Notes under the pieces: generated by a model | Databases searched by the model: none | What the model saw: the letters and a program-made list of their open reading frames with translations, nothing else | Told to the model about the DNA's origin: nothing | Made by a program: the position numbers and the translations under genes | Source of the DNA: Escherichia phage ESCO13 | DNA length: 64,000 nucleotides | Reading direction: 5' to 3' (one strand) | Sequence record: NC_047770.1 | Part shown: positions 1-64,000 of the stretch, piece after piece | Numbering within the stretch: position 1 is the stretch's first letter | Layout of the letters: each line of letters starts with the position of its first letter

Positions 1-206
1 TTGAGTTAGGTTCTTCAGTAACGAACGATCAAATCAAAGGTGTTATTTATGCAGCACTTGCTTTTGGACGCTTGACTTCTCTTCGTGTTTATGTTAAACT
101 TAATACTGAGGATGACAGTAAATATACAGAGAATAATATAGTTCCTGCTTATAATGTTGTCCCTTCTTTTGACCTTGATAACATTTCTTACGAGTATGGA
201 GTGTAA
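1..206 (+). CDS. 3-prime end of an upstream structural gene (partial; start lies outside the window)
   Basis: Frame 3 is open from the window edge to TAA at 204-206, 2 nt before the next ATG; no in-window start codon. Confidence 0.4.
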   Translation, partial: ELGSSVTNDQIKGVIYAALAFGRLTSLRVYVKLNTEDDSKYTENNIVPAYNVVPSFDLDNISYEYGV

Positions 207-208
207 AA

Positions 209-838
209 ATGGCAGTGAGTGTTGACCATGTAACAACTTGGGCCAGTATCAATGAAGATGTTAAAAACCTTCTGATTGAAGATTTTAAATCTTCTCCTAA
301 CATTGTCAAGCTCCTCTACATCGTATCCAGTGAAAAGCAAAAGATAGATCAGGCAATGATCTATCTTGCTAAACACCGCTTGATCTCTACAGCCACAGGC
401 AAATACCTAGATATTCTAGGGGAAGAAATGGGGATCGAACGTAATGGCTCTGATGATGAAGAGTATAGAACAATATTAAAAATCAGGGCTTACCGCGTAG
501 CCTCATCGGGGACTCGTGGTGACATAATTGATATCTTCGCCCGTTTCACAGGAACAGAGCGTGAAACGCTTAATACTTACGTAGGTTTGAATAAAACCTT
601 TGATGTGTTTTTCTACAACCTGTGTCTTCAATCTGATCAAGCTTTAGAGCAGTTGCTAAGTGTTTTCCCTATTATTAGTAGCTACCGTCTTGGAGCAAAA
701 GCAGGATCAGCTTTTGGTTTTAGTTCTTATTATGCTACCAAACCGCCTCATGGTATTGGTGGTTTAGGTTCCCTGTACATGGAATCTACTGGGGATGAAA
801 CAGGACGCATGTGTACGCTTCTCAAGCAAATAGATTAA
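209..838 (+). CDS. hypothetical tail/baseplate-associated protein
   Basis: 209-aa ORF, co-oriented and tightly packed with the tail-fibre genes. Confidence 0.55.
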   Translation: MAVSVDHVTTWASINEDVKNLLIEDFKSSPNIVKLLYIVSSEKQKIDQAMIYLAKHRLISTATGKYLDILGEEMGIERNGSDDEEYRTILKIRAYRVASSGTRGDIIDIFARFTGTERETLNTYVGLNKTFDVFFYNLCLQSDQALEQLLSVFPIISSYRLGAKAGSAFGFSSYYATKPPHGIGGLGSLYMESTGDETGRMCTLLKQID

Positions 839-847
839 GGAGTTTAA

Positions 848-1909
848 ATGGCGAAGCCAATATATTATCCTGACTGGGCTACACAAACTGTAACGCTCCC
901 AGGAACTTTAAACACAAACAAAATTAGACCTAAAGAAACCATCCGCACAGTTGGTATGGATTATGGTCAAATCATGACTTGCGAAGAAATGAACTGGATT
1001 CTTAATAATATCGGTTTATGGATTCGCTATTTGGTGGATGACTTTCTTCCAACTTTACCTAATACCTACTTGCCTTTAGTGGGAACTAAGATTACAATGG
1101 CAGGTGATGCTACTGGTGAGGCTACTTGGAACGGTAACAAAGAAGTTACTTTATCTATCCAGGTTCAAGATAACAGTCATAATCACTTGTCGGCAAACAT
1201 TACGGATGCCACTAGTTCAACAGTAACACCAAACGTGTTGGTAAAACGTGATGCGGGTGGTGCTATTTATGGTGGTGATGTTTATGTTAACGGTACTTCC
1301 ACAACAGATCCTGCAACACTGTTCTTCAAAAACTTTGCAGGACAAACAAATGGTGAGATTTCTGCCGAGTATCAAAGCGGAGGTCAGCTTTACATCTATC
1401 GTAGAAATCCTAGCACAGGCAGTGTATCGGCAGGTGTTCGTTTATATGATGCAGGTTATGTTCTAATAGATAATCCAAGATCAAACAGTGGACAAGACAC
1501 TTCTAACGGAAATGCTTTAGTTCGTTTAGATTATCTGAACTCTCGTTTGACTTCCCTTCAGAACACATTGCAGACGAATATTAACACTGTTCAAAACAAC
1601 TTGAATAATGTTAACAACAACCTCTCTTCTCGTATAAACAATGTAGAAAGTAATCATCAAAGTCAGATTACAAATAACTACAACTATGCTAACGGAACCT
1701 TTGTAAGAGATATTCGTTATACTAGCCAAGGTGTGTATTATCCACCAGGGAACGAGGTTTCTTGGACTTATATCTGTTCTTCTGGTTATGTTCTTTCTGG
1801 TATTATCGTACAGGAAACAGGACGTAGCTCTGCGGATAACATCGGTGGGGTTTACTTCAAACGCCTCCAGCGCAACGTTAACGGAAACTGGTACGATATT
1901 GGAGGCTAA
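848..1909 (+). CDS. tail fibre protein (short, coiled-coil shaft)
   Basis: 353 aa; Asn/Gln-rich heptad-like stretch LNSRLTSLQNTLQTNINTVQNNLNNVNNNL; directly followed by a Tfa-like chaperone gene. Confidence 0.6.
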   Translation: MAKPIYYPDWATQTVTLPGTLNTNKIRPKETIRTVGMDYGQIMTCEEMNWILNNIGLWIRYLVDDFLPTLPNTYLPLVGTKITMAGDATGEATWNGNKEVTLSIQVQDNSHNHLSANITDATSSTVTPNVLVKRDAGGAIYGGDVYVNGTSTTDPATLFFKNFAGQTNGEISAEYQSGGQLYIYRRNPSTGSVSAGVRLYDAGYVLIDNPRSNSGQDTSNGNALVRLDYLNSRLTSLQNTLQTNINTVQNNLNNVNNNLSSRINNVESNHQSQITNNYNYANGTFVRDIRYTSQGVYYPPGNEVSWTYICSSGYVLSGIIVQETGRSSADNIGGVYFKRLQRNVNGNWYDIGG

Positions 1910-2455
1910 ATGATATTTACAAACTTTAAAAAATATATTCCTGAAGACCCTGAACTAAAAGAATTGGTAGAAGCAGAGAACATTCTTTTTCTTCGTTGCG
2001 ATCAAGGTTACGACTGGTATGATTTACGTAGCACAGAATTCAATAACGATAAAATGAAAGTCGTTTTTGATGATCAAAATCGTATTGTGTTTTGGAATAC
2101 TGATCCTACACTACTTTGCCCTGAAGATCTTTCTATAGCACAAGTAGACTTTAATATAGATACTTTTGAGGATATTAGGAACAAGGTTCTGGATTTAGAA
2201 ACCTTAACTCTTAAAGATAAAGAGTATTCCCGTGAAGAGTTGATGACACAAGCTAGTGCAAAAATTCGCTCTTTACAAGAAACAGCGGTAGCACTTATAA
2301 CACCTTTACAGTATGCTAAAGATTTAGAAATGGCTACTGAAGACGAATTAGCTTATCTTAAAAATCTTCAAGTTTATGTAGTTAAACTAAATCGTGTTCC
2401 GCTTCAAAAAGACTATCCTTACGCTATAGATTGGCCTACATTACCGACAGAATAA
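1910..2455 (+). CDS. tfa: tail fibre assembly chaperone (lambda Tfa-like)
   Basis: C-terminal ITPLQYAKDLEMATEDELAYLKNLQVYVVKLNRV...IDWPTLP matches the conserved Tfa C-terminal signature (recalled from memory); TAAATG overlap with the upstream fibre gene. Confidence 0.7.
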   Translation: MIFTNFKKYIPEDPELKELVEAENILFLRCDQGYDWYDLRSTEFNNDKMKVVFDDQNRIVFWNTDPTLLCPEDLSIAQVDFNIDTFEDIRNKVLDLETLTLKDKEYSREELMTQASAKIRSLQETAVALITPLQYAKDLEMATEDELAYLKNLQVYVVKLNRVPLQKDYPYAIDWPTLPTE

Positions 2456-2464
2456 GGGATCACT

Positions 2465-2800
2465 ATGGAATTTCAAGAAGCATGGGGACTTGCAAAGGAT
2501 GCAATAATCCCTTTAATCGGAGTCATCTGGTTCTTTTTCAAACAAAAAATGGATAAATTCGGCTCTGATCTTGAGGAAATGGAGGAGAAAAGTCGAGAGC
2601 TAGAGAAGAAGTTGGTCTTTGTTGAATCAACTTATGCAACTAAAGCCGAACTTACCCAGATGCTAAATCAAATTAACTCTACATTAATGGCAAATAATAA
2701 CACCCTTGAGCAAAAAATTGAAAAGATTATGGACCTCAAGAATGCGACTATCCAAATGATGCTAGATGACATAGTTAAACGTACACAGAATAAGGGGTAA
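2465..2800 (+). CDS. membrane-anchored coiled-coil protein (function unknown)
   Basis: 111 aa; N-terminal hydrophobic helix IIPLIGVIWFFF followed by a charged coiled coil; RBS AAGGGA. Confidence 0.5.
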   Translation: MEFQEAWGLAKDAIIPLIGVIWFFFKQKMDKFGSDLEEMEEKSRELEKKLVFVESTYATKAELTQMLNQINSTLMANNNTLEQKIEKIMDLKNATIQMMLDDIVKRTQNKG

Positions 2801-2803
2801 TTA

Positions 2804-5800
2804 ATGGCAACATTCCCAACATATCCAGCAACGTCTCTCGAACAGGGCGTAGACCTGGTTATTTTCTCATCTAACCAACTCCATGATGTTATTAATGGAA
2901 GTGCTACAGAGAGTATTGAAACAGAATCAGGGTTGATACCAACCCTGAGAAAAGCCCTTGTTGACAACTTTTTCTTTAAAAGCCCATTGGATTGGGCGCA
3001 AGGCACAAACGAAACAGTTTTTAACCAACTACGTTATTTTCAGAATGGGGTATTGAGCGGTTATTATTATGCTCCTAATGCTACACTGGTAAACCCAATT
3101 CCTATGCAAGGGACTCCAGTAGGAGATAACAACTGGGTATTGTGGGGACTGAAGACAGAACAACTAGCAACAGAAGTCACCCCGTGGGTATACTCTGGTG
3201 CAACGGGTTATGAAACAGTAATTAGTCCTCCTTACATCTTTGATAGTGCTATTGTTACGATCAATGGTGTTATTCAGGTTCTGGGGGAAGCTTTCCGTAT
3301 AGAAGATAGTAAGATCATCTTATCTGAACCTTTGGGACACGATCCTGCAACAGGACTACCAAACAAGCTTTTTGCTTATATTGGTAAAATCGTAGCTTCA
3401 GCAGATACAGATCCTAATCTAGAGAACCGTCTTGTTAGTTTAGAAACAAAAACGGAAGAACTAACAGAAAGCATGGATAAAGTCCCTCTGCAAACTATTG
3501 CTCGTAAATATGGTTTGTTAGATGACGAGGTGGCTTACGCAACAGCAGGTCAATCGTTAACAGGGATTAAAGCTCTGTATGATCCAGTAGCACAGTCTTC
3601 CTACACATTACCTCCTAACATCACAGGAACTTTAACATCCTTGTCTGTTTCTGGAGTAATGACTTATTCTGGGGGGTCTGTAGATCTTTCTGCACTAGCT
3701 GTTGAACGTGGACAGTTTGTTCATTTGCCTACAAGCTTTGGTAATAACGTAACTCTGACAGCTAAAAATCAGACGATTGGACGTGGTGCTGGTCGTTATC
3801 GTTGGGCTGGAAGTTTACCAAAAAGTATTTTGGCCTCCGATACATTGGAGACAAGCGGTGGATTAGGTCCAAATGCATGGGTTCTGACCAATACAGAAGG
3901 ACTGTTAACCCCTCGTGGTGGAACATACAACGATTTATTCGATGTTGTCTACTTGTCAGAATTTGCTAACAACACAACAACATATACCACACCAGAAGCA
4001 GCTTTCCAAGCGGCACTGTTAGCAGCAAAAGCTTCGAAAAGCAAGATTCTCGATGCTTACGGTTGCGATATGACTTTCACGACAAGCTCTTTTGATATTC
4101 AAGGTATCACTTTGCGTGGGGGTGTGTTCCGTGGTCAACGCGACTATCGTGTGCAAAATGCTACAGTAGAAGGCACAACTTTCCGTAACTCTCGTGTTAT
4201 GTATTGGGGTGGTGCTGTGCGCATGTTCGATTGTTTGTGGGACGGTGCTCCTCGCGCAGGTCAAGTTGGTAGCTTGGTATTCCAAGGCAACCCAATATCA
4301 GGTACTTTTGAAATTGATAACTGTACTTTTAAAAACGGGTTGTATGGCATCCTTCAACAAGGAACAGGGGAACCAGTAACACATGGTGTCTTCCGTAACC
4401 TTACCTTCATGGACATGCAAGGTGATGCAATAGAACTGAACGTCATCAATAAACATTATGACGATGGTTGTGTGATTGAGAATATTTACCTGTCTAATAT
4501 CGATGGGACTAACGCTCCTATTCCTCTGTCCAACTGGGGTATCGGTATCGGTGTAGCTGGTAAAGGACCATATGGTTACGGAATACCTGATGATCAATAT
4601 TGCAAGAATATTACAATTCGTAACGTTTTTGCAAAACGTTGTCGTCAGATTGTCCACGTAGAAGTTGGTCGTAATATCTCTATCGAAAACATTCATGGCG
4701 ATCCAGACCAAACTGTATCTGTTGGGACAGGTTTGGCAACTGGCGCAGTTGTAATGTATGGAAGTAAAGACTTTACGATTGATGGTGTTTATGGAGAGCC
4801 TAAAACAGACGGTAGCACACTTGCAAGTAATATCCGTATGATTTATTTGGAGTGGGGAACTAACGCAGTTCTGGACGAAGAGGGTAATCCGGTAGTTCCG
4901 GCACAGGGTAGACCTTCAAATCCATGCTTTAACTATTCTGTTCGTAACATTCACACCAAAACTGGGCGTGTTTTTGCGGGAGTTTCCGCTGGGCCAGGTT
5001 ATGAAAACAGAGTTAGCTTTGAAAATATTCGTTGCGCCGCATTGCAGTTGTTCGGTATAGCTTCTTGGCTTTCAATGTCTAACATCACCTGTAATATCTT
5101 CGATTGTGTTGGTCAACCTGAATCTGGTCCAGGGACATTTTATGATGGATTCTTCCGTAGAGAAAAATCTGTTCTTGAAATGGTTAACGTAAACTGTTAC
5201 CCAGATGGCAAGACGATGGTTACTGGTCGTCCACAGTGGAGCCGTTGCCGTTACTCGGATATTCATCGTGTCAACTGTAATGTTGAAGCTAATATGTATA
5301 CCAATATCGCAGGTGGTATTGGAGCTATTGTAGGGACAACGGGCAAAGTTTATTACTTAGAGCCTAATCCTAGTCGAAACATTGATGGAATGCATTTCCC
5401 AACGGGGAAAGAGTTTGACAAAGGGGATATGATAGTCAAGGCGGATAATACGTTCTTCCTTGTAACAACAAGTGGGGCATATATTCCAGATATCCCAGCT
5501 TTCGGTATTCGAGCTACACAGGCAGGAGATACCTTCCTGACACAGAACTTGACTCCTAACGGGACAGCAACAAATGCTTCTTGGTTGTATCATTACCCTC
5601 TGTCAGCAGGGACACGTATCCGTATTCCTGGTGCTGGTGTAGGTGGAGCAGATTTGGACACAGTTATTACTCGTGCACCTTATCAAGATAATGATACGTG
5701 GACTAACCCAGTTAAAATAGACATTGCAGATCCAATTGTAACGCCTACAAGTGCTGGAGTTAGAATTAAAACCATACCTAATGATTCCAGTAATGTTTCT

Positions 5801-5857
5801 GTAGGTAATACTGCGGTTATTCGCCCAACGCCAGTAGTAGATGTGCCAACAACCTAA
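2804..5857 (+). CDS. large tail fibre / tailspike protein
   Basis: 1017 aa, Gly/Thr/Asn-rich beta-type composition, inside the fibre gene block. Confidence 0.65.
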   Translation: MATFPTYPATSLEQGVDLVIFSSNQLHDVINGSATESIETESGLIPTLRKALVDNFFFKSPLDWAQGTNETVFNQLRYFQNGVLSGYYYAPNATLVNPIPMQGTPVGDNNWVLWGLKTEQLATEVTPWVYSGATGYETVISPPYIFDSAIVTINGVIQVLGEAFRIEDSKIILSEPLGHDPATGLPNKLFAYIGKIVASADTDPNLENRLVSLETKTEELTESMDKVPLQTIARKYGLLDDEVAYATAGQSLTGIKALYDPVAQSSYTLPPNITGTLTSLSVSGVMTYSGGSVDLSALAVERGQFVHLPTSFGNNVTLTAKNQTIGRGAGRYRWAGSLPKSILASDTLETSGGLGPNAWVLTNTEGLLTPRGGTYNDLFDVVYLSEFANNTTTYTTPEAAFQAALLAAKASKSKILDAYGCDMTFTTSSFDIQGITLRGGVFRGQRDYRVQNATVEGTTFRNSRVMYWGGAVRMFDCLWDGAPRAGQVGSLVFQGNPISGTFEIDNCTFKNGLYGILQQGTGEPVTHGVFRNLTFMDMQGDAIELNVINKHYDDGCVIENIYLSNIDGTNAPIPLSNWGIGIGVAGKGPYGYGIPDDQYCKNITIRNVFAKRCRQIVHVEVGRNISIENIHGDPDQTVSVGTGLATGAVVMYGSKDFTIDGVYGEPKTDGSTLASNIRMIYLEWGTNAVLDEEGNPVVPAQGRPSNPCFNYSVRNIHTKTGRVFAGVSAGPGYENRVSFENIRCAALQLFGIASWLSMSNITCNIFDCVGQPESGPGTFYDGFFRREKSVLEMVNVNCYPDGKTMVTGRPQWSRCRYSDIHRVNCNVEANMYTNIAGGIGAIVGTTGKVYYLEPNPSRNIDGMHFPTGKEFDKGDMIVKADNTFFLVTTSGAYIPDIPAFGIRATQAGDTFLTQNLTPNGTATNASWLYHYPLSAGTRIRIPGAGVGGADLDTVITRAPYQDNDTWTNPVKIDIADPIVTPTSAGVRIKTIPNDSSNVSVGNTAVIRPTPVVDVPTT

Positions 5858-5863
5858 TGGAAT

Positions 5864-5885
5864 AGAGGGGGGGATTCCCCCTCTT
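5864..5885 (+). other. G-rich hairpin AGAGGGGGGGATTCCCCCTCT between fibre genes
   Basis: 9-bp inverted repeat immediately after the stop at 5855-5857; no clear U-tract. Confidence 0.35.
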
Positions 5886-5920
5886 CTTCCAATAGAATGG
5901 TCTAATGATAGGAGAGATAA

Positions 5921-7945
5921 ATGAATTTAACAAGACCTAATAGTGCGATAGCCGATCTGGTAGAAGCTACTTATCGAAAACGTCGCAGCTTTGAGGCAGG
6001 TTTTACATTACGTAATTCCCGTGAAGTTTTGCTGTTAGCAGCAGAAGGGAATTATTACCAATGGAAAGGAACTTTTCCTAAAGTAGTTCCAGCAAACTCT
6101 ACGCCAGCCACCACAGGTGGTATTTCTTCCCTTGCATGGCAAAATGTTGGGACCGCTGATGATATAGCAATTATCAATGCCAAGTTTACGGCAGTGCAAC
6201 AACAGATTAATGATTTGTCAGAAGCAATACCTGAAGCTGGTAAATCGGCTTATCAGATCGCACTTGATAATGGTTTTGTTGGAACAGAAGCCCAGTGGCT
6301 TGCTTCTTTGAAAGGAGATACTGGTGCTCAACTTAATATTAAGGGATCATTAGCAAGCACTAGTGAACTACCATCTACAGGTAACATCGCAGGAGATGGT
6401 TATATCGTAGGTGATGTGATTTACGCTTGGGATGGTTCTGTTTGGAAACTTATTTCTTCTCTTGGACCAGAAGGGAAATCAGCTTATGAGGTATGGTTGG
6501 CAGATGGTAATACAGGATCTGTTTATGACTTTCTTACCTCTATAAAAGGTGATAAAGGTGATGTTGGTCCTACAGGGCCACAGGGAGCACCTGGTGTTAA
6601 CGCCAACGGTTTTGATTATCGTGGGGATTTACCTTCTACAAGTAACTTACCACAACCTAACTCTGAAAACGTAAGCCAAGCTTATTCTATCAATGGTAAT
6701 CTTTATGTCTCTAATGGGACAGCTTGGGTCAACATGGGTAATATTGTTGGTCCTCAAGGTCCACAAGGTGAGGCAGGTAAAGACGGTCTTGATGGAACAG
6801 ATGGAGATGAAGGGAAATCTGCATATCAAAGTTGGCTGGATGCTGGTAATGAAGGGACAGAAGTAGATTTTATTGCCTCACTTAAAGGTCCAAAAGGAGA
6901 CAAGGGTGATCAAGGAGAGCGAGGTCCACAAGGTGAACTAGGTCCACAAGGACCAGTGGGTGCAACAGGATCAGGCTTAGAGATTATCGGGGTTCTGAAC
7001 AGTGAAGCTGAACTTCCTCCTACTGGAGAAGTAGGTGACGCATATAAAATTAATAATGATTTATATGTTTGGGTCCAAGATGCTACGGAATGGATGAATG
7101 TTGGCAGTCTTGGAGGAACATCAATTACAGCTAAAGGTCATGTTCCGAACAGTGAAGCTCTCCCTGTTTACAATAACTATGGTGATGCTTACTTAACTGA
7201 AGACACTAGTAATCTTTACATCTATACCTACGATCAAGACACCAATTCCGCATCTTTTGTTGACATGGGAAGTATTAAAGGCGACAAAGGTGAAAAAGGG
7301 GATAAAGGAGATAAGGGTGATCCTGGAACAAACGGAACCAACGGTACTGATGGGACCAACGGTAAGGATGGCGCACAGTGGTTTGTAGCAACAACTAATC
7401 CAGTCACAGGAGACGGTGTTATCAATGATTACGCCTTCAATACTACCACTGGAGCAGTGTTTAAGAAAACAGATTCTTCTACGTGGACGCTTATAGGCAC
7501 TCTTCCTAGTATACCAGAAGCCCCTCAAGACGGCTTGACGTATGGTCGGTCTGATGGAAACTGGATCGAAATATCAGGATCAGATCCTACGGAAGCTATA
7601 ACACCAACTAGAGTTACAGCAGGTTTCATGGAACTTGAAACAACTACTGCCAACTCTGGAGCATCTTGGACTCCTTCTGGAACTTCCAATATGTATGTTG
7701 TTACAGTAACTGATGCTCTGACAGTTGGAGCATGGCCTGGTGTCACTGGCTCTACAAAACCTAAAGCATTTTCAGCAATGATTTATTTGATTCAAGATAC
7801 AACGGGACACACGGTTACACTAGATGCGTCTTATGGAGCACTAAATGATACAGAAATAGCAACTACTGCTAACGCAGTAACAATTTTGCAATTAACGTAT
7901 CCTGGTGTGGGTGATATCGTGGACATGGTTGTTGTAACACGATAA
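5921..7945 (+). CDS. tail fibre protein with collagen-like Gly-X-Y repeats
   Basis: 674 aa; four Gly-X-Y runs, e.g. GDKGDVGPTGPQGAPG, GPKGDKGDQGERGPQGELGPQGPVGATG, GDKGEKGDKGDKGDPGTNGTNGTDGTNGKDG. Confidence 0.7.
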   Translation: MNLTRPNSAIADLVEATYRKRRSFEAGFTLRNSREVLLLAAEGNYYQWKGTFPKVVPANSTPATTGGISSLAWQNVGTADDIAIINAKFTAVQQQINDLSEAIPEAGKSAYQIALDNGFVGTEAQWLASLKGDTGAQLNIKGSLASTSELPSTGNIAGDGYIVGDVIYAWDGSVWKLISSLGPEGKSAYEVWLADGNTGSVYDFLTSIKGDKGDVGPTGPQGAPGVNANGFDYRGDLPSTSNLPQPNSENVSQAYSINGNLYVSNGTAWVNMGNIVGPQGPQGEAGKDGLDGTDGDEGKSAYQSWLDAGNEGTEVDFIASLKGPKGDKGDQGERGPQGELGPQGPVGATGSGLEIIGVLNSEAELPPTGEVGDAYKINNDLYVWVQDATEWMNVGSLGGTSITAKGHVPNSEALPVYNNYGDAYLTEDTSNLYIYTYDQDTNSASFVDMGSIKGDKGEKGDKGDKGDPGTNGTNGTDGTNGKDGAQWFVATTNPVTGDGVINDYAFNTTTGAVFKKTDSSTWTLIGTLPSIPEAPQDGLTYGRSDGNWIEISGSDPTEAITPTRVTAGFMELETTTANSGASWTPSGTSNMYVVTVTDALTVGAWPGVTGSTKPKAFSAMIYLIQDTTGHTVTLDASYGALNDTEIATTANAVTILQLTYPGVGDIVDMVVVTR

Positions 7946-7949
7946 CAGA

Positions 7950-7976
7950 AGCCCCGAAAGGGGCTTTCTTTTTATG
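7950..7976 (+). terminator. rho-independent terminator
   Basis: AGCCCC-GAAA-GGGGCT stem-loop followed by TTTCTTTTTAT. Confidence 0.6.
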
Positions 7977-7986
7977 GAGGGTTTAA

Positions 7987-10662
7987 ATGTTTCCAATTCC
8001 AATATTTACTATTATGACCAGCACTGGTGTCGTTCCTCTGCCAGCAGGTATTGTTAAAAAAGTAATCACTTTAGATTACCCAGATAACGCTGGTAATTCT
8101 AACAGCAGTTTAGCAATTTTGCTTAATGATGGTAGATTGTTTACTCAAGGCGCAAACCTCTTTGGTGAGATTGCAGATGGAACTCGTAGTGCACGATTCA
8201 ATAATTTCCACTTAGCTTCTACTGTAGTAGCGGATGTGTTTACCGCAGATCGTTGTTTTGTTATTAAAACTAACAGTGGGGGATGGCAATATTCAGGATT
8301 GACAGCAGGGTTGGTAGGATCTATAGCAGCAGGTGGTACGGATGCATGTGTAACTACCTGGACCAGCTTTCCATCTGTAATAACAGGGACTATTTCTTTA
8401 GCCAATCTTAAAGAGGTTAAAGGAGGGTATAACAATACTCTCTGGTTAATGAATAGTGGTGTTCTTTATGGATCGGGTCAAAACACAGTAGGTAGTTTAG
8501 GTGCAAGCACTACTAACGAAGTTTCTACTCCTCGTCAGATAACAAGCGCAGCAGTTGCTTTTGATGCAGGTTACAACCAATGCTCTTATGTCAACAATGT
8601 GGGAACCTTGCGTGTTTGTGGAGCTAGTAAAGGTTTAGCAGGTAATAATAACACAACAACAGCTTTTGTCAATGCCACAATATCCACTACTGAAACAGTG
8701 TATGTCAAAGATTACATCAATACAGTTTCCCAGACAATAGTTGTAGGAGATACCTCCGGTGGCACGGGTACAGTAAACTACTTATATGTTAGATCTAATA
8801 CAGAAACAACCTACACTAAACTGGATACCTTTGCAGCAGGTTTCTCAACATGGAAGTTTCCACCAAGCCGCCACTCTTTTTTCGTTGGGATCAATAATTC
8901 CTTGTGGGCTATTGGTAAGAACTACACTGCAAACTTAGGTTTGGGGTATGATTCTGCGAGCGGAGATCCACTCCAAGTGGGAAAACCAGTTAAACCTGAA
9001 GGAGTGGGTTCTTGGGATATAAACAAGCTCACAAGCGTTCATACGCTGAATATGGATGTTACTAACCAATTAGGTTATCAAGGAACCTTTTTCGTTTATA
9101 ATGGAGATATGTATTATTCCGGTATTTGGAAAGATGGGAAAGCCTCGTATCTGTTCAATAGTGGTCTAAACTATAATAAATTCACACCAATAGCAAGCTC
9201 CGTGATTACGGGCGATATTCTGGCAACAGGCTTAACTACAGATTCTTTAGGAATTTGTATTGTAGGTGGAACTAAACAGTTGACACATTCTGTTAGCCCA
9301 GAAGGAGGCAAACTTTTCAATATTAAATACACTTCTTCTGCCCCTGCAAACATGACAATATCATCTACTGGTTTAATGACTTTCCATGCAGAAGGTGGTT
9401 TTGATGCAGGTATGACAGCCTTAAACGCTGAAGGAACAACTTTATCAGATACCTCTGGAGGATATGCTTCAACATTGAGTGTTTACACCCCTAGCTTATC
9501 TGCGATGGATGTAGGAACAACACAAACAATGGTAGCAGAAATAACGCCAACAGGAGCAGCAAGCTTACCTGGTATGGTTGTTGAGTATTTCTCTAATGAC
9601 CCTACGGTAGCAACAGTTGACCCCGTTACAGGCGTTATTACAGCGGTTGCTGATGGAGGTTGTCGTATCGGTTGTAGAGCAACTTATCAAGGTGTGGTAA
9701 CTGCCGAAGATAGTTCTTATCTCACAGTGAATGCTGTGGTGATTGTGATGGATTATGATTTGACGCAAGAAACTATTCCGGCGGATGTAAAGGTCAACAG
9801 GAGTAACCGTTATGCCAGGGCTTCTGGAGATATCCTTGTACCTACAGAGAGTTCTGCTCCCGTAGCACCTTTAGAATATGTTGGTACAACTCCACAAGGT
9901 AGACGTGTTGTAGCAGCCAACCGTACACATATCTTTATCAACAATAACTTGACAACAGCTTCCCCGTGGTTGAAGACGAACTTGACAGTCACGGCATCAA
10001 CAATCAACTCTCCGGTTGGAACTACAGCTAACACTTACAAGTTAACACCTTCTACAACTTCAGGACAACATATTTTATCAGCAGTGAATACAGCTTCTGA
10101 TATTACAGCAGGTAAGCACTGGGCGGCATCCGTATTCTTGAAGCCAGACGGGATCACTAAAGTGAAACTCAAATTGACTTCAGGAGATGAGATTAACGAA
10201 GGGACTTATGATCTTGTAGCTGGAACATTTACAGGTGCAGATGCAAACATAATCGATATGGGGAATGGTTGGTATCGTGTAATTCTACACAAAGTGACAG
10301 TTGCCAAACAAGCATCTATAACCTATGAGATTATAGCTTTGAATGCAAGTGGATCAGACACTTTCGCAGGAGATGGTACGGCAGGTCTTATTGCTTGGGT
10401 TCCACAGCTTGAGATGGGTGATATGACAAATCCAGTTTGGGCTGGGACACCATTTGTTTGTTCTTATGCACGAGACACTACCAGTGCTGTTACCTTCACT
10501 ATTCCTAAGAATGGACATACTGGCGTGGACATTTACCACACTGATGGTACTGTGCAACGAGAGGTCTTCACTGGTACAGCTACAACTTGGATGTTGACGT
10601 TCACCGCCGCAAGTGCGGATTGGGGATCGAAGTTCATTACAGGTTTGAAATATTACGACTAA
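7987..10662 (+). CDS. tail fibre protein with Ig-like (Big_2-type) domain
   Basis: 891 aa; Ig-like segment VGTTQTMVAEITPTGAASLPGMVVEYFSNDPTVATVDPVTGVITAVADGG; last gene of the plus-strand late block. Confidence 0.65.
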   Translation: MFPIPIFTIMTSTGVVPLPAGIVKKVITLDYPDNAGNSNSSLAILLNDGRLFTQGANLFGEIADGTRSARFNNFHLASTVVADVFTADRCFVIKTNSGGWQYSGLTAGLVGSIAAGGTDACVTTWTSFPSVITGTISLANLKEVKGGYNNTLWLMNSGVLYGSGQNTVGSLGASTTNEVSTPRQITSAAVAFDAGYNQCSYVNNVGTLRVCGASKGLAGNNNTTTAFVNATISTTETVYVKDYINTVSQTIVVGDTSGGTGTVNYLYVRSNTETTYTKLDTFAAGFSTWKFPPSRHSFFVGINNSLWAIGKNYTANLGLGYDSASGDPLQVGKPVKPEGVGSWDINKLTSVHTLNMDVTNQLGYQGTFFVYNGDMYYSGIWKDGKASYLFNSGLNYNKFTPIASSVITGDILATGLTTDSLGICIVGGTKQLTHSVSPEGGKLFNIKYTSSAPANMTISSTGLMTFHAEGGFDAGMTALNAEGTTLSDTSGGYASTLSVYTPSLSAMDVGTTQTMVAEITPTGAASLPGMVVEYFSNDPTVATVDPVTGVITAVADGGCRIGCRATYQGVVTAEDSSYLTVNAVVIVMDYDLTQETIPADVKVNRSNRYARASGDILVPTESSAPVAPLEYVGTTPQGRRVVAANRTHIFINNNLTTASPWLKTNLTVTASTINSPVGTTANTYKLTPSTTSGQHILSAVNTASDITAGKHWAASVFLKPDGITKVKLKLTSGDEINEGTYDLVAGTFTGADANIIDMGNGWYRVILHKVTVAKQASITYEIIALNASGSDTFAGDGTAGLIAWVPQLEMGDMTNPVWAGTPFVCSYARDTTSAVTFTIPKNGHTGVDIYHTDGTVQREVFTGTATTWMLTFTAASADWGSKFITGLKYYD

Positions 10663-10663
10663 T

Positions 10664-10698
10664 AAAAAAGGGAACCCGCAAAGGTTCCCTTTTCTTTT
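10664..10698. terminator. bidirectional rho-independent terminator between convergent late and early blocks
   Basis: AAAAAA-GGGAACC-CGCAAA-GGTTCCC-TTTTCTTTT; A-run upstream and T-run downstream of a 7-bp stem. Confidence 0.6.
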
Positions 10699-10725
10699 AT
10701 AAAAACTCTTTATAAATCAATAAGA

Positions 10726-11613
10726 TCAGAACGGAATATCATCATCGAAGTCCATTGGAGGTTCTTCTTGATTGCTTGGAGTTGGTTCTGGTTGTGGTTC
10801 AGGTTTCTTAACTTCTTTCTTCTCTTCTTTCTTAGGTTGTTCTGCGGAACCACGAATGGCAGCAGCAACTTTATCAGACAGAGCTAGAACTTTACGAGCA
10901 GAGTCAATCAGATCTTCTACAGATACAGTCTTAATGGTATGGTCTTTACAAGCATTGAGAATAGCGTGACCAACAGATGCCCCAAGATCATAATCATTAA
11001 TATCAACGCCACGAGATTCAGCAATTTCCGATTTCAGCGTGACAGTTGCAGATTGAACAACCCCAGCGATATCGAAAGCATCACCTTTAACACCATTACG
11101 AATCAGTTCCAGTGCACCATTTACTGCGTGACCAGTTTCCAGACCTACAGTATCACGTTTTTTATAGGACTGCTTAGGAGCAGCATCGTTGGAACCTTTA
11201 TTGCCAGAAGATTTGTTAGACTTCTGAACACCATCGGTAGACAATACTGTAATACGAGATTTTTTAGTATTGTAGTAAGTTTTACCGCCTTTATTATCAA
11301 CGCGATCAATATCAATACTTACTTCTACACCTTTTTCAATAGTGATCCAATTATCACCTTCTTTGACTTGCAGGTTTTCATAACCTTCTTTCAGTTCAAT
11401 GTCACCAAGAGAAATCCAAACACCTTTCTCATCTGGTTTAGCACCTTTCTCTTTCAGAACAAGAGAGGCTCGGTGAGTTGAAACAATCGTTTTTCCTTCC
11501 CAATGAAAAGTTTTAGGTTCAGCGAATTTATCCAGTTTAACGTAGTCTACGATACCAGTTGCATAAGTTACGGTTTTGCCTTTACGATCAGTTTCAGTAT
11601 TAATTACGGACAT
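10726..11613 (-). CDS. ssb: single-stranded DNA-binding protein
   Basis: 295 aa; C-terminal acidic tail PPMDFDDDIPF is the same as the E. coli SSB C-terminal tail (from memory); Gly/Lys-rich linker. Confidence 0.8.
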   Translation of the reverse strand: MSVINTETDRKGKTVTYATGIVDYVKLDKFAEPKTFHWEGKTIVSTHRASLVLKEKGAKPDEKGVWISLGDIELKEGYENLQVKEGDNWITIEKGVEVSIDIDRVDNKGGKTYYNTKKSRITVLSTDGVQKSNKSSGNKGSNDAAPKQSYKKRDTVGLETGHAVNGALELIRNGVKGDAFDIAGVVQSATVTLKSEIAESRGVDINDYDLGASVGHAILNACKDHTIKTVSVEDLIDSARKVLALSDKVAAAIRGSAEQPKKEEKKEVKKPEPQPEPTPSNQEEPPMDFDDDIPF

Positions 11614-11629
11614 TATTATCTCCTCTACA

Positions 11630-12022
11630 TTACATTAATTTTGCACAGAAAGAGCGGAGTCTTTCCATATCATCTTGCTCTAACAGGTATTTACCTTTAC
11701 CTATTCCAACTCCAATTTCACCATTAGGAAAATGAACTATTTGCACTGGGAAACCTCCGAGTTTAATTGTGGCAGCTTTGCCTTCTTCGTCTATAACGTT
11801 TCGGATTGTATCTTGCAGTGAAATGAATTCTTTGTTTGTAACAGTGGTTTCAATTATTTCAGATGTTTCGACACGAGCAGTTAGCTTCTTGTTTCCACCT
11901 TGAATAACCAAAATTTGAAAATAAAAAGAGTTGTCAAGACCTACAACATTTTTCTCAACTAGTGTCAAACTGGTGTAGTTTCCATAAACAGTTTCAACAG
12001 CTATCTTAGAACGTTCAGTCAT
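11630..12022 (-). CDS. hypothetical protein
   Basis: 130-aa ORF in the packed early operon. Confidence 0.5.
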   Translation of the reverse strand: MTERSKIAVETVYGNYTSLTLVEKNVVGLDNSFYFQILVIQGGNKKLTARVETSEIIETTVTNKEFISLQDTIRNVIDEEGKAATIKLGGFPVQIVHFPNGEIGVGIGKGKYLLEQDDMERLRSFCAKLM

Positions 12023-12067
12023 TGAATGCTATCCTATCATAAAATGTTTAATATTGTCAAGCTTTAA

Positions 12068-12661
12068 TTACCAAGGAATATCATCTTCTTCCAATCTGGT
12101 ATCTACTTGAGGTGGACGTGGAACCTTAACCTCTTTCACAAAACGAAGATATGGGAAACGTGTAGCAATTTTAATAACGTGTTTGGCATCTTCTCTAACA
12201 TCTTTGTGCAAGAAGCAGATCCCTGTTTCCAAAGTTGTTTCAAAATCTTTAGAGTAATAACAATCCTTCCCATCAAATGCAGCCTGGCAGATGGACAGAT
12301 CAAACTCATTTAGAAAGGTTGTCATTACGCTTGGTTCCATAATCATAAGGTTGCAAAGCTGACCATCACGTTCAAACTCAAAAACGTGTTTAAGACCAGT
12401 AACACCCTCGTAGTTATCCGAAGCTTCTTTGTTTCCTAATTTACGAACATTAGTTCCCATCAAAGCAGATGCAATCAATTCTTGTATTTGCTCTTCTGAT
12501 CGATGTGCAGGAAGAGACGTGTAAAAATCCAGATCACGTCCAGCAATATCAAGAATACGCCAATCACGAACAGCGCCGCCAGCCAAGACAGAATTAGGAT
12601 CAGCAATCTTTAATACGGTAAGAATTTCTTTGGCAATATTGATTTGTTTTGATTTAGTCAT
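12068..12661 (-). CDS. Pol-beta superfamily nucleotidyltransferase (CCA-adding-enzyme head-like)
   Basis: 197 aa; LAGGAVRDWRILDIAGRDLDFY carries the GGAVRD ... DxD nucleotidyltransferase motif; C-terminus EEDDIPW resembles the SSB tail. Confidence 0.6.
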   Translation of the reverse strand: MTKSKQINIAKEILTVLKIADPNSVLAGGAVRDWRILDIAGRDLDFYTSLPAHRSEEQIQELIASALMGTNVRKLGNKEASDNYEGVTGLKHVFEFERDGQLCNLMIMEPSVMTTFLNEFDLSICQAAFDGKDCYYSKDFETTLETGICFLHKDVREDAKHVIKIATRFPYLRFVKEVKVPRPPQVDTRLEEDDIPW

Positions 12662-12872
12662 GGATACGCTCCACAGTTACTTTTACAACATCGTCCATAT
12701 TAATCTCATCCCCCAAGACCTCAATAACACCTTCCTCATAAAGTCGAGCACATTCTTCCCACACTTCAGCTTCCGTCATTCCGCCTGCAATCTTATTTGC
12801 AAGACCTTTAATAACATCTTCATTTTGTTCATCAACAAGAATTGAAACATTAAAGCTCACTAATTTACGCAT
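12654..12872 (-). CDS. hypothetical protein
   Basis: 72-aa ORF; RBS AAGGAG upstream. Confidence 0.5.
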   Translation of the reverse strand: MRKLVSFNVSILVDEQNEDVIKGLANKIAGGMTEAEVWEECARLYEEGVIEVLGDEINMDDVVKVTVERIHD

Positions 12873-12882
12873 TGTTTTCTCC

Positions 12883-13050
12883 TTATACTTCTAAACGGAA
12901 AGTTTCTTTAGATACAAAATCGTATCCACCTTTTTCAAGCCAGTCATTGTAAACCTCATCGGCTTGAGACTCTATCATAAAATACCGAGTGATAACTTCG
13001 TCTCCGACAATACGCACAATTTTATAGCAAATCATGATACCATTTCCCAT
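12883..13050 (-). CDS. small hypothetical protein (below the ORF-track length cutoff)
   Basis: 55-aa ORF MGNGIMICYK...; start overlaps the upstream stop (TAATG) and its stop lies just before the RBS of the next gene. Confidence 0.35.
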   Translation of the reverse strand: MGNGIMICYKIVRIVGDEVITRYFMIESQADEVYNDWLEKGGYDFVSKETFRLEV

Positions 13051-13241
13051 TAATCTTCCTCCAGATCAATTTCATTATAACAATGTATGCAGAAACCATC
13101 ATTGTGCATATGTTGTTCATAGGACATATCTTTACCACAAGACCAACAACGGATATCCCCATCGTCCCATTCACGTTCTTCTTCACCTTCAAATTCATCT
13201 GGTAGGTAAGGCATACCAAGACAATCTAAATCGTAATGCAT
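13050..13241 (-). CDS. small Cys-rich (zinc-binding) protein
   Basis: 63 aa with CWSC ... CIHC pairs. Confidence 0.5.
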   Translation of the reverse strand: MHYDLDCLGMPYLPDEFEGEEEREWDDGDIRCWSCGKDMSYEQHMHNDGFCIHCYNEIDLEED

Positions 13242-13289
13242 ATCTCCTCCTATAAAGGGGCAGAAGCCCCTTATAAAACAATGAGTTAA

Positions 13290-15887
13290 CTAGTGACAGG
13301 ACGCCCAGGAGTTACCCACATCATATCCGGCAGTAAGCTGAACATTAAGATTGTAAAATTCTCCAGCCTTAGTAACAGCTAAAGCAGCAAGTTCACCTGC
13401 CCGACTATAGGCTGTAAACCATCCACCTTTGGGAGATTCATGAATGTTAGCCCAAATTTGCCCTGTCTCTTTTTCCTTATTATGCTTCCATTCTTCAACT
13501 TTAGCAAGGCATTCTTTATCAATTTTCTTTTGTTCTTCAGGATCGTCTACTTTCTTCCAACCTAATGATTCAGGTGAAAACCATTTGAATTCTACAAGGT
13601 TACGAGAAACTTCAAGCTGGGCTTCATCGTGATATGCAATCATTTGTTGCACGAAGTCTTTATTCTTCCAGTCATCTTTAAAGAAGTCAACACTTAGCCC
13701 TTCTTCTTCGATCATGTCGTCATAAATAACCATTGCACGTTTAGCACAGATAACCCCACCACTTTGGAACAGAGAGTTAAGAATCGCGTGAGCAGAACGA
13801 GTAGGAACCTTACGACCGTCAATACCCAAAACATACTGTTTACCAGTCTTAACCCAGAAATCGTTTAAACGTTCTTTAAGACGCGCCAGTGGGAATGCAG
13901 CTTCCCAGAAAGCATCGAACACCAGTTGCCCTGTGTATTTATCGCTACCAATTGTTTTAGCAACCTTGTCTGCTTGTGCACCATAAGTGATCCCGTATTT
14001 AACAGATTTCGCCGGACTACGTTCAAACTTACGCCCAATAGTATCTGTAATACGTTTTGCCATCATGGTATGAACATCGTTAGGCTTCTCTAACAAGAGA
14101 GCGTTACAGTATTCATGAGGCTCCGGTTCGTAGCGCCAACAATAATGCGACTCAATCTTTGCTTCCAAAGAGTCGAAGTCATAACCGATCTGGAAGTATT
14201 TAGGAACTTCTACACCAAACAAGTTACGCATCTCCCATCCAAACAAAGATGTGACACGAGGGATATTGGCTACAGACCTATGCTTCATACGAGAGGTTGC
14301 AGCATCACATGTAGCGGCTGGTGTAGGAATACGCCCATCCGCCCTTACTGCGGCTAAGAAACCTTTATCGTATTCTTGATCTTCTTCATCTTCTTCCCAA
14401 TCAGCACCGCCACCTAAAATAGAGTTCCTACGATGCTTATACGTTAAGTATTCTACAATCTGAGTAGCATAAGGAAATTTCTCACCCAAAGCTTGCAGGT
14501 TAGGACAGATTTCTTTTTCCTGACCTTTGGTAAAACATGGGTTAGTCAATACTTTAAGACCGCGACCTTTACCTTTTGCTATACGCTCTTGAATCTTCCT
14601 TTCCAAGGTTTCCGGTGTGCACTCCAGATGATCACAACGATCCTGACAAAAATTAGAAGATAGAGTTTGCTCAACGTAAGCTCGAATACCTTTCTGAAGT
14701 TCTTCCTCGCTCTTTTTAATCTTGGTGCCAGATTTAAGAGTCAAGTCTTTATCTTTATATTCAGACGGTACCCAACCTAATCCTACAAGCCAGTTTTTAA
14801 TATGGGTTGTATCGTTCAATGTTGCAGGGATGTTAGGATCACATAGAGGTTCATCTGCTGCAACTGGCAGTTTCCACTCTTTCCCCAACATAACTAACCA
14901 CCAATCGCCATCCCTCTCTTCCAAATGACCATCATGCTTCTTAGCAAAATTGATCATATGGTTAGTTGGCTCTAAGTTCTTTTTAATTTGCAACTTAGGT
15001 GGAATAAAAGCCTTAAGATAGCCTTTTGTTGCTGGTTTAGGTGGCAAAATAGGCTCAACGAGTAAACGAAGACGCTCCATTTCTGCATCCAAAAAAGCAA
15101 GGTTCTCTTCTGCTTGCTTCATGTTAAAAGCAAACCCACGGTGTTCCTGGCGTGTGATAATGTCTGCTACACGTTGTTCAAGTTCAAATGGACCTTCCCA
15201 TTTATCATAATCACCCCATTCTTCCATAAGGTAGTTATATACGCTCGTATTGGCTTTGTTGTCATAGATACAGTAATAAAGCATATCCGCAGCAAAAGTC
15301 TTAAATCGATCTTCTTCTGGAATCTCTTTACGGAAATCTATTTTTACATCACCACCTGCTTTTCGAGAAAGTGCTGCCAAGCTATGTCCTGATTTGCCCT
15401 CAATCTTTCGATCTGGGTTTAACACTTTACTCAAAATCAAGGAGTCAATAAGTTTTACCTTATTTTTGCCCCACGTATTATATTTAACACTGTAATCTAA
15501 TCCATAAAACAGTTTTGTAGCCAACCAGTCGTAGTTGATACCGTTGTGAGCCACAGCCATTTCAACCAGATATTCAGGCTTGTCTTTAAAATAACCTTCA
15601 TGATTAATAAAGTCTGGGAAATCTTTTAGTTGAAAATGCGTGTAATCTTGCGCCACATACTCTTTAAGAACATATGTGTATTTACCATCTGACTCTTCAT
15701 AAGGACGCCCATCAAAGATGTATTTAGGGCCATCGTGGAAAGCTACTATTTCTCCTGTTTCATGGTTCTCTAAGACAATACAGTGCATTTGAAATGTGTC
15801 TTTGAGACGATAAGGACTAGCTAAATAATCAATAGTGTCATTATTCAACAATCCGTTTGCTTCAATATCCCATGTAAACTTACTCAC
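13290..15887 (-). CDS. DNA polymerase, family A, with 3-prime to 5-prime exonuclease domain
   Basis: 865 aa; Exo I WDIEANGL; motif B RSPAKSVKYGITYG (R..AK..YG); motif C HDEAQLEV. Confidence 0.9.
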   Translation of the reverse strand: MSKFTWDIEANGLLNNDTIDYLASPYRLKDTFQMHCIVLENHETGEIVAFHDGPKYIFDGRPYEESDGKYTYVLKEYVAQDYTHFQLKDFPDFINHEGYFKDKPEYLVEMAVAHNGINYDWLATKLFYGLDYSVKYNTWGKNKVKLIDSLILSKVLNPDRKIEGKSGHSLAALSRKAGGDVKIDFRKEIPEEDRFKTFAADMLYYCIYDNKANTSVYNYLMEEWGDYDKWEGPFELEQRVADIITRQEHRGFAFNMKQAEENLAFLDAEMERLRLLVEPILPPKPATKGYLKAFIPPKLQIKKNLEPTNHMINFAKKHDGHLEERDGDWWLVMLGKEWKLPVAADEPLCDPNIPATLNDTTHIKNWLVGLGWVPSEYKDKDLTLKSGTKIKKSEEELQKGIRAYVEQTLSSNFCQDRCDHLECTPETLERKIQERIAKGKGRGLKVLTNPCFTKGQEKEICPNLQALGEKFPYATQIVEYLTYKHRRNSILGGGADWEEDEEDQEYDKGFLAAVRADGRIPTPAATCDAATSRMKHRSVANIPRVTSLFGWEMRNLFGVEVPKYFQIGYDFDSLEAKIESHYCWRYEPEPHEYCNALLLEKPNDVHTMMAKRITDTIGRKFERSPAKSVKYGITYGAQADKVAKTIGSDKYTGQLVFDAFWEAAFPLARLKERLNDFWVKTGKQYVLGIDGRKVPTRSAHAILNSLFQSGGVICAKRAMVIYDDMIEEEGLSVDFFKDDWKNKDFVQQMIAYHDEAQLEVSRNLVEFKWFSPESLGWKKVDDPEEQKKIDKECLAKVEEWKHNKEKETGQIWANIHESPKGGWFTAYSRAGELAALAVTKAGEFYNLNVQLTAGYDVGNSWASCH

Positions 15888-16681
15888 TATTCCTCCTTTC
15901 TAATGTTCTCCAGAACCCACTGAAGTTCTTTTAAACTTAAACTTCTTACTCCCGCAGTTTTACTAGCTTCAGCTTTAAGTAACGGGTAAGCCTCAATGAT
16001 ACGCGTTTTAAGATCAGAAGTCAAGGCTTTTAAAAAATAGGTAGATGCTTCAGATAAAGAATCTTCTTCTGATAACACTTTACCTGCACTTGCTCCCGCT
16101 CTCCTAACGGCTATATCGTAGTCTTTACTGTTACCTAATACGAATAGTCGATTCTCTCCTAAAACAACGGGAGAACGCTTCTCGTTGCGTTTAATCCATA
16201 TCTGGAATACACAAGGAACATCCCAAGGTTCTCCATGAAGAATAAAAGATCCTTTTGGACATTCTTCTTCGTAAAGAAGATGCATGTGGGGATTTAGTTT
16301 GTGTGCAAAAAAGATTTTTTGAAATGTGCGAGGCAAGATAAAACAAATACCACCTTCGTTATCCAACATTTCAGCACAATGGTTAAAGAACTTAATGGCA
16401 AGACTAGCATTTTTTCCAAACGGAGGATTACCGACAAAAGCAGTTACACTACCAACAGACTCTACAGATTGAGCTAAAAAATCTGCCTCAATACAATCTT
16501 CAAACTTAGGATCAATATCAAAAGAAGTTATGTTTTTAAAACAAGAAGAGAAAGCTCCTTCTCCCGCAGATGGTTCTACGTAGTTAGCTTCCTCTCCAAA
16601 AATTTCTTTGATCTTATCACATAAGAACCCCGCATAAGCGGGGTTAGTGTAATATTGATCAAGTGTGTTCAACTTGCTCAA
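15887..16681 (-). CDS. DNA N6-adenine/N4-cytosine methyltransferase (amino-methyltransferase class)
   Basis: 264 aa; SAM motif VEPSAGEGAF followed by catalytic FVGNPPF (NPPF). Confidence 0.75.
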   Translation of the reverse strand: MSKLNTLDQYYTNPAYAGFLCDKIKEIFGEEANYVEPSAGEGAFSSCFKNITSFDIDPKFEDCIEADFLAQSVESVGSVTAFVGNPPFGKNASLAIKFFNHCAEMLDNEGGICFILPRTFQKIFFAHKLNPHMHLLYEEECPKGSFILHGEPWDVPCVFQIWIKRNEKRSPVVLGENRLFVLGNSKDYDIAVRRAGASAGKVLSEEDSLSEASTYFLKALTSDLKTRIIEAYPLLKAEASKTAGVRSLSLKELQWVLENIRKEE

Positions 16682-16690
16682 TAGTCCTCC

Positions 16691-17122
16691 TTAGTTGTTA
16701 GCGAACTCAATAGTGAGGTCAACTTTACCATCGTCAGAAATAACCATGTTTTTGGTATTTTTAAAGATGATATCTACTTTACCTTCACTTACACGACAGA
16801 ATGCAACACCATCTGCAACTTTATCGATATAATATTTGTAAGAAAGAATACCCACTTTACTACGACCAGCACCTTTTGTGAAAGAAGGGCTTACATCGAA
16901 ACGGAAACCTTTAGAAGAAACAACACGGTAAGAACGTCCAGTTGGAAGATGTTCAATAACAGAGACATTGTTCTCAACAACTTTTACAGCAAACTCTTCA
17001 GGATGATCCTCAACAATCATATGTGGGATGGCAAATGCCAACGCTTGTTTGTGTTTAATAACACCAGCACCCAGAGCACCAGCAGCTTTAACTTTTGCAT
17101 TCAGATCGATTGTCATACGCAT
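16691..17122 (-). CDS. hypothetical protein
   Basis: 143-aa ORF; RBS AGAGGAG; downstream of a consensus sigma70 promoter. Confidence 0.55.
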   Translation of the reverse strand: MRMTIDLNAKVKAAGALGAGVIKHKQALAFAIPHMIVEDHPEEFAVKVVENNVSVIEHLPTGRSYRVVSSKGFRFDVSPSFTKGAGRSKVGILSYKYYIDKVADGVAFCRVSEGKVDIIFKNTKNMVISDDGKVDLTIEFANN

Positions 17123-17155
17123 TTTTACTTCTCCTCTTGTTTGGTTGATGAGACA

Positions 17156-17184
17156 AGTATAAGTCCCTTCCGCAAAGTTGTCAA
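17156..17184 (-). promoter_or_regulatory. sigma70-type promoter TTGACA-N17-TATACT
   Basis: Minus-strand -35 at 17184-17179 and -10 at 17161-17156; drives the 16691 gene and likely the methyltransferase and polymerase. Confidence 0.5.
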
Positions 17185-17198
17185 CAGGTATTTTTAAT

Positions 17199-17214
17199 AA
17201 AAGGGCCGAAGCCC
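17199..17214 (-). terminator. hairpin / putative terminator after the primase-helicase gene
   Basis: Minus-strand AAGGGC-TTCG-GCCCTT followed by TTTATTAAAAA. Confidence 0.4.
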
Positions 17215-18993
17215 TTAGTAGTTGCTATCCGTAGGCAAATTAGCAGGATTGTTGAAATACTGCTCTTTGTCATGCAGAGTTGCAGTTCTAATGTCATAGT
17301 AAAACTGCCCTGCCGGACCAGTTTCCGAGAACTCACGGTTTTTTAGGATAAAGCAATGAGTCGTATTGCGTTCTACAGGGTCTTCAGCGGCTTTATCTCG
17401 TTCCAAAGCCAAGGTAATACCAGCACCTTTAGCCAAGAAACTACTACCCATTGCATCGTCCTCTGTTAAGTGTTCATTGCCACCATTAGCCGATTTCTTA
17501 ACGTGTGAGATGACGATAATAGTTATAGCATACTCTTTCATGATGCGCTTCAACCATGTTGCTAACTCTTCCTGGGCTTGAACATCCATACCAGAAAGCA
17601 AATCAGAATAAGGGTCGATAACAAGAATTGTTACTCCAAAATAGATGATCATCTCCAAAACTTTTTCTTTGATAGACTCCACATCTGCTCCACGATCATC
17701 ACACACATAAAAACGTGGTGATCCATCTTCTCTTTCGTAAAAATCTAGGATTTTTTCTTTATTCTCTTCCAAGATTTGAAATTTCTCTTCCGGTGTTTTC
17801 CTGTGTAGAGGAATATGCAGGAACGAGGACAACAGGTTACGAGAATACTTCTTATAAGTTGCTTCCAAGGACAGAATGCCTAGGGTATGTTCTGGGTGCG
17901 CAACAATGATATGTTTGGTGATCTCGTTCACCATCAAAGTTTTACCGATACTGGTCTTTGCCAGGATGACTGTAATCTCTTCCTCTACTAAACCACCACC
18001 CAGCATATTTGCAGCAACACGCATAAAAGGAGGCAAGGTAATCATCTTGGATTCCAAGCATTCTAATGCAGCTTCATACAAGACATTAGAAGCATAAACA
18101 CCTGCTGGGGTGTATAGACGAGCACTCCAAAAAGCTTTTACGAAATCTTTTGCACGACCTTCTTCCAGATATTGATTGGCATCCTTAAGATCCATCTGCA
18201 TACGGTAGACTTTGTTACGAGGCAGCACCTTAACAATATTTTCAAATGCCTCATTACCTGCTTTGTCATTATCCATGCAAACAATAATCTTCTTAAATTT
18301 TTCAAAGAAAGGGTATTGTGCCTGAACTTGTTTATACATACTGGTTTCACCAGTTGTGCCACTTACTACGGCTGGAAGCTCATATTTACTGTCCAAGTTT
18401 TCAGATAGCATTTGATAAGCTGCCAGAGCATCGTGTTCACCACCTGTAATTACAACAGTATGAGAACGGTCTGCAAAACGAATTTGTCCAAAAAGATCTA
18501 CATCTTTACCTACTTGACCAATAGGTTTACTGAAATCTTTAGGATGAATACGACGCTTAAAACCAACCAATTCTTTACCGATGGTAGTCGGATATAAACA
18601 ACTTTCTACTACCATCTGATCTCCTTCCTGACGGTATTCATAACGAACACCATAGAAAGATGAAACTTTTTCTTTAATGCCTCGATAACCACGTGGGTTG
18701 GTTGATGTTTCTTGAACAATTTTACGATGAATCTGTTTATTAAATTCCGAACCCACAATCTCCTCCTCTTCTTCTAAAACTTCACCATTTTCTCGTAACC
18801 ATTCTACGCTAGGAATAGTGTATTCACACGCAAAGCACTTAGCACCTTTATGCTCTCCATTAGAATCTAATCCGTAAACCATCAGGTTATTACGAGAGCG
18901 ATCCTTGCCATTTTTCATGCAGCGCGGACAACCTGTATGTCCTTCCTTGCTAAGATCAACATCAAATCCATATTTAGTTATAATGTGCGACAC
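17215..18993 (-). CDS. primase-helicase (T7 gp4-like)
   Basis: 592 aa; N-terminal zinc ribbon CPRC...CFAC, TOPRIM-like middle, DnaB-type Walker A AKTSIGKT. Confidence 0.85.
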   Translation of the reverse strand: MSHIITKYGFDVDLSKEGHTGCPRCMKNGKDRSRNNLMVYGLDSNGEHKGAKCFACEYTIPSVEWLRENGEVLEEEEEIVGSEFNKQIHRKIVQETSTNPRGYRGIKEKVSSFYGVRYEYRQEGDQMVVESCLYPTTIGKELVGFKRRIHPKDFSKPIGQVGKDVDLFGQIRFADRSHTVVITGGEHDALAAYQMLSENLDSKYELPAVVSGTTGETSMYKQVQAQYPFFEKFKKIIVCMDNDKAGNEAFENIVKVLPRNKVYRMQMDLKDANQYLEEGRAKDFVKAFWSARLYTPAGVYASNVLYEAALECLESKMITLPPFMRVAANMLGGGLVEEEITVILAKTSIGKTLMVNEITKHIIVAHPEHTLGILSLEATYKKYSRNLLSSFLHIPLHRKTPEEKFQILEENKEKILDFYEREDGSPRFYVCDDRGADVESIKEKVLEMIIYFGVTILVIDPYSDLLSGMDVQAQEELATWLKRIMKEYAITIIVISHVKKSANGGNEHLTEDDAMGSSFLAKGAGITLALERDKAAEDPVERNTTHCFILKNREFSETGPAGQFYYDIRTATLHDKEQYFNNPANLPTDSNY

Positions 18994-19005
18994 TTTGTTC
19001 TCCTG

Positions 19006-19284
19006 TTAAAATGGTTCGTTAGTCTCCATCATATATTCTGCTTCTAGTTCTTCCATGTGCTTTCTAAATTGGAAAGCAATTTCTGCTACAGTTACATTTA
19101 AATCTTTTTCAAAAACTTCTGTAGATCCTTCATAAAAACGAATACCGTCAATTAAAAGCCCTCCGTGGTAATCCCAATCGCTTTCACGAGAAAGTGGATT
19201 AGGTTCTTCATAATAGTAATCCACCTCCACGACCAAGGCTTTCCCGTTACGAGTGGTGTATTCAAAATCAAAAGTGTTAATCAT
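19006..19284 (-). CDS. hypothetical protein
   Basis: 92-aa ORF; ATGA-type overlap with the downstream gene. Confidence 0.5.
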   Translation of the reverse strand: MINTFDFEYTTRNGKALVVEVDYYYEEPNPLSRESDWDYHGGLLIDGIRFYEGSTEVFEKDLNVTVAEIAFQFRKHMEELEAEYMMETNEPF

Positions 19285-20228
19285 TATAGCTCCTCAAATA
19301 AAAGTCTACGACGCTCATTCAACACATCAATGTGATAATGAGTCCTGACATACTTAGCTAATGCTAATCCTTTCTCCATGCAAACATCGGGAGCACTTAA
19401 TAAGTATTCCGTAATATCTTTCCACTCGGAAGGTGTTTCAGCAAAGAATAACAAATCTTTAAACTCTTGTGTATGATAATTCTCACGAGGAGAGCAGATT
19501 AAAGGTAAACCCTTAGCACCTGCCTCAAGAATTTTAAGATTGCTTTTTGCATTATTAAACACGTTATCGACCAATGGTGCAAGACTGATTTGATGACCAT
19601 CGTAAGATTCCATGTAGTTGGCATATGGTCTTACACCTTCATAAACACTAGTTGGTGCTACATTTTCTCTAATTACAGACCATTCACGACTACTTAAAAC
19701 TTCAGAATCCCTACGAAAACCACATATTGTAAGATCTTTACCAAAATCGGGCAAGATAGCCAAATCTTGTTTATGTGTTTCACTTCCAGCCCAGACTAAT
19801 GGAGTTTTGGAGTAGCGATCACGGGTCAACACAAATTGACCTTCATCGTAAGGAAGTCCATTAGGGATTATGTGCACATTATCATTGTATTGTGAAAGTT
19901 CAACTTGCAAAGCAGGTGTCGTAGTTGTAACAAGATCACTGTGCTCTAAAAACCATTTTAAATGTTCACGAATACCTGATTCAAAAATACCTTCTAACAT
20001 GTGTCCTTTTGGAATAACTAAAGAGTCATCCAAATCCATAACCATTTTAAAGCCCAGGTTTTTAAGGGCTAAAAAGCCCTCTTTACCTTTTGTTGGCACT
20101 CCGTTAAAAACGAAAACGTTGTATTTAGGTTGTGAAGAGAACTGCCTTGAGTAAGGCAGCACTACCCTATGGAAATCGCAGACACTATAATTGATTCCGT
20201 TACGATTGTCAAGAATTATTTGTCCCAT
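19284..20228 (-). CDS. putative glycosyltransferase (paralog 1)
   Basis: 314 aa; shares CD(F/Y)HR(V/I)V(L/I)P(Y/F) and NLKILEAGAKG(L/I)P(L/I)(I/V)CS with the next gene; E-x7-E-like region typical of GT-B enzymes. Confidence 0.55.
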   Translation of the reverse strand: MGQIILDNRNGINYSVCDFHRVVLPYSRQFSSQPKYNVFVFNGVPTKGKEGFLALKNLGFKMVMDLDDSLVIPKGHMLEGIFESGIREHLKWFLEHSDLVTTTTPALQVELSQYNDNVHIIPNGLPYDEGQFVLTRDRYSKTPLVWAGSETHKQDLAILPDFGKDLTICGFRRDSEVLSSREWSVIRENVAPTSVYEGVRPYANYMESYDGHQISLAPLVDNVFNNAKSNLKILEAGAKGLPLICSPRENYHTQEFKDLLFFAETPSEWKDITEYLLSAPDVCMEKGLALAKYVRTHYHIDVLNERRRLLFEEL

Positions 20229-20235
20229 ACTTCAC

Positions 20236-21183
20236 CTACAAACTTTCAATAACCTGGCGTCGCAATTCGTTTGCATCTGCCAGATTATAATGTGTTCGAA
20301 CATGTTCCGCTAAGAACAAGCCACGATCTTCCCGATAGTTCGGATTGCGAAGAAGCTTAACAATTTCGTAATGCCATTCTGCTTTATTCTCTGCGTAAGC
20401 AACAGCGCGAGCATCTACAGGGTTAAAATAAGGTAATATCTTAGAACAAACAATTGGAATACCTTTTGCCCCAGCTTCCAAGATTTTGAGATTACTTTTA
20501 CAATTATTAAAATCGTTATCTACCAGAGGAGCTATAGCAATAGCATGACCCTCGTAAACACTCATGTAATTATCTAAATCTTTTACAGCGGCTTTATATT
20601 TAGCATTTGGTAAATTTCTGCGAATCTTAATCCACTCTTGTCCCGTGATGCTCTGTGATGCCTCATATCCCGCAATAGTAAGAAGTTCATCGTCGAAAGT
20701 ATTAGAGACTAGTCGTAAGTCGGGTTCGTGACTAGCACCGCCAGCCCATACGACAGGGGTACCGGATGAACGATCATTTGACAAAGTGAATTGTCCGCTA
20801 TCAAAAGGAAGTGCATTTCGGATCACAACAACATTCCTATTTAAGTGACGGATCTTATATGCCAAGTATTCCGTAGTCACAATGACCACATCAGCAAGCT
20901 TAACCATAGCTACAATAGAATGGGTGTTTGACTCGTATAGACTTGCTAAATAATGTTCTGGATTAAGTTGGTAGAAATCATCTAAATCTACAACAATCTT
21001 AACACCTTGACGTTTCAGGGACAGAACATATTCTGCCCCTTTAGAATGAATACGGTTAAACACGACAACATCTTTCTTAGGCTGAAAATTATTGTTGTTA
21101 AATGGTATAACAATACGATGATAATCACAACCACTGTGAGGTTTTGCATCAATTTTCAGTTTAGTCCATTTTTTATTTGACAT
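20236..21183 (-). CDS. putative glycosyltransferase (paralog 2)
   Basis: Start moved to the ATG at 21183 (MSNKKWTK; RBS GAGGAGG upstream; 315 aa, matching the 314-aa paralog). Confidence 0.55.
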   Translation of the reverse strand: MSNKKWTKLKIDAKPHSGCDYHRIVIPFNNNNFQPKKDVVVFNRIHSKGAEYVLSLKRQGVKIVVDLDDFYQLNPEHYLASLYESNTHSIVAMVKLADVVIVTTEYLAYKIRHLNRNVVVIRNALPFDSGQFTLSNDRSSGTPVVWAGGASHEPDLRLVSNTFDDELLTIAGYEASQSITGQEWIKIRRNLPNAKYKAAVKDLDNYMSVYEGHAIAIAPLVDNDFNNCKSNLKILEAGAKGIPIVCSKILPYFNPVDARAVAYAENKAEWHYEIVKLLRNPNYREDRGLFLAEHVRTHYNLADANELRRQVIESL

Positions 21184-21856
21184 GTGCCAGTGCCTCCTCA
21201 TAAGAAATTCGGATTTTCCCATTTTTAATATCTTCTAAAGACGCTTTATATTCTTCCCAGTTAATGCCAATAGCAGCTTCTTTCTCTTCTTTTGTCAGAT
21301 TAGCAAAAGGCATAGGATTGTTTCCAAAAACATCGTCTGGGTGGATATAAGCCATGATACGAAGTGGACAAGGTATTGCCTGAATGCCCTGATTCAAACC
21401 AGCAGCTTTCAAACGGTGTACCCATTCAGCATCTTCAAAACCATAGCCGTGAGTGTAAGGGCGGAAATAACCCATCTTCTCAACAACGGCACGAGAATAC
21501 ATTGCAAATTGACACATTGCAAGTTCCCAGAGAATAACTTCTCCTTTACTCCCAACAACTTTATCTTTGAAATACTCCGGCATACCAAAGAAATCCCATC
21601 CTCCAGAGACAGCTTGATCTACAAAATATGTTTCCCATCCCTCCATGATTGGGTAGCAATCGTCGTCAAAAATAAACCAATAATCATAACCTTCTTCATA
21701 AAACTGGTGCATAAGTTCATTCCTGGCGTAAGCTACACCTTTACGATCTGGATCGTTGAATACTCGAAAATCTGCATGTGGATCTGTTACAAGATAGTCT
21801 TTAAGTGGACGGACACCTACAGTGATAACACCCACTCCGATTTTAATATTTTCCAT
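21173..21856 (-). CDS. GT-A fold glycosyltransferase (DxD type)
   Basis: 227 aa; WFIFDDDCYP (DxD) and GYGFEDAEW motifs. Confidence 0.55.
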   Translation of the reverse strand: MENIKIGVGVITVGVRPLKDYLVTDPHADFRVFNDPDRKGVAYARNELMHQFYEEGYDYWFIFDDDCYPIMEGWETYFVDQAVSGGWDFFGMPEYFKDKVVGSKGEVILWELAMCQFAMYSRAVVEKMGYFRPYTHGYGFEDAEWVHRLKAAGLNQGIQAIPCPLRIMAYIHPDDVFGNNPMPFANLTKEEKEAAIGINWEEYKASLEDIKNGKIRISYEEALAHVK

Positions 21857-21864
21857 TTTCTCTC

Positions 21865-22428
21865 CTAGATAGTTTTACTGTGATCGTGACAGTGTAATAA
21901 ATGATGTATAGACCGTTGAGGATTTGTTTGACCTAATCTGTAAATGTGAAACAGATACATTCCCCGCATCAATCCTAACCTTTTTCCTTTTTCATGTAAA
22001 GTGCGAGAGAAAATTAGGTCGAATTGGATAGATTTTTCTTCGAAAGGAATTTCATTCCACAATGATTTTCTAAAAAGCAAAAAGAAACCTGCCAGAGGTG
22101 TTCCGAAAGGAACTTCTTCAACACTCACTTTATGATATTCTCTTGCAATCTTAGCATATTCTATATGGTTTAGAATATTTGGATCATCGTTAATTTGGTT
22201 AGAGAAAAGCTGATAACCACTACCTAACCTGTTACAAGTTGCACCTATTACATCAAAAGGCGGGTTTGACATAATAAGCTCTTCAAGCATAGATGGTTGA
22301 TCAGGCAGGAGGAACATTGTATCGGTATCTCTTAAGCACACCCAACTATCATCTGGAAGAACGGCAATAGCTTCATTGATAGCCTTGCCGATATTTCCTG
22401 TCAGATAGGGAGTAATATAATAAATCAT
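21865..22428 (-). CDS. putative glycosyltransferase-like protein
   Basis: 187 aa; LRDTDTMF DxD-like motif; fourth member of the tandem block. Confidence 0.4.
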   Translation of the reverse strand: MIYYITPYLTGNIGKAINEAIAVLPDDSWVCLRDTDTMFLLPDQPSMLEELIMSNPPFDVIGATCNRLGSGYQLFSNQINDDPNILNHIEYAKIAREYHKVSVEEVPFGTPLAGFFLLFRKSLWNEIPFEEKSIQFDLIFSRTLHEKGKRLGLMRGMYLFHIYRLGQTNPQRSIHHLLHCHDHSKTI

Positions 22429-22445
22429 TCTCCCCCTCCGTTATA

Positions 22446-22637
22446 TTAACTGTCAGCTACAATCCCACGTTTAATCATTTCTTGTTGGATTTGGATGACA
22501 CGATCTCGTGCTTCCATATATTCTTTAAAAGATTCTTGGAGATGGTCACGAGCTACATCCCGTAGTTTAATCAGCTTGTCGTTTGTCACTTCTTGAAGAG
22601 AGATCTCGCCAGTTTCATTGGTCCCAAGCGTTTTCAT
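22446..22637 (-). CDS. hypothetical protein
   Basis: 63-aa ORF. Confidence 0.45.
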   Translation of the reverse strand: MKTLGTNETGEISLQEVTNDKLIKLRDVARDHLQESFKEYMEARDRVIQIQQEMIKRGIVADS

Positions 22638-22845
22638 TTACAACCTCCTTAATAGCTACTGCACAGTTCTTACAAATACATTGACCTTTGTTCTTAGAAA
22701 TTTCAATGTAAGGTTCATTTTCGTTTTCTCCGCGTCGTGAATCGTATATTACAGTATTGAAGCAGACAACGCAAATGTTTTTAATAACAACATATTTTTG
22801 CACTTTTTGTTTAGTGCGAAAATTTACTTCAATGACTTCTCCCAT
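22615..22845 (-). CDS. small Cys-rich protein
   Basis: Start moved to MGEVIEV (ATG at 22845, TGATG overlap with the upstream stop, RBS GGGGAG); CVVC...CKNC. Confidence 0.45.
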   Translation of the reverse strand: MGEVIEVNFRTKQKVQKYVVIKNICVVCFNTVIYDSRRGENENEPYIEISKNKGQCICKNCAVAIKEVVNENAWDQ

Positions 22846-23129
22846 CAGTGAATCTCCCCTAAAATGTTGTTTTGAGACATTACTGCGGAGCATTCTACAG
22901 CATCATGAGTCCTTGCAAAACGCTCCCACAGCACAGCATCTACTTTAAGAACCATACAAGGATAAATACTGTCGTTGATCATATCAATGCTATATTTATC
23001 TACATCCTTTTCATCTTCCATAAACAAAGTAGCGTATGCTTCCAAATGTTTACGGGTGTAGTATACGTCCTCTTCGGTAAGACCGACAACCAGGTAACTT
23101 GCTACAACAACAGTATTATCTTCTTGCAT
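22845..23129 (-). CDS. hypothetical protein
   Basis: Start moved to MQEDNTVVV (ATG at 23129) to remove the overlap with the upstream hydrolase gene. Confidence 0.45.
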   Translation of the reverse strand: MQEDNTVVVASYLVVGLTEEDVYYTRKHLEAYATLFMEDEKDVDKYSIDMINDSIYPCMVLKVDAVLWERFARTHDAVECSAVMSQNNILGEIH

Positions 23130-23130
23130 T

Positions 23131-23652
23131 TTAACTCCCCTTTGGTAGATAGAAACCATGCACTTTATCTCGATAAACAAGACGCATATCACGCTCCCAG
23201 TGTGTCCTTATATTCCGTTTCTTGAAGTATAGAGCACCTTTAGTAACATCTAAAACAGACCGCAATTCAGGAAAATGTTTCTCTAAATAAAGTAAACGCT
23301 CCGCTATTGCTTTTGCTTCCTGCCACTTATCTTTCTCTGTCACGTTAAAAGTTTTCGCATATGAGAATTGCCCTTTCTGGAACAAGACTCCCTTGACTGT
23401 GTTAGGGAAGTAGGCATCATTTCTTCTGTTGATTACCACATTCCCAACGGCATTCATTCCTTTTTTACCCAGACCGCGACCTTCTGCGTAAATTGCACAA
23501 GCTAATAGAATTTTATCATTATATTGCTTTGTACATTTGTGAACTACTTTAGCGGTTTTTACGTTTGCAGCTTCGGCTTTCGCCACAACAGGTGTAAATG
23601 TAAAAGCAGTTAAGGATAGTAACGCAACTGTTACAAAGTTTTTTATCAGCAA
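23131..23652 (-). CDS. secreted cell-wall hydrolase (SleB/Hydrolase_2-like)
   Basis: 173 aa; signal peptide MLIKNFVTVALLSLTAFTFTPVVAKA; AIYAEGRGLG...GMNAVGNVVINR motif; TTG start after RBS AAGGAGG. Confidence 0.65.
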   Translation of the reverse strand: MLIKNFVTVALLSLTAFTFTPVVAKAEAANVKTAKVVHKCTKQYNDKILLACAIYAEGRGLGKKGMNAVGNVVINRRNDAYFPNTVKGVLFQKGQFSYAKTFNVTEKDKWQEAKAIAERLLYLEKHFPELRSVLDVTKGALYFKKRNIRTHWERDMRLVYRDKVHGFYLPKGS

Positions 23653-23684
23653 ATTTTGCCTCCTTTTTAAGTTAACGAACTTCT

Positions 23685-23713
23685 AGTATAACACGATAGA
23701 GGCTTTATTGCAA
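23685..23713 (-). promoter_or_regulatory. sigma70-type promoter TTGCAA-N17-TATACT
   Basis: Minus-strand promoter just downstream of the TerD stop; adjacent G-rich hairpin GAGGGGG-ACTTCTC-CCCCCTC at 23714-23734. Confidence 0.45.
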
Positions 23714-23752
23714 GAGGGGGACTTCTCCCCCCTCAAAATCATTTGTTAATTA

Positions 23753-24355
23753 TTATGGACATTCATACCATTCTTTTTTACCACCGAAGGCCATCACCAC
23801 ATCGCAAATATCCAGACCAGCTTTACCTACACCATATGCTTTCAGCTTCCATTCTCCATCTTCACGAACCAGGGAAGCCACGTGGCAGATTGTGTTGCCA
23901 GCTACTTCAGGAGCCAGGAAGTCAAAATCCAGAATTTCCACATTGCGCTCGGAGTCGAAGATTTTAAGCATACCTTCAGAAGCATGACCAAAACGTTTCA
24001 GACCTGTATCATCATCAATGGTCAGAACAAAGGCAATCTCTTGTGCATCAGGAGAGATTTTAGCCAGAGTAATATCAATCTGCTCCATGCTGCCAGTTCC
24101 ATCACGAACATCGTCACCAGCGAAGGTAGAACGTTCAGGATCAAACTTGTTAGCATAGCAAACCAGATGACGTGCAGATAGCATTTCAGGATTGCCAGCG
24201 GCATTGTGACGACAAACCAGTGCACTTACATCCAGATCCAGTTTAGAATCAGATTTCCAAGAGAATTCCAGACGCAGTTCTTTCAGAGCCGGAGCAACTT
24301 TCTTCAGGGAAATTTTTTCGCTAGAACCTTTTTTCAGGGAAATTTTATCAGTCAT
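23753..24355 (-). CDS. terD: TerD-family stress protein
   Basis: 200 aa; N-terminal doubled ISLKK motif, DLDVSA, GDDVRDGTG, FVLTIDD and GEWKLKAYG segments follow the TerD domain pattern. Confidence 0.75.
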   Translation of the reverse strand: MTDKISLKKGSSEKISLKKVAPALKELRLEFSWKSDSKLDLDVSALVCRHNAAGNPEMLSARHLVCYANKFDPERSTFAGDDVRDGTGSMEQIDITLAKISPDAQEIAFVLTIDDDTGLKRFGHASEGMLKIFDSERNVEILDFDFLAPEVAGNTICHVASLVREDGEWKLKAYGVGKAGLDICDVVMAFGGKKEWYECP

Positions 24356-24370
24356 CTTTTGTCTCCTCTA

Positions 24371-24640
24371 TTATTTAAGTGTAATACCAGTTACAGTCAA
24401 TTCTACTTCCAAAAGCTTAGATGTGTTTTGGATTGATACTAATTGTGCATGATGGTTTAGTTCTACAGCAGAATAATCATTTTCCCCATCATCTACTTTT
24501 AAATAAACAATGATTTCACTAAGGTCTAAACCATTTTCGTCAAATGCATTTTCATAGACGAAAGTATCTCCTACATCCAAATCTTTAATGGTAAGGCATC
24601 GTTTATTTACTTTTTGCTCATCAATTTCGAAGTTTAACAC
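24371..24640 (-). CDS. hypothetical protein (paralog of 25662-25940)
   Basis: 89 aa; shares DLDVGxTF.Y..A..E.GLD and (V/L)E(V/L)TVTGITLK-type C-terminus with the paralog. Confidence 0.5.
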   Translation of the reverse strand: MLNFEIDEQKVNKRCLTIKDLDVGDTFVYENAFDENGLDLSEIIVYLKVDDGENDYSAVELNHHAQLVSIQNTSKLLEVELTVTGITLK

Positions 24641-24869
24641 TTCTTCCTCCTAATGTTATCTCCGGTTTGTATATACGAAGAATTATAGCATTTTCATTTT
24701 CTTTGTCAACCCATTCTTCATAATCAGGCCATACATGAATCTCTACTCTACTTACAATATCTTCCATTCGCACAGTCCCAATGAAATACTCTTTGAGACT
24801 GCGCATAATGAAAGCTTCTCTCTCGCGCCAATAATTTTCTATGACTTGAGAGGCAAGCTCGTCGATCAT
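24621..24869 (-). CDS. hypothetical protein
   Basis: 82-aa ORF; ATGA-type overlap with the upstream gene. Confidence 0.5.
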   Translation of the reverse strand: MIDELASQVIENYWREREAFIMRSLKEYFIGTVRMEDIVSRVEIHVWPDYEEWVDKENENAIILRIYKPEITLGGRSVKLRN

Positions 24870-25660
24870 TTTTTAGCACCTACTTTAACAACCCACTCTC
24901 CGAACTCTTCAGATAAGAGTTTGTCATAAAGCTCTGAATCTGTCAAGTCTAAATCTTTAATGCCAATAAAACCAACATTATCATAAGCATTTGCCAGTTC
25001 TTTCAGGAAGCCAAACTTCTCATTACCAACGCCAACCATGAACCAATAAATAGGTTTATTCTTATTCTCTTCAATAAGACGACGAACAGCACTAGGATCA
25101 CCATTCTCACCATCCGTCTGGAAGAATACAACACCAGGGGTAACGTCAGCACCTGGTTCAGACACAGCTACAACCTTTTCACGCTCTACAGATACTGTTT
25201 CAGTTTTACCAAGCAGACGATTAAAGAAGCCTTTCTTTGGAGCCTCCTCTTGTACCACTTGTTTAGTGGTAATATATTTGGTAACAGTGCCAAAATACTC
25301 ATCGTAGATATCTGCCATTACAGGGGCGTAATTTGTTCCACCTCCGATACGAACATTACGCATACATTTACCAACATAGTCATCGTAAACGTCTGCTGTT
25401 GCTGGAGTAAGCTCTTGGGAACTCGTATTGAAGGCCCACATATCAATTTGTTGATTATCGTCGAACAGCATACCAAAAGGAAGCAGTTTACCTACAAAAT
25501 CACTCACTACCCCACTAGAATATAGACCATGCATACTACCAGAAATATCTAGAGCACATGCTACACGAAGAACAATCTTACCTTCATTCAGGTTCTTATT
25601 CTTTTTCAGAGAGAAAGCAAGGTTTTCTTGACGTTTTTTCAGGCTGATTTTCTCGGACAT
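24866..25660 (-). CDS. vWA-domain protein (TerY-like)
   Basis: 264 aa; MIDAS motif ALDISGSM; N-terminus MSEKISLKK echoes the TerD N-terminus. Confidence 0.65.
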   Translation of the reverse strand: MSEKISLKKRQENLAFSLKKNKNLNEGKIVLRVACALDISGSMHGLYSSGVVSDFVGKLLPFGMLFDDNQQIDMWAFNTSSQELTPATADVYDDYVGKCMRNVRIGGGTNYAPVMADIYDEYFGTVTKYITTKQVVQEEAPKKGFFNRLLGKTETVSVEREKVVAVSEPGADVTPGVVFFQTDGENGDPSAVRRLIEENKNKPIYWFMVGVGNEKFGFLKELANAYDNVGFIGIKDLDLTDSELYDKLLSEEFGEWVVKVGAKK

Positions 25661-25661
25661 A

Positions 25662-25940
25662 TTATTTCTCCTTCTTAAGTGTAATATTGGTAACTTCTAA
25701 ATCTACTTCCACCATATTTGTATCTGGTGGGATGCAATGAGTATAGCCTCGTTGTGCTAGTGATCCATTAATACAAATCGCACTGTTTGTGGAATTTTTA
25801 ATGAACACCAAGTTACGGTAGGTATCCAACCCTGCGTCTTCATAGGCATCATAATACATGAATGTGGCCCCTACGTCAAGATCTTCGAAAGCAATAGGTA
25901 AATCCTGACTTTTTTCTTCTTGAATATTGAATCTAAACAC
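25662..25940 (-). CDS. hypothetical protein (paralog of 24371-24640)
   Basis: Probable GTG start at 25940 after RBS GAGGAGG; the track ATG at 26006 would overlap the upstream gene by 74 nt. Confidence 0.45.
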   Translation of the reverse strand: MFRFNIQEEKSQDLPIAFEDLDVGATFMYYDAYEDAGLDTYRNLVFIKNSTNSAICINGSLAQRGYTHCIPPDTNMVEVDLEVTNITLKKEK

Positions 25941-26496
25941 GCATACCTCCTCTACCAATTTTGAAGCCCAAATCGTAAGCTTCCTTAGTGATCTTTTGTA
26001 ACTCACTTATAGGAAGTGTTACAAGAGGATCATCTTCTTCAATTTCCATCTTGTCATCTTCTGTTTCAATGAGAGTATTATGCACTTTGTGATAAGGGTT
26101 GTCAACACGTTTAAACTTATTCTTTTCTGTGCTGAAAAAACAATCTGGATCTTCTTCGCCATCACCCCAACCTTGGTTAGGATCTCCGTCAGATTGTTCT
26201 GTAGGGATTTCACCTGTAAAATACTCTTCCAGCACCATAGCGATACCATCCCTTGGATTCGAGGAATGCATTAAATCACAAACCTTACCCCAATCCATAG
26301 CCCATTCGAACCGTTCACGAACGCCATTTTCATCCTCCTTTCCAGAGAAAACACAACCATAACTATCATAGTTGCCATACATCTCTTCAATAACAACACC
26401 GTCCTTCAAAAGAAAGAGATAACAAGGTGATCCGTCGAAAGAAGTAGAAAGGGCAGCTTTGCCCGATTCTTTGCACAAAAAGCTAAAACAACCCAT
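25933..26496 (-). CDS. hypothetical acidic protein
   Basis: 187-aa ORF. Confidence 0.5.
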   Translation of the reverse strand: MGCFSFLCKESGKAALSTSFDGSPCYLFLLKDGVVIEEMYGNYDSYGCVFSGKEDENGVRERFEWAMDWGKVCDLMHSSNPRDGIAMVLEEYFTGEIPTEQSDGDPNQGWGDGEEDPDCFFSTEKNKFKRVDNPYHKVHNTLIETEDDKMEIEEDDPLVTLPISELQKITKEAYDLGFKIGRGGMRV

Positions 26497-26699
26497 TACA
26501 AACCCTCCTTCAGATTATCAAGAGCTACAGTGGTTTCACAAAATTCTCCATAAGCTTTATGATGTTCCAGAAAAGCTTCGGGTCCACCCCAATCATTGTC
26601 TTGTGTATTCCAGCCATCAATAAAAGCATCTTCAATGATTGTGATCAGTTCTTGTCGGGTTAACTGGATAATATTAGGGTCGTTATCGTAGTTAAACAT
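26496..26699 (-). CDS. hypothetical protein
   Basis: 67-aa ORF. Confidence 0.5.
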   Translation of the reverse strand: MFNYDNDPNIIQLTRQELITIIEDAFIDGWNTQDNDWGGPEAFLEHHKAYGEFCETTVALDNLKEGL

Positions 26700-26865
26700 C
26701 CTCTTCCTCCTCTAAAATATGGAACCCGTAATTACAATAGTCCTGAAAGGTTTCGTGTGCAAGATCTTCTATATCCTCTTGAGACATATCATCTTCAATT
26801 TCGATATCCACAACCTCATTGCATCCACACCAAGCAGTTTCAATATTCACTCGTAATATTTTCAT
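26692..26865 (-). CDS. small hypothetical protein (below the ORF-track cutoff)
   Basis: 57-aa ORF MKILRVNIETAWCGCNEVV...; TAATG overlap with the upstream stop, RBS GAGGAG, 8-nt overlap with the next gene. Confidence 0.35.
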   Translation of the reverse strand: MKILRVNIETAWCGCNEVVDIEIEDDMSQEDIEDLAHETFQDYCNYGFHILEEEEDV

Positions 26866-27065
26866 TACTCCTCCTCCTCCTCATTGAAGTCAATATCTGC
26901 AAGGAGTTCGAATTTACGGAAGTTACGACAACCTTCATAAATATAACAATCACGACAAACTGCTAGAACACTTGGGGGATATATGCCTCCCATCGGCGCG
27001 AATCGTTTTTCGTCATCATAACGGACACCAATGTCCTCATCAATTATATAGATACGGATTCTCAT
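26865..27065 (-). CDS. hypothetical protein
   Basis: 66 aa; ATGA overlap with the TelA-like gene. Confidence 0.5.
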   Translation of the reverse strand: MRIRIYIIDEDIGVRYDDEKRFAPMGGIYPPSVLAVCRDCYIYEGCRNFRKFELLADIDFNEEEEE

Positions 27066-28174
27066 TTACCAAGCCCTCGTTTCACAGCAGCTACCATCCC
27101 GTCTTCCAAAGATTGAACTTCATTAATATAATCAACACGAGCAGCACGGGCTTCCGTATTGATGCGGTTAGTTTCTTCCAACATCTTAACCAAGTTTTCC
27201 TGATCGTGACGCAGAGTTTCAATATCCAACACTTGACGGTTAGCCAGTGCTGCTGCTTCGATCTGATTCTGTGTGGCAAGATCGCTACCCAGTTTAATTG
27301 CCAGGTTAAATTCATCAAGAACGTTATTCTGCGTCTCTGCTGCTTTCATTTGACGTAAGCTCTCGATATACATTGAGAAGTTAGCAGAGTAAGCAGGAAT
27401 AACATTATTTACTATGTTACGCGCAGATCGCATTAAGCTTGCAGAAACTTTTTGCATACCTTGTACACGCGGTCCCATTTGGACACACAGTAGGCGCAAT
27501 GCTTTTAAATCTGCAATACGAATCTCCAGAAGATCCAAAGTATCTCGGATCACTTGTCGCTGTTCTACTGCATCTTCTGGAAGAGCAGCCAAAGCTTGTT
27601 CTTCTTTTTCATAGGTTGCTGTTAGAAGCTGCATATCTCGGTTCAAACTTGCAGCATATTGTCCAATAGCTTGATGTAGCTTTTCAAGATATACCAAGGA
27701 ATCTTCTTCTTTGCGAATATCCATTTGAAGGTTTTTTACCAACTCTTCAATACGGTTATTAACATTATCAAACTCCCCAAACAGATCTTCTTTCATACCC
27801 ATAACTTTTTTAATGAGTTTAGTAATACCCTTGCTTTGTTTAATAGAGTTTGGATCAAGTTGTTTTGCCTGTTTAATCAAAGCTGTGAGTCGTTCACTCA
27901 TCTGATCGCCTTGATTACTACGTTGATGTTTTAATACCTCGGCATTCAAGGAACGCAAGGTTGTTCCTGCCTCTGCCCCAATCTCTTCGATCTCTTGTCG
28001 GGTCATAGAAGGCAAAACTGGAACTTCTTGCGGTGCCGCTGGTGCATAAACAGGACTGGCATCTAACACGCTTGGAGCGAATACAGATTTACTTGCATCT
28101 GTTGTTGCAGCAAATACGCTCATTTCAGGCTTCTTCTGACCGCCAGTAGCTGCTTTTAAAAATGGACTTGTCAT
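27062..28174 (-). CDS. telA: TelA-like (toxic anion resistance family) protein
   Basis: 370 aa, all-helical, coiled-coil-rich; size and composition fit TelA/KlaA; sits next to the TerD, vWA and TerC genes. Assignment by context, not a verified domain hit. Confidence 0.45.
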   Translation of the reverse strand: MTSPFLKAATGGQKKPEMSVFAATTDASKSVFAPSVLDASPVYAPAAPQEVPVLPSMTRQEIEEIGAEAGTTLRSLNAEVLKHQRSNQGDQMSERLTALIKQAKQLDPNSIKQSKGITKLIKKVMGMKEDLFGEFDNVNNRIEELVKNLQMDIRKEEDSLVYLEKLHQAIGQYAASLNRDMQLLTATYEKEEQALAALPEDAVEQRQVIRDTLDLLEIRIADLKALRLLCVQMGPRVQGMQKVSASLMRSARNIVNNVIPAYSANFSMYIESLRQMKAAETQNNVLDEFNLAIKLGSDLATQNQIEAAALANRQVLDIETLRHDQENLVKMLEETNRINTEARAARVDYINEVQSLEDGMVAAVKRGLGK

Positions 28175-28761
28175 TCTTCATTCTCCTCTTCTGCATCTCT
28201 TATATATGGTGAAACACCGTACTCTTTAGCTACTTTAACCCAATCGTCCCATTTATACAACCATAATTTTCCTTCGGTCCCTTCTTTATCTGATTTCAAC
28301 CACATATTAGGTTGCTTACCTGGGTACATGCGATTAGGTTTACGATTATAACCTCTAACACATCTTGTCGCAAACCTATCTACCAGAACAAGAACATATT
28401 TATATTCGTGGTTCAACGGCTCTTTGGAAGTGGCTTTAGGATTAGCCCCTAACTCTGCTGCCAGTTTTTGCCAATGAGCACCGTGTCTACTAAACTTACC
28501 CATACAACCATCAATAGCATGAGCAATTTCGTGCTTCATTGTATCCACGATCATATCTCTTGTAGAGTTCTTATGCAAGTGCCAATTTACAACAACAATT
28601 TTATCTCGGTAGTTGCACCAACCGAAAGAGTTATTCACTTTGTTTCTAACACAAGCTTTATATCCTGCTTCACGTAACATGTTGTAGTAAACAGGAAAAT
28701 CTTCTTTTATTTCCTGCATCACTTCCCACCACAAGAGTTGCAAGTCTCTCTCGGTATACAT
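28171..28761 (-). CDS. SprT-like zinc metallopeptidase
   Basis: 196 aa; HExxH motif MKHEIAHAI plus downstream His/Cys. Confidence 0.5.
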   Translation of the reverse strand: MYTERDLQLLWWEVMQEIKEDFPVYYNMLREAGYKACVRNKVNNSFGWCNYRDKIVVVNWHLHKNSTRDMIVDTMKHEIAHAIDGCMGKFSRHGAHWQKLAAELGANPKATSKEPLNHEYKYVLVLVDRFATRCVRGYNRKPNRMYPGKQPNMWLKSDKEGTEGKLWLYKWDDWVKVAKEYGVSPYIRDAEEENEE

Positions 28762-28764
28762 AAC

Positions 28765-29358
28765 TTACACCTTAAAAGTGAAATGCGTGGTCGTGGTTTC
28801 AAAATCAGGACCAGATAAACGTGCACTGAAATCTGAAATATTTGTAATTAAAAAGCTTTTATGCATACCTAACACAGCTACGCTTTCAATATCTTCTACT
28901 AACATTTCAACCATGTTAGAAACATGGCTGAACGTAGAGTTTTGTTTTTTGATGGTGTAGAAAGAAAGATTCCCACCTGCTGTATAAGATACCTCTTCAA
29001 AATCTTTAATCGTATATTGTGTGCCATCAGTAAAGAAAATGGTAGCTTTATTAGTAGCACGTTTCTTGTTTTTTGGTCCTTTTTTACGTTTACTGCGAGT
29101 AGGCAAACCGTTTGGGAACACCATAGCTACAAATTCTTCAGCAGAAACCTCCTTACCGAAATCATAACCATAAGAAACAGCGTCTATAAACTCGTCATCT
29201 TCATTTTTAAAATAATGGAAATAGGGCCAATTTGAAAGATTATCAAGCATCTTATGCTCGTCCACAGCAGAGAATGTATCCCTCAAAGCGCGTGTGATTT
29301 GCAAAGCATTAGGCAACCTTTTAACACCTACGATGGAAGTACGAATAGAAATTGTCAT
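28765..29358 (-). CDS. hypothetical protein
   Basis: 197-aa ORF. Confidence 0.5.
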   Translation of the reverse strand: MTISIRTSIVGVKRLPNALQITRALRDTFSAVDEHKMLDNLSNWPYFHYFKNEDDEFIDAVSYGYDFGKEVSAEEFVAMVFPNGLPTRSKRKKGPKNKKRATNKATIFFTDGTQYTIKDFEEVSYTAGGNLSFYTIKKQNSTFSHVSNMVEMLVEDIESVAVLGMHKSFLITNISDFSARLSGPDFETTTTHFTFKV

Positions 29359-29372
29359 TGTTTTTCTCCTTA

Positions 29373-29810
29373 TTAACGTCGCTTGCTACGAGATGAACTC
29401 TTTTTACTTAAAGGGCTATTGTAAGATTTACGAGTTGTATAGCTACTATTTGTTTTAAAAGTTTGTCTCGGCTTTTCATAAGTTTTTATCTCTTGTTTAG
29501 GCTTACTATAAAAATTAGTTTTCGGTTTAGGTGTATTATAATGCTTATTAATAATCGTTCTGTTATCGTTATAATCCCCACTGCTACGATTACTACCGCC
29601 ACTCATCATATGCCCTAACAACATACCTGTAGCAAACTCACCAACACCGCTACTACTAGAACCGCCACCATTGTTGATAATAGTTGTATCTCCGTCAGAT
29701 CCTTGTTGAGCGTATTGTTGAGGAGGTTGTTGGTATTGTGCAGGATTTGTTTCATCCTCGCAAGCTGTTAAAAAGATACAACCAATTAAAATCAGGGCTA
29801 GTTTTTTCAT
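29373..29810 (-). CDS. lipoprotein with Gly-zipper segment
   Basis: Start moved to MKKLALILIGCIFLTAC (lipobox LTAC; RBS GAGGA); GMLLGHMMSGG glycine zipper; basic C-terminus. Confidence 0.55.
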   Translation of the reverse strand: MKKLALILIGCIFLTACEDETNPAQYQQPPQQYAQQGSDGDTTIINNGGGSSSSGVGEFATGMLLGHMMSGGSNRSSGDYNDNRTIINKHYNTPKPKTNFYSKPKQEIKTYEKPRQTFKTNSSYTTRKSYNSPLSKKSSSRSKRR

Positions 29811-29997
29811 ATTTGCTTTCCTCGTTTTGGCTATTAATACATCTGTGTTTGAAATCTCCAGAGAAGCAATAAAGTTGCTCTCCATCTCGGTATAAACTCA
29901 CTTTACTGCCGTTGATTACGCTTGTCAATACAAAAATTACAACAAACAACCCTATTGCAAAACAAATATTTTCAAACACAACCAACAAGTATTTCAT
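29752..29997 (-). CDS. small membrane protein
   Basis: 81 aa; N-terminal TM helix; ATGA overlap with the upstream gene; 3-prime end overlaps the lipoprotein start. Confidence 0.4.
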   Translation of the reverse strand: MKYLLVVFENICFAIGLFVVIFVLTSVINGSKVSLYRDGEQLYCFSGDFKHRCINSQNEESKYEKTSPDFNWLYLFNSLRG

Positions 29998-30344
29998 TTT
30001 AAAAATACCTCATCATCAGTTTCATTATCCCAGAAGAACAAGTCCCAACCATTCGGATCATTCCATTTAGCTGCTGGAGAAGTCCATATTTGCTCGATAT
30101 CAATATTCAAAACTTCACCGTTTCGTTTTGAAACAGCTTTAGTTAATTCCCAACGGGATACAGGCTCCACTTCCCCTGAACCACTCCCACAACAAGCTAC
30201 CACATTAGGAGGCAAATTAATTGGATCTTTGGTCACGATCATAACGCTTACCCCAGGGTAAACTTTTGAAAGATAATCTAAAACGTAATCCACATCACCA
30301 GATAAATCCCAAACAAGTTCTTGAATTTCATCAAAATTACTCAT
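29994..30344 (-). CDS. hypothetical protein
   Basis: 116-aa ORF. Confidence 0.5.
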   Translation of the reverse strand: MSNFDEIQELVWDLSGDVDYVLDYLSKVYPGVSVMIVTKDPINLPPNVVACCGSGSGEVEPVSRWELTKAVSKRNGEVLNIDIEQIWTSPAAKWNDPNGWDLFFWDNETDDEVFLK

Positions 30345-30386
30345 AAGTCTCTCCTATAAAATAGCCTCCCGAAGGAGGCTCATTTA

Positions 30387-31361
30387 TTAAACAGTAGCTT
30401 CTTCTTTTTCAGGGAAGATAAAGCTTGCAATAACACCAAGAGATAATGTGCCTAGAACAATCATCAGACTTACGTTAGGGGAAATATCATGCGGGAGGAA
30501 TGACCACTTGGCATGAAGTGTTTCACCGAACGGGTGATACATAAGTTTAGCACCAACAAACACCAGAACCACAGCAACAGCTTTCTCTAAGTGAACCAGA
30601 TATTTCACAGCTACACTTAACACAAAGAAAAGTGCACGTAAACCAAGAACAGCCATCAGCATTGCAGAATAAACTAGCAGAGGTTCTTGTGTCACACCGA
30701 TCACAGCCGGAACTGAATCAAAAGAGAAGACAATATCTGTAAGCTCAATAACAAACACACAAAGAAGAGCAGGAGTTGCATATTTAATACCATTCTTAAT
30801 GGTGATGAACTTTTCACCATCCAGTGCATTGTGCACAGGCAGAACTTTACCTACTAAACGAACAGCCCAATGTTTAGAGTAATCAATATCCTCTTCTTCG
30901 TCACCACCTTTGATGATAGCCACGGCAGACCAAGCTACAATCAAACCGAACAACACTTGGACCGACCAATGAAGGTTAAACAAAGCGGTCCCTGCTGCAA
31001 CAAAAATACCTCGGAAGACAATGGCTCCTGCAATCCCCCAAAGTAGAATCTTATGTTGGAGATGTGTGCTCTTAATTCCAAAGCTTGCAAAAATTGCCAT
31101 GAACACCATTAGGTTATCTACAGAAAGACTCTTTTCCAACACATAGCCACTTAGGAAAAGCGCGGCAAACTCTTTACCATGTTCTACCCAAATGAATGCG
31201 TAATACCCTAAAGCTAAAGCAATCCAAAAAACAGACCAAAGCAAAGCAGATTTAATTCCAATTTCTTTATTCTCTTTATGACCAAAGAAATCGATACCAA
31301 TAGACAATGCTAAAATACCAACTAAAACAACTACATCAATAATTGGGAAACCGAGTTGCAT
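30387..31361 (-). CDS. terC: TerC-family integral membrane protein
   Basis: 324 aa, multi-TM; hallmark segments LEKSLSVDNL and ELTDIVFSFDSVPAV. Confidence 0.85.
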   Translation of the reverse strand: MQLGFPIIDVVVLVGILALSIGIDFFGHKENKEIGIKSALLWSVFWIALALGYYAFIWVEHGKEFAALFLSGYVLEKSLSVDNLMVFMAIFASFGIKSTHLQHKILLWGIAGAIVFRGIFVAAGTALFNLHWSVQVLFGLIVAWSAVAIIKGGDEEEDIDYSKHWAVRLVGKVLPVHNALDGEKFITIKNGIKYATPALLCVFVIELTDIVFSFDSVPAVIGVTQEPLLVYSAMLMAVLGLRALFFVLSVAVKYLVHLEKAVAVVLVFVGAKLMYHPFGETLHAKWSFLPHDISPNVSLMIVLGTLSLGVIASFIFPEKEEATV

Positions 31362-31378
31362 TCTTTTCTCCTCTCTTT

Positions 31379-31437
31379 GCGGGGAACTATTCCCCGCTTC
31401 ATGTGATATATCTTACTCTTTTTAAGAACTATGTCAA
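31379..31437 (-). promoter_or_regulatory. promoter plus 5-prime hairpin cassette upstream of terC (minus strand)
   Basis: Minus strand reads TTGACA-N16-TAAGAT-ATATCACATGAA-GCGGGGAACTATTCCCCGC then RBS GAGAGGAG and ATG; same architecture as the plus-strand cassettes at 53-63 kb. Confidence 0.55.
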
Positions 31438-31440
31438 CAC

Positions 31441-31662
31441 TTATTTTGTTGAATGAGAGGAAAAGATTCCTCGTAATACCGCCAAAATAAACGAAACACA
31501 AACCACGGTCCAGAAGGTTACTGGGACAGTGATATCTGCATGACCCATAACTTCAGCAACATAGTTGTAAGCCAGCAACAGTAACCAAGCTGGAATCAAA
31601 CTAAGCATAAAAGCAATAACAAAAAAGCTTACCACTGCAACAATACCTGCAAAAACACCCAT
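31441..31662 (-). CDS. small membrane protein
   Basis: 73 aa, two predicted TM helices. Confidence 0.5.
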   Translation of the reverse strand: MGVFAGIVAVVSFFVIAFMLSLIPAWLLLLAYNYVAEVMGHADITVPVTFWTVVCVSFILAVLRGIFSSHSTK

Positions 31663-31674
31663 ACTAATCTCCTC

Positions 31675-32148
31675 TTAAAGTTTATAAATAGTCACATCGT
31701 GACCTGTTTTTACTAAAGTTTCTTCAATCATCACTTGGATGATAGCCCAATTACCTCCGGCATGTCCCGCTCCAATCATAGGTAAACCGATCTTACATTT
31801 TTGGTCACGGAGAAGCAAATCATTAGCCATAGCTATTAGTGCATCGTAAAGTGCATCATAGTCCAACTGACGACCTTTAGCATTGTATCCGTAACGGTAT
31901 TGCCCGTATAGATTATATACCAAAGGGTCTGATTGTTCGTCTGGCACCCCTAAACTAAAAGAACCTAACTTACTTTGATCACCAGCCATTGTGTCTAAAT
32001 CTGCCGCATATGCATAAGGGAATGCTCGTTTAATTTGCGGAGCAATTCCTGCTCCCATATTACACATACAATTGCAACAATGAGCAATAACAGTTACTTC
32101 ACCTGCTTTAGCGGCATCAATAAGATTACCTGTTTTCATTTTAAGCAT
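31675..32148 (-). CDS. macro-domain protein (ADP-ribose binding/processing)
   Basis: Start moved to the ATG at 32148 (RBS AAGGAG); GNLIDAAKAGEVTVIAHCCNCMCNMGAGIAPQIKRAFP matches the macro-domain N-terminal signature. Confidence 0.7.
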   Translation of the reverse strand: MLKMKTGNLIDAAKAGEVTVIAHCCNCMCNMGAGIAPQIKRAFPYAYAADLDTMAGDQSKLGSFSLGVPDEQSDPLVYNLYGQYRYGYNAKGRQLDYDALYDALIAMANDLLLRDQKCKIGLPMIGAGHAGGNWAIIQVMIEETLVKTGHDVTIYKL

Positions 32149-32161
32149 TTTTAGCTCCTTA

Positions 32162-32989
32162 TTACAGAATGTGTTGTTTTGTGTAACGATCCAAGAATTC
32201 AAAGTTTTCAGCATACTTTGAAATTCGGTTGTAACCTTCTCCCAAACATCCGAAGAAAAGTTGCTCTACATAGTAGTGTGGCAATTGGCTAAGAATGATT
32301 TTGAAGTCTTCGTGATTTTGGCCCATAAGATACTTAATAGGACGAACAAGACACTGTGCATCACGTTCTTCATTAATCATTTTAACAAACGCTTCTGGTG
32401 TATTGATGTAGTTAAAATTCAGTTTAGCTTCAGTATCTGCTTGATTACCTTCATATTTTGCAAAATACAAGAAGTAAACATCATTTTTAACTTGATTTTC
32501 ATCAAGAATCTCAATCAGTTTGTCTTCATGAGTTCCGGTGATATTTACATCATCAATGAACACAAGCTTCTTATCACCCCAGAATTCTTTGTTGCAGTAG
32601 AATGTATCCCCATCAATAAGTTTCTTACGACTAGCTTTATCCAAGAAACCATAATCGTTGATATAGCTAACTTTACGATGAATAATATCCAGTTCTGCTG
32701 AACGACCTTGATCATATTGTGCTTGCAACATATTAAAGTAATTAATAAAATGATCTGTCATCATTGTTGCAGCATTGTGCACATGGTTATAAGGAGAAGG
32801 GATGATAACAAATTGTTCCCCAATATGTTTCATTGCCACTTGAGCAAAAAACTGAAGTGCCAATTCTTTACCCATACGACGCGCAGCTTGGTTACTACCA
32901 AATTTCAATTTTGAATAGTCTTTGATATCAAAAGTAGCAGTTTCCAGGTCATCAAATTTATTTGCAAAAATTTGAGTTTGATTACGCAT
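32162..32989 (-). CDS. phosphoribosyltransferase-like protein
   Basis: 275 aa; PRPP-binding-like motif KKLVFIDDVNITGTHEDKL. Confidence 0.5.
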   Translation of the reverse strand: MRNQTQIFANKFDDLETATFDIKDYSKLKFGSNQAARRMGKELALQFFAQVAMKHIGEQFVIIPSPYNHVHNAATMMTDHFINYFNMLQAQYDQGRSAELDIIHRKVSYINDYGFLDKASRKKLIDGDTFYCNKEFWGDKKLVFIDDVNITGTHEDKLIEILDENQVKNDVYFLYFAKYEGNQADTEAKLNFNYINTPEAFVKMINEERDAQCLVRPIKYLMGQNHEDFKIILSQLPHYYVEQLFFGCLGEGYNRISKYAENFEFLDRYTKQHIL

Positions 32990-33638
32990 TTACAATTTCT
33001 CCTCTTTTAAGTTTCTCTAGTAAATCGTTAGGGTTCTTAATATGACAGAAGTTAATCCCTATGTCAACACATTTACCATCAAATTCTTCGCTGTCCCCAA
33101 CATGTAAAATCTCTTCAGCCTTCAAAGGAATGCTTGAATATGTGGCGGTCCTAACAAAGAATCTAGGATCTGGTTTACATAACAGATGTTCGTCTGAAAA
33201 ATGCATAAATTCAAAACAATTCCAACTGTCGAACATACAAGCACGACGCAAAATATCCCCAGATATAAAATTAGTATTGCTTTTAATACTAAGATCATAT
33301 TTACCAGACAAGTATAGCAAACAAACTGGCAAATCTAAAGCGATATGTGGAGGAAATTTAAGAAACCATTGCTCACACTCAAAACGCATTTGTGCAGATT
33401 CTACAGGGGTTAAACCTATCTTTCTTCCCAACATATTCCATGCATATGCTACACCTTCTGCACACCCATTTAGTGCAGCATTATCCATAATTTCTTTGGC
33501 ATCTTTATATGCTTCTTTTGCCGCACGTTCAGACATTCTACCATATGTAGCAATAGTGTGCGTACGTGCATCTGCATAGTTTTGATTGGCAGAAATAAGA
33601 GTATTCCATACATCAAAAGAAATATGTTTTATTGTCAT
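32982..33638 (-). CDS. HAD-superfamily hydrolase
   Basis: Start moved to MTIKHISFDVWNTL; motifs FDVWNT, KPDPRFF and GDSEEFD. Confidence 0.6.
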   Translation of the reverse strand: MTIKHISFDVWNTLISANQNYADARTHTIATYGRMSERAAKEAYKDAKEIMDNAALNGCAEGVAYAWNMLGRKIGLTPVESAQMRFECEQWFLKFPPHIALDLPVCLLYLSGKYDLSIKSNTNFISGDILRRACMFDSWNCFEFMHFSDEHLLCKPDPRFFVRTATYSSIPLKAEEILHVGDSEEFDGKCVDIGINFCHIKNPNDLLEKLKRGEIVNA

Positions 33639-33639
33639 A

Positions 33640-34245
33640 CTAGGCCCACCACGCATCAAGATTTAAGTTACTGTCTACCACAACTTGTTCTATGTGGTAG
33701 CCTTTTATCTGTATCCCACTGTTCAAGAGCATATCATACGCTTCATTGAAACGCAACTTATCTTCTGCGGAATATAAGCGAGCATTATAAAATCGGTAAT
33801 CAATTTCTTCAGCATTAGAAGAAATACGGAAGAAGTTTGTTTCTACTTCGGGATCACTTGCTGAAGTCTTAATGTGAACTTCTCCATAATTTTCTTTACT
33901 TAGATCCATGAAAAGAACACAGGCAACATGTTTAAACATTCGTTCCAGTTTGTAACGAACAACATTGAAACCTGCATTCTCAAGTTTTTCTACACACTGC
34001 AACATTAAAGTAGTGTCGAGATCGCTTTGATACTTTGTTAACATACGATCACGTTGAGACTTTGTATCCCGATGTAAATCAATTGTTGTGCATTTGGCAC
34101 CAATAATCTTAGCTGCTTTCATCAACTCTTCAGAACTAACGTTAGATAAAGTAAGATGAAAATGGGCTTTCCACACTTTTTTAGCAGGGACACCAAAAGA
34201 TTTATCCCCACTATTCGGCATGTTGACTACTACACTATGTTGCAT
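33640..34245 (-). CDS. hypothetical protein (weak 2H-phosphoesterase-like H-x-T motif)
   Basis: 201 aa; AHFHLT motif; function not assignable by eye. Confidence 0.45.
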   Translation of the reverse strand: MQHSVVVNMPNSGDKSFGVPAKKVWKAHFHLTLSNVSSEELMKAAKIIGAKCTTIDLHRDTKSQRDRMLTKYQSDLDTTLMLQCVEKLENAGFNVVRYKLERMFKHVACVLFMDLSKENYGEVHIKTSASDPEVETNFFRISSNAEEIDYRFYNARLYSAEDKLRFNEAYDMLLNSGIQIKGYHIEQVVVDSNLNLDAWWA

Positions 34246-34260
34246 TACTTATCTCCTCAC

Positions 34261-34452
34261 TTAAAATGGAAGTCTTTGAAGTTCATCTCCTCCGATATCA
34301 AGTAATTTAGCAACATCTCGATCAGAAAGCAACTCTTTTCTTTGTAAAATATCCACAAGGGTTGCAAGAATGTCCTTAACGTCCCGATCACTGTTCTTCA
34401 AAAGTTCTCCTGCCGTCCCTACCCTATCTCCTACAGCAAAATATGTAACCAT
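34261..34452 (-). CDS. hypothetical protein
   Basis: Start moved to MVTYFAVGDR (ATG at 34452, RBS GGAGG, 14 nt after the nrdG stop). Confidence 0.45.
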   Translation of the reverse strand: MVTYFAVGDRVGTAGELLKNSDRDVKDILATLVDILQRKELLSDRDVAKLLDIGGDELQRLPF

Positions 34453-34465
34453 AAAACCTCCTACG

Positions 34466-34936
34466 CTAATCTGATTGCCAACCACTCGCCGTTTTGGTCC
34501 ATAATCTTTGATTATCTGACCCTCTGAAAGGTTTTGTGGTTGGATTGTTTATTTCATACTTTCCGTCTACAATAATGTCAACAAGATTTTTAATATACAA
34601 AGGCACTTCCTCAAAAGTATATCCTGTATACACCATTATATCTTTGCTTGACCCATAAACGTCTCTAACCTTTTCTATAAGGTTTTTAACATTGTAAATA
34701 TTCTGCGGATCTAATGGTTCTCCTCCTAAAATTGTTAAACCTTTTACAAACGGTCTTGACAAATCTTTTAAAACTTGCTCTACATTTTCGTTAGTGAACG
34801 GTTTCCCATAAGAATAAGACCAGGCTTTCTGGTTAAAACAGCCACGACAACCGTGGCTACAACCACTAACCCAGAGGGAGCACCTAACTCCCTCACCATT
34901 AATAAGATCTACAGGTTCATATCCTGCAAAATTCAA
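34466..34936 (-). CDS. nrdG: anaerobic ribonucleotide reductase activating protein (radical SAM)
   Basis: 156 aa; CxxxCxxC cluster GCSHGCRGC; ATGA overlap with nrdD. Confidence 0.85.
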   Translation of the reverse strand: MNFAGYEPVDLINGEGVRCSLWVSGCSHGCRGCFNQKAWSYSYGKPFTNENVEQVLKDLSRPFVKGLTILGGEPLDPQNIYNVKNLIEKVRDVYGSSKDIMVYTGYTFEEVPLYIKNLVDIIVDGKYEINNPTTKPFRGSDNQRLWTKTASGWQSD

Positions 34937-36747
34937 AGATGTTTCTCCCTTTGCAAAACTTCCTGCATTTTACCTTTGTTATAAGGCCGTGAATTAGGGG
35001 CAGAAAGATACCCTGATACACGTCTAACTACAGAAATAGTTTCTTCTTCATGGTTGCCACAATTAGGACACTCAAACCCTTTAGCCGTTGCCTTAAATTC
35101 TCCATGAAAACCACACTTAAAGCATTGATCCACGGGCTGATTAATACCAAAATAGTGAATATGTTCATAAGCGTAGTCTACTAAAGTCTCCAAAGCTTCT
35201 AAGTTATTCTTTAAGTTTGGTGTTTCGACATAACTTATGTTACCACCATTGCTAATCTGTGCAAAACCTGCTTCATAATCCCATTTTTCAAAAGGATTTG
35301 TTACCAACCATACAGGTTGATGAAAAGAATTAGTAAGATAGTCTCTTTCTACCAGACCTGGATATTTTTCATTTAAAGCTGTTGCAAATTTATAGCACAA
35401 GGATTCTGCTGGAGTTCCATAAAGACTAAATGCCAACTTAGATCGTTCTTTAAACACAGCACACACATCTTTCATATGTTGCAGAATGTTTTTACCTAGT
35501 TCCTTTTTATCTTTTTCCTCTGGATAAAGGATTTCCAAAGCTTCGGCAAGACCTACATAACCAATACTAATAGAAGCATAACCACCTTCAAACAAAGCAC
35601 CAATTTCATCGTTGGCATTTAAACGCGCTAAAGCCCCTTCCATGAAAAGAATAGGGTTTTCAGATGCTTTGGTATGTCTGATACGGTTTACACGTAGCAT
35701 GTGAGCATCGTAGGCTATCTCCATATGTTTATTAAGAAGATCGGTGAAAGATTCTCCTTTACTTCTCGCTTCCGCAGCAATCAGAGGCAAGTTGATAGAA
35801 ACTACTCCAAGGTTGAATCGTCCATCATATTTTTCTCCTTGTTCGGTGGCATAGTACGACAAAAAGGAACGACAACCCATACTCGTAACGGTACCATCTG
35901 CTGATCCCGTAACTTCTTTGTTCAAAGGAACAGAAATAAAATCTGGATAAATACGATCAGCACAACATGCCAAAGCTTGTTGCTTAAGGTCGTAGTTAGG
36001 ATCACTAGGTTTCATGTTAACACCTTCTTGTAAAAAGAAAATAACTTTAGGGAATACAGGCGTTACATGATCTTTACCTAGACCGTTACTATGCACTTTA
36101 AGATAGTTAGCTGTGATCATTCTGCCAAAAACAGAGGTATCCAGACCCATACTGATTGTAATAAAAGGAGATTGTCCATTAACACTCATTAAAGTGTTAA
36201 CCTGATACAAAAGAGTTTGCATAGCGTCATATACATCTTGTTCGGTCATTTCTAGGGCTTCTTTCCTTGCATAACAACCGTAGCGACGTTTGGTTATCTC
36301 CATGTTTTTAAGGAAACTGGCTTCAACATAAGGACTAAGACCTTTATCAATGTGCGCACACGTCTGACCTCCATACTGACTGGAGGCAACAGCTTGGATG
36401 ATTTGAGTTAGCACTGTAGTAGCTACTCCAATAGATTTTGGTTTTTCTATCTGTGCAGCACCGATCTTAAAACCATTCTCTAACATATCTTGATAATTAA
36501 CAAGACAACAGTTTGTAAGAGGAGAGAGCAGATAATCCAAGTCGTGAATATGTCCAAAACCTTCTGTATGCCATTCTGACAAGTTTTTTGGCAGTATCTG
36601 TGTCATTGCCATATGTTTGCTTAAAATCCCCGCCAAGAGATCCCTGTGCGTGTTAACAAGGTGGGAAGGTTTGTTTGCATTCTCTCTAGTGTATGTTTCT
36701 GAAGTGCGATCTAAAAAAGAAAAAACATCTTGGTACAAATCTTTCAT
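34933..36747 (-). CDS. nrdD: anaerobic ribonucleoside-triphosphate reductase (class III)
   Basis: 604 aa; C-terminal zinc ribbon CFKCG...CPNCG and glycyl-radical-type motif RRVSGYLSAPNSRPYNKGK. Confidence 0.85.
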   Translation of the reverse strand: MKDLYQDVFSFLDRTSETYTRENANKPSHLVNTHRDLLAGILSKHMAMTQILPKNLSEWHTEGFGHIHDLDYLLSPLTNCCLVNYQDMLENGFKIGAAQIEKPKSIGVATTVLTQIIQAVASSQYGGQTCAHIDKGLSPYVEASFLKNMEITKRRYGCYARKEALEMTEQDVYDAMQTLLYQVNTLMSVNGQSPFITISMGLDTSVFGRMITANYLKVHSNGLGKDHVTPVFPKVIFFLQEGVNMKPSDPNYDLKQQALACCADRIYPDFISVPLNKEVTGSADGTVTSMGCRSFLSYYATEQGEKYDGRFNLGVVSINLPLIAAEARSKGESFTDLLNKHMEIAYDAHMLRVNRIRHTKASENPILFMEGALARLNANDEIGALFEGGYASISIGYVGLAEALEILYPEEKDKKELGKNILQHMKDVCAVFKERSKLAFSLYGTPAESLCYKFATALNEKYPGLVERDYLTNSFHQPVWLVTNPFEKWDYEAGFAQISNGGNISYVETPNLKNNLEALETLVDYAYEHIHYFGINQPVDQCFKCGFHGEFKATAKGFECPNCGNHEEETISVVRRVSGYLSAPNSRPYNKGKMQEVLQREKHL

Positions 36748-36823
36748 TATTAATCCTTATTTTGTGAGTAGAACTATTATTCTACCTCTTTCAACCGAAA
36801 AAAGCTTTGAGGGAAATCAAAAA

Positions 36824-36843
36824 AGGCGCAAAGTGCGCCTTTA
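36824..36843 (-). terminator. rho-independent terminator
   Basis: Minus strand AAAGGCGCAC-TTTG-CGCCTTTTTT after the 36851 gene. Confidence 0.5.
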
Positions 36844-36850
36844 AGTTTTA

Positions 36851-38236
36851 TCATTTGGAGAGGAATTGTCTTCCCATGATCTTACCGTTCTTCACAGCGG
36901 TCCCATCGTGTCCATTGTAATCCCAGGTTCCATCGATATTACGCAAGAAGCTATCACGAACAGTATAGGCTTTACCGTTCTCTACTTTACTTTCTTCCAC
37001 AATGATTGCCATAACAAGCTTATTTTCAATTTCGGTAGTAACCGATTCTTTGATACCCTCTGTAACTTCACGATCATATTGGATATAAACTCGCTCCTCG
37101 GTTACTTGCACGTCTACCACATTTTTAAATGTGTAGGTCTGTTGCGTAGTGTAGAGGACACGAACGACACTCTTCTTACCTACCGGAGGCTTCTTACGAG
37201 GCTTACGGTAACGTGGTTTAGGGTTGTTAGTTGGAAGCCAACCAACAATATCCCGATCATATCCAACATGACCCCAAGTGAAATGCGTAGCCGATCCACT
37301 ATCCGTAGTTCCGTCACGAAAGAGAACTTCTACGTGACCACCACAAGGGCGGTGTCCACCATTATTATAGTTGTATTTTGCCGTGCGCGGGAGAATGAAG
37401 TATTCTTTAATCGCCCACTCTTCCAGATTGTCGATATTCCAAGTGAATACTGTTCCCTTAGCAACATCTGTTTGACCATTGTTGAAGCGAACCTGCACGA
37501 AATCTTCCGAAGGCATAACACCTGTGTTCGGCAGATATTCAAATGCAGTATCTTCCGCTACAAACTGTTCTTCCTCTTGCTCCTCAATACTTGGCACAGG
37601 CGCAGCTTCATCGTATTTCGCAGCAAACATATTTTTAAATTCTTGAGCCGTGACTTCTACAAGGCCGCGATCACCAGTAGCAGCAGAGTGTGGGCGTGGT
37701 AAATCCCCAACTTCAATATGCATTGCATCTAAGCCTGCTTGACGATCAAAGAAGATAACCTTGCGGAATTGTTTATCTTTATATTGTGGCAGTTCATACA
37801 TACTTGGATCGATTGTCTTCAAACGTTCAGCATCTTCTGGCTTCCAGAAGCTTTTACCTGTTGCAAATCTAAAGTCTACCAGTAGTTTAACAACATCTCC
37901 TAATGATAAACTATCTGCATCTACGAAAACGTCTTCGATTCCCAATAACCCTGATTTCTTAAGAATCAAATCTAACATGTAACCTCCTGTGGTTTGTTCT
38001 GCGTCTGGATAACGATCAACACTGGTGCTGGTTACACCGTTTATTTCACCAGTGGAGGCATTGTAGGAAATATATGGGAAGGTCATATCGTTCATTGCAA
38101 AATCACCTGAACAGGTTGGATCATCTTCTCCCTCCCAGCCATACACCTTCACAATACCTTCACACAATTTGTCATACACACCAGCGCGACGTGCTGCTTC
38201 AGCAACTTCCTGTTTACGGGCAAATTTATTAATCAT
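36851..38236 (-). CDS. hypothetical protein (461 aa)
   Basis: Start moved to MINKFARKQ (RBS AGGAGG); no recognisable motif. Confidence 0.55.
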   Translation of the reverse strand: MINKFARKQEVAEAARRAGVYDKLCEGIVKVYGWEGEDDPTCSGDFAMNDMTFPYISYNASTGEINGVTSTSVDRYPDAEQTTGGYMLDLILKKSGLLGIEDVFVDADSLSLGDVVKLLVDFRFATGKSFWKPEDAERLKTIDPSMYELPQYKDKQFRKVIFFDRQAGLDAMHIEVGDLPRPHSAATGDRGLVEVTAQEFKNMFAAKYDEAAPVPSIEEQEEEQFVAEDTAFEYLPNTGVMPSEDFVQVRFNNGQTDVAKGTVFTWNIDNLEEWAIKEYFILPRTAKYNYNNGGHRPCGGHVEVLFRDGTTDSGSATHFTWGHVGYDRDIVGWLPTNNPKPRYRKPRKKPPVGKKSVVRVLYTTQQTYTFKNVVDVQVTEERVYIQYDREVTEGIKESVTTEIENKLVMAIIVEESKVENGKAYTVRDSFLRNIDGTWDYNGHDGTAVKNGKIMGRQFLSK

Positions 38237-38786
38237 GATTCCTCCTGTTAATTGCCATAGATGCACGAGGTTCGGCTATGGCTGTTGCATAAATATATGG
38301 ATGACCTTGTGGGGACAATCTTGTTCCGAATGACCCTAATTCTAAACCATTCATGTCTTCCACGTCAAGCCCTATTTCTGTTTCTACAATTCTTGTTTGG
38401 ACTTTGTAGTAGGTCCAGAAGAAGTATCGCATTTCTTCGGCATACTCTTTCACTTCACCAAAGCTGGGATAGAACTCAATCAACTCCAGCTTCAAGAAGA
38501 TGTTGAAGTGAGAATCATCCAACACTTCCTCTGTGCGGTAACATGGTGTCAGGGCCATGTAGGGATGACCAGCGATAAACTCGTAGCCATCCTTTTCCAT
38601 TTGCAAGAATGATTGCTCGGCACTGGCAACATAAAACTTCCCATTAGGATGCCCCAAAGGAGCATCTTCTTTGCCAGGTGGCAGTGTGAATGCCAAAATA
38701 TCTGCATCCACTAAATAAGGAACATCTAACATTTCAGCAAAGCGTCCATAACTCTGGATGGCTTCGGCAATCACACCTGTGTTCAT
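38229..38786 (-). CDS. hypothetical protein
   Basis: 185-aa ORF. Confidence 0.5.
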   Translation of the reverse strand: MNTGVIAEAIQSYGRFAEMLDVPYLVDADILAFTLPPGKEDAPLGHPNGKFYVASAEQSFLQMEKDGYEFIAGHPYMALTPCYRTEEVLDDSHFNIFLKLELIEFYPSFGEVKEYAEEMRYFFWTYYKVQTRIVETEIGLDVEDMNGLELGSFGTRLSPQGHPYIYATAIAEPRASMAINRRNHD

Positions 38787-39034
38787 GACCTTCCTCCTGT
38801 GCGGAAAGCGCGTTTAGTAATGTTGGACATAATGATTAAATCTTGTAAAGTCATATCTGGGAACTGTTGTTCTAAAACTCCCTCGACAGCCCCTATAATA
38901 TCTGACAATTCAACAAGTTGCATTATTTTGCAATCCTGCTCAACAGCATCAAAAAGTTCTTCTACTTCCTCTTTAATCTTTTCTATGCTGCCATAAGGTT
39001 GTTTCTTAATGTCTGTTATGTGATACCCTGCCAT
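38783..39034 (-). CDS. small acidic protein, possibly MazG-like pyrophosphohydrolase
   Basis: 83 aa; IKEEVEELFDAVEQD resembles the MazG EExxE motif; weak. Confidence 0.35.
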   Translation of the reverse strand: MAGYHITDIKKQPYGSIEKIKEEVEELFDAVEQDCKIMQLVELSDIIGAVEGVLEQQFPDMTLQDLIIMSNITKRAFRTGGRS

Positions 39035-40627
39035 TTAACGATCCTCTCTGATTTGATTAATCTTACGAGCAAGGGCAGCTATAAGCTTATCTTCTTCAGA
39101 TACAGGAGCCGTGCTCTTACCTAAACGATGCATGTCTAAAATCTCTTGAACAGTTCGGTTCCATTGCAGACATTTAATACAACGTGTATGTGCAACATAC
39201 AGAAGATTTCGTTCTGATTCTTCAAGACCTACCCACTCACCCTTCTTATCGTAATTAGAAGGGAAGTCATTTGCAACAATAACCTGATCCCATTCCAAAC
39301 CTTTTGATTTGTGGGCTGTAGTTAAAGTAACTTTAGCCGTTGGAGAGTTACGGTGCATACGTAAAGTGTATGCAATATTATTAGCTTTACCAGAAACAAC
39401 AATGTTTAAAAGTCGTTTTGCATCAGGATCTGATTCTGCACACTCTACAAATTCTTCCCAAGAAGTGTAAGGTAGAACTGTCTCATGCTTAACTTTGTCC
39501 AAATCACCTCTACGTAAAGCATTAACACTATCAACCATAGAAATGAAATCTTTGGTATCTACGTTAATAATAATCTCTTCTCCGTTAGCGATTCGGTCCA
39601 TAGCTTCGAGCAACAGGGTCAAATTCTTACGGAAAATAATGGTGTAAGGTTTACTATAATCTACCACATCAGAATGAAAACTTCCAGTGACAGTATCATA
39701 ACCTTTCCCTACCAGCGGATGCTTCAGAGGTGAGCGATCAGAAAGGATCGCATTAGCAATGTCCGCAACTTTAGGACCAAAGCGAAAACAAGCTGTCAGA
39801 GGCAACTCAACCCCATATGTAGCCGTTTGCTTCATCATGTTCTGGCTTCCACGGAACTGATAAATACTCTGAAACTCATCACCCACAACAACAATACGTT
39901 TAGCCGATTTAGCATTGCGAAGGATAGACAGGAATGCAGGGTTAACATCCTGGAATTCATCTCCAAAAATAATATCGTATCCTAAATCTTCTTTACTCAA
40001 TTCAAAGAGTTTCACATAGGTGTCATGAGTCATAATGGTTTCTGATTTAGGATCAATACGCTCACGCCAAAGTTGCTTCGCATATTTAACAACTTCGTTA
40101 ATAAGTTTTTGTTCGTTGATGTTCTTACGTTTAAGATCTGACATATGCACTTTAGGAAAATGTTTATGTCCAATATGTTCATCGTCAGAAAACTCGTATT
40201 TAGCTAAAGTTTGTTTTACCATTAACCCGATCATTGCACGAGTCAGTAGCACTTTACCATTCTTATCAATCAAGTTCTGAATCTTGAATTTTTTGGCAAT
40301 CTCACTACCAGTTCCAGCTACGTTAACATATTGACCTTCTGGACGAGACAATTTGTGTCGAAGGTTTTGTGGAAGACGCTGGTAACAGATTGAATGTAGC
40401 GTTCGGCACATAACATTAGGCGGCATTTTACGTCGAGCTTCCTCTGCCATACTTTTGTTAAACGCCAAGTATAGAATACTATCATTTGTGCCATTAGCCA
40501 ACATATACAGCGTTGACGTTTTACCTGATCCAGATTTAGCTTGAATTGTAACGAAACGATTTTCTTGATACCCACTTTCAATAGCGTATTGTTCGTCGGT
40601 AGGTGTAAAACTCAACTGTGTAGACAC
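39035..40627 (-). CDS. SF1 DNA helicase (UvrD/Dda-like)
   Basis: 530 aa; Walker A AKSGSGKTS, Walker B IIFGDEFQD, C-terminal helicase motifs. Confidence 0.8.
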   Translation of the reverse strand: MSTQLSFTPTDEQYAIESGYQENRFVTIQAKSGSGKTSTLYMLANGTNDSILYLAFNKSMAEEARRKMPPNVMCRTLHSICYQRLPQNLRHKLSRPEGQYVNVAGTGSEIAKKFKIQNLIDKNGKVLLTRAMIGLMVKQTLAKYEFSDDEHIGHKHFPKVHMSDLKRKNINEQKLINEVVKYAKQLWRERIDPKSETIMTHDTYVKLFELSKEDLGYDIIFGDEFQDVNPAFLSILRNAKSAKRIVVVGDEFQSIYQFRGSQNMMKQTATYGVELPLTACFRFGPKVADIANAILSDRSPLKHPLVGKGYDTVTGSFHSDVVDYSKPYTIIFRKNLTLLLEAMDRIANGEEIIINVDTKDFISMVDSVNALRRGDLDKVKHETVLPYTSWEEFVECAESDPDAKRLLNIVVSGKANNIAYTLRMHRNSPTAKVTLTTAHKSKGLEWDQVIVANDFPSNYDKKGEWVGLEESERNLLYVAHTRCIKCLQWNRTVQEILDMHRLGKSTAPVSEEDKLIAALARKINQIREDR

Positions 40628-40641
40628 GTATTTCTCCTCTC

Positions 40642-41151
40642 TTAATAAAAACTCTTGACAATCCTCATCATTTCCTTAGCTCTGCTGGCATAAGGTTCTT
40701 TTAGATTAGGTGGCAAATGTGCATTAATGTATCCCATTTGTTTTTCCCATGTCCACTTATCTTTAAATCTTGGCATGGTATCTCCTGCTAAACTGTTTTC
40801 TTTTCGTGTTTGAATAATCCAATTACATGGAAAATGCACACCACCTTTACGGAAGGGAATATAATGTCCCAATGTGAATGCCTTATTGTTCTTTAAACGT
40901 CCAGCTAAATTAAGATTAACAATAAGACTACGAAACACATAGTATTGATAAAGATTGTCAACAGTATATACAGAGTAGTATGCTCTAAGTGCATTATCTC
41001 TACTAAGATTACCAACATCCAAACTGCACCAGTTTAAATTACTTGGATCATAGTTGTGATTATCAATCCATTCTTCTCTTTCCTCAAATTCTGCATTAAC
41101 AGCAGATTGCCCTGCTGTAGATACAAAAAGAGAATTTGCATCAAAGAACAT
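40642..41151 (-). CDS. HNH-type endonuclease (putative homing endonuclease)
   Basis: 169 aa; GHYIPFRKGGVHFPCNWIIQTRKEN resembles the His-Me finger H..P..GG....N...N pattern. Confidence 0.45.
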   Translation of the reverse strand: MFFDANSLFVSTAGQSAVNAEFEEREEWIDNHNYDPSNLNWCSLDVGNLSRDNALRAYYSVYTVDNLYQYYVFRSLIVNLNLAGRLKNNKAFTLGHYIPFRKGGVHFPCNWIIQTRKENSLAGDTMPRFKDKWTWEKQMGYINAHLPPNLKEPYASRAKEMMRIVKSFY

Positions 41152-41161
41152 ACTCCCTCCT

Positions 41162-41572
41162 TTAGTTTACATCGTTTAGAGCATTACCAATCTTTAAGAT
41201 AATAACATCGTTAAGGGCTTCTTCTCCATTAAGGCCAGAGAAAGCAGGAGTAACGAAAGTTACCATATAATAATGGTCTTCTTGTAGGATTGCGATAACG
41301 CCGTCTAGTTTAACATCTCCTGTGAAACGAAAAACTTTCAACTTTTGTTCTAAAGGAAGATCTCCTTCAACATTTAAAACCATATCTCCAACACCAAACT
41401 TTTCTGCCCCGATGTAGATGTAAGCTTGGTCCTCTTTTTTATGATAATACAGTGTTGCTTGTTTGTCTTGTAGTGTTGTGATACCAAACACATCTACATC
41501 AATAATATTTTTCAAAAATTCTCCTCCCAAATCCAATAATTGTCTACATAAGTAGGATGCCTTTTGTCCCAC
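41162..41572 (-). CDS. hypothetical protein (start uncertain)
   Basis: 136-aa track ORF overlaps the upstream gene by 61 nt, so the true start is probably internal. Confidence 0.4.
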   Translation of the reverse strand: MGQKASYLCRQLLDLGGEFLKNIIDVDVFGITTLQDKQATLYYHKKEDQAYIYIGAEKFGVGDMVLNVEGDLPLEQKLKVFRFTGDVKLDGVIAILQEDHYYMVTFVTPAFSGLNGEEALNDVIILKIGNALNDVN

Positions 41573-41880
41573 TCTTTTCTAGCCCAAGCCACGGCTGCTA
41601 TCAATACATCTCCATGACAAGGTTGAGGGGAGCAGAAGCAAACTAAATCTTTCCCTTCTAGCTCTAATAAATCTTCAAGAGTGATCTTACCACAACGAAT
41701 TTGCTCCCACAACCACTCTTTATACCTTTGTATAGTTGATCCTCGTGGTTCATCATCTTTTAACTTAAAAGGGTTTGCAAACTTGGAGGCTTTTAGTCCC
41801 ATGTGTGGCATTGCTCTACCAATATAAACAGCACCTTCTGGGATTGTTTTGCCTAAATGGTAAAAGTTTAATACCTTCAT
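41512..41880 (-). CDS. DUF4326-like protein
   Basis: 122 aa; conserved GKDLVCFCSPQPCHGDVL segment. Confidence 0.5.
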   Translation of the reverse strand: MKVLNFYHLGKTIPEGAVYIGRAMPHMGLKASKFANPFKLKDDEPRGSTIQRYKEWLWEQIRCGKITLEDLLELEGKDLVCFCSPQPCHGDVLIAAVAWARKEWDKRHPTYVDNYWIWEENF

Positions 41881-41881
41881 A

Positions 41882-42244
41882 TTAACCTAAACACATACGT
41901 GCGATCAGACCTTGAATTAGTTTATCTGCTTCTTCTCGATCATAGTCGGTATCTTCTATACCACCATCTTCGTCACGATAAACTTTACCTTCCAGGTACC
42001 CAGCATCGATCAAACCAATAATCAAATCGAACTGCCAACAAGAATTACCGAAAGGACGTTTTCCACTGAAACTGTCTTCTTCTTCCCAAAGTGTAGAGAG
42101 CAGTCGTCTGAAATATTCACGCACAGTAACAGTGCCAAGATCATCGTCTTCAAAAACAACATCTAAAGCATCTGGTTCAGCTTTATCTACAACAGGCACA
42201 TAACGTTGACCATTAATAACAACATCTACAATCGTTTCTCTCAT
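41882..42244 (-). CDS. hypothetical protein
   Basis: 120-aa ORF. Confidence 0.5.
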   Translation of the reverse strand: MRETIVDVVINGQRYVPVVDKAEPDALDVVFEDDDLGTVTVREYFRRLLSTLWEEEDSFSGKRPFGNSCWQFDLIIGLIDAGYLEGKVYRDEDGGIEDTDYDREEADKLIQGLIARMCLG

Positions 42245-42603
42245 TTTTCCTCCTTCTTGTATTCTAAGAACATGTCAACTTCATAAGCTGCCCGTTCATT
42301 AAATTTACTAGGATCTACTAAAATAAAAAGTTGTTTATTTATATCTTGAAACTCTTTTACTACAATGTAAAGGTGTTTCTTACAAGAGAAGCCTGTTGCT
42401 TGATAAGCATCGCCCCAATCATCCACACCTTTTAATGTTTCTACATACTTACATTTTATTTTATCTTTACCGTCTTGGTAAAGTGCTTCACCTCCGAACC
42501 ATGTGAAGAATTTAGTGCGATCTGCCCCAACCTTAAAGCCGTCACGAGCAAAAACACCAGTAGAGGCTAATAACAGCAAGGCAAACAGCACTTTTCTCAT
42601 CAC
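42241..42603 (-). CDS. secreted hypothetical protein
   Basis: 120 aa; signal peptide MMRKVLFALLLLASTGVFA. Confidence 0.5.
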   Translation of the reverse strand: MMRKVLFALLLLASTGVFARDGFKVGADRTKFFTWFGGEALYQDGKDKIKCKYVETLKGVDDWGDAYQATGFSCKKHLYIVVKEFQDINKQLFILVDPSKFNERAAYEVDMFLEYKKEEK

Positions 42604-42911
42604 ATCTCCTCGTCGGACTTCAAGGCTTTAGAGAATACTACATTAAACATTTCACCGCAACCATTATTAACATAATACATGATGTAATTATCATCTTCGT
42701 CTACAGGCGCACGATACTCCAATTCATAACTATACAGATTAGAATTACTTGTGCAACCTTGTGGATACCAAAAGTAAAGTTCACCACAAGATTCTACCCA
42801 TTTAAGACCAGTCCGATCTTCAAACACCAATGTAGAAGGGTTTTCTGAATCTTTCACAGCTTCTTCATACTGTTGATGTACCATAACTGCTAATGATAAT
42901 GTACTCATCAC
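42600..42911 (-). CDS. hypothetical protein
   Basis: 103-aa ORF; ATGA overlap. Confidence 0.5.
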   Translation of the reverse strand: MMSTLSLAVMVHQQYEEAVKDSENPSTLVFEDRTGLKWVESCGELYFWYPQGCTSNSNLYSYELEYRAPVDEDDNYIMYYVNNGCGEMFNVVFSKALKSDEEM

Positions 42912-43124
42912 GCCTCCAAATAGTGTTTACAAATGACAAAACGCCATGTTTGTTTATAATAGTCTCTTTTTTCAAGAGCCTCTTTGTAAGAGGGTATACG
43001 TTGCGACAGAAGCATCCATTCACAATCTGCACCCATTCTTCCATAAAGCGCGTAACGGATGTTACTTTGTTTATCTCCCATAAATGCCTCCTTAATCTTG
43101 TTTACAAGTATACCCTCTAATTAG

Positions 43125-43322
43125 TTACACTTTTTCCCAAGTACCAAAAGCACAGGAAGGGTAGATTCCAACTTGAGGGTTTCCGTTATCATCTTTGAAA
43201 GTAAAACTGTTGTTGTCTTTATCAAGAACTGTAGAATAAATCTTACCAACAGTAACGCAGTTGGAAGCTTGACCCAGTTCAGTAAGAGTAAGACATTTCA
43301 TTTTCTGTTTCTTTGTAGCCAT
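43125..43322 (-). CDS. hypothetical protein
   Basis: 65-aa ORF. Confidence 0.45.
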   Translation of the reverse strand: MATKKQKMKCLTLTELGQASNCVTVGKIYSTVLDKDNNSFTFKDDNGNPQVGIYPSCAFGTWEKV

Positions 43323-43404
43323 TTATAAAGTCTCCTTAGTAAGTGAATCTTTATTCTACACAAAGAGCTTTGCACATGTCAAGTAACTCTTTGTGAGATT
43401 AATC

Positions 43405-43674
43405 TTAATGATTGATGATGTTGATGACGATCTTAGTTTCAACCTTAGCCCAACAGGAATCTGCTTCATTAAAACGACTATTTGCAATGTATTCTCCTGC
43501 ACGAGAACCTGTTAAGCAAACTGCACCTGTATCTGTAGCTAAGTAGTAGTCCCGTTCTTGTTCATTTACTTCTGAGTTGTAGTAATAGAAAACAGACATA
43601 GGTTCAATTTCAGATAAACGGTATAACTTTGGAACAGGGGATTTCTCGATAAACTCAACAGAAGTTTTACTCAT
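43405..43674 (-). CDS. hypothetical protein
   Basis: 89-aa ORF. Confidence 0.5.
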   Translation of the reverse strand: MSKTSVEFIEKSPVPKLYRLSEIEPMSVFYYYNSEVNEQERDYYLATDTGAVCLTGSRAGEYIANSRFNEADSCWAKVETKIVINIINH

Positions 43675-43907
43675 TTGTTTTCTCCTAGATCTAAACTAAT
43701 TAAGAAGTCACGAAGGATGATCATTTGTTCTGTAGACAATGATAATACACCTTCTCCATAAATATCACCAGACCATTCAGCAGTTAGATCTAGTGTACCA
43801 GTACCAGGAAACCAATCAATAGTGATCTGATTACCATTAGAGTCAGGTAGTATTTCACTGACTAACATAACACACTCTCCTATTATTGTTCTTGATCTTA
43901 CGATCAT
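43671..43907 (-). CDS. hypothetical protein
   Basis: 78-aa ORF; ATGA overlap. Confidence 0.5.
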   Translation of the reverse strand: MIVRSRTIIGECVMLVSEILPDSNGNQITIDWFPGTGTLDLTAEWSGDIYGEGVLSLSTEQMIILRDFLISLDLGENK

Positions 43908-44037
43908 CTACCGATAAGAACAAGTACTTAAATCTCTGTTCTTCGAACATCTAACGATAGAGATTAATCTATTACATAATCTATACTCGCTATCGCTCGA
44001 CCCTTCGGGGTTAGGGTAGCATATTTTTTGAAAAAAG

Positions 44038-44394
44038 TCAACACTTATTTTTGGTAAGTAGATAAATCAATTGTTCACCTGCTTCTGGTGCATATAGTGC
44101 TTTAGTATCGAAGTCAAAGAAGTGAGTGACTCCTGTTACTTTGGATGCCTGAATAGATAATCGTGCAAGCTTAAGCAGATTATCCATTTCTGCAATCTTT
44201 GCACGAAACACTGCACGTGTAGCGTCAAAAGCTGCATGTGGCATGTATTTACGATTTAGACTACTACGTTTAAATTTACGATAATCTGCAATGATCTTGT
44301 TACGTTCTTTGTTCAAGTGCTTTACCAGTGCAGTGTATACATGTGGTTCTTTGTTAGCCATTGTTAATCTCCTCTTCATATGTTGGTAGTGCAT
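44038..44394 (-). CDS. hypothetical basic protein
   Basis: 118-aa ORF. Confidence 0.5.
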   Translation of the reverse strand: MHYQHMKRRLTMANKEPHVYTALVKHLNKERNKIIADYRKFKRSSLNRKYMPHAAFDATRAVFRAKIAEMDNLLKLARLSIQASKVTGVTHFFDFDTKALYAPEAGEQLIYLLTKNKC

Positions 44395-44566
44395 GGTATG
44401 CGATCACAGGTGCCAAGTCAAAATAAAAATGACCATTGATAACAGCTATCGTGCCATTGCGTGTTTTGTTAACTTCACAGAATCCCTTCTTGCCGTTTGC
44501 CATGATTACAAGCCACTCTCCGATAGGAACATCCTCGGTACCAGATACTTTAATCCATCCACTCAC
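44354..44566 (-). CDS. hypothetical protein
   Basis: 70-aa ORF. Confidence 0.45.
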   Translation of the reverse strand: MSGWIKVSGTEDVPIGEWLVIMANGKKGFCEVNKTRNGTIAVINGHFYFDLAPVIAYHALPTYEEEINNG

Positions 44567-44820
44567 TTTACTTCCCCTTTGTAATCGGACACTATACCAG
44601 GTCTTACTTTTGCCTTAAGATGTTTCAACTCTACCATAGGAGTTGCCACTTGTATAGGGCTAACTTCAACCTTGTAGATAGTATATTCATAAGTCGCATA
44701 TTTACCGATGGAATGCAAATACTTAATTGCGTGTTCAGGGGAATCTGCTTCAACATACCCTAAATCTTTCGTAGTACGACCTTCGGTATCGCCTTCAGTG
44801 GTTACGTGATAAAGTGTCAT
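44563..44820 (-). CDS. hypothetical protein
   Basis: 85-aa ORF; ATGA overlap. Confidence 0.5.
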   Translation of the reverse strand: MTLYHVTTEGDTEGRTTKDLGYVEADSPEHAIKYLHSIGKYATYEYTIYKVEVSPIQVATPMVELKHLKAKVRPGIVSDYKGEVK

Positions 44821-45140
44821 AAAACCTCCTTCTGGTTGGCTGCTTCAATCATAACGTTAAGAGTCTCCATACCGCTTTCAACTGCTTGAGCAATCTCTTG
44901 GAACACTGTTTTCTTAAAGATGTATAAAGATCCTGCCTGTAAGCGTTGCACACAGCATAAGAGGGTTTGGTGATCCATAACAAAGTCTCCATAAGCACAA
45001 TCAATTTTCCCTGTGATTGGGTTGTCTCGTGAGCGAGGATCGTATTCTAATGTGATATGCGTTACACCAGGTAAAGTAACAAACTGACAACGGATGTTGA
45101 CACGTGGTGCAATTGACACGCTAAACAAACTGTTTGACAT
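44817..45140 (-). CDS. hypothetical protein
   Basis: 107-aa ORF. Confidence 0.5.
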   Translation of the reverse strand: MSNSLFSVSIAPRVNIRCQFVTLPGVTHITLEYDPRSRDNPITGKIDCAYGDFVMDHQTLLCCVQRLQAGSLYIFKKTVFQEIAQAVESGMETLNVMIEAANQKEVL

Positions 45141-45287
45141 TTAAACCTCCTCGTAGTAAGGCAAAGCTTTGATCAGCTGTTCTGAAGTGCCATTCTCTGT
45201 CCATGTAACCCCGTTGTCAAGAGAAACATACCCTTTCTTATCGATAAATTTACGGAGACAACCAGTGAACTTGTTTTTGTAGATCAT
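45141..45287 (-). CDS. small hypothetical protein (below the ORF-track cutoff)
   Basis: 48-aa ORF MIYKNKFTGCLRKFIDKKGYVSLDNGVTWTENG...; ATGA overlap with the upstream stop; fills the gap exactly. Confidence 0.35.
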   Translation of the reverse strand: MIYKNKFTGCLRKFIDKKGYVSLDNGVTWTENGTSEQLIKALPYYEEV

Positions 45288-45718
45288 TTCTTCTTTCCTT
45301 TCTTTAATTTGTTGTGACCTTTACCCTTATAAAGCTTGTGATTACGAGCAGATGGGTTATTTTGGTTCTCCAGTCGGCTAACAGGTGTATTCCAAAGATT
45401 TCCTGCTACAAAAGATGCTGCCACAAGTTCTTCCAGGTATACAAAATCCAAAGCAGGTATCTTTGTTTCCCTCATCTTGCGTTCTACATTAGACAACACG
45501 CCTTCTTCCTTACTGTCTTCTTTTTCAATTACAGACCAACCCTCTTCCTGCCAAGCTTCCCCTCTGAACCAAGTTTCCATGTTATAACCTTGTTCGTCGA
45601 GAATAACACCATCTCGCATCTCAAACCATTCACCACCGCAAAAATAACTGTGCTCAACACGTCTACCTTCCTTCATTGCTTCTTTAGCTTCGGTCCAAGT
45701 CAGTTTGATGTTTTGCAT
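45284..45718 (-). CDS. hypothetical protein
   Basis: 144 aa; first gene of the minus-strand block; RBS AAGAGGAG. Confidence 0.55.
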   Translation of the reverse strand: MQNIKLTWTEAKEAMKEGRRVEHSYFCGGEWFEMRDGVILDEQGYNMETWFRGEAWQEEGWSVIEKEDSKEEGVLSNVERKMRETKIPALDFVYLEELVAASFVAGNLWNTPVSRLENQNNPSARNHKLYKGKGHNKLKKGKKK

Positions 45719-45748
45719 TTGTTTTCTCCTCTTGTTTTGTATGAGTTG

Positions 45749-45776
45749 ATCTTAACAGGACTAAAAAGCATGTCAA
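45749..45776 (-). promoter_or_regulatory. sigma70-type promoter TTGACA-N16-TAAGAT (minus strand)
   Basis: -35 at 45776-45771, -10 at 45754-45749; divergent from the plus-strand block. Confidence 0.5.
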
Positions 45777-45779
45777 TAC

Positions 45780-45808
45780 TTGATCTGAAATTATTTTCAG
45801 GTATCATA
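45780..45808 (+). promoter_or_regulatory. sigma70-like promoter TTGATC-N16-TATCAT (plus strand)
   Basis: Upstream of the 45836 gene in the divergent intergenic region. Confidence 0.4.
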
Positions 45809-45835
45809 TATGAACATTAACAAGAGAGGTAGATG

Positions 45836-46126
45836 ATGAACATTACTTTAGCAACTAAGAATATTTCTGAGACAATTAACGGTTTTGGTGTCATTGTAGC
45901 CTTACACGGTAACAACGAGAAATGGTTGGCTTCTTTTGAAGAGGATCGTCAGCACAACATTATTTTAGATGCTCCTATAAAAGTTATGCATATCGTTGGT
46001 GAAAGCAAAGTGCTCACTTCCTCCCGTTCAAAAGAACAAATTACAAATGAATTAGTAAAACTGCTTGACAATGTTCTTAACATGTTTGATAATGCACCCA
46101 TCGATACAAAACGTGTCTTAATGTGA
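45836..46126 (+). CDS. hypothetical protein
   Basis: Second ATG chosen for RBS spacing (GAGAGG plus 6 nt). Confidence 0.5.
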   Translation: MNITLATKNISETINGFGVIVALHGNNEKWLASFEEDRQHNIILDAPIKVMHIVGESKVLTSSRSKEQITNELVKLLDNVLNMFDNAPIDTKRVLM

Positions 46127-46138
46127 GAGGAGAACCAA

Positions 46139-46426
46139 ATGTATTATTCACAAAATGAAGTAGCAAACATTAAACTGGCAGTTGGCGATCTTATTGTGTC
46201 ACCTAACTACCATTGGGATAACACAGACTTGGTTGAAGTAGTAACTCATGTTGGGTTTGAGGGTGTTGTGCTCTACACCCTGGGTGGAGGTGTTGTTGGG
46301 GAAATGGAACGTTATACAACGACCAAGAAACTGGTAAGTTCTTATCGTATGTTCTTGCATCAAGGCTCAGAAGAGTATGCAACCTTCTTGTTGAAATTGG
46401 ACGCAGATCGGGAGAAGGCACGATGA
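46139..46426 (+). CDS. hypothetical protein
   Basis: 95 aa; RBS GAGAGGAG. Confidence 0.5.
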   Translation: MYYSQNEVANIKLAVGDLIVSPNYHWDNTDLVEVVTHVGFEGVVLYTLGGGVVGEMERYTTTKKLVSSYRMFLHQGSEEYATFLLKLDADREKAR

Positions 46427-46779
46427 AAATTGTACACGATGAAATTCAAATAGAAGAAAGTGACCTGATGGATTTGGATGCAGCTTTGGGGAAGGTAATC
46501 TATGCAGGAATTAAAGCCTTCCGTGAGAAGGCAAACAATAGCACGTTTGTCATGATCCCCACTAAACTGATGCGTGTTTTGTATCCAAATAGAAGTGCGC
46601 CGTATACAGATGAAGAAGAGGAGACAGGTAGAAGAGAGTGGTTAAATATTTTAGAAAAGATGGAGAATGCTTTTATTGATAGTGGTAATCCAGAAATCGT
46701 GTATGCTGAAGATCAAAGGAAGGCACGGTTAGAGGGCCGTCTTTTATTCGCTAGTTATTTTGATAATCTTTGGAGCTAA
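46423..46779 (+). CDS. hypothetical protein
   Basis: 118 aa; ATGA overlap. Confidence 0.5.
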   Translation: MKIVHDEIQIEESDLMDLDAALGKVIYAGIKAFREKANNSTFVMIPTKLMRVLYPNRSAPYTDEEEETGRREWLNILEKMENAFIDSGNPEIVYAEDQRKARLEGRLLFASYFDNLWS

Positions 46780-46781
46780 AT

Positions 46782-46958
46782 ATGTCTGAATTCTTCACAA
46801 TGGCTTTCTTAGGGATCTATCTGATTATTAGTGCTGTTGGCTTAATCATGTCTCTAATAGAGGAAATGGGAATTAAGTGGAATTGTGCATTCGGTATAGC
46901 TCTTATGCTCACTCCGGTTTGGATCTACATCTGCAAAGCAGTTGAACTCATTGGTTAA
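46782..46958 (+). CDS. small membrane protein
   Basis: Start at MSEFFTMAFLG; two hydrophobic helices. Confidence 0.45.
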   Translation: MSEFFTMAFLGIYLIISAVGLIMSLIEEMGIKWNCAFGIALMLTPVWIYICKAVELIG

Positions 46959-46968
46959 TGGAGGTAAT

Positions 46969-47307
46969 ATGTTTAGTAAAGAAATGAGAGAGGTGATCGC
47001 TACTCTGGTAGTAGATCATAGTGTTGAAGTTGAGCGTCACGTTTGGAAAGATGAGCCTCCTTTCTTTGATTTGGCATCACGGGCTAAAAGTCACATGTAT
47101 CTCCTTGAAGATGATAAGGATTTTATTCTGCGTATGCGTTATGATCGAGAGTTTAGAATTCCTCTTGACACAGATCCTGATGATGTAGTATTGTGGTTGG
47201 CAGAGCATTTCGCATTTAACGCTCTACATGGAAGAAGTTTTGGTAATGAACGTTGGGATACCATTTGTCGTAAACATAATATTGAACCAGAATACGGGAG
47301 TATGTAA
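46969..47307 (+). CDS. hypothetical protein
   Basis: Start at MFSKEMREV after RBS GGAGG. Confidence 0.5.
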   Translation: MFSKEMREVIATLVVDHSVEVERHVWKDEPPFFDLASRAKSHMYLLEDDKDFILRMRYDREFRIPLDTDPDDVVLWLAEHFAFNALHGRSFGNERWDTICRKHNIEPEYGSM

Positions 47308-47558
47308 TGTTAAGTATCAAACCTAAAATGATTACTGAAGATCAAAAAGATTACATTTATAAATGTGGTCGGGTGTGGAAAGAATACACTAAAGGTAATG
47401 AAGTTATTGTAGTTACGGAACATGCTATTTCTTTATCAGATCTTTTTGGTGATTATTTGCAAGTCATTAAAATTGGTATTGACAGAGGTTTGGTGCAGGT
47501 GTTAACATTATCCCAAGTTGAAGCAGAACACTTAGACAAAATCATTGTCGAGTTCTAA
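47307..47558 (+). CDS. hypothetical protein
   Basis: 83 aa; TAATG overlap. Confidence 0.5.
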   Translation: MLSIKPKMITEDQKDYIYKCGRVWKEYTKGNEVIVVTEHAISLSDLFGDYLQVIKIGIDRGLVQVLTLSQVEAEHLDKIIVEF

Positions 47559-47571
47559 GAGGAGAAAGAAT

Positions 47572-47736
47572 ATGATCTCTTTAGAATCAATAGCTTTTAA
47601 GAAGGGGTATACCGCAGGGTTCAAGTTTGGTATGTTTAATAAAGTAAATCCATATTGTCCAATGACACACAAAAAGGAATTCGAAGAATGGGAAGATGGA
47701 TTTTCTAAAGGCTATCAGGCAAAAGGTTGGTTGTAA
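47572..47736 (+). CDS. hypothetical protein
   Basis: Start at MISLESIAF after RBS AAGAGGAG. Confidence 0.45.
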   Translation: MISLESIAFKKGYTAGFKFGMFNKVNPYCPMTHKKEFEEWEDGFSKGYQAKGWL

Positions 47737-47745
47737 GGAGAGAAT

Positions 47746-47910
47746 ATGATTTTAAACTTCATCATCAACTTGTGTTTGACATTGGGGTTACTCTGTGCAA
47801 TAGTATCCCCTTTGGTTGGTGAATATTGTTCTGAACTGGCGATGTTTATAGTTCTTGGTGCGGCTATTGCTAATATGTTTGTCGCTGCGATTTGTATGTT
47901 GTGGGAATAG
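47746..47910 (+). CDS. small membrane protein (below the ORF-track cutoff)
   Basis: 54-aa ORF MILNFIINLCLTLGLLCAIVSPLVGEYCSELAMFIVLGAAIANMFVAAICMLWE; RBS AAGGAGAG. Confidence 0.4.
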   Translation: MILNFIINLCLTLGLLCAIVSPLVGEYCSELAMFIVLGAAIANMFVAAICMLWE

Positions 47911-47921
47911 GAGGGAAGTTT

Positions 47922-48278
47922 ATGAAAAAACTAATCTTAGCCACATTGCTGGCTACCGTAAGCTTCACCACTTACGCTCAAAAATTTGTAGCAGTTAAAA
48001 CAGATATTGGTAAAGATGTTGTGATCACAGGCAACAAGTTTTACTATACACCTGGGAATGGTGTTCTAGAAGAGTGTAAAGATGTTGAGGCATATACGGG
48101 AAAAGAAGATAACACGGAACGTCCTTTTTATTCGATTATAGCTACTTGCAAAAATGAAATAGTAGCTATTAAACAATACAAAGATGCCCCTGGAGGAGAA
48201 TACTTATTAGTCAAGAATATTAAGAGTGAAAAAACTGCAAAGTTTACAGTAATTATTTTAAAAGGAGAAACGTTCTAA
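47922..48278 (+). CDS. secreted protein
   Basis: Start at MKKLILATLLATVSFTTYA (signal peptide) after RBS GGAGGGAAG. Confidence 0.55.
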   Translation: MKKLILATLLATVSFTTYAQKFVAVKTDIGKDVVITGNKFYYTPGNGVLEECKDVEAYTGKEDNTERPFYSIIATCKNEIVAIKQYKDAPGGEYLLVKNIKSEKTAKFTVIILKGETF

Positions 48279-49417
48279 TGAAATACACTATTTTTGGAGA
48301 TGTAGCTGTTGTAAATAAGGAATATGGCGTTGAAGCTAATAAACTTCCTGCTGGAGTTTGGGTTGTCAACTGCGATCCGCACGGTAACTACTCTTTAGTG
48401 CGTGGTGAAAGTTTCTCTCTTCCGAACACTCTTTATGGGGAAACTAAAGATCGCGCCGCACATGTTATTAAAACATTTGCTCGTCGTAGTAAAGAAGGTA
48501 AAAATACTGGGGTGTTACTGACAGGGACAAAAGGCAGTGGTAAGACGATGTTAGCTAAACTAATTAGCATGTCTCTAATGTCCACAGAAGGTTTAGGTAT
48601 TCCAACCATTTTGGTTACACAGCCTTACACAGATGCTGGATTCTTAGAATTTATGAGTAAAATTACAGATCGTGCTGTTGTTTTATTTGACGAGTTTGAT
48701 AAAGTGTACGCTAAGAAAGAAGATCAGGAAGCACTGTTGACCTTGTTGGATGGAACAGGAAGTGGAAATAAACTTTACATCCTCACTAAAAATAGTGGCT
48801 ATATCTCGGAATATTTTGTAAACCGTCCTAGTCGTATCTACTACAGTTTCAATTACGATAAACTGTCTAGTGAAACTATGTTAGATTACTTGGATAAGAA
48901 CTTGGTAAATAAAAAGCACGTAGATAACTTCCAACGTTTATGGGATGTTAGCACAGAGTTGTCTTTCGATGTTATTCAAGGCATTGTAGAAGAATTGAAT
49001 TTCTATCCAAAAATGACTTTTAAAGAATGTCTTGAAATGATGGGTATTTCTTTAGGGAACGATGCTAAATGGAATGTGGCTTCTATCGTAGCTAATGGCA
49101 AAACCTTGAAGGTGAATTGGATCAATAACTGGCACGACTTCACCCCTACTAAGTTTTTGTCGGGTGCTTGTTCCCTGAACATCTATCTACAAAGTTTGAA
49201 AGATGATGAAGTGGAAGCAATGGAAACCAACAGTTATGTTATCCTGGATGAAGATGGTGATCCACATATTGATCTATGTGCAACGGCTGATGGTCTAACT
49301 TGTGATCTGATTGAAGGTGGTAAGATTCTGGTTATGAGCACTACACCAGGAAACACTTTGCGAGTGGTGCTGGAGCCTGTAACACAACGTTCCACTACAC
49401 TTGGTAGCGTGTTCTAA
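48278..49417 (+). CDS. AAA+ ATPase
   Basis: 379 aa; Walker A GTKGSGKT, Walker B VVLFDEFD. Confidence 0.7.
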   Translation: MKYTIFGDVAVVNKEYGVEANKLPAGVWVVNCDPHGNYSLVRGESFSLPNTLYGETKDRAAHVIKTFARRSKEGKNTGVLLTGTKGSGKTMLAKLISMSLMSTEGLGIPTILVTQPYTDAGFLEFMSKITDRAVVLFDEFDKVYAKKEDQEALLTLLDGTGSGNKLYILTKNSGYISEYFVNRPSRIYYSFNYDKLSSETMLDYLDKNLVNKKHVDNFQRLWDVSTELSFDVIQGIVEELNFYPKMTFKECLEMMGISLGNDAKWNVASIVANGKTLKVNWINNWHDFTPTKFLSGACSLNIYLQSLKDDEVEAMETNSYVILDEDGDPHIDLCATADGLTCDLIEGGKILVMSTTPGNTLRVVLEPVTQRSTTLGSVF

Positions 49418-49422
49418 TAAAG

Positions 49423-49446
49423 ATGCCCCGCAAGGGGCATTTGTTA
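49423..49446 (+). terminator. rho-independent terminator
   Basis: ATGCCCC-GCAA-GGGGCAT followed by TTGTT. Confidence 0.5.
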
Positions 49447-49505
49447 TGGAGGGATTTTAGTTATTCTTTTGTTGTAGGCTCGCACTAATAGCTAAAGGGG
49501 GAGGT

Positions 49506-50966
49506 GTGCCAAAAATAGTCACTTGGGAACAATATAAAACAGATATAAAACAAGCTTATCAAGGTAAGTCTTGGATTGTTGTAGATTATATTGAGCCGTG
49601 GAACGGCAATAAAACTAAACTTAGATGCATCTGTGCTCTGCATGGAGAATGGAAAACAACAAGCATAAATACCGCTAAACTAGGGAGGGGTTGTCCAGAA
49701 TGCGGTAGGGAGATTATAAGTAAAGCAGTATCTATAAACAAATCAAAAACCTGGGAGCAATATAAAGAAGAAGTGCAAACCACTTACAATCAGGCAGGTA
49801 AGTTTTGGACTGTTACAGGATGGCACGGAGAATGGAAAGGATGGAATACTAAACTGGTTTGTTGTTGTGCTTTACATGGGGAGTGGAGGTCTACTTCTAT
49901 ATCTTCTGCGAAAAACGGGAGTGGATGCAGGAAGTGTATGGGAGAAGCAAACAGAGAAAGAACATCGATTGCATGGGAGAAACATAAAGAAGAAGTAGAA
50001 GAAGCTTATAAAGAAAAACCCTGGATTGTTAGAGGCTATGTGGAACCGTGGAACGGTTCCCGCACTAAGTTGATTTGTGAGTGTAAGGTTCATGGTCAAT
50101 GGTGCACTACCACTGTAAACAGTGCTAAACAAGGGACTGGATGCTACAGTTGTCAAAGAGAAATGACGAAACAAAGGAATACAATGGAGGATAAACAACA
50201 TGTTGAAGATTTTATAAAAGCTTGTCCTGATAATGTAGAGCGTAAATATTATCGTAGCGATAGAGTAGATAGATTAGGTCGTCAGGTTTACTGGATTGTA
50301 GAATGTCCTATATGTGCAGAGGATGATTATTGTAAAGAAGGCTTATGCGATAATAAATTTGAGATGAAGATGAGTCATTTGAAAAGGGGTGGCCTTCCTT
50401 GCCGTTGTTCTAAATATTATCATTACACTCCTGAACAATGGGCCTACCGTATGACCAAAGCTTGCCAGGAACGAGGGGATCAATTTATAGGATTCATTGA
50501 TAAGGTAAGCAATAACAGCAAGTTTAAATATCTATGTAGGGAGCATGGAGAGCAAACGATCACACCTACCGATTATCTCAATGGGAAAGGTTGTCCAGGC
50601 TGTAAGAACAGAAATATGCAAGAATTTTACATCAATATTATTCTTGATGAGTACGGAGAAGACACGGGAGCTTACAAGTTGGGGATTGCAAAGGACAGTG
50701 ATATCAGGATCAAAGGGCAGAATGCAAACAACAATTACTCTATGCGCCGTATAGCATTGTTCGATCTGCCGTCCTACCAAGCTTGCAGGGCGTTAGAGAG
50801 TAAGCTAAAGTCTAAGACTGATCAGATTCTACCGTCTATTGGCTGTGTAGAACGCTTGCACATGAAAGATGGTCATAGTGAAACCTTCCTGCGCGAGGAT
50901 TTGGCTATCGTCTTAAGTGCTATCAACCAAGCAGGTGGAATAATGAGAGAGGAGGAAACATGTTAG
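49506..50966 (+). CDS. protein with tandem zinc-ribbon repeats and a C-terminal GIY-YIG/T5orf172-like domain
   Basis: 486 aa; GTG start after RBS GGGGGAGG; at least three ~48-aa repeats of the pattern W(T/I)V.G(Y/W).EPWNG..TKL.C.C..HGEW..T(S/T)(I/V)..AK.G.GC..C; C-terminal YKLGIAKDSDIRIKGQ resembles the T5orf172/GIY-YIG core. Confidence 0.6.
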   Translation: MPKIVTWEQYKTDIKQAYQGKSWIVVDYIEPWNGNKTKLRCICALHGEWKTTSINTAKLGRGCPECGREIISKAVSINKSKTWEQYKEEVQTTYNQAGKFWTVTGWHGEWKGWNTKLVCCCALHGEWRSTSISSAKNGSGCRKCMGEANRERTSIAWEKHKEEVEEAYKEKPWIVRGYVEPWNGSRTKLICECKVHGQWCTTTVNSAKQGTGCYSCQREMTKQRNTMEDKQHVEDFIKACPDNVERKYYRSDRVDRLGRQVYWIVECPICAEDDYCKEGLCDNKFEMKMSHLKRGGLPCRCSKYYHYTPEQWAYRMTKACQERGDQFIGFIDKVSNNSKFKYLCREHGEQTITPTDYLNGKGCPGCKNRNMQEFYINIILDEYGEDTGAYKLGIAKDSDIRIKGQNANNNYSMRRIALFDLPSYQACRALESKLKSKTDQILPSIGCVERLHMKDGHSETFLREDLAIVLSAINQAGGIMREEETC

Positions 50967-51325
50967 TTGACGTTCAAATTATGCGCAACGAAAGAATGGA
51001 CTTCTTTGAAGCAGTAGAGAAACATCTGATCAGATGGGACTATGAATTTGTTCCTGCTGGATGTGGACCAGTAGAGCATTTAGCGGAAGACGACGATGTA
51101 TACATGATCATTCGTCAAGTGTACCAGACAGACCAGTGTGAAGAAACTCCCGAACTGATTTTGTTTGAGTGTAAAGATCTTGCAAAATATTTTGACTATG
51201 GCGGAAAAGAGGGTCATAATCTCTCCAGATACAATAAACGTCTACTTATCTTAGACTACATGCGGAACAACAAACACAAACTCATCGACGCAGACGCAGT
51301 TTATGGCTACTGGTGGATGGACTAA
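50960..51325 (+). CDS. hypothetical protein
   Basis: 121 aa; RBS GAGGAGG. Confidence 0.5.
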   Translation: MLVDVQIMRNERMDFFEAVEKHLIRWDYEFVPAGCGPVEHLAEDDDVYMIIRQVYQTDQCEETPELILFECKDLAKYFDYGGKEGHNLSRYNKRLLILDYMRNNKHKLIDADAVYGYWWMD

Positions 51326-51338
51326 CAAAGGAGAAACT

Positions 51339-51518
51339 ATGGCACGTTTAGCAGATCATGAAATCTTTAAACCTATTCTGAACCACTATGATGAACTTAA
51401 AGCAGTGTTGGATTGTTATAGAGAGGATGAAGAACGTTTGGAAGTCAATCTTAAGATAGTTCTGATGAAAGCTTTTCAAGACGGGCAAGCTAAAGTTTTA
51501 GAAGGCATGAAAAAATGA
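51339..51518 (+). CDS. hypothetical protein
   Basis: Start at MARLADHE after RBS AAAGGAG. Confidence 0.45.
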   Translation: MARLADHEIFKPILNHYDELKAVLDCYREDEERLEVNLKIVLMKAFQDGQAKVLEGMKK

Positions 51519-52057
51519 GAATAACTGATGAATATGTATTCTTCTTTTCACATAAAGATGTGTTTAGTAATTGGTATATTGCACCCTTTACAGAAACTGA
51601 ACCAGGTTACAATGAGACTTTCTGTTGTGTTGAGCAATATATGATGTGGCGTAAGGCTTTGCTGTTCAAGGATCATGCGATTGCAGCAGCTATCCTTGAT
51701 CACTCAACTATACGTGACAACGAGAGGAAACAAGCATACTACAAACGTATGGGTCGAGCGGTATCTGGTTTTAATAATGATATGTGGGAAGAGAACCGTG
51801 AGCGTATTGTTATGCGAGGCTTATGCTTGAAATATGTACAGAATCCAGATTTGTATGCAGACTTACACCTTTACCAATACAAAACGTTTGTTGAAGCAAG
51901 TCCTTACGATAAGGTTTACGGTATTGGAATGGGAATGTATGAACCAGGGGTGCTAAACCCTGCTACCTGGAAAGGGCAGAATCTTTTAGGAAAATATCAT
52001 AATAAACTGATCGAAATACTTTTCCCAGACAAAATACCGCAAAGACGATATTTGTGA
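51515..52057 (+). CDS. NADAR/YbiA-like (DUF1768) domain protein
   Basis: 180 aa; FFFSHKDVFSNWY ... CVEQYMMWRKALLF ... YGIGMG pattern characteristic of the NADAR family. Confidence 0.65.
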   Translation: MRITDEYVFFFSHKDVFSNWYIAPFTETEPGYNETFCCVEQYMMWRKALLFKDHAIAAAILDHSTIRDNERKQAYYKRMGRAVSGFNNDMWEENRERIVMRGLCLKYVQNPDLYADLHLYQYKTFVEASPYDKVYGIGMGMYEPGVLNPATWKGQNLLGKYHNKLIEILFPDKIPQRRYL

Positions 52058-52113
52058 TATTTTAACTTTTTTCATTTTTAGAACAAAGGTGTCACTTTGT
52101 AGCACAGAAATAA

Positions 52114-52148
52114 GGCTCCTACAGCACCGTAGAGAGCCTGTTATTTTG
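52114..52148 (+). terminator. rho-independent terminator ending the plus-strand block
   Basis: GGCTCCTAC-AGCACC-GTAGAGAGCC followed by TGTTATTTTGT. Confidence 0.5.
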
Positions 52149-52296
52149 TCCTATACAAACCCTTGTCTTTTTCAGTTTGCATCACTAGGATTCGATCTGA
52201 GTGGGTTCCTGAAGGTTTACCAATAAGATTAAAGGTTATATCAAATTCCCACTACCTATTATCTCAAAAATCCCTCAAATTATTTAAACTTTTTAA

Positions 52297-52480
52297 GAAT
52301 TTACAAAAGTGAAAGTTGAAAACCAAAATTTAAAGTTTAGGAAAATTATCTTAAAATGTCAGATACAAAACAAAACTCAAAAGTCAAGGAAAATTTTAAA
52401 AATTTTGCGCGCCCACAGTATTTAAAGTTTTTTTGCTTTTACAAAAATGAAAGTACAAAAGCAAAATTTAAAGTTTACAA
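52297..52480. repeat. AT-rich iteron-like repeat zone
   Basis: About seven copies of (G/T)AAAGT(T/C/A) with A-tracts; two ~40-bp imperfect direct repeats (TACAAAAGTGAAAGTTGAAAACCAAAATTTAAAGTTTAG and TACAAAAATGAAAGTACAAAAGCAAAATTTAAAGTTTAC). Confidence 0.45.
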
Positions 52481-52497
52481 AAATTTTTATGCAGGTG

Positions 52498-52606
52498 AGA
52501 ATGAGAAGAGTTCTCATATGGAAATGCAAATGATAATGATTCGCATTTAAGTTTATAAATGAGATTGATTCTTATTTAATAAGGTAAATGATAATCATTC
52601 TCATTT
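52498..52606. promoter_or_regulatory. array of four phased 21-bp Fur-box-like palindromes
   Basis: Boxes start at 52498, 52528, 52557, 52586 (29-30 bp period): gAATGAgAagagTTCTCATat, AAATGATAATGATTCGCATTT, AAATGAGATTGATTCTTATTT, AAATGATAATCATTCTCATTT; the last contains AATGATAATCATT, the core of the Fur consensus GATAATGATAATCATTATC. Confidence 0.45.
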
Positions 52607-52865
52607 AGAGAATGACGCGCAGGGGCGGTGTTTGTCTCGCGCTCCCGTGTCCCCTCGCCATGTAATAAGAATAACAGATCCAGCCAGGAAAGCAAGCGAT
52701 TATTTTATCTTTACATTTCTTTACAAATATAGAGCGCCCAGCCTACCGGCGATCAACCTTCCAACCAGTGCCCCCTGGTATGTTAGCCCCGCCTTTACGC
52801 CGTGGGGTGGCGCTTCCTCTTCTGTATGTAAAACAGTATAAGCCCGATCCCTGGGCTTGTCAAGA

Positions 52866-53132
52866 TTATTTTTTGTTTTCTTGCCAGGATAGGACACCTA
52901 ACCAAAAATACATATCGCCCCGCGCCCCTGGTGGTATCTTGCTTTCCCCGCCGCCACTGCAAGCCCATAGATAACCATTTGCGAACGTATCAAAATGATC
53001 TATCTCTTCCACCTTATGATCGCCCAGGTTGAGAACGGTTTCAACCTTTAAGCCCGTTGCGCTTGCTACCTGGTGCACCGTGCCGCCTTGCCAGCCCAAT
53101 GAGTGCATAAGGTGTAATGTAGTATTTGTCAT
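52866..53132 (-). CDS. hypothetical protein in the GC-richer island
   Basis: 88 aa; preceded on the minus strand by its own promoter, 5-prime hairpin and RBS. Confidence 0.5.
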   Translation of the reverse strand: MTNTTLHLMHSLGWQGGTVHQVASATGLKVETVLNLGDHKVEEIDHFDTFANGYLWACSGGGESKIPPGARGDMYFWLGVLSWQENKK

Positions 53133-53154
53133 GGTATCGCCCTTTCTTTGATGT

Positions 53155-53207
53155 GCGCCCTGGTTGGCGCGGTAGAAAGATGATAGCCCTTTCTTTTATA
53201 TATAGCA
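53155..53207 (-). promoter_or_regulatory. minus-strand promoter TTGCTA-N17-TATCAT plus 5-prime hairpin
   Basis: -35 at 53207-53202, -10 at 53184-53179, hairpin GCGCC-AACCAG-GGCGC (53170-53155), then RBS AAAGGG and ATG at 53132; divergent from the first plus-strand cassette. Confidence 0.45.
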
Positions 53208-53241
53208 AGCAAAAAGAAAATAAAAAAGATTGAAAAAGTGA

Positions 53242-53299
53242 TTGACGTTCGCCAGGTGGCGGCATAATATTTACCACGTAGGGCGGCAATGGTGCCGCT
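53242..53299 (+). promoter_or_regulatory. promoter-hairpin cassette 1
   Basis: TTGACG-N17-TAATAT-TTACCACG-TAGGGCGGCAATGGTGCCGCT. Confidence 0.6.
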
Positions 53300-53319
53300 C
53301 ATTATTTGGAGTTAAAATC

Positions 53320-53517
53320 ATGGCAACATTGCACATTGTGGCGAAAGCTGGACAAATAAACGTGGTAGTAAACGGTTTTACTGAGTTCAGTCATCCCCAG
53401 GATGATCATGAAACGGTTTTATCTTTCATTGATTCACTGTTAGAAATGGGAGTAATTACAGAAGACCAGCACGGTACAAAATGCAAGCGCGTTAATCAAA
53501 TTGCAGGAATAGAATAA
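53320..53517 (+). CDS. small hypothetical protein
   Basis: 65 aa MATLHIVAKAGQ...; ATG after RBS GGAG, not the upstream TTG of the track ORF. Confidence 0.55.
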   Translation: MATLHIVAKAGQINVVVNGFTEFSHPQDDHETVLSFIDSLLEMGVITEDQHGTKCKRVNQIAGIE

Positions 53518-53523
53518 AAACTA

Positions 53524-53582
53524 TTGACAACAAACAACAACCTGATAAGATGTATCACATAGGGCGGGAAGTGGTTTCCCGC
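53524..53582 (+). promoter_or_regulatory. promoter-hairpin cassette 2
   Basis: TTGACA-N16-TAAGAT-GTATCACA-TAGGGCGGGAAGTGGTTTCCCGC. Confidence 0.6.
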
Positions 53583-53607
53583 TCGTAACAGAAGAGAGAT
53601 TATCATC

Positions 53608-53880
53608 ATGGCATCATATAGCGCAACAATGATCGTAGCTGGCACAACTGGTAAACCTATGAGCGGTGGCGGATCTTTCGCTAATATCAATATTGACGGG
53701 CGTTTATCCCTGGACGCAGCGATCGCTATTGCACGGGAAACATTTAAGAAAGAATGTAATTTCAACAAGCAAGATTATCTCGGTTTCGCTATTGAAAAAA
53801 CCGCGCGCTTTGTTGATTATAAAAGCCCGAAAATGGTTGATACTACACTAAAAGCGCAAGATGTAGCGTTTTTGCTTTAA
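53608..53880 (+). CDS. small hypothetical protein
   Basis: 90 aa; RBS AGAAGAGAG. Confidence 0.55.
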   Translation: MASYSATMIVAGTTGKPMSGGGSFANINIDGRLSLDAAIAIARETFKKECNFNKQDYLGFAIEKTARFVDYKSPKMVDTTLKAQDVAFLL

Positions 53881-53883
53881 GGC

Positions 53884-53939
53884 TTGACATTAACGAATAA
53901 TTTGTTAATATGTTACATAAAGCGGGAATAGTTCCCGCT
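53884..53939 (+). promoter_or_regulatory. promoter-hairpin cassette 3
   Basis: TTGACA-N16-TAATAT-GTTACATA-AAGCGGGAATAGTTCCCGCT. Confidence 0.6.
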
Positions 53940-53956
53940 ATTTGTAAGGTGGTAGA

Positions 53957-54214
53957 ATGTTTTACATCAAATTAAAAGGTCACGTGATCGCGTTCAAAGA
54001 TAACGCTTTTTACAGATTAGCAAAATATGCGTTAATACATCCCCACTATGTTTATATAAGGAGGCGTGATGAAATAAATATCTTTGATCAAACAACATGC
54101 GAGAACATCGAGATCCGCAAGGTTGGCGTACGTGATTATCGTACATCTTTCTACCCTTGCAAGGATTCAGCAAGTCTTTTTAAAGTATGCCAATTGTTGA
54201 AAAAAGGTGGTTAA
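53957..54214 (+). CDS. small hypothetical protein
   Basis: 85 aa; RBS AAGGTGG. Confidence 0.55.
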   Translation: MFYIKLKGHVIAFKDNAFYRLAKYALIHPHYVYIRRRDEINIFDQTTCENIEIRKVGVRDYRTSFYPCKDSASLFKVCQLLKKGG

Positions 54215-54215
54215 T

Positions 54216-54773
54216 ATGGGCCGCGAATATGTGATCCAGTCTTGGGTAAAACATGAAGCAGATGATCCGCGCATCATTCCCGATCATCTTATCGATGAAT
54301 CCACGGGATATAGCGGTGAGCAAATAGGTAACAGATTAGCACGTAGTAACGGCAACGTAAAAGCGCGTTATGTGCGCCCTGGCTGGCTGGCAAATGGTAA
54401 CGCTGATTTATCCAGTGCGGAAGATGCGAGCGACGGCGCGAAAGATAATCCTTTGTACAAAGTTGATCCGGCTTTTCGTGTCCTGGATGAATACCCCAGC
54501 AAGATAGCGGCGCTCGATCAGGCCCTGGAAAGTAAGCGCATCACCTGGACCGCTTACAACATGGCAAAAAACGTACTTGATGGTAAATTGATTCAAGCTG
54601 AAAGAAAATTAGCCAAAATTGCAGCCATAGCCCAGGAGGAAGACGAGGAGACAACGGAAGAGGAAGAGTACGAAGAGATCCCGCCGTTGTTGTGTGTTGA
54701 TGCTTTTCCTGATTATCAGCCGACAGAGGAAGAAAAAAGGATCGCACTAGAAAACTTTGAAAATAGTCTTTGA
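54216..54773 (+). CDS. hypothetical protein with acidic C-terminal region
   Basis: 185 aa from the ATG at 54216 (RBS AAAGGTGG); second cistron of cassette 3; EEDEETTEEEEYEE stretch. Confidence 0.55.
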   Translation: MGREYVIQSWVKHEADDPRIIPDHLIDESTGYSGEQIGNRLARSNGNVKARYVRPGWLANGNADLSSAEDASDGAKDNPLYKVDPAFRVLDEYPSKIAALDQALESKRITWTAYNMAKNVLDGKLIQAERKLAKIAAIAQEEDEETTEEEEYEEIPPLLCVDAFPDYQPTEEEKRIALENFENSL

Positions 54774-54827
54774 CATATCGCCGCCACTGGCATAATATTT
54801 ACCACGTAGGGCGGCAATGGTGCCGCT
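54770..54827 (+). promoter_or_regulatory. promoter-hairpin cassette 4
   Basis: TTGACA (overlapping the upstream stop)-N17-TAATAT-TTACCACG-TAGGGCGGCAATGGTGCCGCT; near-identical to cassette 1. Confidence 0.6.
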
Positions 54828-54855
54828 CATAGTGAAATTATGCAAGAGGCTTACA

Positions 54856-54951
54856 ATGATTAATAAAGAAAATAGCTTGACGGTTGGAACGATTAACGCT
54901 ATCATTCTAGCCGTTCCATTTTGGATTGTAGTAGCGGCTATTATTTTCTAA
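54856..54951 (+). CDS. hydrophobic micro-protein (31 aa)
   Basis: MINKENSLTVGTINAIILAVPFWIVVAAIIF; RBS AGAGG 6 nt upstream. Confidence 0.4.
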   Translation: MINKENSLTVGTINAIILAVPFWIVVAAIIF

Positions 54952-54959
54952 AAATATTC

Positions 54960-55020
54960 TTGACAACGTTTTTTAATCTGATAAGATGTATCACATAGGG
55001 CGGCGGAATACTTCCCCGCC
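54960..55020 (+). promoter_or_regulatory. promoter-hairpin cassette 5
   Basis: TTGACA-N16-TAAGAT-GTATCACA-TAGGGCGGCGGAATACTTCCCCGCC. Confidence 0.6.
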
Positions 55021-55041
55021 AAAACAAAAAAGGGTAACACA

Positions 55042-55404
55042 ATGAGCAAGCAAATCAATACTATCATGTTAAACCTGGTATCCTTCCGCGATGATATGAA
55101 AAATTTACCACGTGAAACGGTTGATATTCATGTTTCAGCTTATCGCGCCCTTATTGACATGTTACCGCTAAAACGTGATCAACATGCCGCTAACATGATG
55201 CTTAATGCTATGCTTAAAAAGATGATTCAAACGGATCTCATCCTGGCGTATGAGTATCAAGGGCGCTTATATGCTACTTACAACAAGGCGGTACCTGGTC
55301 TGGGAAGTACCGAAGAGTTGCACGGCTTAAACCTGGATCAGAACACTTGGGATAGTATGCGCCGCGTTATGGTATGGGCCGAAAGCGGTAAAATTTACGA
55401 ATAA
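55042..55404 (+). CDS. hypothetical protein
   Basis: 120 aa. Confidence 0.55.
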   Translation: MSKQINTIMLNLVSFRDDMKNLPRETVDIHVSAYRALIDMLPLKRDQHAANMMLNAMLKKMIQTDLILAYEYQGRLYATYNKAVPGLGSTEELHGLNLDQNTWDSMRRVMVWAESGKIYE

Positions 55405-55409
55405 AACGG

Positions 55410-55466
55410 TTGACACTGTTTAAAATTCTGGTATAGTTTATCACGTAGGGCGGCAATGGTGCCGCC
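55410..55466 (+). promoter_or_regulatory. promoter-hairpin cassette 6
   Basis: TTGACA-N16-TATAGT-TTATCACG-TAGGGCGGCAATGGTGCCGCC. Confidence 0.6.
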
Positions 55467-55486
55467 AACAATAAAAGGTTAACATC

Positions 55487-55666
55487 ATGACTATCATTGC
55501 AAAAACTGAGATTATAGGTTTAGATTCGATCCTCCTGGCTTATGAGGAAACTTTAAAAATGTATGTAGTGACCTATGGTGATTATGTGCGTGAATACGAA
55601 TACATTGATCTTGCTTTCGAATGTTACATTCGCCAGGTCAATAAAGCCTATAACGATTATCGTTAA
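55487..55666 (+). CDS. small hypothetical protein (59 aa)
   Basis: MTIIAKTEIIGLDSILLAYEETLKMYVVTYGDY...; below the track cutoff. Confidence 0.45.
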   Translation: MTIIAKTEIIGLDSILLAYEETLKMYVVTYGDYVREYEYIDLAFECYIRQVNKAYNDYR

Positions 55667-55685
55667 AAGTTTTAGTCTTATACTA

Positions 55686-55738
55686 TTGACAATGAGTGAT
55701 AGTATAAGCATAATAACTTTTATCGGGAATACTTCCCA
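55686..55738 (+). promoter_or_regulatory. promoter-hairpin cassette 7 (variant)
   Basis: TTGACA-N17-CATAAT ... CGGGAATACTTCCC. Confidence 0.5.
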
Positions 55739-55763
55739 CTAACCAAAAAAAGAGAGTAATATC

Positions 55764-56129
55764 ATGGCTATTAATATCAATGTTTCCTCTTATGCTACCC
55801 TGGCTGACACGGCTAAAATTGAATTATCCAGCATTGAGGCGGTGCATATTAGCGCCCGTCGTTGGTTTCAACAGTCCTACGGTAACACATATTTTTCTTT
55901 AATGGTTGACGTTGAGATCGGCGGTAAACTGATCGAGGTGGTTAACGTTCCGTTTCAATATGGTTATGGTGATCATTTTGATACCGTCGCCCTGGAAGAA
56001 TTTAGCAAGGTTATTAATATGGAAGGTAAAGAGTTTTCACGCGGCGCGTATCTTTCCCGTTTTTGCCGTGACAATGGGATCACTGTATACAGTCATGCAA
56101 GCGATGTTAAACGTAAAAAAGATTTATAA
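55764..56129 (+). CDS. hypothetical protein
   Basis: 121 aa; RBS AGAGAG. Confidence 0.55.
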   Translation: MAININVSSYATLADTAKIELSSIEAVHISARRWFQQSYGNTYFSLMVDVEIGGKLIEVVNVPFQYGYGDHFDTVALEEFSKVINMEGKEFSRGAYLSRFCRDNGITVYSHASDVKRKKDL

Positions 56130-56135
56130 AAAGCA

Positions 56136-56194
56136 TTGACAGCACGAATAAAAAGAGTAAACTGTATTACATAGAGAGCGGGAACACTTCCCGC
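56136..56194 (+). promoter_or_regulatory. promoter-hairpin cassette 8
   Basis: TTGACA-N16-TAAACT-GTATTACA-TAGAGAGCGGGAACACTTCCCGC. Confidence 0.55.
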
Positions 56195-56218
56195 CTCACT
56201 GAAAAAGAGATTAACATC

Positions 56219-56458
56219 ATGGCTAAATCAAAAATGTTCTTAGGTCACAAAAATAAAACTCATTGGAATGTAAGCCTTTGGATTAATAACGACGAATCAT
56301 TATATCGGTTGGCGAAAGAATTTATCGCCGCTAATACTAATCGTAATGATGCTGCCCGTGATATGATGTTATTCCTGGAACAAACTGGACAAGATAAAAC
56401 TCCAGACGGTTTCAAGTATAGTAAAACTGCAATCCGTGCCGCGATGGTTGGAATGTAA
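56219..56458 (+). CDS. small hypothetical protein
   Basis: 79 aa. Confidence 0.55.
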   Translation: MAKSKMFLGHKNKTHWNVSLWINNDESLYRLAKEFIAANTNRNDAARDMMLFLEQTGQDKTPDGFKYSKTAIRAAMVGM

Positions 56459-56467
56459 TAAAAACAG

Positions 56468-56526
56468 TTGACAACGTTTAAAATTAGTGTAAGATGTATC
56501 ACATAGGGCGGGAAATGGTTTCCCGC
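56468..56526 (+). promoter_or_regulatory. promoter-hairpin cassette 9
   Basis: TTGACA-N16-TAAGAT-GTATCACA-TAGGGCGGGAAATGGTTTCCCGC. Confidence 0.6.
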
Positions 56527-56549
56527 TCACAACAGAGAGATTAAAGATT

Positions 56550-56777
56550 ATGGCTATCAATATTGTTCGCGTATCCGGCACCGTTGGCTATTCCCAGGTT
56601 GTAGCAGTTGTAACAAACAAAAAGATTAATGATGTATGTGAGATCTTGAATAAGTGGGCTATTGCTAATTTTGGAGAATATGCAAGCGTCGAGTACATCG
56701 AATCCTACCAGGTGCCGACCATCAGCCTAACCGATCTCAACGTTGATCGCCTGTTATGCCTGGATGAATTAAACTAA
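56550..56777 (+). CDS. small hypothetical protein
   Basis: 75 aa. Confidence 0.55.
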   Translation: MAINIVRVSGTVGYSQVVAVVTNKKINDVCEILNKWAIANFGEYASVEYIESYQVPTISLTDLNVDRLLCLDELN

Positions 56778-56784
56778 AATAATA

Positions 56785-56841
56785 TTGACAAGATAACTAA
56801 AATCAGTAAAATGTAATGCATAGGGCGGCAATAGTGCCGCT
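56785..56841 (+). promoter_or_regulatory. promoter-hairpin cassette 10
   Basis: TTGACA-N16-TAAAAT-GTAATGCA-TAGGGCGGCAATAGTGCCGCT. Confidence 0.6.
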
Positions 56842-56863
56842 CATAGTAAGAGGGATTATCAAA

Positions 56864-57079
56864 ATGGCTAATATCCGCACACTGTTAAAAAATGCAAGTC
56901 AAGTTTTATTTTCAGATGACGAGTATTTCAATAAAGACATTACAGGCGTGAAAAATTTAAAAGACGTTAAGGATGTAATAGGTATTCGAGGATCTTTACG
57001 TAAAGGTGACTACTACGGCAATAAAGTACAATATAAATTAAATCAGTCTTATGATTTTACTTTGACAATTATTTCATAA
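56864..57079 (+). CDS. small hypothetical protein
   Basis: 71 aa from MANIRTLLK (RBS AAGAGGGA). Confidence 0.55.
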   Translation: MANIRTLLKNASQVLFSDDEYFNKDITGVKNLKDVKDVIGIRGSLRKGDYYGNKVQYKLNQSYDFTLTIIS

Positions 57080-57085
57080 AACCGC

Positions 57086-57147
57086 TTGCAATCTTAATAA
57101 AATAAAGTAAACTGTATTACATCAAGGCGGCGGAATGGTCCACCGCC
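57086..57147 (+). promoter_or_regulatory. promoter-hairpin cassette 11
   Basis: TTGCAA-N16-TAAACT-GTATTACA-TCAAGGCGGCGGAATGGTCCACCGCC. Confidence 0.55.
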
Positions 57148-57171
57148 TAACAAAGAGAAGAGGAAAACATC

Positions 57172-57339
57172 ATGATCACTTTCGCTACCCGTGAAGCCGC
57201 TCGCAACGTTGCCCGTAAAGTTAACGCCGCCAACCTGGGCGCTACGCTTAAAGCCCCTGTAAAAGATGAATCAGGAAAATGGATCTTCCCTGGTCTGCGT
57301 CATGCTGACAAGTTAGGTACTTTAAGCCTTAAAAAATAA
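57172..57339 (+). CDS. small basic protein (55 aa)
   Basis: MITFATREAARNVARKVNAANLGATLKAPVKDESGKWIFPGLRHADKLGTLSLKK; below the track cutoff. Confidence 0.45.
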   Translation: MITFATREAARNVARKVNAANLGATLKAPVKDESGKWIFPGLRHADKLGTLSLKK

Positions 57340-57342
57340 TCG

Positions 57343-57380
57343 TTGACTTTTCGTTATAGCGCCTTATAATGGGCGCTATA
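57343..57380 (+). promoter_or_regulatory. consensus promoter TTGACT-N16-TATAAT inside a 9-bp inverted repeat
   Basis: TATAGCGCC-TTATAATG-GGCGCTATA (57355-57380) brackets the -10 hexamer; operator-like. Confidence 0.5.
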
Positions 57381-57413
57381 GAGAAGAGAAACCACTACTA
57401 ACAAGGAAACATC

Positions 57414-57635
57414 ATGATCACTTTCGCTATTGTCGCCGTTGTCGCTGGTCAGGTTTACATAAACGATACATTCACCACAGAAGACAAGGCCGCAGGAGAC
57501 ATAACCGCCGTTTACAATGAGTGCAAGGCAGTAGAAAGGATGTTAGCGCCTTGTATGCTAATGAGTGAACGCCAGGACGGGATAACAGTATTTACTAACA
57601 TTGAAACAGGGTACCAAATGGTAGTAACAAAATAA
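57414..57635 (+). CDS. small hypothetical protein
   Basis: 73 aa; shares the MITFA N-terminus with the preceding ORF. Confidence 0.55.
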   Translation: MITFAIVAVVAGQVYINDTFTTEDKAAGDITAVYNECKAVERMLAPCMLMSERQDGITVFTNIETGYQMVVTK

Positions 57636-57638
57636 AGC

Positions 57639-57695
57639 TTGACACGGATTTAATTTTTAGTAAACTGTTACACGTAGGGCGGGAATAGTTCCCGC
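57639..57695 (+). promoter_or_regulatory. promoter-hairpin cassette 13
   Basis: TTGACA-N16-TAAACT-GTTACACG-TAGGGCGGGAATAGTTCCCGC. Confidence 0.6.
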
Positions 57696-57714
57696 TCAAA
57701 AAGAGAGAAAGACC

Positions 57715-58068
57715 ATGAAAGCACAAAATGCAATTAAAGAGTACATCCTTGCCGCTATCGATTTTAATGATTACGGTATTACAACCGAAAAAGAGAAGAT
57801 CGCGGAATTGATGCGCCGTTTTAATTCCGAGTACTGGTACCCTGATAACCAATCACGTTTTAATTATAGTATTGTTAAAGCACTTGCATCATGGTTACAA
57901 GGCTTGCCATCAGATATCAATATCGCTTTCGAATATTGGGAAATTGATCGCCTGTTAACATCCTGGGGATACATTAAAGAGAATAGCAGCGATGATAAAA
58001 TCCAACGAGAAAGGGAAAATTATTGGCTTTATATTGCAGGCGTGATCCTTGCTTGCTCTTATGAATGA
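57715..58068 (+). CDS. hypothetical protein
   Basis: 117 aa. Confidence 0.55.
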   Translation: MKAQNAIKEYILAAIDFNDYGITTEKEKIAELMRRFNSEYWYPDNQSRFNYSIVKALASWLQGLPSDINIAFEYWEIDRLLTSWGYIKENSSDDKIQRERENYWLYIAGVILACSYE

Positions 58069-58074
58069 TAAACC

Positions 58075-58128
58075 TTGACAATTTTACAAAACAGTTTAAA
58101 TTAACAATATAGCGGCAATGGTGCCGCT
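58075..58128 (+). promoter_or_regulatory. promoter-hairpin cassette 14
   Basis: TTGACA-N16-TAAATT-AACAATAT-AGCGGCAATGGTGCCGCT. Confidence 0.55.
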
Positions 58129-58147
58129 CATATGAAGAGGAAACAAA

Positions 58148-58294
58148 ATGAATACATCTAATCGCGCAGAAAAAATTCAATCTTCCAAGATCCGCAAGGC
58201 CTGGAACGAGGAAGTGATCCGCAAAGGCGACAAGCGCAATAAAACAAAGCGCGGGAAGAGTGACAAATATAATTGGATGGATTTAGAGGATTAA
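58148..58294 (+). CDS. small basic protein (48 aa)
   Basis: MNTSNRAEKIQSSKIRKAWNEEVIRKGDKRNKTKRGKSDKYNWMDLED; RBS GAAGAGGAA. Confidence 0.45.
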   Translation: MNTSNRAEKIQSSKIRKAWNEEVIRKGDKRNKTKRGKSDKYNWMDLED

Positions 58295-58303
58295 CATAAC
58301 AAG

Positions 58304-58329
58304 GGGCGCACCAAGCGCCCTTTCTTTTT
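58304..58329 (+). terminator. rho-independent terminator
   Basis: GGGCGC-ACCAA-GCGCCC followed by TTTCTTTTT. Confidence 0.6.
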
Positions 58330-58350
58330 ACATGTAGAGGATAAACAAAG

Positions 58351-58536
58351 ATGACTTTAAGCGAGCTTAAAACAGCCTACAACGCAACGTTAAAAATAGC
58401 CGTGCGTTACCGTGACGAATACGGTTTTATTGCGCAGGGCGTGATCCTGGGCTTTTCTGACGATGGTTTGATCTATGTTGATGCACATCACAATAAGGTT
58501 AAACCTGAAAACGTCATTAGCATAAAATATCTTTAA
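58351..58536 (+). CDS. small hypothetical protein
   Basis: 61 aa; RBS GAGGA; no own promoter seen (read-through?). Confidence 0.5.
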   Translation: MTLSELKTAYNATLKIAVRYRDEYGFIAQGVILGFSDDGLIYVDAHHNKVKPENVISIKYL

Positions 58537-58542
58537 AAGTGG

Positions 58543-58600
58543 TTGACACCATAACCGGACCTGTTAAACTGTATTACATCAGGCGGGGAATAGTTCCCAC
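58543..58600 (+). promoter_or_regulatory. promoter-hairpin cassette 15
   Basis: TTGACA-N16-TAAACT-GTATTACA-TCAGGCGGGGAATAGTTCCCACC. Confidence 0.55.
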
Positions 58601-58620
58601 CATACAAAAAGGTAAATATT

Positions 58621-58827
58621 ATGATCACCGCAAAACAAGAAAAAATCATTATCGACGTTGCAGCCGTTGCCGCTATTGCTATTATTGGATCTTATTATGA
58701 CACCGCGCGTCCTTCCTCCTTGCATGAGGTCGCCGCCGTTGCATCAGTTGGCGTACTGTTTTACGTTGGTAAACGCTATTTATCACCAATGATTAACAAG
58801 CTGACACCGTGGAAAAATAAAGGTTGA
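58621..58827 (+). CDS. small membrane protein
   Basis: 68 aa; hydrophobic stretches IIIDVAAVAAIAIIGSYY and VAAVASVGVLFYV. Confidence 0.55.
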   Translation: MITAKQEKIIIDVAAVAAIAIIGSYYDTARPSSLHEVAAVASVGVLFYVGKRYLSPMINKLTPWKNKG

Positions 58828-58883
58828 TCCTGTTTTATATTGTGTTATAGTTATCGTGTAGGGCGGCAATGGTGCCGCGCCCT
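58824..58883 (+). promoter_or_regulatory. promoter-hairpin cassette 16
   Basis: TTGATC (overlapping the upstream stop)-N16-TATAGT-TATCGTG-TAGGGCGGCAATGGTGCCGCGCCC. Confidence 0.55.
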
Positions 58884-58898
58884 TTTGAGGATGCAATC

Positions 58899-59183
58899 AT
58901 GAGTAAAGCTAACACCGTGCTAATGTTTTCCCTGATTAATGATTCCGCTTACTTGTCCAACATGACGCAGGAGGGTAACACATTAACGGCAACATTCACC
59001 AATAAGCTTGACCGGGTGATCATCGTCTCACTGAAAACAGTTAGTAAAGGCTTTTACTCGTTAGCTTATCATTGGATCACCGATACCGATGAGACAAGCC
59101 AGGACTATAGCACCCCTTTCCCTGAATCAATGGCACGGGAGGTCATCGCCGCCGTTGTAAATGATGGTTTGTTTACTGCATAA
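58899..59183 (+). CDS. hypothetical protein
   Basis: 94 aa from MSKANTVLMFSL. Confidence 0.55.
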   Translation: MSKANTVLMFSLINDSAYLSNMTQEGNTLTATFTNKLDRVIIVSLKTVSKGFYSLAYHWITDTDETSQDYSTPFPESMAREVIAAVVNDGLFTA

Positions 59184-59201
59184 AATAATTTAGAAAAAGG
59201 C

Positions 59202-59258
59202 TTGCAATCATTTTGAGATAGTGTATATTTAATTCATAGGGCGGCGGGAATAGTTCCC
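59202..59258 (+). promoter_or_regulatory. promoter-hairpin cassette 17
   Basis: TTGCAA-N16-TATATT-TAATTCA-TAGGGCGGCGGGAATAGTTCCC. Confidence 0.55.
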
Positions 59259-59281
59259 AAAGCAAACGAGAGGATTACACG

Positions 59282-59401
59282 ATGAGCAAGTACACAGTAG
59301 AATACACGGTAGAAAATCCGGCAGTATCCGAAGGTAAAAAGATGACATTTGCCATCAGTATAATCGCTTTCGTTATCACTATCTTATCAATCATCTTATA
59401 A
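59282..59401 (+). CDS. micro-protein with C-terminal TM helix (39 aa)
   Basis: MSKYTVEYTVENPAVSEGKKMTFAISIIAFVITILSIIL; RBS GAGAGG. Confidence 0.4.
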   Translation: MSKYTVEYTVENPAVSEGKKMTFAISIIAFVITILSIIL

Positions 59402-59411
59402 GGTGCGTACT

Positions 59412-59573
59412 ATGAAAACAACAGACATTATCAAAGAGATCGCCCTTGCCGCTGACGTTGAGATCGAGGAAGTGATCGCGCTCAACCTTACAGAAAACGA
59501 TCTGCGCAACTATGAAGCGGAAAGCGTGAAAGCAAGCGGCGCGGTCCTGGCATATAATCCGGCTAACAAGTAA
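59412..59573 (+). CDS. small acidic protein (53 aa)
   Basis: MKTTDIIKEIALAADVEIEEVIALNLTENDLRNYEAESVKASGAVLAYNPANK; RBS AAGGTG. Confidence 0.4.
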   Translation: MKTTDIIKEIALAADVEIEEVIALNLTENDLRNYEAESVKASGAVLAYNPANK

Positions 59574-59582
59574 GGGGATAAC

Positions 59583-59693
59583 ATGAATCCGAAAGATATG
59601 CAAGCATGGAAAGGGTACGACGATCTAAGCGCCTTGCGCAATAAGTCAAGCCGTAACCTTAGACGGTTGGAAGCAAAGAAAAAGAAAAAATAG
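59583..59693 (+). CDS. small basic protein (36 aa)
   Basis: MNPKDMQAWKGYDDLSALRNKSSRNLRRLEAKKKKK; RBS AAGGGGA. Confidence 0.35.
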   Translation: MNPKDMQAWKGYDDLSALRNKSSRNLRRLEAKKKKK

Positions 59694-59694
59694 T

Positions 59695-59751
59695 TTGACA
59701 AGTCCGCCTAGTCTGATAATATGTATCTTGTAGGGCGGCAATGGTGCCGCT
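59695..59751 (+). promoter_or_regulatory. promoter-hairpin cassette 18
   Basis: TTGACA-N16-TAATAT-GTATCTTG-TAGGGCGGCAATGGTGCCGCT. Confidence 0.6.
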
Positions 59752-59771
59752 CACAAGAAGAGAGAAAAATC

Positions 59772-60056
59772 ATGAAAATCACAAAAAGCCTAACTAATTA
59801 TGCAGCACGTCGCGGATTATGTTTAACCGTTGAAAACTTAGGGAAAGAAGACTTTTTGTGTTTTTGGGAGCTTGAAAATGATTGCGAGTGGATGTTTTCT
59901 TATTCTATCTGCGAAGATCAAAACGGTTGTTTGTTAACCTGGCGCGGTAATATCTATTTACCGGAAGAAATTAAAGAAGAGTTACCAGGTACGATCATGA
60001 CAGAGAGACAGCTTAAGGAAGTGATCAATTTTGTAGGGCAAAACATTAAAAAATAA
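59772..60056 (+). CDS. Cys-rich hypothetical protein
   Basis: 94 aa from MKITKSLTNYAARRG; several Cys. Confidence 0.55.
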   Translation: MKITKSLTNYAARRGLCLTVENLGKEDFLCFWELENDCEWMFSYSICEDQNGCLLTWRGNIYLPEEIKEELPGTIMTERQLKEVINFVGQNIKK

Positions 60057-60057
60057 T

Positions 60058-60119
60058 TTGACAGTAGGCAAACAACGTAGTAAAGTTTATTACATAGAGC
60101 GGCGGAATGGTCCACCGCT
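60058..60119 (+). promoter_or_regulatory. promoter-hairpin cassette 19
   Basis: TTGACA-N17-TAAAGT-TTATTACA-TAGAGCGGCGGAATGGTCCACCGCT. Confidence 0.55.
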
Positions 60120-60141
60120 CACAACAGAAGAGAAACAAATC

Positions 60142-60312
60142 ATGATCCCGACTATGTTTTATGTATCGCGCAAAGGTCACAATATTTTTTGGTCTGAAGA
60201 TTTAAATGAAGCTATGACGTTTGCCCGTGATCGTGTTGCTATCGGTGGCGTTAATATCACCGTGACCGATGAAAACGGCATTGAATACTATAACGGCGAT
60301 GATGAAGAGTAA
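60142..60312 (+). CDS. small hypothetical protein (56 aa)
   Basis: MIPTMFYVSRKGHNIFWSEDLNEAMTFARDRVAIGGVNITVTDENGIEYYNGDDEE. Confidence 0.5.
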   Translation: MIPTMFYVSRKGHNIFWSEDLNEAMTFARDRVAIGGVNITVTDENGIEYYNGDDEE

Positions 60313-60318
60313 TCAACA

Positions 60319-60338
60319 AGGCGGGATTAATCCCGCCT
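60319..60338 (+). other. perfect 20-bp palindrome AGGCGGGATTAATCCCGCCT (promoter-less intercistronic hairpin)
   Basis: Preceded by TAATCAACAA; no -35/-10 pair and no U-tract. Confidence 0.5.
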
Positions 60339-60356
60339 ATATTAAAGGGTAATACA

Positions 60357-60494
60357 ATGAAAACTTTCAACGCAACAGCCTCGACAATTGGTTATATTAT
60401 TACAGTGCAAGCCGTGGATCTGGTAGCAGCAGCAAACAAGATTAAAAAGATGATCCCGCCAGGTAGTGAATTTTCCGTTTGGGAAGTAAAATAA
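60357..60494 (+). CDS. small hypothetical protein (45 aa)
   Basis: MKTFNATASTIGYIITVQAVDLVAAANKIKKMIPPGSEFSVWEVK; RBS AAAGGG. Confidence 0.4.
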   Translation: MKTFNATASTIGYIITVQAVDLVAAANKIKKMIPPGSEFSVWEVK

Positions 60495-60497
60495 ACC

Positions 60498-60559
60498 TTG
60501 ACAATAATTTGTTATCTGATAAAGTGTATTACGTAGGGCGGGGCAATGGTGCAACGCCC
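60498..60559 (+). promoter_or_regulatory. promoter-hairpin cassette 21
   Basis: TTGACA-N16-TAAAGT-GTATTACG-TAGGGCGGGGCAATGGTGCAACGCCC. Confidence 0.55.
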
Positions 60560-60577
60560 ATTAATGAGGGTAGAATC

Positions 60578-60682
60578 ATGTTAGAGAAAATTTTCACGGT
60601 TGTAATAGTGGGCCTGGCGTTATCGGTTGGAGTGGTTGCAACTATGGCTAACATGATCCTATCTTCCCACGGTATCGGTTAA
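60578..60682 (+). CDS. hydrophobic micro-protein (34 aa)
   Basis: MLEKIFTVVIVGLALSVGVVATMANMILSSHGIG; RBS GAGGG. Confidence 0.4.
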   Translation: MLEKIFTVVIVGLALSVGVVATMANMILSSHGIG

Positions 60683-60692
60683 GGTGAAACAA

Positions 60693-60908
60693 ATGATCAC
60701 GAACAAAACAGGCAAAACGGAATTTTTACGCGGCTTACAAGTTGGTAAGCCTGAGATCTGGCATTGCACGAAGTCCGCGCATAATGAAATGAAAGATTTC
60801 ACCGCTACTTTACAACGTGTTAAAATATCTATTACGCAGAAAAAAGCCTTATTAGTAGTAGAAAACGAGATCCCGCAAACCATTATTATTGTCGAGCGTA
60901 CAGCATGA
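60693..60908 (+). CDS. small hypothetical protein
   Basis: 71 aa from MITNKTGKTE (RBS AAGGTGA). Confidence 0.5.
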   Translation: MITNKTGKTEFLRGLQVGKPEIWHCTKSAHNEMKDFTATLQRVKISITQKKALLVVENEIPQTIIIVERTA

Positions 60909-61291
60909 AAACAGAAATCATTAACGAAATCATCAACGGCTATAAAGAAGCCTTTATTTTTGCTGAATCAGCAAGGGATCATGAAGGTAATTTTATAGAT
61001 GACATGACTGATTATGATTTTTCAGATCAAGCCCATCAACGGATCGCCCAGGATGTAACAGCCTTTATTAATGCTAATCTTGCCGCTATCTCTGAGGCAA
61101 TGAGCGACGGCGCAACAGCCAACCAGATCGGGAATGATTTACATTTTACCCGTAACGGTCACGGCGTAGGATTTTGGGATCGCCCTGAAATATACACCAC
61201 TAACACGGCGAACCGCCTAACAAATGCAGCTAAGTTTATGCCGAACGTGTCGGCTTACATTGGTGAAGATAATTTGATTTATATTGAATAA
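60905..61291 (+). CDS. hypothetical protein
   Basis: 128 aa; ATGA overlap. Confidence 0.55.
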   Translation: MKTEIINEIINGYKEAFIFAESARDHEGNFIDDMTDYDFSDQAHQRIAQDVTAFINANLAAISEAMSDGATANQIGNDLHFTRNGHGVGFWDRPEIYTTNTANRLTNAAKFMPNVSAYIGEDNLIYIE

Positions 61292-61297
61292 AAAGTA

Positions 61298-61354
61298 TTG
61301 ACACAGATCGCCAGTGTGCTAATATTTACCACGTAGGGCGGCAATGGTGCCGCC
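61298..61354 (+). promoter_or_regulatory. promoter-hairpin cassette 22
   Basis: TTGACA-N16-TAATAT-TTACCACG-TAGGGCGGCAATGGTGCCGCC. Confidence 0.6.
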
Positions 61355-61372
61355 GATAATGAGGAAAATAAA

Positions 61373-61672
61373 ATGGAAACTATCGCTATTGTTACCGTAG
61401 AAAAACTGGTTGTTGGTGATGTGTTCGCGTTAATGGTGCCTAACAGCAGCAAACTGGGCGCTTATGAAGTGATGGACCATAAAAATGAATCATTTGGCGA
61501 CGGTTGCACAATGGCGGTAAAATCCTTAAAGGATGGAATCATCCGCCAGGCTAACTGGCACAAAGGGAATCAAGTCGGTTTAATATCAGCTAATTTCTTG
61601 CCAGAAGAGCAAACGTTAGACCAACTATCAGGCGGTAAGACGTTAGCCGAACTACTGGAAACAGCGATCTAA
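61373..61672 (+). CDS. hypothetical protein
   Basis: 99 aa; RBS GAGGAAAA. Confidence 0.55.
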   Translation: METIAIVTVEKLVVGDVFALMVPNSSKLGAYEVMDHKNESFGDGCTMAVKSLKDGIIRQANWHKGNQVGLISANFLPEEQTLDQLSGGKTLAELLETAI

Positions 61673-61680
61673 TCAACAAA

Positions 61681-61696
61681 GGGGCGGCAACGCCCC
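61681..61696 (+). other. promoter-less intercistronic hairpin GGGGCG-GCAA-CGCCCC
   Basis: Preceded by TAATCAACAAA; no U-tract. Confidence 0.45.
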
Positions 61697-61716
61697 ACAT
61701 CAGAAAGGAAAAGATT

Positions 61717-61953
61717 ATGAGTATTGCAACAGTATTAAACGCCGTTAAAACCGCTGAATCATCCGGCTTGCATGTTGAGCTTATAGATCAACCAGGTGGC
61801 GATCTCCTTGTCCAGGTTTACCCGCCGAAAGTAGGGGATGATTATTATTGGGCTTATTCTGATACGTTCGAACAAGTAGACACGAAAGCGATCACGGCTT
61901 TTATTTTAAAAGCTATTGAAGAAAATAACTTTCATCATAACATCAATCAATAA
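61717..61953 (+). CDS. small hypothetical protein
   Basis: 78 aa. Confidence 0.55.
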   Translation: MSIATVLNAVKTAESSGLHVELIDQPGGDLLVQVYPPKVGDDYYWAYSDTFEQVDTKAITAFILKAIEENNFHHNINQ

Positions 61954-61962
61954 ACCATAAGC

Positions 61963-61978
61963 GGGGCGGTAACGCCCC
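61963..61978 (+). other. promoter-less intercistronic hairpin GGGGCG-GTAA-CGCCCC
   Basis: Same hairpin family as 61681-61696. Confidence 0.45.
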
Positions 61979-62007
61979 ATTAAACGCAATAGGAAGAGGA
62001 TAGACGC

Positions 62008-62292
62008 ATGAAAAACATGATCGCAGTAGTTGCCCTAGTTGTTGGTATTAACGCGCCTGTACTGGCTAATGAGTTGCCAGAATCCATCACGTTAACCGAT
62101 ATCAACGCAGTGAACCGGATCGGTGTTAATTATCGCCTATGCCTTGCCGCTAAAACTTTCCAGGATGGCACAACAGAGTACTACGGATTCGAGGGTATCC
62201 GGTGCGGTGAGCTTGCACGCGACCTTAAGGAAGATCCAGACCTTGAGGCCATACCGATGACCGTAAACGGTAAAGCTTACGTAAGCCGCTAA
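62008..62292 (+). CDS. secreted/periplasmic small protein
   Basis: 94 aa; signal peptide MKNMIAVVALVVGINAPVLA. Confidence 0.55.
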   Translation: MKNMIAVVALVVGINAPVLANELPESITLTDINAVNRIGVNYRLCLAAKTFQDGTTEYYGFEGIRCGELARDLKEDPDLEAIPMTVNGKAYVSR

Positions 62293-62294
62293 CC

Positions 62295-62429
62295 ATGAGA
62301 AAGGTAATCATCACAATGGGGATCGTAGTAGCAACGCTGGCGCTTATTCCCTTCATGGTTGAACATGTGCTGATCAATGTTGTCCTGGTAGTCAGCGACC
62401 TATTAGAAACGGTTGGCAACTGGTTTTAA
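62295..62429 (+). CDS. hydrophobic micro-protein (44 aa)
   Basis: MRKVIITMGIVVATLALIPFMVEHVLINVVLVVSDLLETVGNWF; starts 2 nt after the upstream stop. Confidence 0.4.
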   Translation: MRKVIITMGIVVATLALIPFMVEHVLINVVLVVSDLLETVGNWF

Positions 62430-62438
62430 GATAAATAA

Positions 62439-62468
62439 ACAGGGCTTGCAATAGTCCTGTTTTTTGTT
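62439..62468 (+). terminator. rho-independent terminator
   Basis: ACAGGGC-TTGCAATA-GTCCTGT followed by TTTTTTGTT. Confidence 0.55.
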
Positions 62469-62606
62469 ATACTTATTGAACGGGCGGCACCTGGGAGCAG
62501 GGGAAGATAATCACCGGAAGACCCCGCTATATATATTGATAGCTAACACCTATCAAACAACAAAACATCAAAGAGATAAACTATCAAATCTTTACAATCC
62601 CACCTA

Positions 62607-62664
62607 TTGACACCGGATCACGCTTACATTATTATTTATCACGTAGGGCGGGAATGTTTCCCAC
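62607..62664 (+). promoter_or_regulatory. promoter-hairpin cassette 24
   Basis: TTGACA-N17-TATTAT-TTATCACG-TAGGGCGGGAATGTTTCCCAC. Confidence 0.55.
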
Positions 62665-62683
62665 CTGATTTAGGAGTCATATC

Positions 62684-62917
62684 ATGATCGAACAAATTAA
62701 AAGCACTACACCAAATGTTAACGGTAATGTTTCTCACTTTATCGGGGATAATGAAAGAGGTACACCGTACGCCGCCGTAACCGTTCAACCTAACGGGGAT
62801 TATTGGTTTACCGTGTACGGATCTTACTCTTTTGGACGTTCGGCACATGATAAGATCTTGCAAGTGGTTAAGCCTACTGGGAAGAATATCACAGCAGAAA
62901 AATTTTATAAAAAATAA
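62684..62917 (+). CDS. small hypothetical protein
   Basis: 77 aa; RBS AGGAG. Confidence 0.55.
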   Translation: MIEQIKSTTPNVNGNVSHFIGDNERGTPYAAVTVQPNGDYWFTVYGSYSFGRSAHDKILQVVKPTGKNITAEKFYKK

Positions 62918-62918
62918 C

Positions 62919-62978
62919 TTGCTTTATAGCTCCTGTTAACTTATAGTTATTGCGTAGGGCGAGCAATACAGCAAGCCC
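62919..62978 (+). promoter_or_regulatory. promoter-hairpin cassette 25 (degenerate)
   Basis: TTGCTT-N17-TATAGT-TATTGCG-TAGGGCGAGCAATACAGCAAGCCC. Confidence 0.45.
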
Positions 62979-62995
62979 ACAAAGAGGAAAATAAA

Positions 62996-63364
62996 ATGAG
63001 CAAATCAGCAATTAAAGCACTTGAAAAAGCACAAGAAGTGATCGCAACGTCAACCACTGGCGCAAAGGTTAATCTCGTTGGTTATCTGACAGATGAAACT
63101 ATCCGTAAAAATTGGCGTAATGCTGATTTACTGGCTTGCTTATTGATTAATAGTGTCGCTAATGCTTTCCAGTGTGAAACAGCCGAGAGCCTGGAGGAAA
63201 ACTTGTTTGATAATATGGATCAAGCCATTGAAACCTATATTCAATCAAATTTAGATAGCTGGAACAGTAAAACATGGCCCGACAATTTACGCGATACAAC
63301 TGATCAACTGATCCGCCTTGCCCTGATGGTTGAACGCGATAACGTTCACAACCGCACAAAGTAA
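62996..63364 (+). CDS. hypothetical protein
   Basis: 122 aa; RBS AAGAGGAAA. Confidence 0.55.
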   Translation: MSKSAIKALEKAQEVIATSTTGAKVNLVGYLTDETIRKNWRNADLLACLLINSVANAFQCETAESLEENLFDNMDQAIETYIQSNLDSWNSKTWPDNLRDTTDQLIRLALMVERDNVHNRTK

Positions 63365-63375
63365 GATTATACAAG

Positions 63376-63395
63376 GGGCGCACTAAGCGCCCTTT
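63376..63395 (+). terminator. hairpin / weak terminator
   Basis: GGGCGC-ACTAA-GCGCCC followed by a short TTT; same hairpin family as 58304 and 63940. Confidence 0.4.
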
Positions 63396-63422
63396 AACGT
63401 AAAGAAATGTAAATAATGCGCT

Positions 63423-63459
63423 ATCCCCTATTGACAGGGGATCGGCGTTATATTATATT
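63423..63459 (+). promoter_or_regulatory. sigma70 promoter TTGACA-N17-TATATT with an inverted repeat over the -35
   Basis: ATCCCCT-ATTGAC-AGGGGAT (63423-63442) flanks the -35; no 5-prime hairpin. Confidence 0.5.
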
Positions 63460-63504
63460 TAACTCACTGGCAGCAAACAACGAAACGAAACAAAGGATAA
63501 CACT

Positions 63505-63924
63505 ATGAACATTAAATCAAATAATCCAGCTTACTCCTTCGATAACGCTTTTTGTCACGGTAGCGCCGCCAAAGGCTTCGAAATCGATGGTAAATTGGTT
63601 ATCGTGAACGTTGACGGGGAAGAGGTTGCAGTGTATCCGGTAAACGATGTTAAAAGCCGTTTACAATGCCGCATGGATGTTACCGCATATCAGCTTGATC
63701 CGGTCCGTGTAGTTGCCCTGGTGTTAGAGGAAGAGATCAAAGCAATGCATCACAGTAATAAGTTTATTGGTGACGCGCAGGATAATATGAACGTTTGCCG
63801 CCATAAAGTTAATGAAGCATTGAAAGAATGCGGTTTTAAGGATCTGATGATTAAACGTGATGAAAAATTCCGCTTTCGTAATGACCTGGCAAACCGGATC
63901 TACTCAATCTATGAAGCGTTATAA
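63505..63924 (+). CDS. hypothetical protein
   Basis: 139 aa; RBS AAAGGA. Confidence 0.55.
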   Translation: MNIKSNNPAYSFDNAFCHGSAAKGFEIDGKLVIVNVDGEEVAVYPVNDVKSRLQCRMDVTAYQLDPVRVVALVLEEEIKAMHHSNKFIGDAQDNMNVCRHKVNEALKECGFKDLMIKRDEKFRFRNDLANRIYSIYEAL

Positions 63925-63939
63925 TTGACAACAAAACAA

Positions 63940-63965
63940 GGGCGCACCAAGCGCCCTTTCTTTTT
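63940..63965 (+). terminator. rho-independent terminator
   Basis: GGGCGC-ACCAA-GCGCCC followed by TTTCTTTTT; near-identical to the terminator at 58304. Confidence 0.6.
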
Positions 63966-64000
63966 GCCCGAACAATGTTGATAGCTTTCGCCTATGAAAA

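Follow-up and report, generated by a model that had tools for sequence, protein, structure and literature searches.

Known Fur operators and related phage elements

Fur sites usually overlap a promoter, and in the multi-site operators of enterobacteria (fepA-fes, fepB-entC and iucA) they form contiguous or overlapping clusters, with offsets of 3 or 6 bp, on the promoter of an iron gene. Regarding bacteriophages, stx1 has a Fur box on a phage cargo gene, and the IHF site in lambda cosB is a host-factor site in a phage packaging region. Clusters of Fur sites and polymerization of the protein have been described (PMC2189734), as well as the phage-borne Fur box of sitABCD in a temperate lambdoid phage, which belongs to the host Fur regulon (PMC6969025). 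For the T5 region annotated as 'injection stop signal' (Repeat Region 3), palindromes and direct repeats have been listed and a DnaA-based model proposed, Fur not being mentioned (Davison, 10.1101/866236), and papers from 2023 and 2026 mention only its richness in repeats and palindromes.

The locus described here belongs to the window, the whole stretch of 64,000 nucleotides that was analyzed from Escherichia phage ESCO13 (NC_047770.1), and consists of four palindromic boxes in a non-coding region, hereafter the hub. As in the multi-site operators, the boxes possess the 7-1-7 recognition sequence, with a 6-bp offset between the overlapping sites of box 2, and their scores fall inside the range of genuine E. 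coli Fur sites; a clustered array is also consistent with the polymerization already described. However, whereas the host clusters are contiguous or overlapping and lie on an iron-gene promoter, the array has discrete 21-bp boxes with 8-bp linkers at a 29-bp pitch, in a virulent phage and with no gene. Similarly, sitABCD and stx1 represent single operators on cargo-gene promoters in prophages, whereas the array described here belongs to virulent phages and is placed where there is no gene. In the T5 injection stop signal, homologous boxes also lie in a large non-coding repeat region about 8% from a genome end, a distance that the hub would have by homology to BME3; only T5, however, has DnaA boxes, nine DRD copies (10.1101/866236) and a plus-strand terminator, and only its array is at the end of a 10-kb terminal repeat. 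The hub of the window possesses, instead, modules B-D and two promoters.

By analogy with IHF at cosB and with the DnaA boxes of T5, the hub may likewise recruit an abundant host DNA-binding protein near the termini, although, to our knowledge, a role of Fur in packaging or at an origin has not been described. In the library of papers that was searched, none connected Fur with T5 or with these phages. The operators of Fur and its boxes on the cargo genes of prophages are already known (PMC6969025); regular arrays of near-perfect Fur boxes in gene-free hubs of virulent phages, and the T5 palindromes as Fur-like boxes, were not found described in the papers searched.

Genomic context of the hub

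A megablast of positions 52000-53200 indicated that the window derives from a phAPEC8-like myovirus of the genus Phapecoctavirus (Stephanstirmvirinae, ~150 kb). This query matched 145 phage records, 66 of which had one place spanning at least 80% of its 1.2 kb, mostly with 90-99% identity, and these were Escherichia phages of the genus Phapecoctavirus. The array is thus found in close relatives, where its absence would have counted as a refutation in the earlier note, and it is found in distant relatives too. Its location is a gap ~800 bp long (52058-52865) without a conserved ORF, and the features of this region, considering the whole hub and the genes that limit it, are the following:

51515-52057, plus strand: NADAR-domain gene, left of the gap (Pfam/PHROGs)
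52276-52485, plus strand: AT-rich direct repeats beyond the array, with 72-nt copies at 52276-52347 and 52414-52485 and a partial third copy
52499-52519: box 1, GAATGAGAAGAGTTCTCATAT, core 52502-52516, the most degenerate of the four
52528-52548: box 2, AAATGATAATGATTCGCATTT, core 52531-52545, a 27-bp palindrome overall (52522-52548)
52557-52577: box 3, AAATGAGATTGATTCTTATTT, core 52560-52574, the weakest by the E. coli matrix
52586-52606: box 4, AAATGATAATCATTCTCATTT, core 52589-52603, the best box
52608-52615: conserved half-site GAGAATGA after box 4, 24 bp past the start of the box 4 core
52611-52662, minus strand: module B, a GC-rich hairpin; its stems covary, and the loop (TGWTTGTCT on the plus strand) is conserved
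52668-52695, minus strand: P_L2, sigma-70 promoter-like, TTGCTT-16-TATTCT
52708-52727, minus strand: tandem TCTTTACA-N3-TCTTTACAAA (minus strand GTAAA-N5-GTAAA), just upstream of the P_L2 -35 hexamer
52743-52812, strand ambiguous: module D, a putative two-helix structured element with 88.9% of cells paired
52835-52863, minus strand: P_L1, a strong predicted sigma-70 promoter, TTGACA-17-TATACT, with an 11/12 match and pointing toward the array
52866-53132, minus strand: gene of 88 aa with no assigned function, right of the gap

The search in Pfam and PHROGs revealed no replication initiator or DNA-binding candidate among the neighbors, which comprise the NADAR gene, a CapR/HNH endonuclease and unknowns, and no protein-coding gene is positioned for regulation by the array. 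The GC-rich stretch 52610-52860 was rejected as coding, because its indels do not come in multiples of 3 and it contains no conserved ORF. An Rfam search of 51500-53700 at a permissive E-value returned nothing beyond noise, and the hub proved to have neither a tRNA nor a tmRNA. Since Rfam matches, tRNAs and conserved ORFs are all lacking, the hub is considered non-coding. It is located where a terminal block of small early-type genes ends on its inner side. All of these genes face the terminus, and a promoter and a terminator are annotated for each of them, whereas P_L1 and P_L2 face the opposite way.

Geometry of the four boxes

The four 21-bp palindromes of the non-coding zone can be read directly from the sequence, confirming that the array reported in the earlier note is real. 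The starts given for boxes 2, 3 and 4 (52528, 52557 and 52586) stand, but box 1 is in register at 52499 and not at 52498; in the same way, the array is indeed regular, but its pitch is exactly 29 bp, with core starts at 52502, 52531, 52560 and 52589, instead of the 29-30 bp previously proposed. The boxes share a 15-bp core, TGAnAATnATTnTCA, and box 4 contains AATGATAATCATT, as had been claimed. The palindrome of box 2 corresponds to AAATGCAAAT-N7-ATTCGCATTT and comprises two 7-1-7 sites that overlap with an offset of 6 bp, as is classical for the 19-bp Fur box; this extended palindrome is also present in T5-like phages.

The half-site GAGAATGA that follows box 4 and the right arm of this box together make up an inverted repeat; the half-site is, at the same time, the 3' arm of the outer stem of module B (minus strand). 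The pattern GAAT(G/A)(A/G)C is kept in the 17 aligned lineages having module B beside the last box, and two Avunavirus-type sequences present an insertion at this position. No similar boxes were found elsewhere in the 64-kb window, where the degenerate 21-mer of the earlier note, allowing 0-2 mismatches, matched only at the array. If the 11 matches of the core pattern were scattered randomly, about 7e-6 clusters of at least four within 90 bp would be expected.

Resemblance to Fur boxes

Compared to the 19-bp Fur consensus GATAATGATAATCATTATC, box 4 agrees at 16 of 19 positions, being the only match with at most three mismatches in the 64 kb, where 0.05 would be expected, and the cores agree with the 7-1-7 repeat TGATAATnATTATCA at 13, 12, 10 and 10 of 14 positions. 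An E. coli matrix was built from 13 Fur-regulated intergenic regions of K-12 (fepA-fes, fepD-entS, fepB-entC, fhuA, feoA, ryhB, fecI, fecA, cirA, fiu, fhuF, tonB and exbB), taking in each of them the best match to the literature consensus. When the window was scored with this matrix, as the earlier note had proposed, the five best of 63,982 positions were all located within 52497-52608, with scores of 18.8, 16.1, 13.7, 13.1 and 12.8, compared to the 11.5-20.1 spanned by the training sites. Box 4 holds the best score of the window (18.8), followed by box 2 with two sites (16.1 at 52526 and 12.8 at 52532) and box 1 with 13.7, in the 19-bp frame that begins at 52497. Box 3 is outside the 15 best window matches, the lowest of which scores 10.8; when the phage matrix was applied, box 1 reached 20.3 and box 3 reached 26.1.

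The reverse matrix was obtained from 25 boxes of seven phages, with the consensus AAATGAGAATcATTCTCATTT, and scanned over 119 kb of E. coli K-12. All seven matches scoring at least 13 fall in known Fur-regulated promoter regions (fecI 23.8, ryhB 22.2, fhuA 17.7, fepA-fes 14.8, fecA 14.5, fepB-entC 14.1 and fepD-entS 13.5), with unrelated sites not above about 10, and known Fur-regulated promoters give the best match in each of the four E. coli loci. The phage consensus TGAGAAT-N-ATTCTCA bears G/C at core position 4, whereas the textbook consensus has T/A; however, G/C is also seen at this position in 7 of the 13 genuine E. coli sites (ryhB, fhuA, fecI, fecA, feoA, entC and exbB). In addition, none of the 13 host sites examined comes as near to a perfect palindrome as the phage boxes do.

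A tblastn search with E. coli Fur as the query, covering 50,697 phage records, gave no Fur homologue in Phapecocta-, Justusliebig-, Vequinta- or T5-like phages. Consequently, host Fur is the likely binder, and the phage repressor with Fur-like specificity, one of the options raised in the earlier note, is unsupported. Judging from the sequence, the four boxes are probably binding sites for host Fur. When the array was compared by BLAST with 5,426 E. coli genomes, there was no match at E <= 0.01, with a query too short for a database of this size.

A plus-strand promoter candidate, TTGAAT-18-cAGAAT, overlaps box 4 but is not robustly conserved. The idea of a classical Fur-repressed plus-strand promoter over this box was downgraded, because several lineages have T or G in place of the critical -11A, and a Fur half-site together with an RNA stem arm accounts better for the conserved GAATGA. 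As this candidate is the sole one overlapping the boxes, classical repression is doubtful.

Spacing of the boxes

According to the earlier note, the period would be close to three helical turns, so that the sites would face the same side of the DNA. At 10.5 bp per turn, however, 29 bp corresponds to 2.76 turns, or a rotation of about 86 degrees per step, and this proposal was abandoned. The spacings of 43 semi-independent box pairs have no 10.5-bp periodicity but only a strong 29-bp mode, and helical phasing was rejected, with R at 10.5 bp equal to 0.47 overall and to 0.07 without the 29-bp class. A quantum of about 5.85 bp, as a hexamer register, was also rejected, since its R of 0.69 is carried by the 29-bp mode; without this class, p = 0.92 in the period scan and p = 0.02 at the fixed period, which is a hint only.

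The pitch of 28-29 bp was found in 21 of about 43-47 semi-independent adjacent box pairs, considering all loci, with linkers that are unrelated to each other, and the 29-bp pitch recurs across lineages, including T5-like phages and unidentified contigs. As the footprint of a single Fur box is about 30 bp, this pitch may reflect the close packing of adjacent Fur units.

Conservation of the hub and its promoters

Relatives of the hub were collected by sensitive BLAST and by two pattern scans of IMG/VR, and 19 non-redundant lineages were aligned. The hub is an old, conserved non-coding region of ~0.8 kb that is common to Stephanstirmvirinae (Phapecoctavirus, phiWec181, phi92/alia and Citrobacter phage Tr1) and Vequintavirinae (rV5/Murica, CR3, POP15, PVP-SE1, KPP-1 and Avunavirus 24-2-1), the array being its variable part. 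The boxes are kept in Phapecoctavirus, Justusliebigvirus, Citrobacter Tr1, Certrevirus, Seunavirus, Mydovirus, Avunavirus and Vequintavirus, ranging from 1 to 5 copies, with PVP-SE1 and Avunavirus 24-2-1 having a single box at the same fixed position. In the alignment of the window and its relatives, the last box, counterpart of box 4, is always 38 bp before the GGTGWTTGTCTC motif.

In the orientation of the window, the order of the hub is direct repeats, Fur boxes, GAATGA half-site, module B, P_L2, tandem repeat, module D and P_L1. At the position of the direct repeats, the relatives phi92, CR3, PVP-SE1 and Murica have lineage-specific repeats of ~40-70 bp in about three copies. P_L1 is kept in all 19 lineages, with scores of 9-12 of 12 and divergent GC-rich spacers, and most of the 19 have the P_L2 hexamers at the corresponding site of the alignment, this promoter being stronger in relatives (TTGCAA-17-TATATT and TTGATC-16-TATTAT) than in the window and weakest in two Avunavirus-type sequences. 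Across the lineages, the promoter spacing is 17-18 bp in P_L1 and 16-18 bp in P_L2. This preservation of the hexamers, while the spacers diverge freely, is a hallmark of selection on promoter function. Both promoters point into the array, P_L1 from ~230 nt and P_L2 from ~55 nt upstream, with no gene downstream, and their predicted transcripts run through modules D and B and then into the Fur array. The tandem TCTTTACA-N3-TCTTTACAAA is the most conserved stretch of the hub, and in some lineages a 10-bp indel separates it from the P_L2 -35 hexamer; read as GTAAA-N5-GTAAA on the minus strand, it presumably resembles a CpxR box.

Module B starts at the predicted start site of P_L2, and its inner stem is GCG/CGC in the window, CCCGG/CCGGG in CR3 and CCGG/CCGG in KPP-1. 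Its wobble pairs are in conflict, as G-U pairs of the outer stem favor the minus strand and some of the inner stem favor the plus strand. For module D, a structure with two helices is proposed, in which 88.9% of cells are paired compared to 35-44% in slid controls, four pairs have compensatory changes, and the covariation score is higher than in all 500 shuffles. This module had no match in Rfam, is unlikely to be coding because its indels are not in multiples of 3, and its wobble pairs also give conflicting hints on the strand. RNAalifold applied to the raw MAFFT alignment yielded weak consensus energies of -9 to -11 kcal/mol, from which the strand was not assignable.

Related boxes in T5, at genome ends and in other contigs

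The array and the arrays of T5-like phages have a similarity that is detectable by BLAST. In T5 (AY692264), the boxes are located at 9554-9713, inside the annotated 'injection stop signal' (9140-10144); they come after four DnaA boxes, and 35 bp separate the last one from the major nick at 9748-9749 and from the point where the left terminal repeat ends. Two variants, AAATGCRAAT...ATTCGCATTT and TGAGATTGATTCT, are common to the array and to T5-like phages, and a near-identical copy of box 3, TGAGATTGATTCTCA, is found in T5 at 9693. From their order, we infer that the T5 boxes correspond to the elements palE-palJ and DRC. Meanwhile, the hub at 52040-52880 has no DnaA box (TTATCCACA) at up to one mismatch, compared to four each in T5 and VEc33, and it has no long terminal repeat as in T5.

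Concerning the genome ends, the phi92-like phage BME3 has a 342-bp terminal repeat, defined by PhageTerm (PMC12210895). This repeat holds two Fur-like boxes, one of them exactly at its edge, and the hub array of BME3 is at 11,879-11,992, ~8% of the genome from the terminus, in a record that has assembly duplications at its end. ESCO37, which belongs to the same genus as the window, is 98% identical where they overlap, and by comparison with it the window stops ~1.1 kb before the end of the record; two more boxes are found in its terminal non-coding 1.1-1.2 kb. As the ESCO37 record extends ~1.1 kb past the window, the array would be about 12-13 kb (~8%) from a genome end, by homology to BME3 and ESCO37.

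Similar arrangements were found in IMG/VR, where 13 of 117 further perfect-palindrome loci carry at least three boxes within 300 bp. In five unrelated viral contigs examined from this collection, terminase genes are 0.4-2.1 kb away from the boxes or arrays, and in another contig the two ends carry boxes. One of the five (L195) has two boxes 29 bp apart with perfect DnaA-box flanks, between terminase and primase-helicase genes, and the same array is present in a second one (L213). Thus, in T5-like phages and several metagenomic contigs, the arrays are without the P_L1/P_L2 context and adjoin DnaA boxes, terminal-repeat ends or terminase genes, and this location without promoters points to a role at the DNA level (termini, DNA entry or replication) rather than in transcription.

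Possible roles of the array

Considering the hub as a whole, the reading that we tentatively prefer, while leaving ample room for others, is that Fur-Fe2+ would act as an iron-dependent operator or roadblock for transcription at the hub. It is favored because robust conservation is seen only in the promoters that read into the array. According to this mechanism, transcription would start at P_L1 and P_L2, from the terminus side, and pass through short structured RNA segments into the array. When iron is sufficient, Fur-Fe2+ dimers would occupy the boxes and polymerize over them, forming the operator or roadblock; when Fur is empty, the RNA polymerase would continue into the AT-rich repeat region. 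The output of the hub would then depend on iron, either as the length of a non-coding RNA or through whatever couples to transcription there.

The sequence specificity of the Fur boxes, the conservation of the array and both promoters in two subfamilies, the fixed distance between the last box and the hairpin, and the lack of a Fur homologue by tblastn were observed. From these we infer that Fur would bind, that it would block RNA polymerase and that a consequence would follow downstream. The ambiguous folding strand of modules B and D counts against the roadblock model, and we know of no Fur roadblock acting ~55 nt downstream of a start site.

A different view is that the array marks the boundary of the first-entering DNA segment, acting at the DNA level as the injection stop signal of T5 does. 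Bound host Fur could then pause or organize the internalization of the genome or the processing of its ends, maybe braking an entry driven by P_L1 and P_L2. This would agree with the BLAST-level similarity to T5-like arrays, in a T5 stretch annotated precisely as 'injection stop signal' and with its last box 35 bp from the terminal repeat end and the major nick, as well as with the two boxes in the 342-bp terminal repeat of BME3, whose hub array is at ~8% of the genome, and with the further boxes in the terminal non-coding 1.2 kb of ESCO37. The five unrelated viral contigs with boxes near terminase, others with boxes at contig ends, and the direction of P_L1 and P_L2, from the terminus side to the rest of the genome, also fit. 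However, the hub is 12 kb from the end and not at the end, it is devoid of DnaA boxes, unlike T5, and the way in which a cytoplasmic protein would stop DNA entry is not evident; the shared 8% figure may also be a coincidence, and the BME3 record has the assembly duplications mentioned above. An entry element taken singly is rather unlikely, but it stays, together with a role in replication, a strong rival of the operator or roadblock, since the contexts in T5, in BME3 and near terminase genes point to the DNA level. More doubtful is the broader proposal of a first-entry boundary module shared by virulent enterobacterial phages, with Fur as an iron-dependent brake, the T5 palindromes as Fur sites and the same module ~8% from the genome end in rV5- and phAPEC8-like myoviruses. 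Where such a brake would act is just as speculative, either on genome internalization or on the switch from the earliest block to the rest, for instance by blocking the RNA polymerase that heads from P_L1 and P_L2 toward unentered DNA.

The array could also work as a Fur decoy, as suggested in the earlier note, where the replicated sites of hundreds of genomes titrate Fur and derepress host iron uptake and the iron-starvation response. It has sites of top quality with no regulated gene, boxes closer to a perfect palindrome than the 13 host sites examined, and several boxes per genome besides the extra ones near the terminus. A cell has ~5,000-10,000 Fur monomers, and four boxes binding two dimers each in a few hundred genomes would reach about the same order. 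Nevertheless, PVP-SE1 and the Avunavirus relative keep one box at a fixed position, which indicates that titration is not the conserved function, and neither the strict position relative to module B nor the 29-bp pitch is needed by a sponge. In T5, moreover, derepression of the host would be pointless because host DNA is degraded early (10.64898/2026.04.02.716235). The decoy role is unlikely. A transcription-activated replication origin, with Fur in an architectural or licensing role that would tie initiation to iron and, through iron, to the dNTP supply, is quite improbable. The hub does have two tandem promoters and a G-rich structured transcript followed by AT-rich palindromes and direct repeats, a layout that can be likened to the primary origins of T7 and T4 and to ColE1 priming; likewise, the boxes of L195 and L213 are flanked by DnaA-box clusters between terminase and primase-helicase genes, and the T5-like arrays are beside DnaA boxes. 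But DnaA boxes are absent from the window's hub, the adjacent genes (NADAR, CapR/HNH endonuclease and unknowns) are not initiators, the GC skew is uninformative as it only tracks gene orientation, and the origins of T5 were mapped near mid-genome (10.1101/866236). The least probable explanation is a phage-encoded protein whose specificity resembles that of Fur, or DNA or RNA hairpins, such as terminators and cruciforms, with an incidental Fur likeness. Palindromes can fold, a terminator-like minus-strand hairpin was called at 52616-52594, and the phage consensus has G/C at position 4 instead of the textbook T/A; however, the same G/C occurs in 7 of 13 genuine E. coli sites, the phage matrix picks true Fur promoters without false top matches, and tblastn found no Fur-family gene in these phages. 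Furthermore, the motif is present in phages of unrelated terminases and lifestyles, for which a common host factor is simpler, and AT-only hairpins without a U-tract are poor terminators.

Returning to the preferred operator or roadblock, two observations argue for an operator-like role rather than a pure decoy: the last box keeps a constant position with respect to the hub, and some relatives have just one box. The host iron status may gate an early step of infection.

Biological meaning

Two myovirus subfamilies and T5-like siphoviruses share these arrays, and in unrelated viral contigs they are again seen close to genome ends. Should Fur bind the arrays, the iron state of the host would be read directly by virulent phages, and iron also controls receptors (FhuA and TonB-dependent transporters) and the iron-dependent nucleotide supply that these phages need. 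The make-up of the T5 injection stop signal is a question more than 50 years old, which the Fur reading makes testable. In addition, rV5, phAPEC8, phi92 and PVP-SE1 are broad-host-range therapy candidates and are used in iron-poor host environments.

Fur-like Sites and Genome Ends

The boxes that are Fur-like by sequence are found at or near genome ends in phages related and unrelated to ESCO13. In T5, at AY692264 9437-9749, the annotated injection stop signal contains palindromes that behave like Fur boxes in scoring, reaching 20.1 with the matrix built from 13 E. coli Fur promoters. These boxes lie between four DnaA boxes and the terminal-repeat end with the major nick, the latter two being located 35 bp past the last Fur-like box. 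The phi92-like phage BME3 carries two such boxes inside its 342-bp direct terminal repeat, as defined by PhageTerm (PP239276 146957-147298; L237 1-342), and the boundary of this repeat is the edge of one box. The end of the BME3 record also repeats 788 bp of its start, a duplication that is probably an assembly artefact. Regarding ESCO37, which is 98% identical to the window, two further Fur-like boxes occur at 148,250 and 149,018, approximately 0.2 and 1.0 kb past the window's right end, within a gene-free terminal region of 1.2 kb. Consequently, the four-box array of the hub, the gene-free control region of about 0.8 kb, is not the sole cluster of Fur sites in a genome of the ESCO37 type.

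Pairs or arrays of Fur boxes, often 29 bp apart, are also present in the non-coding DNA of unrelated IMG/VR viral contigs, 0.4-2.1 kb from terminase genes, at the following loci:

L195 6500-6680 / L213 5110-5300
L232 6850-6960
L223 2090-2200
L155 80-210
L186 1400-1450

Perfect DnaA-box clusters flank the boxes in L195 and L213, and those of L186 are embedded in GC-rich DNA, which suggests a non-enteric host for that phage. Additionally, a 43.7-kb viral contig bears Fur-like boxes at both ends (L191 140-230; L192 4660-4700), where they adjoin extended stretches of (TA)n and (TAA)n; the contig may carry terminal repeats, or its assembly may have broken at the array.

Architecture of the Control Region

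Two genes lie just upstream of the hub, and AT-rich repeats are located between them and the Fur-like boxes:

49506-50966, gene for a protein of 486 aa that contains five CapR-homology repeats and matches an HNH-endonuclease PHROG
51515-52057, gene for a NADAR-domain protein, annotated in some records as 'GTP cyclohydrolase II'
52276-52485, AT-rich direct repeats, with 72-nt copies 138 bp apart and a partial third copy

The repeats contain several TTTACAAA motifs, and their position is occupied in relatives by different repeats of approximately 40-70 bp in about three copies, some with GATC. BLAST matches to the control region of this E. coli phage, at up to 98% identity, include public records labelled as Campylobacter, Acinetobacter and Pseudomonas phages, which probably name the wrong host or stem from contamination.

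Beyond the boxes, the hub combines structured modules with leftward tandem promoters:

52611-52662, module B, a GC-rich hairpin with covarying stems and the invariant loop TGWTTGTCT
52668-52695, minus strand, P_L2, predicted sigma-70 promoter
52708-52727, minus strand, GTAAA-N5-GTAAA tandem directly upstream of the P_L2 -35 hexamer
52743-52812, module D, a conserved structured element with compensatory base changes
52835-52863, minus strand, P_L1, predicted sigma-70 promoter

The pairing of module D is kept at 88.9%, against about 40% when its structure is slid along the alignment, and it corresponds to no Rfam family; either strand may be the one that folds. Module B begins at the predicted P_L2 start site and is found in two copies in the rV5-like Murica (L004 2515-2760), with Fur boxes ahead of each copy. 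Both the T5-like VEc33 (L003 2070-2140) and Murica (L004 2490-2510) also have a different kind of palindrome, TTAGCnnGCTAA, near their Fur boxes.

Among 19 divergent lineages, the P_L1 hexamers are kept in all and those of P_L2 in most, while the spacers of both diverge. No gene lies downstream of either promoter, and the region is a candidate non-coding RNA locus or transcription-activated element. The second GTAAA copy with its flank (TCTTTACAAA) is invariant in 19/19 lineages, and an indel of exactly 10 bp occurs between the tandem and the P_L2 -35 hexamer in some lineages. The tandem presumably resembles a CpxR box; if this match is true, the hub would be wired to a second host regulator.

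Follow-up and report, generated by a model that had tools for sequence, protein, structure and literature searches.

Arrays with the architecture of the one described here are found in Justusliebigvirus, Vequintavirus and a jumbo Asteriusvirus, with the same CpG-normal signature and many shared gene families. In the island of Asteriusvirus the linkers are also the same, namely a promoter with a GGGAA..TTCCC hairpin. For the PeSL cassettes of T4-type phages, recombination at the linkers has been proposed, and we infer the same for the present array. It is also documented that early and late genes differ in codon usage and that the early genes of lambda are host-like (PMC5683454).

Escherichia phage ESCO13 is a virulent Phapecoctavirus (phAPEC8-like myovirus) with a genome of ca 149 kb, from which a stretch of 64,000 nucleotides, called the window, was analysed. 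The array lies in an island with sharp edges, on the left at ca 52.5 kb and on the right just beyond the window end. Across the left edge, rho CpG rises from 0.7 to 1.2 over about 52.0 to 53.0 kb, and in the relative OP562383.1 it is back down 1-2 kb past the array end. No second run of CpG-normal windows was found in a whole-genome scan. The island and the features at its left edge are:

52620..64000 (no strand): compositional island, running beyond the window end; relatives point to ca 1 kb more
52089..52619 (no strand): left-boundary spacer, non-coding and AT-rich (29.5% GC)
52594..52863 (-): putative non-coding transcript on the edge of the island, with predicted promoter and terminator-like hairpin
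52866..53132 (-): the sole minus-strand gene of the island, 88 aa, GC3 0.49

The island coincides with ca 24 units, mostly single-gene, with 1 to 4 small ORFans each. Their plan begins with a promoter of sigma-70 consensus type. A GC-rich hairpin comes next, at the 5' end, a few bases beyond the point where transcription is predicted to start, and is followed by a ribosome-binding site and the small ORFan or ORFans. There are 20 consensus sigma-70 promoters in the island, compared to 0.86 expected by chance, which suggests immediate-early ("first-wave") timing of its genes. The GC-rich intergenic hairpins mentioned in the preliminary description are indeed present: 19 of the 21 strong promoters precede one, with energies of -5.5 to -19.6 kcal/mol (18 at -9 or stronger). 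The array also carries many dispersed repeats of 40-70 nt. The 18.7 kb of small plus-strand ORFs that follows the island has backbone composition and only 2 consensus sigma-70 promoters. The units are:

53242..53517 (+): unit 1, promoter 53242-53270, 5' hairpin 53281-53300, ORF 53320-53517 (65 aa)
53524..53880 (+): unit 2, promoter 53524-53551, hairpin 53562-53584, ORF 53608-53880 (90 aa)
53884..54773 (+): unit 3, promoter 53884-53911, hairpin 53921-53939, ORFs 53957-54214 (85 aa) and 54216-54773 (185 aa)
54770..54951 (+): unit 4, promoter 54770-54798, hairpin within 54803-54834, ORF 54856-54951 (31 aa)
54960..55404 (+): unit 5, promoter 54960-54987, hairpin 54999-55020, ORF 55042-55404 (120 aa; homologues in Vequintavirus and the jumbo phage)
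55410..55666 (+): unit 6, promoter 55410-55437, hairpin 55445-55469, ORF 55487-55666 (59 aa)
55686..56129 (+): unit 7, promoter 55686-55714, weak hairpin 55725-55737, ORF 55764-56129 (121 aa)
56136..56458 (+): unit 8, promoter 56136-56163, hairpin 56174-56197, ORF 56219-56458 (79 aa, DUF7249; gene common to Vequintavirus, jumbo phages and other phages)
56468..56777 (+): unit 9, promoter 56468-56495, hairpin 56506-56528, ORF 56550-56777 (75 aa)
56785..57079 (+): unit 10, promoter 56785-56812, hairpin within 56817-56848, ORF 56864-57079 (71 aa)
57086..57339 (+): unit 11, degenerate promoter TTGCAA-16-TAAACT 57086-57113, hairpin ca 57126-57147, ORF 57172-57339 (55 aa)
57343..57635 (+): unit 12, promoter TTGACT-16-TATAAT 57343-57370, no hairpin, ORF 57414-57635 (73 aa)
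57639..58068 (+): unit 13, promoter 57639-57666, hairpin 57677-57697, ORF 57715-58068 (117 aa)
58075..58330 (+): unit 14, promoter 58075-58102, hairpin within 58107-58133, ORF 58148-58294 (48 aa), intrinsic terminator 58301-58323 and then a T-run
58351..58536 (+): 61-aa ORF with a ribosome-binding site and no recognisable promoter of its own
58543..58827 (+): unit 15, promoter 58543-58570, hairpin 58582-58601, ORF 58621-58827 (68 aa)
58824..59183 (+): unit 16, promoter 58824-58851, hairpin from 58861, ORF 58899-59183 (94 aa); relatives have their annotated start at 58869, within the hairpin loop
59202..59573 (+): unit 17, weak promoter 59202-59229, GGGAA..TTCCC hairpin ca 59240-59262, ORFs 59282-59401 (39 aa) and 59412-59573 (53 aa, GC3 0.58)
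59695..60056 (+): unit 18, promoter 59695-59722, hairpin 59727-59757, ORF 59772-60056 (94 aa)
60058..60494 (+): unit 19, promoter 60058-60086, hairpin 60097-60120, ORF 60142-60312 (56 aa), second hairpin 60319-60338 upstream of ORF 60357-60494 (45 aa)
60498..61291 (+): unit 20, promoter 60498-60525, hairpin 60536-60559, ORFs 60578-60682 (34 aa), 60693-60908 (71 aa) and 60905-61291 (128 aa)
61298..62470 (+): unit 21, promoter 61298-61325, hairpin 61337-61354, ORFs 61373-61672, 61717-61953, 62008-62292 and 62295-62429, inter-ORF GC hairpins 61681-61696 and 61962-61979, terminator 62437-62462
62607..62917 (+): unit 22, promoter 62607-62635, hairpin from 62646, ORF 62684-62917 (77 aa)
62919..63400 (+): unit 23, degenerate promoter TTGCTT-17-TATAGT 62919-62947, GTAGGGCG motif, ORF 62996-63364 (122 aa), GC hairpin at ca 63374-63396
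63431..63966 (+): unit 24, promoter 63431-63459, no hairpin, ORF 63505-63924 (139 aa, 89% amino-acid identical to Vequintavirus), terminator 63938-63958 and then a T-run

It had been noted by eye that the genes before ca 52 kb are AT-rich with A/T-ending codons and that the DNA from ca 52.6 kb is GC-richer, and the calculations confirm both points. The total GC content is 41.6% in 52620-64000 compared to 39.2% in 1-52619, a difference of +2.4 points, and the island tops all 527 sliding 11.4-kb windows; positions 1-11000 are nearly level with it (41.3%) because of GC2, that is, the amino-acid content. GC1 and GC2 do not change in the island genes, and the main shift sits at the third codon positions. 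The pooled GC3 is 0.30-0.31 in the AT3-rich backbone genes, 0.35 at 45.8-52.1 kb and 0.41-0.42 in the 32 island genes, which differ significantly from all other genes (p = 2e-10) and from other short genes (1e-7, Mann-Whitney). Over the whole genome the GC3 profile has its maximum in the island, whose block mean is 0.412, while other blocks of 32 consecutive genes average 0.313 +/- 0.023 with a maximum of 0.371.

The dinucleotide change is larger than that in total GC. Rho CpG is 1.19 in the island, compared to 0.73 in the backbone, where CpG is depleted, and 1.18 in E. coli. The corresponding values are 1.32, 1.00 and 1.26 for rho GpC, and 0.80, 1.03 and 0.81 for AG/CT. Measured by the Karlin delta*, the island lies 159 away from the remainder of the phage (null 11.4-kb windows: 29 +/- 11, maximum 55) and 74 away from E. 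coli, or 65 for coding sequence only (null windows: 143 +/- 16, minimum 117). The tetranucleotide comparison likewise sets the island apart, its correlation with the phage being 0.37 versus 0.81 +/- 0.03 for null windows. The shift is real, and the window-level signature separates the island from every other genome window. AG and CT are both lowered, a strand-symmetric effect, and CpG and GpC are up at codon junctions too (3|1: from 0.72 to 1.15). The presence of the shift at codon junctions and in the sole minus-strand gene indicates an effect on dinucleotides at the DNA level. The hairpins add little, since coding and intergenic island GC are nearly equal (42.1% and 41.6%).

The codon usage of the island is host-like, as suggested, in the sense of average E. 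coli genes: the RSCU correlation with these increases from 0.09 to 0.59, and the direction of the shift follows average usage (rho = 0.84) and ribosomal-protein usage only at 0.53. Among the codons singled out in the preliminary description, CGC (x3.9), CCG (x4.0) and GCG (x2.2) are clearly up, while CTG is up by only x1.35 and TTA rises as well. GGC, GCC and AGC also increase. The island is poor in codons that the phage's own tRNAs read or that the host seldom uses, namely AGA (x0.29), GGA (x0.53), CCA (x0.69), CGA (x0.16) and ATA (x0.79). NAY and NAR codons show no increase in GC3, and in GTN and CTN codons the increase is small.

We tentatively favour the explanation that the island is a compartment of PeSL-like early cassettes that is exchanged horizontally and has had a separate compositional history. 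The ca 12-kb early-gene block is probably host-like since promoter-plus-gene cassettes swap between unrelated phages. The shift would then be the border of two evolutionary compartments, an AT3-rich, CpG-depleted backbone and an array of ca 24 autonomous immediate-early units. Co-infecting phages would exchange cassettes by recombination at the conserved promoter-hairpin linkers, and the array would thus show the composition of a shared pool and not that of the resident backbone. This pool would be of enterobacterial type, with CpG and GpC over-represented and AG/CT under-represented. It could be kept host-like by an unseen reservoir in host-replicated replicons, followed by slow amelioration, by weak selection on genes needed in a naive host, or by both.

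The earlier idea of a horizontally acquired module is supported in the form of phage-to-phage exchange, the similarity of the island to other genera being far above that of the backbones. Compared with Justusliebigvirus, identity at four-fold sites reaches 0.70-0.71 over the island but 0.34-0.46 upstream and 0.53-0.54 downstream of it, and the 88-aa minus-strand gene has 97% amino-acid identity, with 36 of 38 four-fold sites identical. Parts of the island are 80-88% identical at the nucleotide level to Vequintavirus and 121Q-like jumbo phages, whose backbones cannot be aligned with the present one. In the equivalent island of the jumbo Asteriusvirus there are homologues of ten of the 32 island proteins, versus only two marginal matches, outside that island, for the backbone proteins. 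In synteny comparisons, close relatives carry between 24 and 32 of the 32 island genes, but always all 13 of the neighbouring block. Within the genus, synonymous singletons amount to ca 6.9% of third positions in the island and 4.6% in the control; as variation is not lower in the island, constraint cannot explain the cross-genus similarity.

A number of observations count against exchange as the whole explanation. One further block (block D), where four-fold identity goes up to 0.63-0.68 in a handful of genes, is not clearly different in this measure. With cassettes confined to CpG-depleted virulent phages, exchange alone cannot hold a different equilibrium, and the rho CpG of the island is at the E. 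coli value and not intermediate. That of the Justusliebigvirus array is equal (1.18), despite an estimated divergence of roughly 0.4 substitutions per four-fold site, as judged from the 0.70 identity. Ancestry in a host-like pool is further disfavoured by the lack of a host-signature reservoir in the genomes and plasmids searched (see below) and by the decay at CpG sites: backbone transitions affect 12.8% of CpG and 5.3% of non-CpG sites (p = 0.012), while the island values are 8.0% and 7.9%, i.e. without CpG-specific decay.

There is a hint that the island is ameliorating toward lower GC3. Its synonymous singletons comprise 48 AT-to-GC and 79 GC-to-AT changes (p = 0.0075), implying an equilibrium GC3 of 0.30 compared to the present 0.42, and the outgroup-polarised counts are 63 and 90 (p = 0.035). 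The GC-to-AT excess is only marginally above the controls (Fisher p 0.024 for upstream, 0.085 with the downstream block pooled in).

A possible, if rather unlikely, alternative is that host-type sequence was selected in place in the island genes, tied to immediate-early expression. Namely, the unmodified host must express these genes before phage tRNAs and takeover factors are available, so that host-type sequence would be selected, in codons and perhaps in codon context, mRNA stability or surveillance, while the backbone could drift freely toward CpG avoidance and toward A/T-ending codons, which phage tRNAs serve. This could explain why the signature rise matches the sigma-70 promoter array exactly, both here and in three further lineages whose backbones differ. 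It is also consistent with the depleted AGA and CGA codons, with rho CpG and GpC at the host value, with the missing CpG-specific decay, and with the early/late and lambda precedents mentioned at the outset. The GC-to-AT excess of rare variants at stable composition would then reflect weak selection opposing mutation bias. However, the change is mostly from T to C inside codon pairs sharing one tRNA; in E. coli, such T/C-ending pairs are read by the same tRNA. The strand symmetry, the effect at codon junctions and in the minus-strand gene, and the undiminished synonymous diversity also speak against it, as do the CAI values and the ribosomal-protein-preferred codons described next.

Selection for high host expression, as proposed in the preliminary description, finds mostly no support. 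Island genes have a median CAI of 0.42 and backbone genes one of 0.35-0.39, on a scale where average E. coli genes have 0.44 and ribosomal-protein genes 0.70 in the same test. The five best-adapted genes (0.62-0.69) are all outside the island, headed by a 334-aa ORF in the head-gene block that from its size would be the major head gene, and late structural genes reach 0.62-0.69 without the GC3 or CpG shift. In the island, the ribosomal-protein-preferred codons CGT, GGT, GCT, TCT and ACT are lowered, and TTC, TAC, AAC, GAC and CAC are flat. What stands of the idea is the depletion of phage-tRNA-read and host-rare codons; codon optimisation for high expression does not account for the island composition.

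Another option, which we consider improbable, is a regional mutation or repair bias. The repeated linkers would make the array a recombination hot spot, where host mismatch repair, biased toward GC and with the context preferences of the host, acts on heteroduplexes, lifting GC3 and stamping a host-type dinucleotide signature locally. The dispersed repeats fit this, as do the signs of frequent exchange (cross-phage matches, variable gene presence, four-fold identity) and a strand-symmetric shift that affects synonymous and junction sites only and stops sharply at the ends of the array. Rare variants running from GC to AT in sequence that stays GC-richer have been used to argue for biased gene conversion in bacteria (gBGC literature), and the same pattern is seen here. 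However, a general AT-to-GC bias should also lift GC3 in NAY, NAR, GTN and CTN codons, where it is flat or little changed, and the fixed island differences have no AT-to-GC excess, although at tiny counts.

It is very improbable that the phage lineage recently took up a piece of host chromosome, prophage or plasmid DNA in a single event. Such a capture would account for the dinucleotide signature near that of E. coli (also in coding sequence only) and for the sharp boundaries. However, a megablast comparison with 5,426 E. coli genomes gave no match to the island, and the sole plasmid match, a non-mobilizable record of 137.6 kb, is probably the genome of a Vequintavirus-like phage, since the island segments it matches are those matched by Vequintavirus genomes. 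The island proteins are ORFans known only from phages, and for two of them all homologues come from phage-sized contigs. Integrase, tRNA and flanking direct repeats are all absent. The occurrence of the island in several genera and families shows that it is old. One-off capture is largely refuted.

Finally, there is practically no chance that the feature is an impression created by GC-rich hairpins or chance, as the small GC gap and the equally GC-rich first 11 kb might suggest, since the GC3, codon, dinucleotide (delta*), tetranucleotide and genome-wide gene-block tests all set the island apart and the shift persists within coding sequence alone.

At the left boundary, the spacer has no annotated CDS in relatives and contains repeats spaced 29 nt, plus a direct repeat with copies 138 nt apart. 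The 88-aa minus-strand protein has no Pfam match. The candidate transcript between them has a sigma-70-like promoter (52863-52835, 11/12 match), followed by ca 235 GC-rich nt and the terminator-like hairpin (52616-52594). Its fold z-score is only -1.9 and it has no Rfam match, but the stretch is conserved in Klebsiella phages, where it lies in unannotated DNA.

The shift in composition towards the right-hand end of the window is real, and it can be defined more sharply than in the preliminary description. The region 52620–64000, which contains 32 genes and is called the island here, is part of a 12-kb block of bacterial-type dinucleotide and codon composition. The total GC content is 39.2% before 52620 and 41.6% after it. 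The latter value is the maximum among all 11.4-kb windows, and the sequence is in this sense indeed GC-richer from 52.6 kb onward, but there is no general rise in GC. The shift sits instead at the third codon positions, GC1 and GC2 being constant between the island and the backbone (the rest of the phage genome). The pooled GC3 is 0.30–0.31 in the backbone, 0.35 at 45.8–52.1 kb and 0.41–0.42 in the 32 island genes, and the main third-position change is from T3 to C3, with C3 going from 0.13–0.17 to 0.22–0.26. The island genes differ significantly in GC3 from the remaining genes of the genome taken together (p = 2e-10) and also from the short ones among these (p = 1e-7). Elsewhere, blocks of 32 genes in a row have a GC3 of 0.313 ± 0.023 with a maximum of 0.371, compared to 0.412 for the island, which is the GC3 maximum of the whole genome. 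The intergenic hairpins could be ruled out as the source of the GC rise, because the effect is present in the coding sequence alone.

The change is limited to codons carrying C or G at position 2, which pointed to dinucleotides. Their relative abundances (rho) are as follows.

Dinucleotide relative abundance (rho) in the backbone, the island and E. coli
CpG: backbone 0.73, island 1.19, E. coli 1.18
GpC: backbone 1.00, island 1.32, E. coli 1.26
AG/CT: backbone 1.03, island 0.80, E. coli 0.81
AT: backbone 0.89, island 1.06, E. coli 1.09

Expressed as the Karlin signature distance (delta*), the island is 159 from the rest of the phage, where other 11.4-kb windows give 29 ± 11 (maximum 55). Its distance to E. 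coli is 74, compared to 143 ± 16 (minimum 117) for the other phage windows, that is, the composition is atypical and donor-like, as for a host-acquired genomic island. The tetranucleotide comparison proposed in the preliminary description also sets the island apart, the z-score correlations being in agreement with the delta* results. When only coding sequence is compared, the island is at a delta* of 65 from E. coli, and the signature is therefore not produced by the repeated hairpins. It is seen in all three codon phases, codon junctions included: for the backbone, the island and E. coli, respectively, CpG at the junction of position 3 with position 1 of the next codon has values of 0.72, 1.15 and 1.12, and GpC at codon positions 2,3 has values of 0.93, 1.65 and 1.69. 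AG and CT drop in parallel, and the one gene on the minus strand has this composition as well. The signature is hence symmetric between the strands and a property of the DNA itself. The left edge is sharp, with rho CpG going from ~0.7 to 1.2 between 52.0 and 53.0 kb, and at the right edge, seen in a relative, rho CpG drops back within 1–2 kb past the last unit of the array. No second run of CpG-normal windows was found in the genome.

It should be pointed out that the host specificity of this signature is limited. In a panel of 75 gamma-proteobacterial ribosomal-operon loci, rho CpG is at least 1.0 and rho GpC at least 1.14 among the loci listed. The panel is a poor proxy, the region being atypical even in E. 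coli, where the ribosomal-protein region has a delta* of 119–132 to the island and an ordinary region one of 74. Because the panel is uninformative for this reason, we claim only that the signature is of a bacterial, gamma-proteobacterial type, and nothing more specific.

Turning to codon usage, the RSCU values of the average E. coli gene (a reference of 27 ordinary genes) correlate at 0.59 with those of the island and at 0.09 with those of the backbone. The median CAI, with 24 E. coli ribosomal-protein genes as reference, is 0.42 in the island, 0.35–0.39 in the backbone, 0.44 in average E. coli genes and 0.70 in ribosomal-protein genes. By both measures (0.59 vs 0.09 and 0.42 vs 0.35–0.39), the early-type island genes come closer to the codon usage of the host than the late genes do. 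The suggested host-like codon usage holds thus with respect to the average E. coli gene, but not with respect to the ribosomal-protein optimum. The direction of the codon change has a rho of 0.84 towards average usage and of only 0.53 towards ribosomal-protein usage. A shift towards translationally optimal codons is not found, as the ribosomal-protein-preferred codons CGT, GGT, GCT, TCT and ACT are rarer in the island, and the NAC codons TAC, AAC, GAC and CAC, like TTC, are flat between the backbone and the island. Among the codons singled out by eye, CGC (3.9-fold), CCG (4.0-fold) and GCG (2.2-fold) do increase, but CTG does so only 1.35-fold, and TTA is up too.

The five highest CAI values (0.62–0.69) all belong to genes outside the island, with low or ordinary GC3. 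Two of these genes are in the block holding the head genes (63862–64863 of the relative OP562383.1 and neighbours, locus L007), and further ones are among the window genes in 10.7–45.3 kb. The top value is that of a 334-aa ORF in the head-gene block, which, judging from its size, would be the major head gene. Since these five genes lie outside the island and have no raised GC3, classical translational selection acts on a few genes there and not on the early array. The phage has translational optimisation, but of a different look and at another location than the island. The idea that host translation has shaped the island for high expression is unsupported, apart from the fact that a few codons read by phage tRNAs are avoided there.

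The island carries an array of ~24 units, identified from repeats and pattern scans, in which a TTGACA-N16-18-TAnnnT promoter is followed by ~10 nt, a GC-rich hairpin, a purine-rich ribosome-binding site, ATG and a small ORF. The typical hairpin is GGGCGGCAATGGTGCCGC or GGCGGGAA..TTCCCGCC, mostly with an energy of −9 to −20 kcal/mol. The composite intergenic motif is conserved (repeat families D1–D9), with 20–21 promoters of this form, and in 19 of 21 cases a hairpin (−5.5 to −19.6 kcal/mol) lies downstream of the promoter. There are 20 perfect or near-perfect sigma-70 promoters in 11.4 kb, where 0.86 would be expected by chance; the following 18.7 kb of small plus-strand ORFs has just 2 and shares the composition of the backbone. 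The hairpins have no T-run and lie ~10 nt past the −10 element, beginning a few bases into the predicted transcript. Because of this position and the missing T-run, they look like 5'-terminal stem-loops, and by analogy with the known 5' stem-loops of E. coli mRNAs a stabilising effect on the transcripts is possible. Canonical plus-strand terminators are only three for the ~24 units.

Judging from the consensus sigma-70 promoters, the island genes would be expressed early; a literature search gave no usable transcriptome for this phage group. Of 20 island proteins searched against Pfam, 19 are without a family and one is DUF7249, with nothing else above threshold, and an Rfam scan of the island gave nothing. 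A 70-aa ORF at 56864–57079 is annotated as 'phosphoribosylpyrophosphate synthetase' in relatives, without Pfam support. For the ORF at 58869/58899–59183, the start annotated in relatives (104-aa ORF) falls within a hairpin loop, and ATG 58899, downstream of a GAGGA ribosome-binding site, is more likely to be the true start.

The relative OP562383.1 (Phapecoctavirus) aligns with 52620–64000 over the whole length at 96.5% identity, and its ~83.5–147.6 kb are the counterpart of the window. The other island matches include many members of the Stephanstirmvirinae (phAPEC8-like virulent myoviruses, ~150 kb). The nearest records belong to this subfamily, genus Phapecoctavirus, that is, the carrier of the array is not a T4-type myovirus. 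The carrier family is virulent, and no integrase annotation is present in the ~108 of 149 kb that were covered of a complete relative. In the window, no tRNA genes were found, and the phage tRNA set was read from a relative; Chi sites, checked as a reason for the host-like sequence, are also absent from it. The comparison loci were most of the remaining OP562383.1, two E. coli K-12 regions and eight more phage loci. An IMG/VR search with an island protein returned one locus only, after which relatives were taken from the GenBank phage records. Six of these records (MG065689.1, MG065644.1, MG065677.1, MG065658.1, OP562383.1 and OR584014.1) are labelled as Campylobacter, Acinetobacter or Pseudomonas phages. 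They are Stephanstirmvirinae/Vequintavirinae genomes very near coliphages, several of them flagged UNVERIFIED, and their host labels look doubtful.

The proposal of a horizontally acquired module stands as regards exchange between phages, but not as regards capture from the host. The latter found no support, as megablast of the island against E. coli genomes gave no match and all homologues of two island proteins come from phage-sized contigs, belonging to the Vequintavirus/121Q-like groups and a few other phages. The sole 'plasmid' match in megablast is one record, which is probably a Vequintavirus-like phage genome.

Several comparisons are evidence of exchange between phages. In five close relatives, 24–32 of the 32 island genes are present, whereas the adjoining block is always complete (13/13), and the island coverage varies from 26% to 100% among genomes of at least 94% identity. 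The identity with Justusliebigvirus at four-fold sites is 70–71% in the island, 34–46% in two upstream blocks and 53–54% in the downstream block, with a few genes beyond the latter at 63–68%. Within the genus, the synonymous variation of the island is not below that of the controls, and constraint does therefore not account for the similarity across genera. The Justusliebigvirus array has a near-identical signature (delta* 14). Pieces of the island have 80–88% nucleotide identity with Vequintavirus and 121Q-like jumbo phages. In the Vequintavirus and jumbo Asteriusvirus loci, the backbone is depleted in CpG (rho 0.6–0.7) and the stretch of small plus-strand ORFs has a rho CpG of 0.9–1.05 and 1.1–1.3, respectively, with promoter–hairpin–ribosome-binding site linkers of the same kind. 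Ten of the 32 island protein families match the jumbo-phage stretch, while the backbone proteins give two marginal matches, both outside it. Indirectly, these common linkers and gene families across phage families speak for a possible excision or insertion of cassettes by recombination between the motifs (mini-circles).

In the jumbo phage CMSTMSU, annotation of the CpG-normal stretch (18.5–40 kb of locus L016, MH494197.1 111066–151311) is very sparse, and several tblastn matches there are split across frames, which suggests sequencing frameshifts in this record, flagged UNVERIFIED. CpG depletion of the backbone (rho 0.6–0.75) is common to Phapecoctavirus, Justusliebigvirus, Vequintavirus and the jumbo Asteriusvirus. 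In the Phapecoctavirus backbone (backbone genes of the window and of OP562383.1, loci L005 and L007), the depletion extends to codon junctions, and among close relatives CpG transitions are 2.4 times other C/G transitions (p = 0.012).

Several causes were considered for the host-like composition of these exchanged arrays. Selection tied to immediate-early expression fits in part. The island coincides with the promoter array in four lineages, and it is depleted of AGA, GGA, CCA and the poorly read CGA, a relative having tRNAs for AGA, GGA, ACA, CAA and CCA, among others. However, the bulk of the shift is from T to C within codon pairs sharing one tRNA and runs away from the optimal codons, and the shift reaches the codon junctions. 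Biased repair linked to recombination also fits in part, being consistent with a signature that is strand-symmetric and sharply bounded and with the pattern of rare variants, but the rise in GC3 that it predicts for NAY and NAR codons is absent.

A third option is that the composition is a legacy of foreign origin, now undergoing amelioration. Among the synonymous singletons of six Phapecoctavirus genomes, the island has 48 AT-to-GC and 79 GC-to-AT changes, implying an equilibrium GC3 of 0.30 compared to the present 0.42 (p = 0.0075), whereas the upstream control is balanced (46 vs 39). Polarised with an outgroup, the island counts are 63 vs 90 (p = 0.035). However, the downstream block, used as a second control, leans from GC to AT as well (46 vs 62), and since the island against the pooled controls gives only p = 0.085, we regard amelioration as only suggestive. 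Fixed differences offered too few sites for a polarity test. Further points against this option are that the island lacks the faster decay of CpG, relative to other sites, that is seen in the backbone (small counts), that two arrays differing at ~30% of four-fold sites both have precisely the rho CpG of the host, and that no host-type reservoir was found by megablast against E. coli genomes and plasmids or among the homologues of two proteins. Finally, the arrays of several unrelated large virulent coliphages might be actively kept host-type, with CpG and GpC undepleted and the signature being functional, which we consider improbable. The signature could then be a mimicry of host nucleic acid while the phage is exposed to host surveillance, or a tag for a later phage function that treats host and early-phage transcripts or DNA alike, in the early-to-middle switch. 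If this were true, a simple rho CpG scan would locate immediate-early (anti-defence, takeover) genes in uncharacterised phages.

The nearest described system is the array of PeSL (promoter-early stem-loop) cassettes in the hyperplastic regions of T4-type phages (Arbiol et al. 2010, PMC2839356; Comeau et al. 2014, PMC4122927). In these, a sigma-70-type early promoter and a GC-rich stem-loop directly precede ORFans, and such motifs cluster where the genome varies most; they have been proposed as homologous linkers for cassette shuffling, and the stem-loop as a terminator or attenuator (PMC2839356, PMC4122927). The present array is similar in having ~24 promoter/stem-loop units upstream of ORFans, variable content and cassettes common across phage families. 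It differs in that the phage is a member of the Stephanstirmvirinae and not T4-like. Moreover, its stem-loop follows the −10 element, is placed at the 5' transcript end and has no T-run; it has the look of a 5'-UTR hairpin rather than of a terminator or attenuator. A search of the first PeSL paper (PMC2839356) for the terms GC content, codon usage and base composition did not find them. For this reason, the host-type dinucleotide island counts as a feature added to the PeSL picture.

The morons of lambdoid and other temperate phages are reportedly autonomous promoter-plus-gene units with a composition unlike that of their neighbours, read as a sign of lateral acquisition, and are said to be single insertions, usually bracketed by terminators and expressed from the prophage. 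The island units share the own promoter and the deviating composition, but they form a contiguous array of ~24 in a virulent phage, with a terminator after 3 of them. Codon usage that depends on expression time is said to occur in T4. It has also been described for 14 phages, with host-like early genes in lambda (PMC5683454). The island agrees with this in that its early-type genes are nearer to host usage and codons served by phage tRNAs are rarer. However, it is a sharply bounded block rather than a class average, with the downstream small ORFs excluded; the shift is towards average and not optimal host usage, and it is primarily a CpG/GpC dinucleotide effect that includes the codon junctions.

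In the Vequintavirus rV5, the genome region 92269–121323 holds 88 ORFs, most of them small, together with numerous consensus E. coli promoters, and little compositional evidence of horizontal acquisition was reported (Kropinski et al. 2013, PMC3606486). This region is the homologous or analogous counterpart of the island; a Vequintavirus relative has both promoter–hairpin units of the same kind and a CpG-normal stretch. The dinucleotide analysis gives a clear island in this close relative of rV5, and the published claim for rV5-type genomes needs revision.

The small early ORFans of big virulent coliphages, likely the home of host-takeover and anti-defence genes, appear to be a gene pool common to several phage families, which rides on standard promoter–hairpin linkers and is visible as a compositional island. 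The CpG/GpC relative abundance and the sigma-70 promoter density together provide a cheap, sequence-only marker of such arrays. That the backbones are CpG-depleted and the arrays are not may reflect their ancestry, selection during the stage in the naive host or a bias in repair, alternatives that lend themselves to tests on existing data.

Two features lie at the left edge of the island:

52089–52619: non-coding spacer of 29.5% GC, separating the island from the gene annotated 'GTP cyclohydrolase II'
52594–52863, minus strand: candidate transcript, from a near-consensus sigma-70 promoter (TTGACA-17-TATACT) reading leftwards

In the spacer, an inverted-repeat motif (AAATGA..ATTCTCATTT) occurs three times at a spacing of 29 nt, and there is a direct repeat whose copies lie 138 nt apart. 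The spacer could be an operator, iteron or origin-like element. The candidate transcript covers a GC-rich stretch of ~235 nt without an annotated CDS, which closes at a terminator-like hairpin and has 77–83% identity with unannotated Klebsiella phage DNA. It is a possible phage small RNA, with a fold z-score of only −1.9 and a negative Rfam result. At the other edge, past the last unit in relatives, there is ~1.5 kb without an annotated gene (28361–29917 of MH051333.1, locus L009; 147577–148647 plus 1–380 of OP562383.1). Several GenBank records are linearised near this stretch, and it may be close to the physical ends of the genome or to a packaging site.

Follow-up and report, generated by a model that had tools for sequence, protein, structure and literature searches.

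In Escherichia phage ESCO13, a minus-strand open reading frame of 88 codons, located at 52866..53132 of the window (the whole 64,000-nucleotide stretch of record NC_047770.1 that was analysed), is, judging from comparison with its relatives, a genuine conserved gene of phAPEC8/phi92-like E. coli phages. The explanation that best accounts for this gene, with a probability of about 60%, is that lytic phages of the phAPEC8/phi92/rV5 type carry it as a small accessory gene with transcription of its own, with partner binding as the favoured mode of action of its product. The frame, taken from the list of open reading frames, starts with MTNTTLHLMHSLGWQGG... and ends at a TAA stop codon (52868..52866), and it encodes a protein of 9.7 kDa with a pI of 5.9, five predicted helices and the motif LGWQGGTVHQVASATGL. 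An earlier note on this DNA had described a minus-strand frame of this length with a promoter, a hairpin and a ribosome-binding site upstream, and all of these elements are in place.

The coding status of the frame rests on a match to a known protein family, homologs of the same length, an intact frame in most relatives, low dN/dS values and a confident structural model. The protein matches PHROG 19316 over its full length (E = 2.1e-59), with residues 1-88 aligned to all positions of an 88-position profile. The gene product was found by tblastn in 150 phage records, 144 of which cover at least 80% of the protein, with identities ranging from 100% down to 36–50% in phages of Klebsiella, Serratia, Pectobacterium and Xanthomonas. 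Among 5.8 billion proteins searched, there were 21 homolog clusters, many of exactly 88 aa with identities of 48–89%, and the homologs of the same length were 41–89% identical to the ESCO13 protein. Pairwise dN/dS values (Nei-Gojobori, pairs with measurable dS) were between 0.10 and 0.46 in all informative pairs, and synonymous sites were saturated in the most distant homolog pairs. The frame is, thus, intact and under purifying selection across diverged relatives, as in a protein-coding gene. Its N-terminal threonine tract (53118-53132, minus strand), encoded by ACN repeats, varies in length among homologs (MTNTT, MTTT, MTTTT, MTTITTTTTTT), and all of these changes are in frame. An identical sequence has already been deposited as a “hypothetical protein” (VEcB_223, UniRef A0A494RFN4) and occurs on 62 contigs. 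The gene is an ordinary member of an existing uncharacterised phage protein family and has already been annotated in several genomes.

The gene lies in a 1.25-kb stretch (52058..53310) that breaks a long run of plus-strand early genes. A 1.3-kb query around it matched 145 phage records, with identities of up to 98.5%, nearly all of them from Escherichia phages related to phAPEC8 and phi92, in the genus Phapecoctavirus (Stephanstirmvirinae). The GC-rich island in which the gene had been placed is real, with a GC content of 50.9% at 52610..53175; the window as a whole has 39.6%, and the segment next to the island (52060..52609) 28.5%. A host origin of the island was rejected, as no match to it was found in E. 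coli. An RNA gene under the frame was likewise rejected: a search of Rfam over 51500-54500 at E values of up to 1 gave no match, a focused Rfam search returned just one chance match of 11.9 bits, and the window contains no tRNA or tmRNA. In the rV5 genome paper the region appears as an unexplained “non-coding” box, and the promoter table singles out no promoter for the 88-aa gene. Nothing on the gene, its PHROG or the region was found in the literature searched.

Sequence conservation supports the prediction that the gene has a sigma-70-like promoter of its own. A scan of the minus strand identified a -35 hexamer, TTGCTA (53208..53203), a 17-nt spacer and a -10 hexamer, TATCAT (53185..53180), with a score of 9/12. 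Matches of this quality are common locally, with 17 found in 2 kb versus 5.2 expected by shuffling, and the hairpin in the leader has a folding energy of -11.9 kcal/mol (z = -1.84), with 13 of 200 shuffled sequences folding at least as well. Taken alone, the promoter and hairpin signals are weak and not significant, and the promoter is judged to be real on account of its conservation in relatives rather than its raw score. Sigma-70 hexamers at a spacing of 16-18 nt are conserved in relatives: TTGCTA-17-TAnnnT is kept in Phapecoctavirus, Vequintavirinae and phage Av-05, with TATTAT, TACTAT, TATAGT or TATAAT as the -10 hexamer, and it is present in five loci, including that of Av-05, with differing spacers. 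In Av-05, the spacer and leader are unrelated to those of ESCO13 and TTGCTA-17-TATAAT is still there. More distant relatives carry TTGACT-17-[A/C]ATAAT directly upstream of the gene, with promoter scores of 9-10 of 12. There is no minus-strand gene upstream that could serve as a source of read-through.

The leader hairpin, identified by sequence and folding, consists of GCGCC (53170..53166), the loop AACCAG and GGCGC (53159..53155) on the minus strand, and begins about 3 nt after the predicted transcript start. An identical hairpin is shared by the Escherichia phages and is present in W70, UPEC06 and TSP7_1, Klebsiella phages have a different one (GCCGCCAcggTGGxGGC) at the equivalent position, and none was found in Av-05 and three other loci. 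Stem-loops at the 5' end are known to stabilise mRNAs, as in the ompA leader of E. coli, by a geometry that hinders 5'-end-dependent decay. The hairpin of the 88-aa gene resembles the ompA leader in lying about 3 nt from the predicted 5' end, but it is short (5 bp) and missing in some relatives, and the transcript start from which its position is reckoned is a predicted one. It is followed on the minus strand by a purine-rich ribosome-binding region, AAAGAAAGGG (53140..53149), in which AGGG (53143..53140) precedes the ATG (53132) by 7 nt; relatives have a stronger AGAGGA at the same distance from the start codon. A 17-nt direct repeat of the minus strand, AAAGAAAGGGC[T/G]AT, lies over the ribosome-binding site (53136-53152) and over the -10 hexamer (53183-53199), flanking the leader hairpin. 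It is weakly kept in W70 and could be either a regulatory site or a product of chance.

The divergent orientation of the gene with respect to its plus-strand neighbours recurs in all annotated relatives that were examined, namely Phapecoctavirus, the Vequintavirinae phages W70 and UPEC06, and the Klebsiella phages 05F01 and FBKp34. On the other side of the divergence, the promoter of the first plus-strand cassette (TTGACG-17-TAATAT, 53242..53270) precedes a leader hairpin, GGGCGGCAatggTGCCGCTC, and a gene of 68 codons (ATG at 53311). The earlier note had taken this part of the DNA to be a bidirectional early control region. The promoters are indeed back to back, with their -35 hexamers 33 bp apart, but no shared operator, palindrome or inverted repeat was found in the spacer between them (53209..53241, no strand assigned). 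This spacer is A/T-rich in sequence and, we infer, could serve the two promoters as an UP element.

It had also been suggested that the gene mirrors the design of the plus-strand cassettes. The early promoters of the plus strand form a stereotyped family, with 27 sites scoring at least 10/12 between 46 and 64 kb, most of which are TTGACA-16-TAAGAT-like and are followed about 10 nt later by TAGGGCGG(G/C)AA..TTCCCGCTC and then by a purine-rich ribosome-binding site. This promoter-leader cassette is repeated many times on the plus strand at 53242-63460. The layout of the 88-aa gene is similar, with a sigma-70-type promoter, a GC-rich stem-loop a few nucleotides into the transcript, a purine-rich ribosome-binding site and a short open reading frame, but its promoter (TTGCTA, 17-nt spacer, 9/12) and its unrelated hairpin (GCGCC..GGCGC) place it outside the family defined by TTGACA-16-TAAGAT-like promoters and TAGGGCGG(G/C)AA..TTCCCGCTC. 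The suggested mirroring is, on this comparison, only loosely supported: the gene shares the design principle of the cassettes but is not a copy of one of them. A promoter-hairpin-ribosome-binding site layout is ordinary for early phage genes.

The earlier note had proposed a homology and structure search of the product, and this placed the protein in PHROG 19316 but yielded neither a fold match nor a function. By its full-length profile match and its conserved motif, the ESCO13 protein is a member of this GWQGGT-motif family (related PHROGs 32304 and 33408; VEcB_223, Phi92_gp224, EcG1_192, bas62_0108), from which it shows no difference. Pfam has no model of this family, no structure has been solved for it or resembles it, and no function is assigned to it. 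An exhaustive profile search at E values of up to 1e-3 gave 211 cluster representatives, mostly phage proteins of 80-120 aa. A few long matches were rejected as spurious leucine-rich-repeat matches, and the true fusion partners carry no Pfam domain from which a function could be read. Across 144 members, G13, Q15, G16, G17, T18, H20, Q21 and G27 show a conservation of 90% or more, and the ESCO13 protein has every one of these residues as well as the C-terminal [F/Y]W.G. The family motif is LGWQGGT[V/I]HQVA..TGL, the N-terminal 36 residues (LGWQGGT[V/I]HQVA..TGL.V..IL.L) constitute a widely shared phage domain, and the C-terminal half is variable but keeps [F/Y]W.G. AlphaFold2, run on an alignment of 19 sequences, produced a five-helix model with a pLDDT of 93.5 and a pTM of 0.86, the predicted helices spanning residues 3-11, 19-26, 30-38, 45-58 and 74-86. 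Foldseek found no significant fold match in the PDB (best E value 3.1) and only family members in a viral library. In a profile search of PDB sequences all E values were above 0.3, the matches including HU (0.37) and the XRE-type protein 3b7h (1.1). The model thus predicts, with confidence, an orphan fold for the GWQGGTxHQ protein. No match was found in Pfam (E up to 1), NCBIfam or PADLOC-DB (E up to 1), and the protein fits none of the anti-phage-defence or counter-defence models of PADLOC-DB. By itself, the gene is of little weight, being one more small phage gene without an assigned function, whereas the GWQGGTxHQ domain, with its 211 clusters and its orphan fold, is a tractable target for interaction screens.

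According to the favoured explanation, the host sigma-70 RNA polymerase would start transcription at TTGCTA-17-TATCAT, and the gene would probably be expressed early. The GC-rich stem-loop of the leader would probably protect the 5' end of the mRNA, the purine-rich site would then recruit the ribosome, and the product would be a 9.7-kDa acidic, all-helical protein. Many small early proteins involved in host takeover or counter-defence act by binding a partner. By analogy, the ESCO13 protein may bind a conserved host or phage macromolecule through its invariant GWQGGTxHQ surface, a proposal to which we give slightly less than even odds. Binding to a partner is favoured over binding to DNA because the protein is acidic (pI 5.9, net charge -3, with 64% of 121 family members also acidic) and because the invariant residues, in the 144 members compared, lie in the loop and helix that precede the would-be recognition helix, which is itself variable.

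The most serious alternative, which is nonetheless rather unlikely, is that the protein is a small Cro/XRE-like helix-turn-helix (HTH) regulator of its own promoter and of the divergent early promoter, or that it binds the palindromes downstream. Residues 19-36 (VHQVASATGLKVETILNL) fit, by inspection, the classic A5-G9-I15 pattern, and helices 19-26 and 30-38, with a turn at T26-G27-L28, could correspond to the two helices of about 8 residues and the tight turn of an HTH; the same A-G-hydrophobic pattern is also found in the non-DNA-reading body of HU. The protein is similar in size to the Cro/C1 (XRE) regulators, is likewise all-helical and, like them, is divergently oriented beside early promoters, a position typical of regulators, and the 17-nt direct repeat described above overlaps both the -10 hexamer and the ribosome-binding site. 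Several Cro/XRE proteins are found among the non-significant Foldseek matches, the sub-threshold sequence matches include the XRE-type prophage protein 3b7h (E = 1.1), HTH_26 was detected in 3 of 144 members (best E = 1.1e-3), and single marginal matches to Sigma70_r4, GerE, HTH_23 and HTH_Tnp_ISL3 were obtained among the same members. However, the ESCO13 protein itself matches no HTH family in Pfam at E values of up to 1 and has no significant structural match to the five-helix fold of XRE proteins. It differs from the Cro/C1 regulators in being acidic rather than basic, no operator palindrome was found at its own promoter, and its conserved residues precede the recognition helix rather than lying within it. 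A Cro-like HTH repressor, which had been the first guess, was accordingly downgraded after the fold searches and the calculation of the pI.

The interesting biology of the GC-rich island lies next door to the gene, in candidate RNAs and phased Fur-box-like palindromes. Conservation points to two promoter-driven, highly conserved candidate structured RNAs, referred to here as RNA A and RNA B. It had been noted that the gene is transcribed toward the Fur-like array. This orientation is correct, but two separate promoter-driven, conserved non-coding units intervene.

RNA A is a candidate structured RNA of about 90 nt on the minus strand (52828..52740), recognised by conservation and consensus folding. 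Its promoter, TTGACA-17-TATACT (52835..52863, minus strand), scores 11/12, carries a terminator-like flag and outranks the other minus-strand promoters of this part of the window. It is conserved in all relatives, and its spacer contains a GC-rich hairpin (AAGCCC..GGGCTT), the stem of which differs in sequence between phages without loss of pairing and which could also form the 3' end or stabiliser of the mRNA of the 88-aa gene. GC-rich hairpins between the -35 and -10 hexamers were observed at 52841-52857 and 53249-53262 of the window and in four other loci. A 26-nt core of RNA A, CCCCACGGCG[A/T]AAAGGCGGGGCTAAC (52807..52782), remains invariant across genera, including phages in which the protein encoded next to it has no more than 41-58% identity. 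This core is present in a single copy, limited to phage genomes of about 145-153 kb and essentially absent from bacterial genomes, and RNA A has no match in Rfam or in E. coli. In the consensus fold, two helices are invariant, and a co-varying arm shows an exchange of A-U for G-C. All 20 complete distinct arms form the same bulged hairpin, with length changes in the loop only, and in one lineage (L067) the arm is swapped for a UUCG-capped mini-hairpin. A likeness by eye of this arm (ACCAGG..CAGGUCGGAAGG) to domain IV of the 4.5S RNA of the SRP was rejected, as no Rfam SRP match was found at E values of up to 10. A CCCC:GGGG pseudoknot is possible in RNA A, and its 5' end is purine-rich and Shine-Dalgarno-like, without a start codon.

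The stretch that separates RNA A from the second promoter contains a direct repeat, TGTAAAGAAATGTAAAGA (52708-52725, minus strand), which most relatives share, though not W70 or UPEC06, and which may be a protein-binding site. A promoter-like site (TTGCTT-16-TATTCT, 52695..52668, minus strand) then precedes RNA B, a conserved block of about 50 nt (52661..52612, minus strand). The ends of RNA B co-vary: some phages have the pair AUGGCG/CGUCAU, other phages the pair AUAGCGGG/CCCGCUAU. RNA B ends at the first palindrome, which also resembles a terminator hairpin.

Four palindromes, AATGAGAATnATTCTCATT, lie at 52500, 52529, 52558 and 52587 (52500-52605 of the window), with a spacing of exactly 29 nt. 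They are unique in the 64 kb, in which 0.1 would be expected by chance, and the best of the four differs from the Fur 7-1-7 core, TGATAATnATTATCA, by a single mismatch. In Klebsiella phages and other relatives, RNA B is likewise followed by palindromes of a similar kind. No description of RNA A, RNA B or the palindromes was found in Rfam or in the literature that was searched. The adjacent segment at 52276-52485 is very AT-rich and contains a 72-nt direct repeat at a spacing of 138 nt, with 82% identity between copies and weak promoter-like hexamers in each. The combination of AT-rich repeats, phased palindromes and inward-reading promoters resembles, by analogy, the layout of a replication origin.

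A second alternative is that the gene, the two RNAs and the palindrome array act jointly, the gene supplying, for example, the RNA-binding or origin-binding protein of a single module. The slot directly upstream of the RNA A promoter is occupied by the 88-aa gene in 21 of 39 distinct loci, and the gene is inverted yet still adjacent in one lineage. In ESCO13, its stop codon is 2 nt from the -35 hexamer of that promoter. Against such a module, the gene is missing from 17 of the 39 RNA loci; in 11 of these, the slot is taken by an unrelated 61-aa gene (MENTKVITSETMVTL...) that has a promoter of its own, and the remaining six have neither. Conversely, members of the protein family in Xanthomonas phage XaC1 and in several metagenomic phages have no RNA core within 2 kb. 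In addition, a natural variant has lost the 3' end of the gene together with the RNA core: in a metagenome contig of 5x coverage (L042, 1660-1700), codon ~64 is fused, at a GGGCGC microhomology, to the 3' portion of RNA A, and the deletion removes the 3' third of the gene, and with it the C-terminus of the protein, the RNA A promoter and the invariant core. The co-occurrence counts over the 39 loci rule out an obligate partnership of the gene with RNA A, and a functional module of the kind described is improbable. Given the interchangeable slot and its own promoter, the gene looks accessory rather than an obligate partner of the RNAs.

A more far-reaching possibility, which we consider to be a long shot, is that GWQGGTxHQ represents a previously unrecognised fold and functional class, a compact phage module that is made from its own early promoter and docks onto some universally conserved machinery of the bacterium (RNA polymerase, a nuclease or a defence sensor, for instance). 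Together with the two RNAs and the phased Fur-box-like array, which share its minus-strand islet, it would perhaps form a replication or control hub of rV5/phi92-like phages.

Public annotation of this stretch is contradictory, with different records calling the gene, nothing at all or spurious plus-strand frames, a conflict that the present analysis settles. The vB_Ec-G1 and phi92 records annotate the 88-aa gene, the UP17 record has no gene there, and the Schickermooser record (MK373788) has two plus-strand open reading frames, Schickermooser_00256 and Schickermooser_00257, flagged as “frameshift” with respect to phAPEC8_00257. These plus-strand frames (52632..52841 and 52768..52974) cross a run of 4, 5, 6 or 7 G bases in close relatives; since they are frameshifted there by changes in the length of this run, they are non-coding, and the frames annotated in MK373788 and NC_020079 (phAPEC8_00257; window 52632-52974) are probably spurious. 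The idea that the 88-codon frame is no gene at all, being a chance frame of the kind that GC-rich non-coding DNA within an AT-rich genome can yield at length, or that the plus-strand frames are the true genes, as the UP17 and Schickermooser records might suggest, is very improbable and effectively refuted by sequence comparison, as conservation of the protein extends to homologs of 36% identity, synonymous sites are saturated and dN/dS is far below 1, a confident fold is predicted for the product, and the plus-strand frames are broken at the G-run, a frameshift that the Schickermooser record itself reports. The spurious plus-strand frames (52632-52974) overlap both the conserved RNA and the real 88-aa gene.
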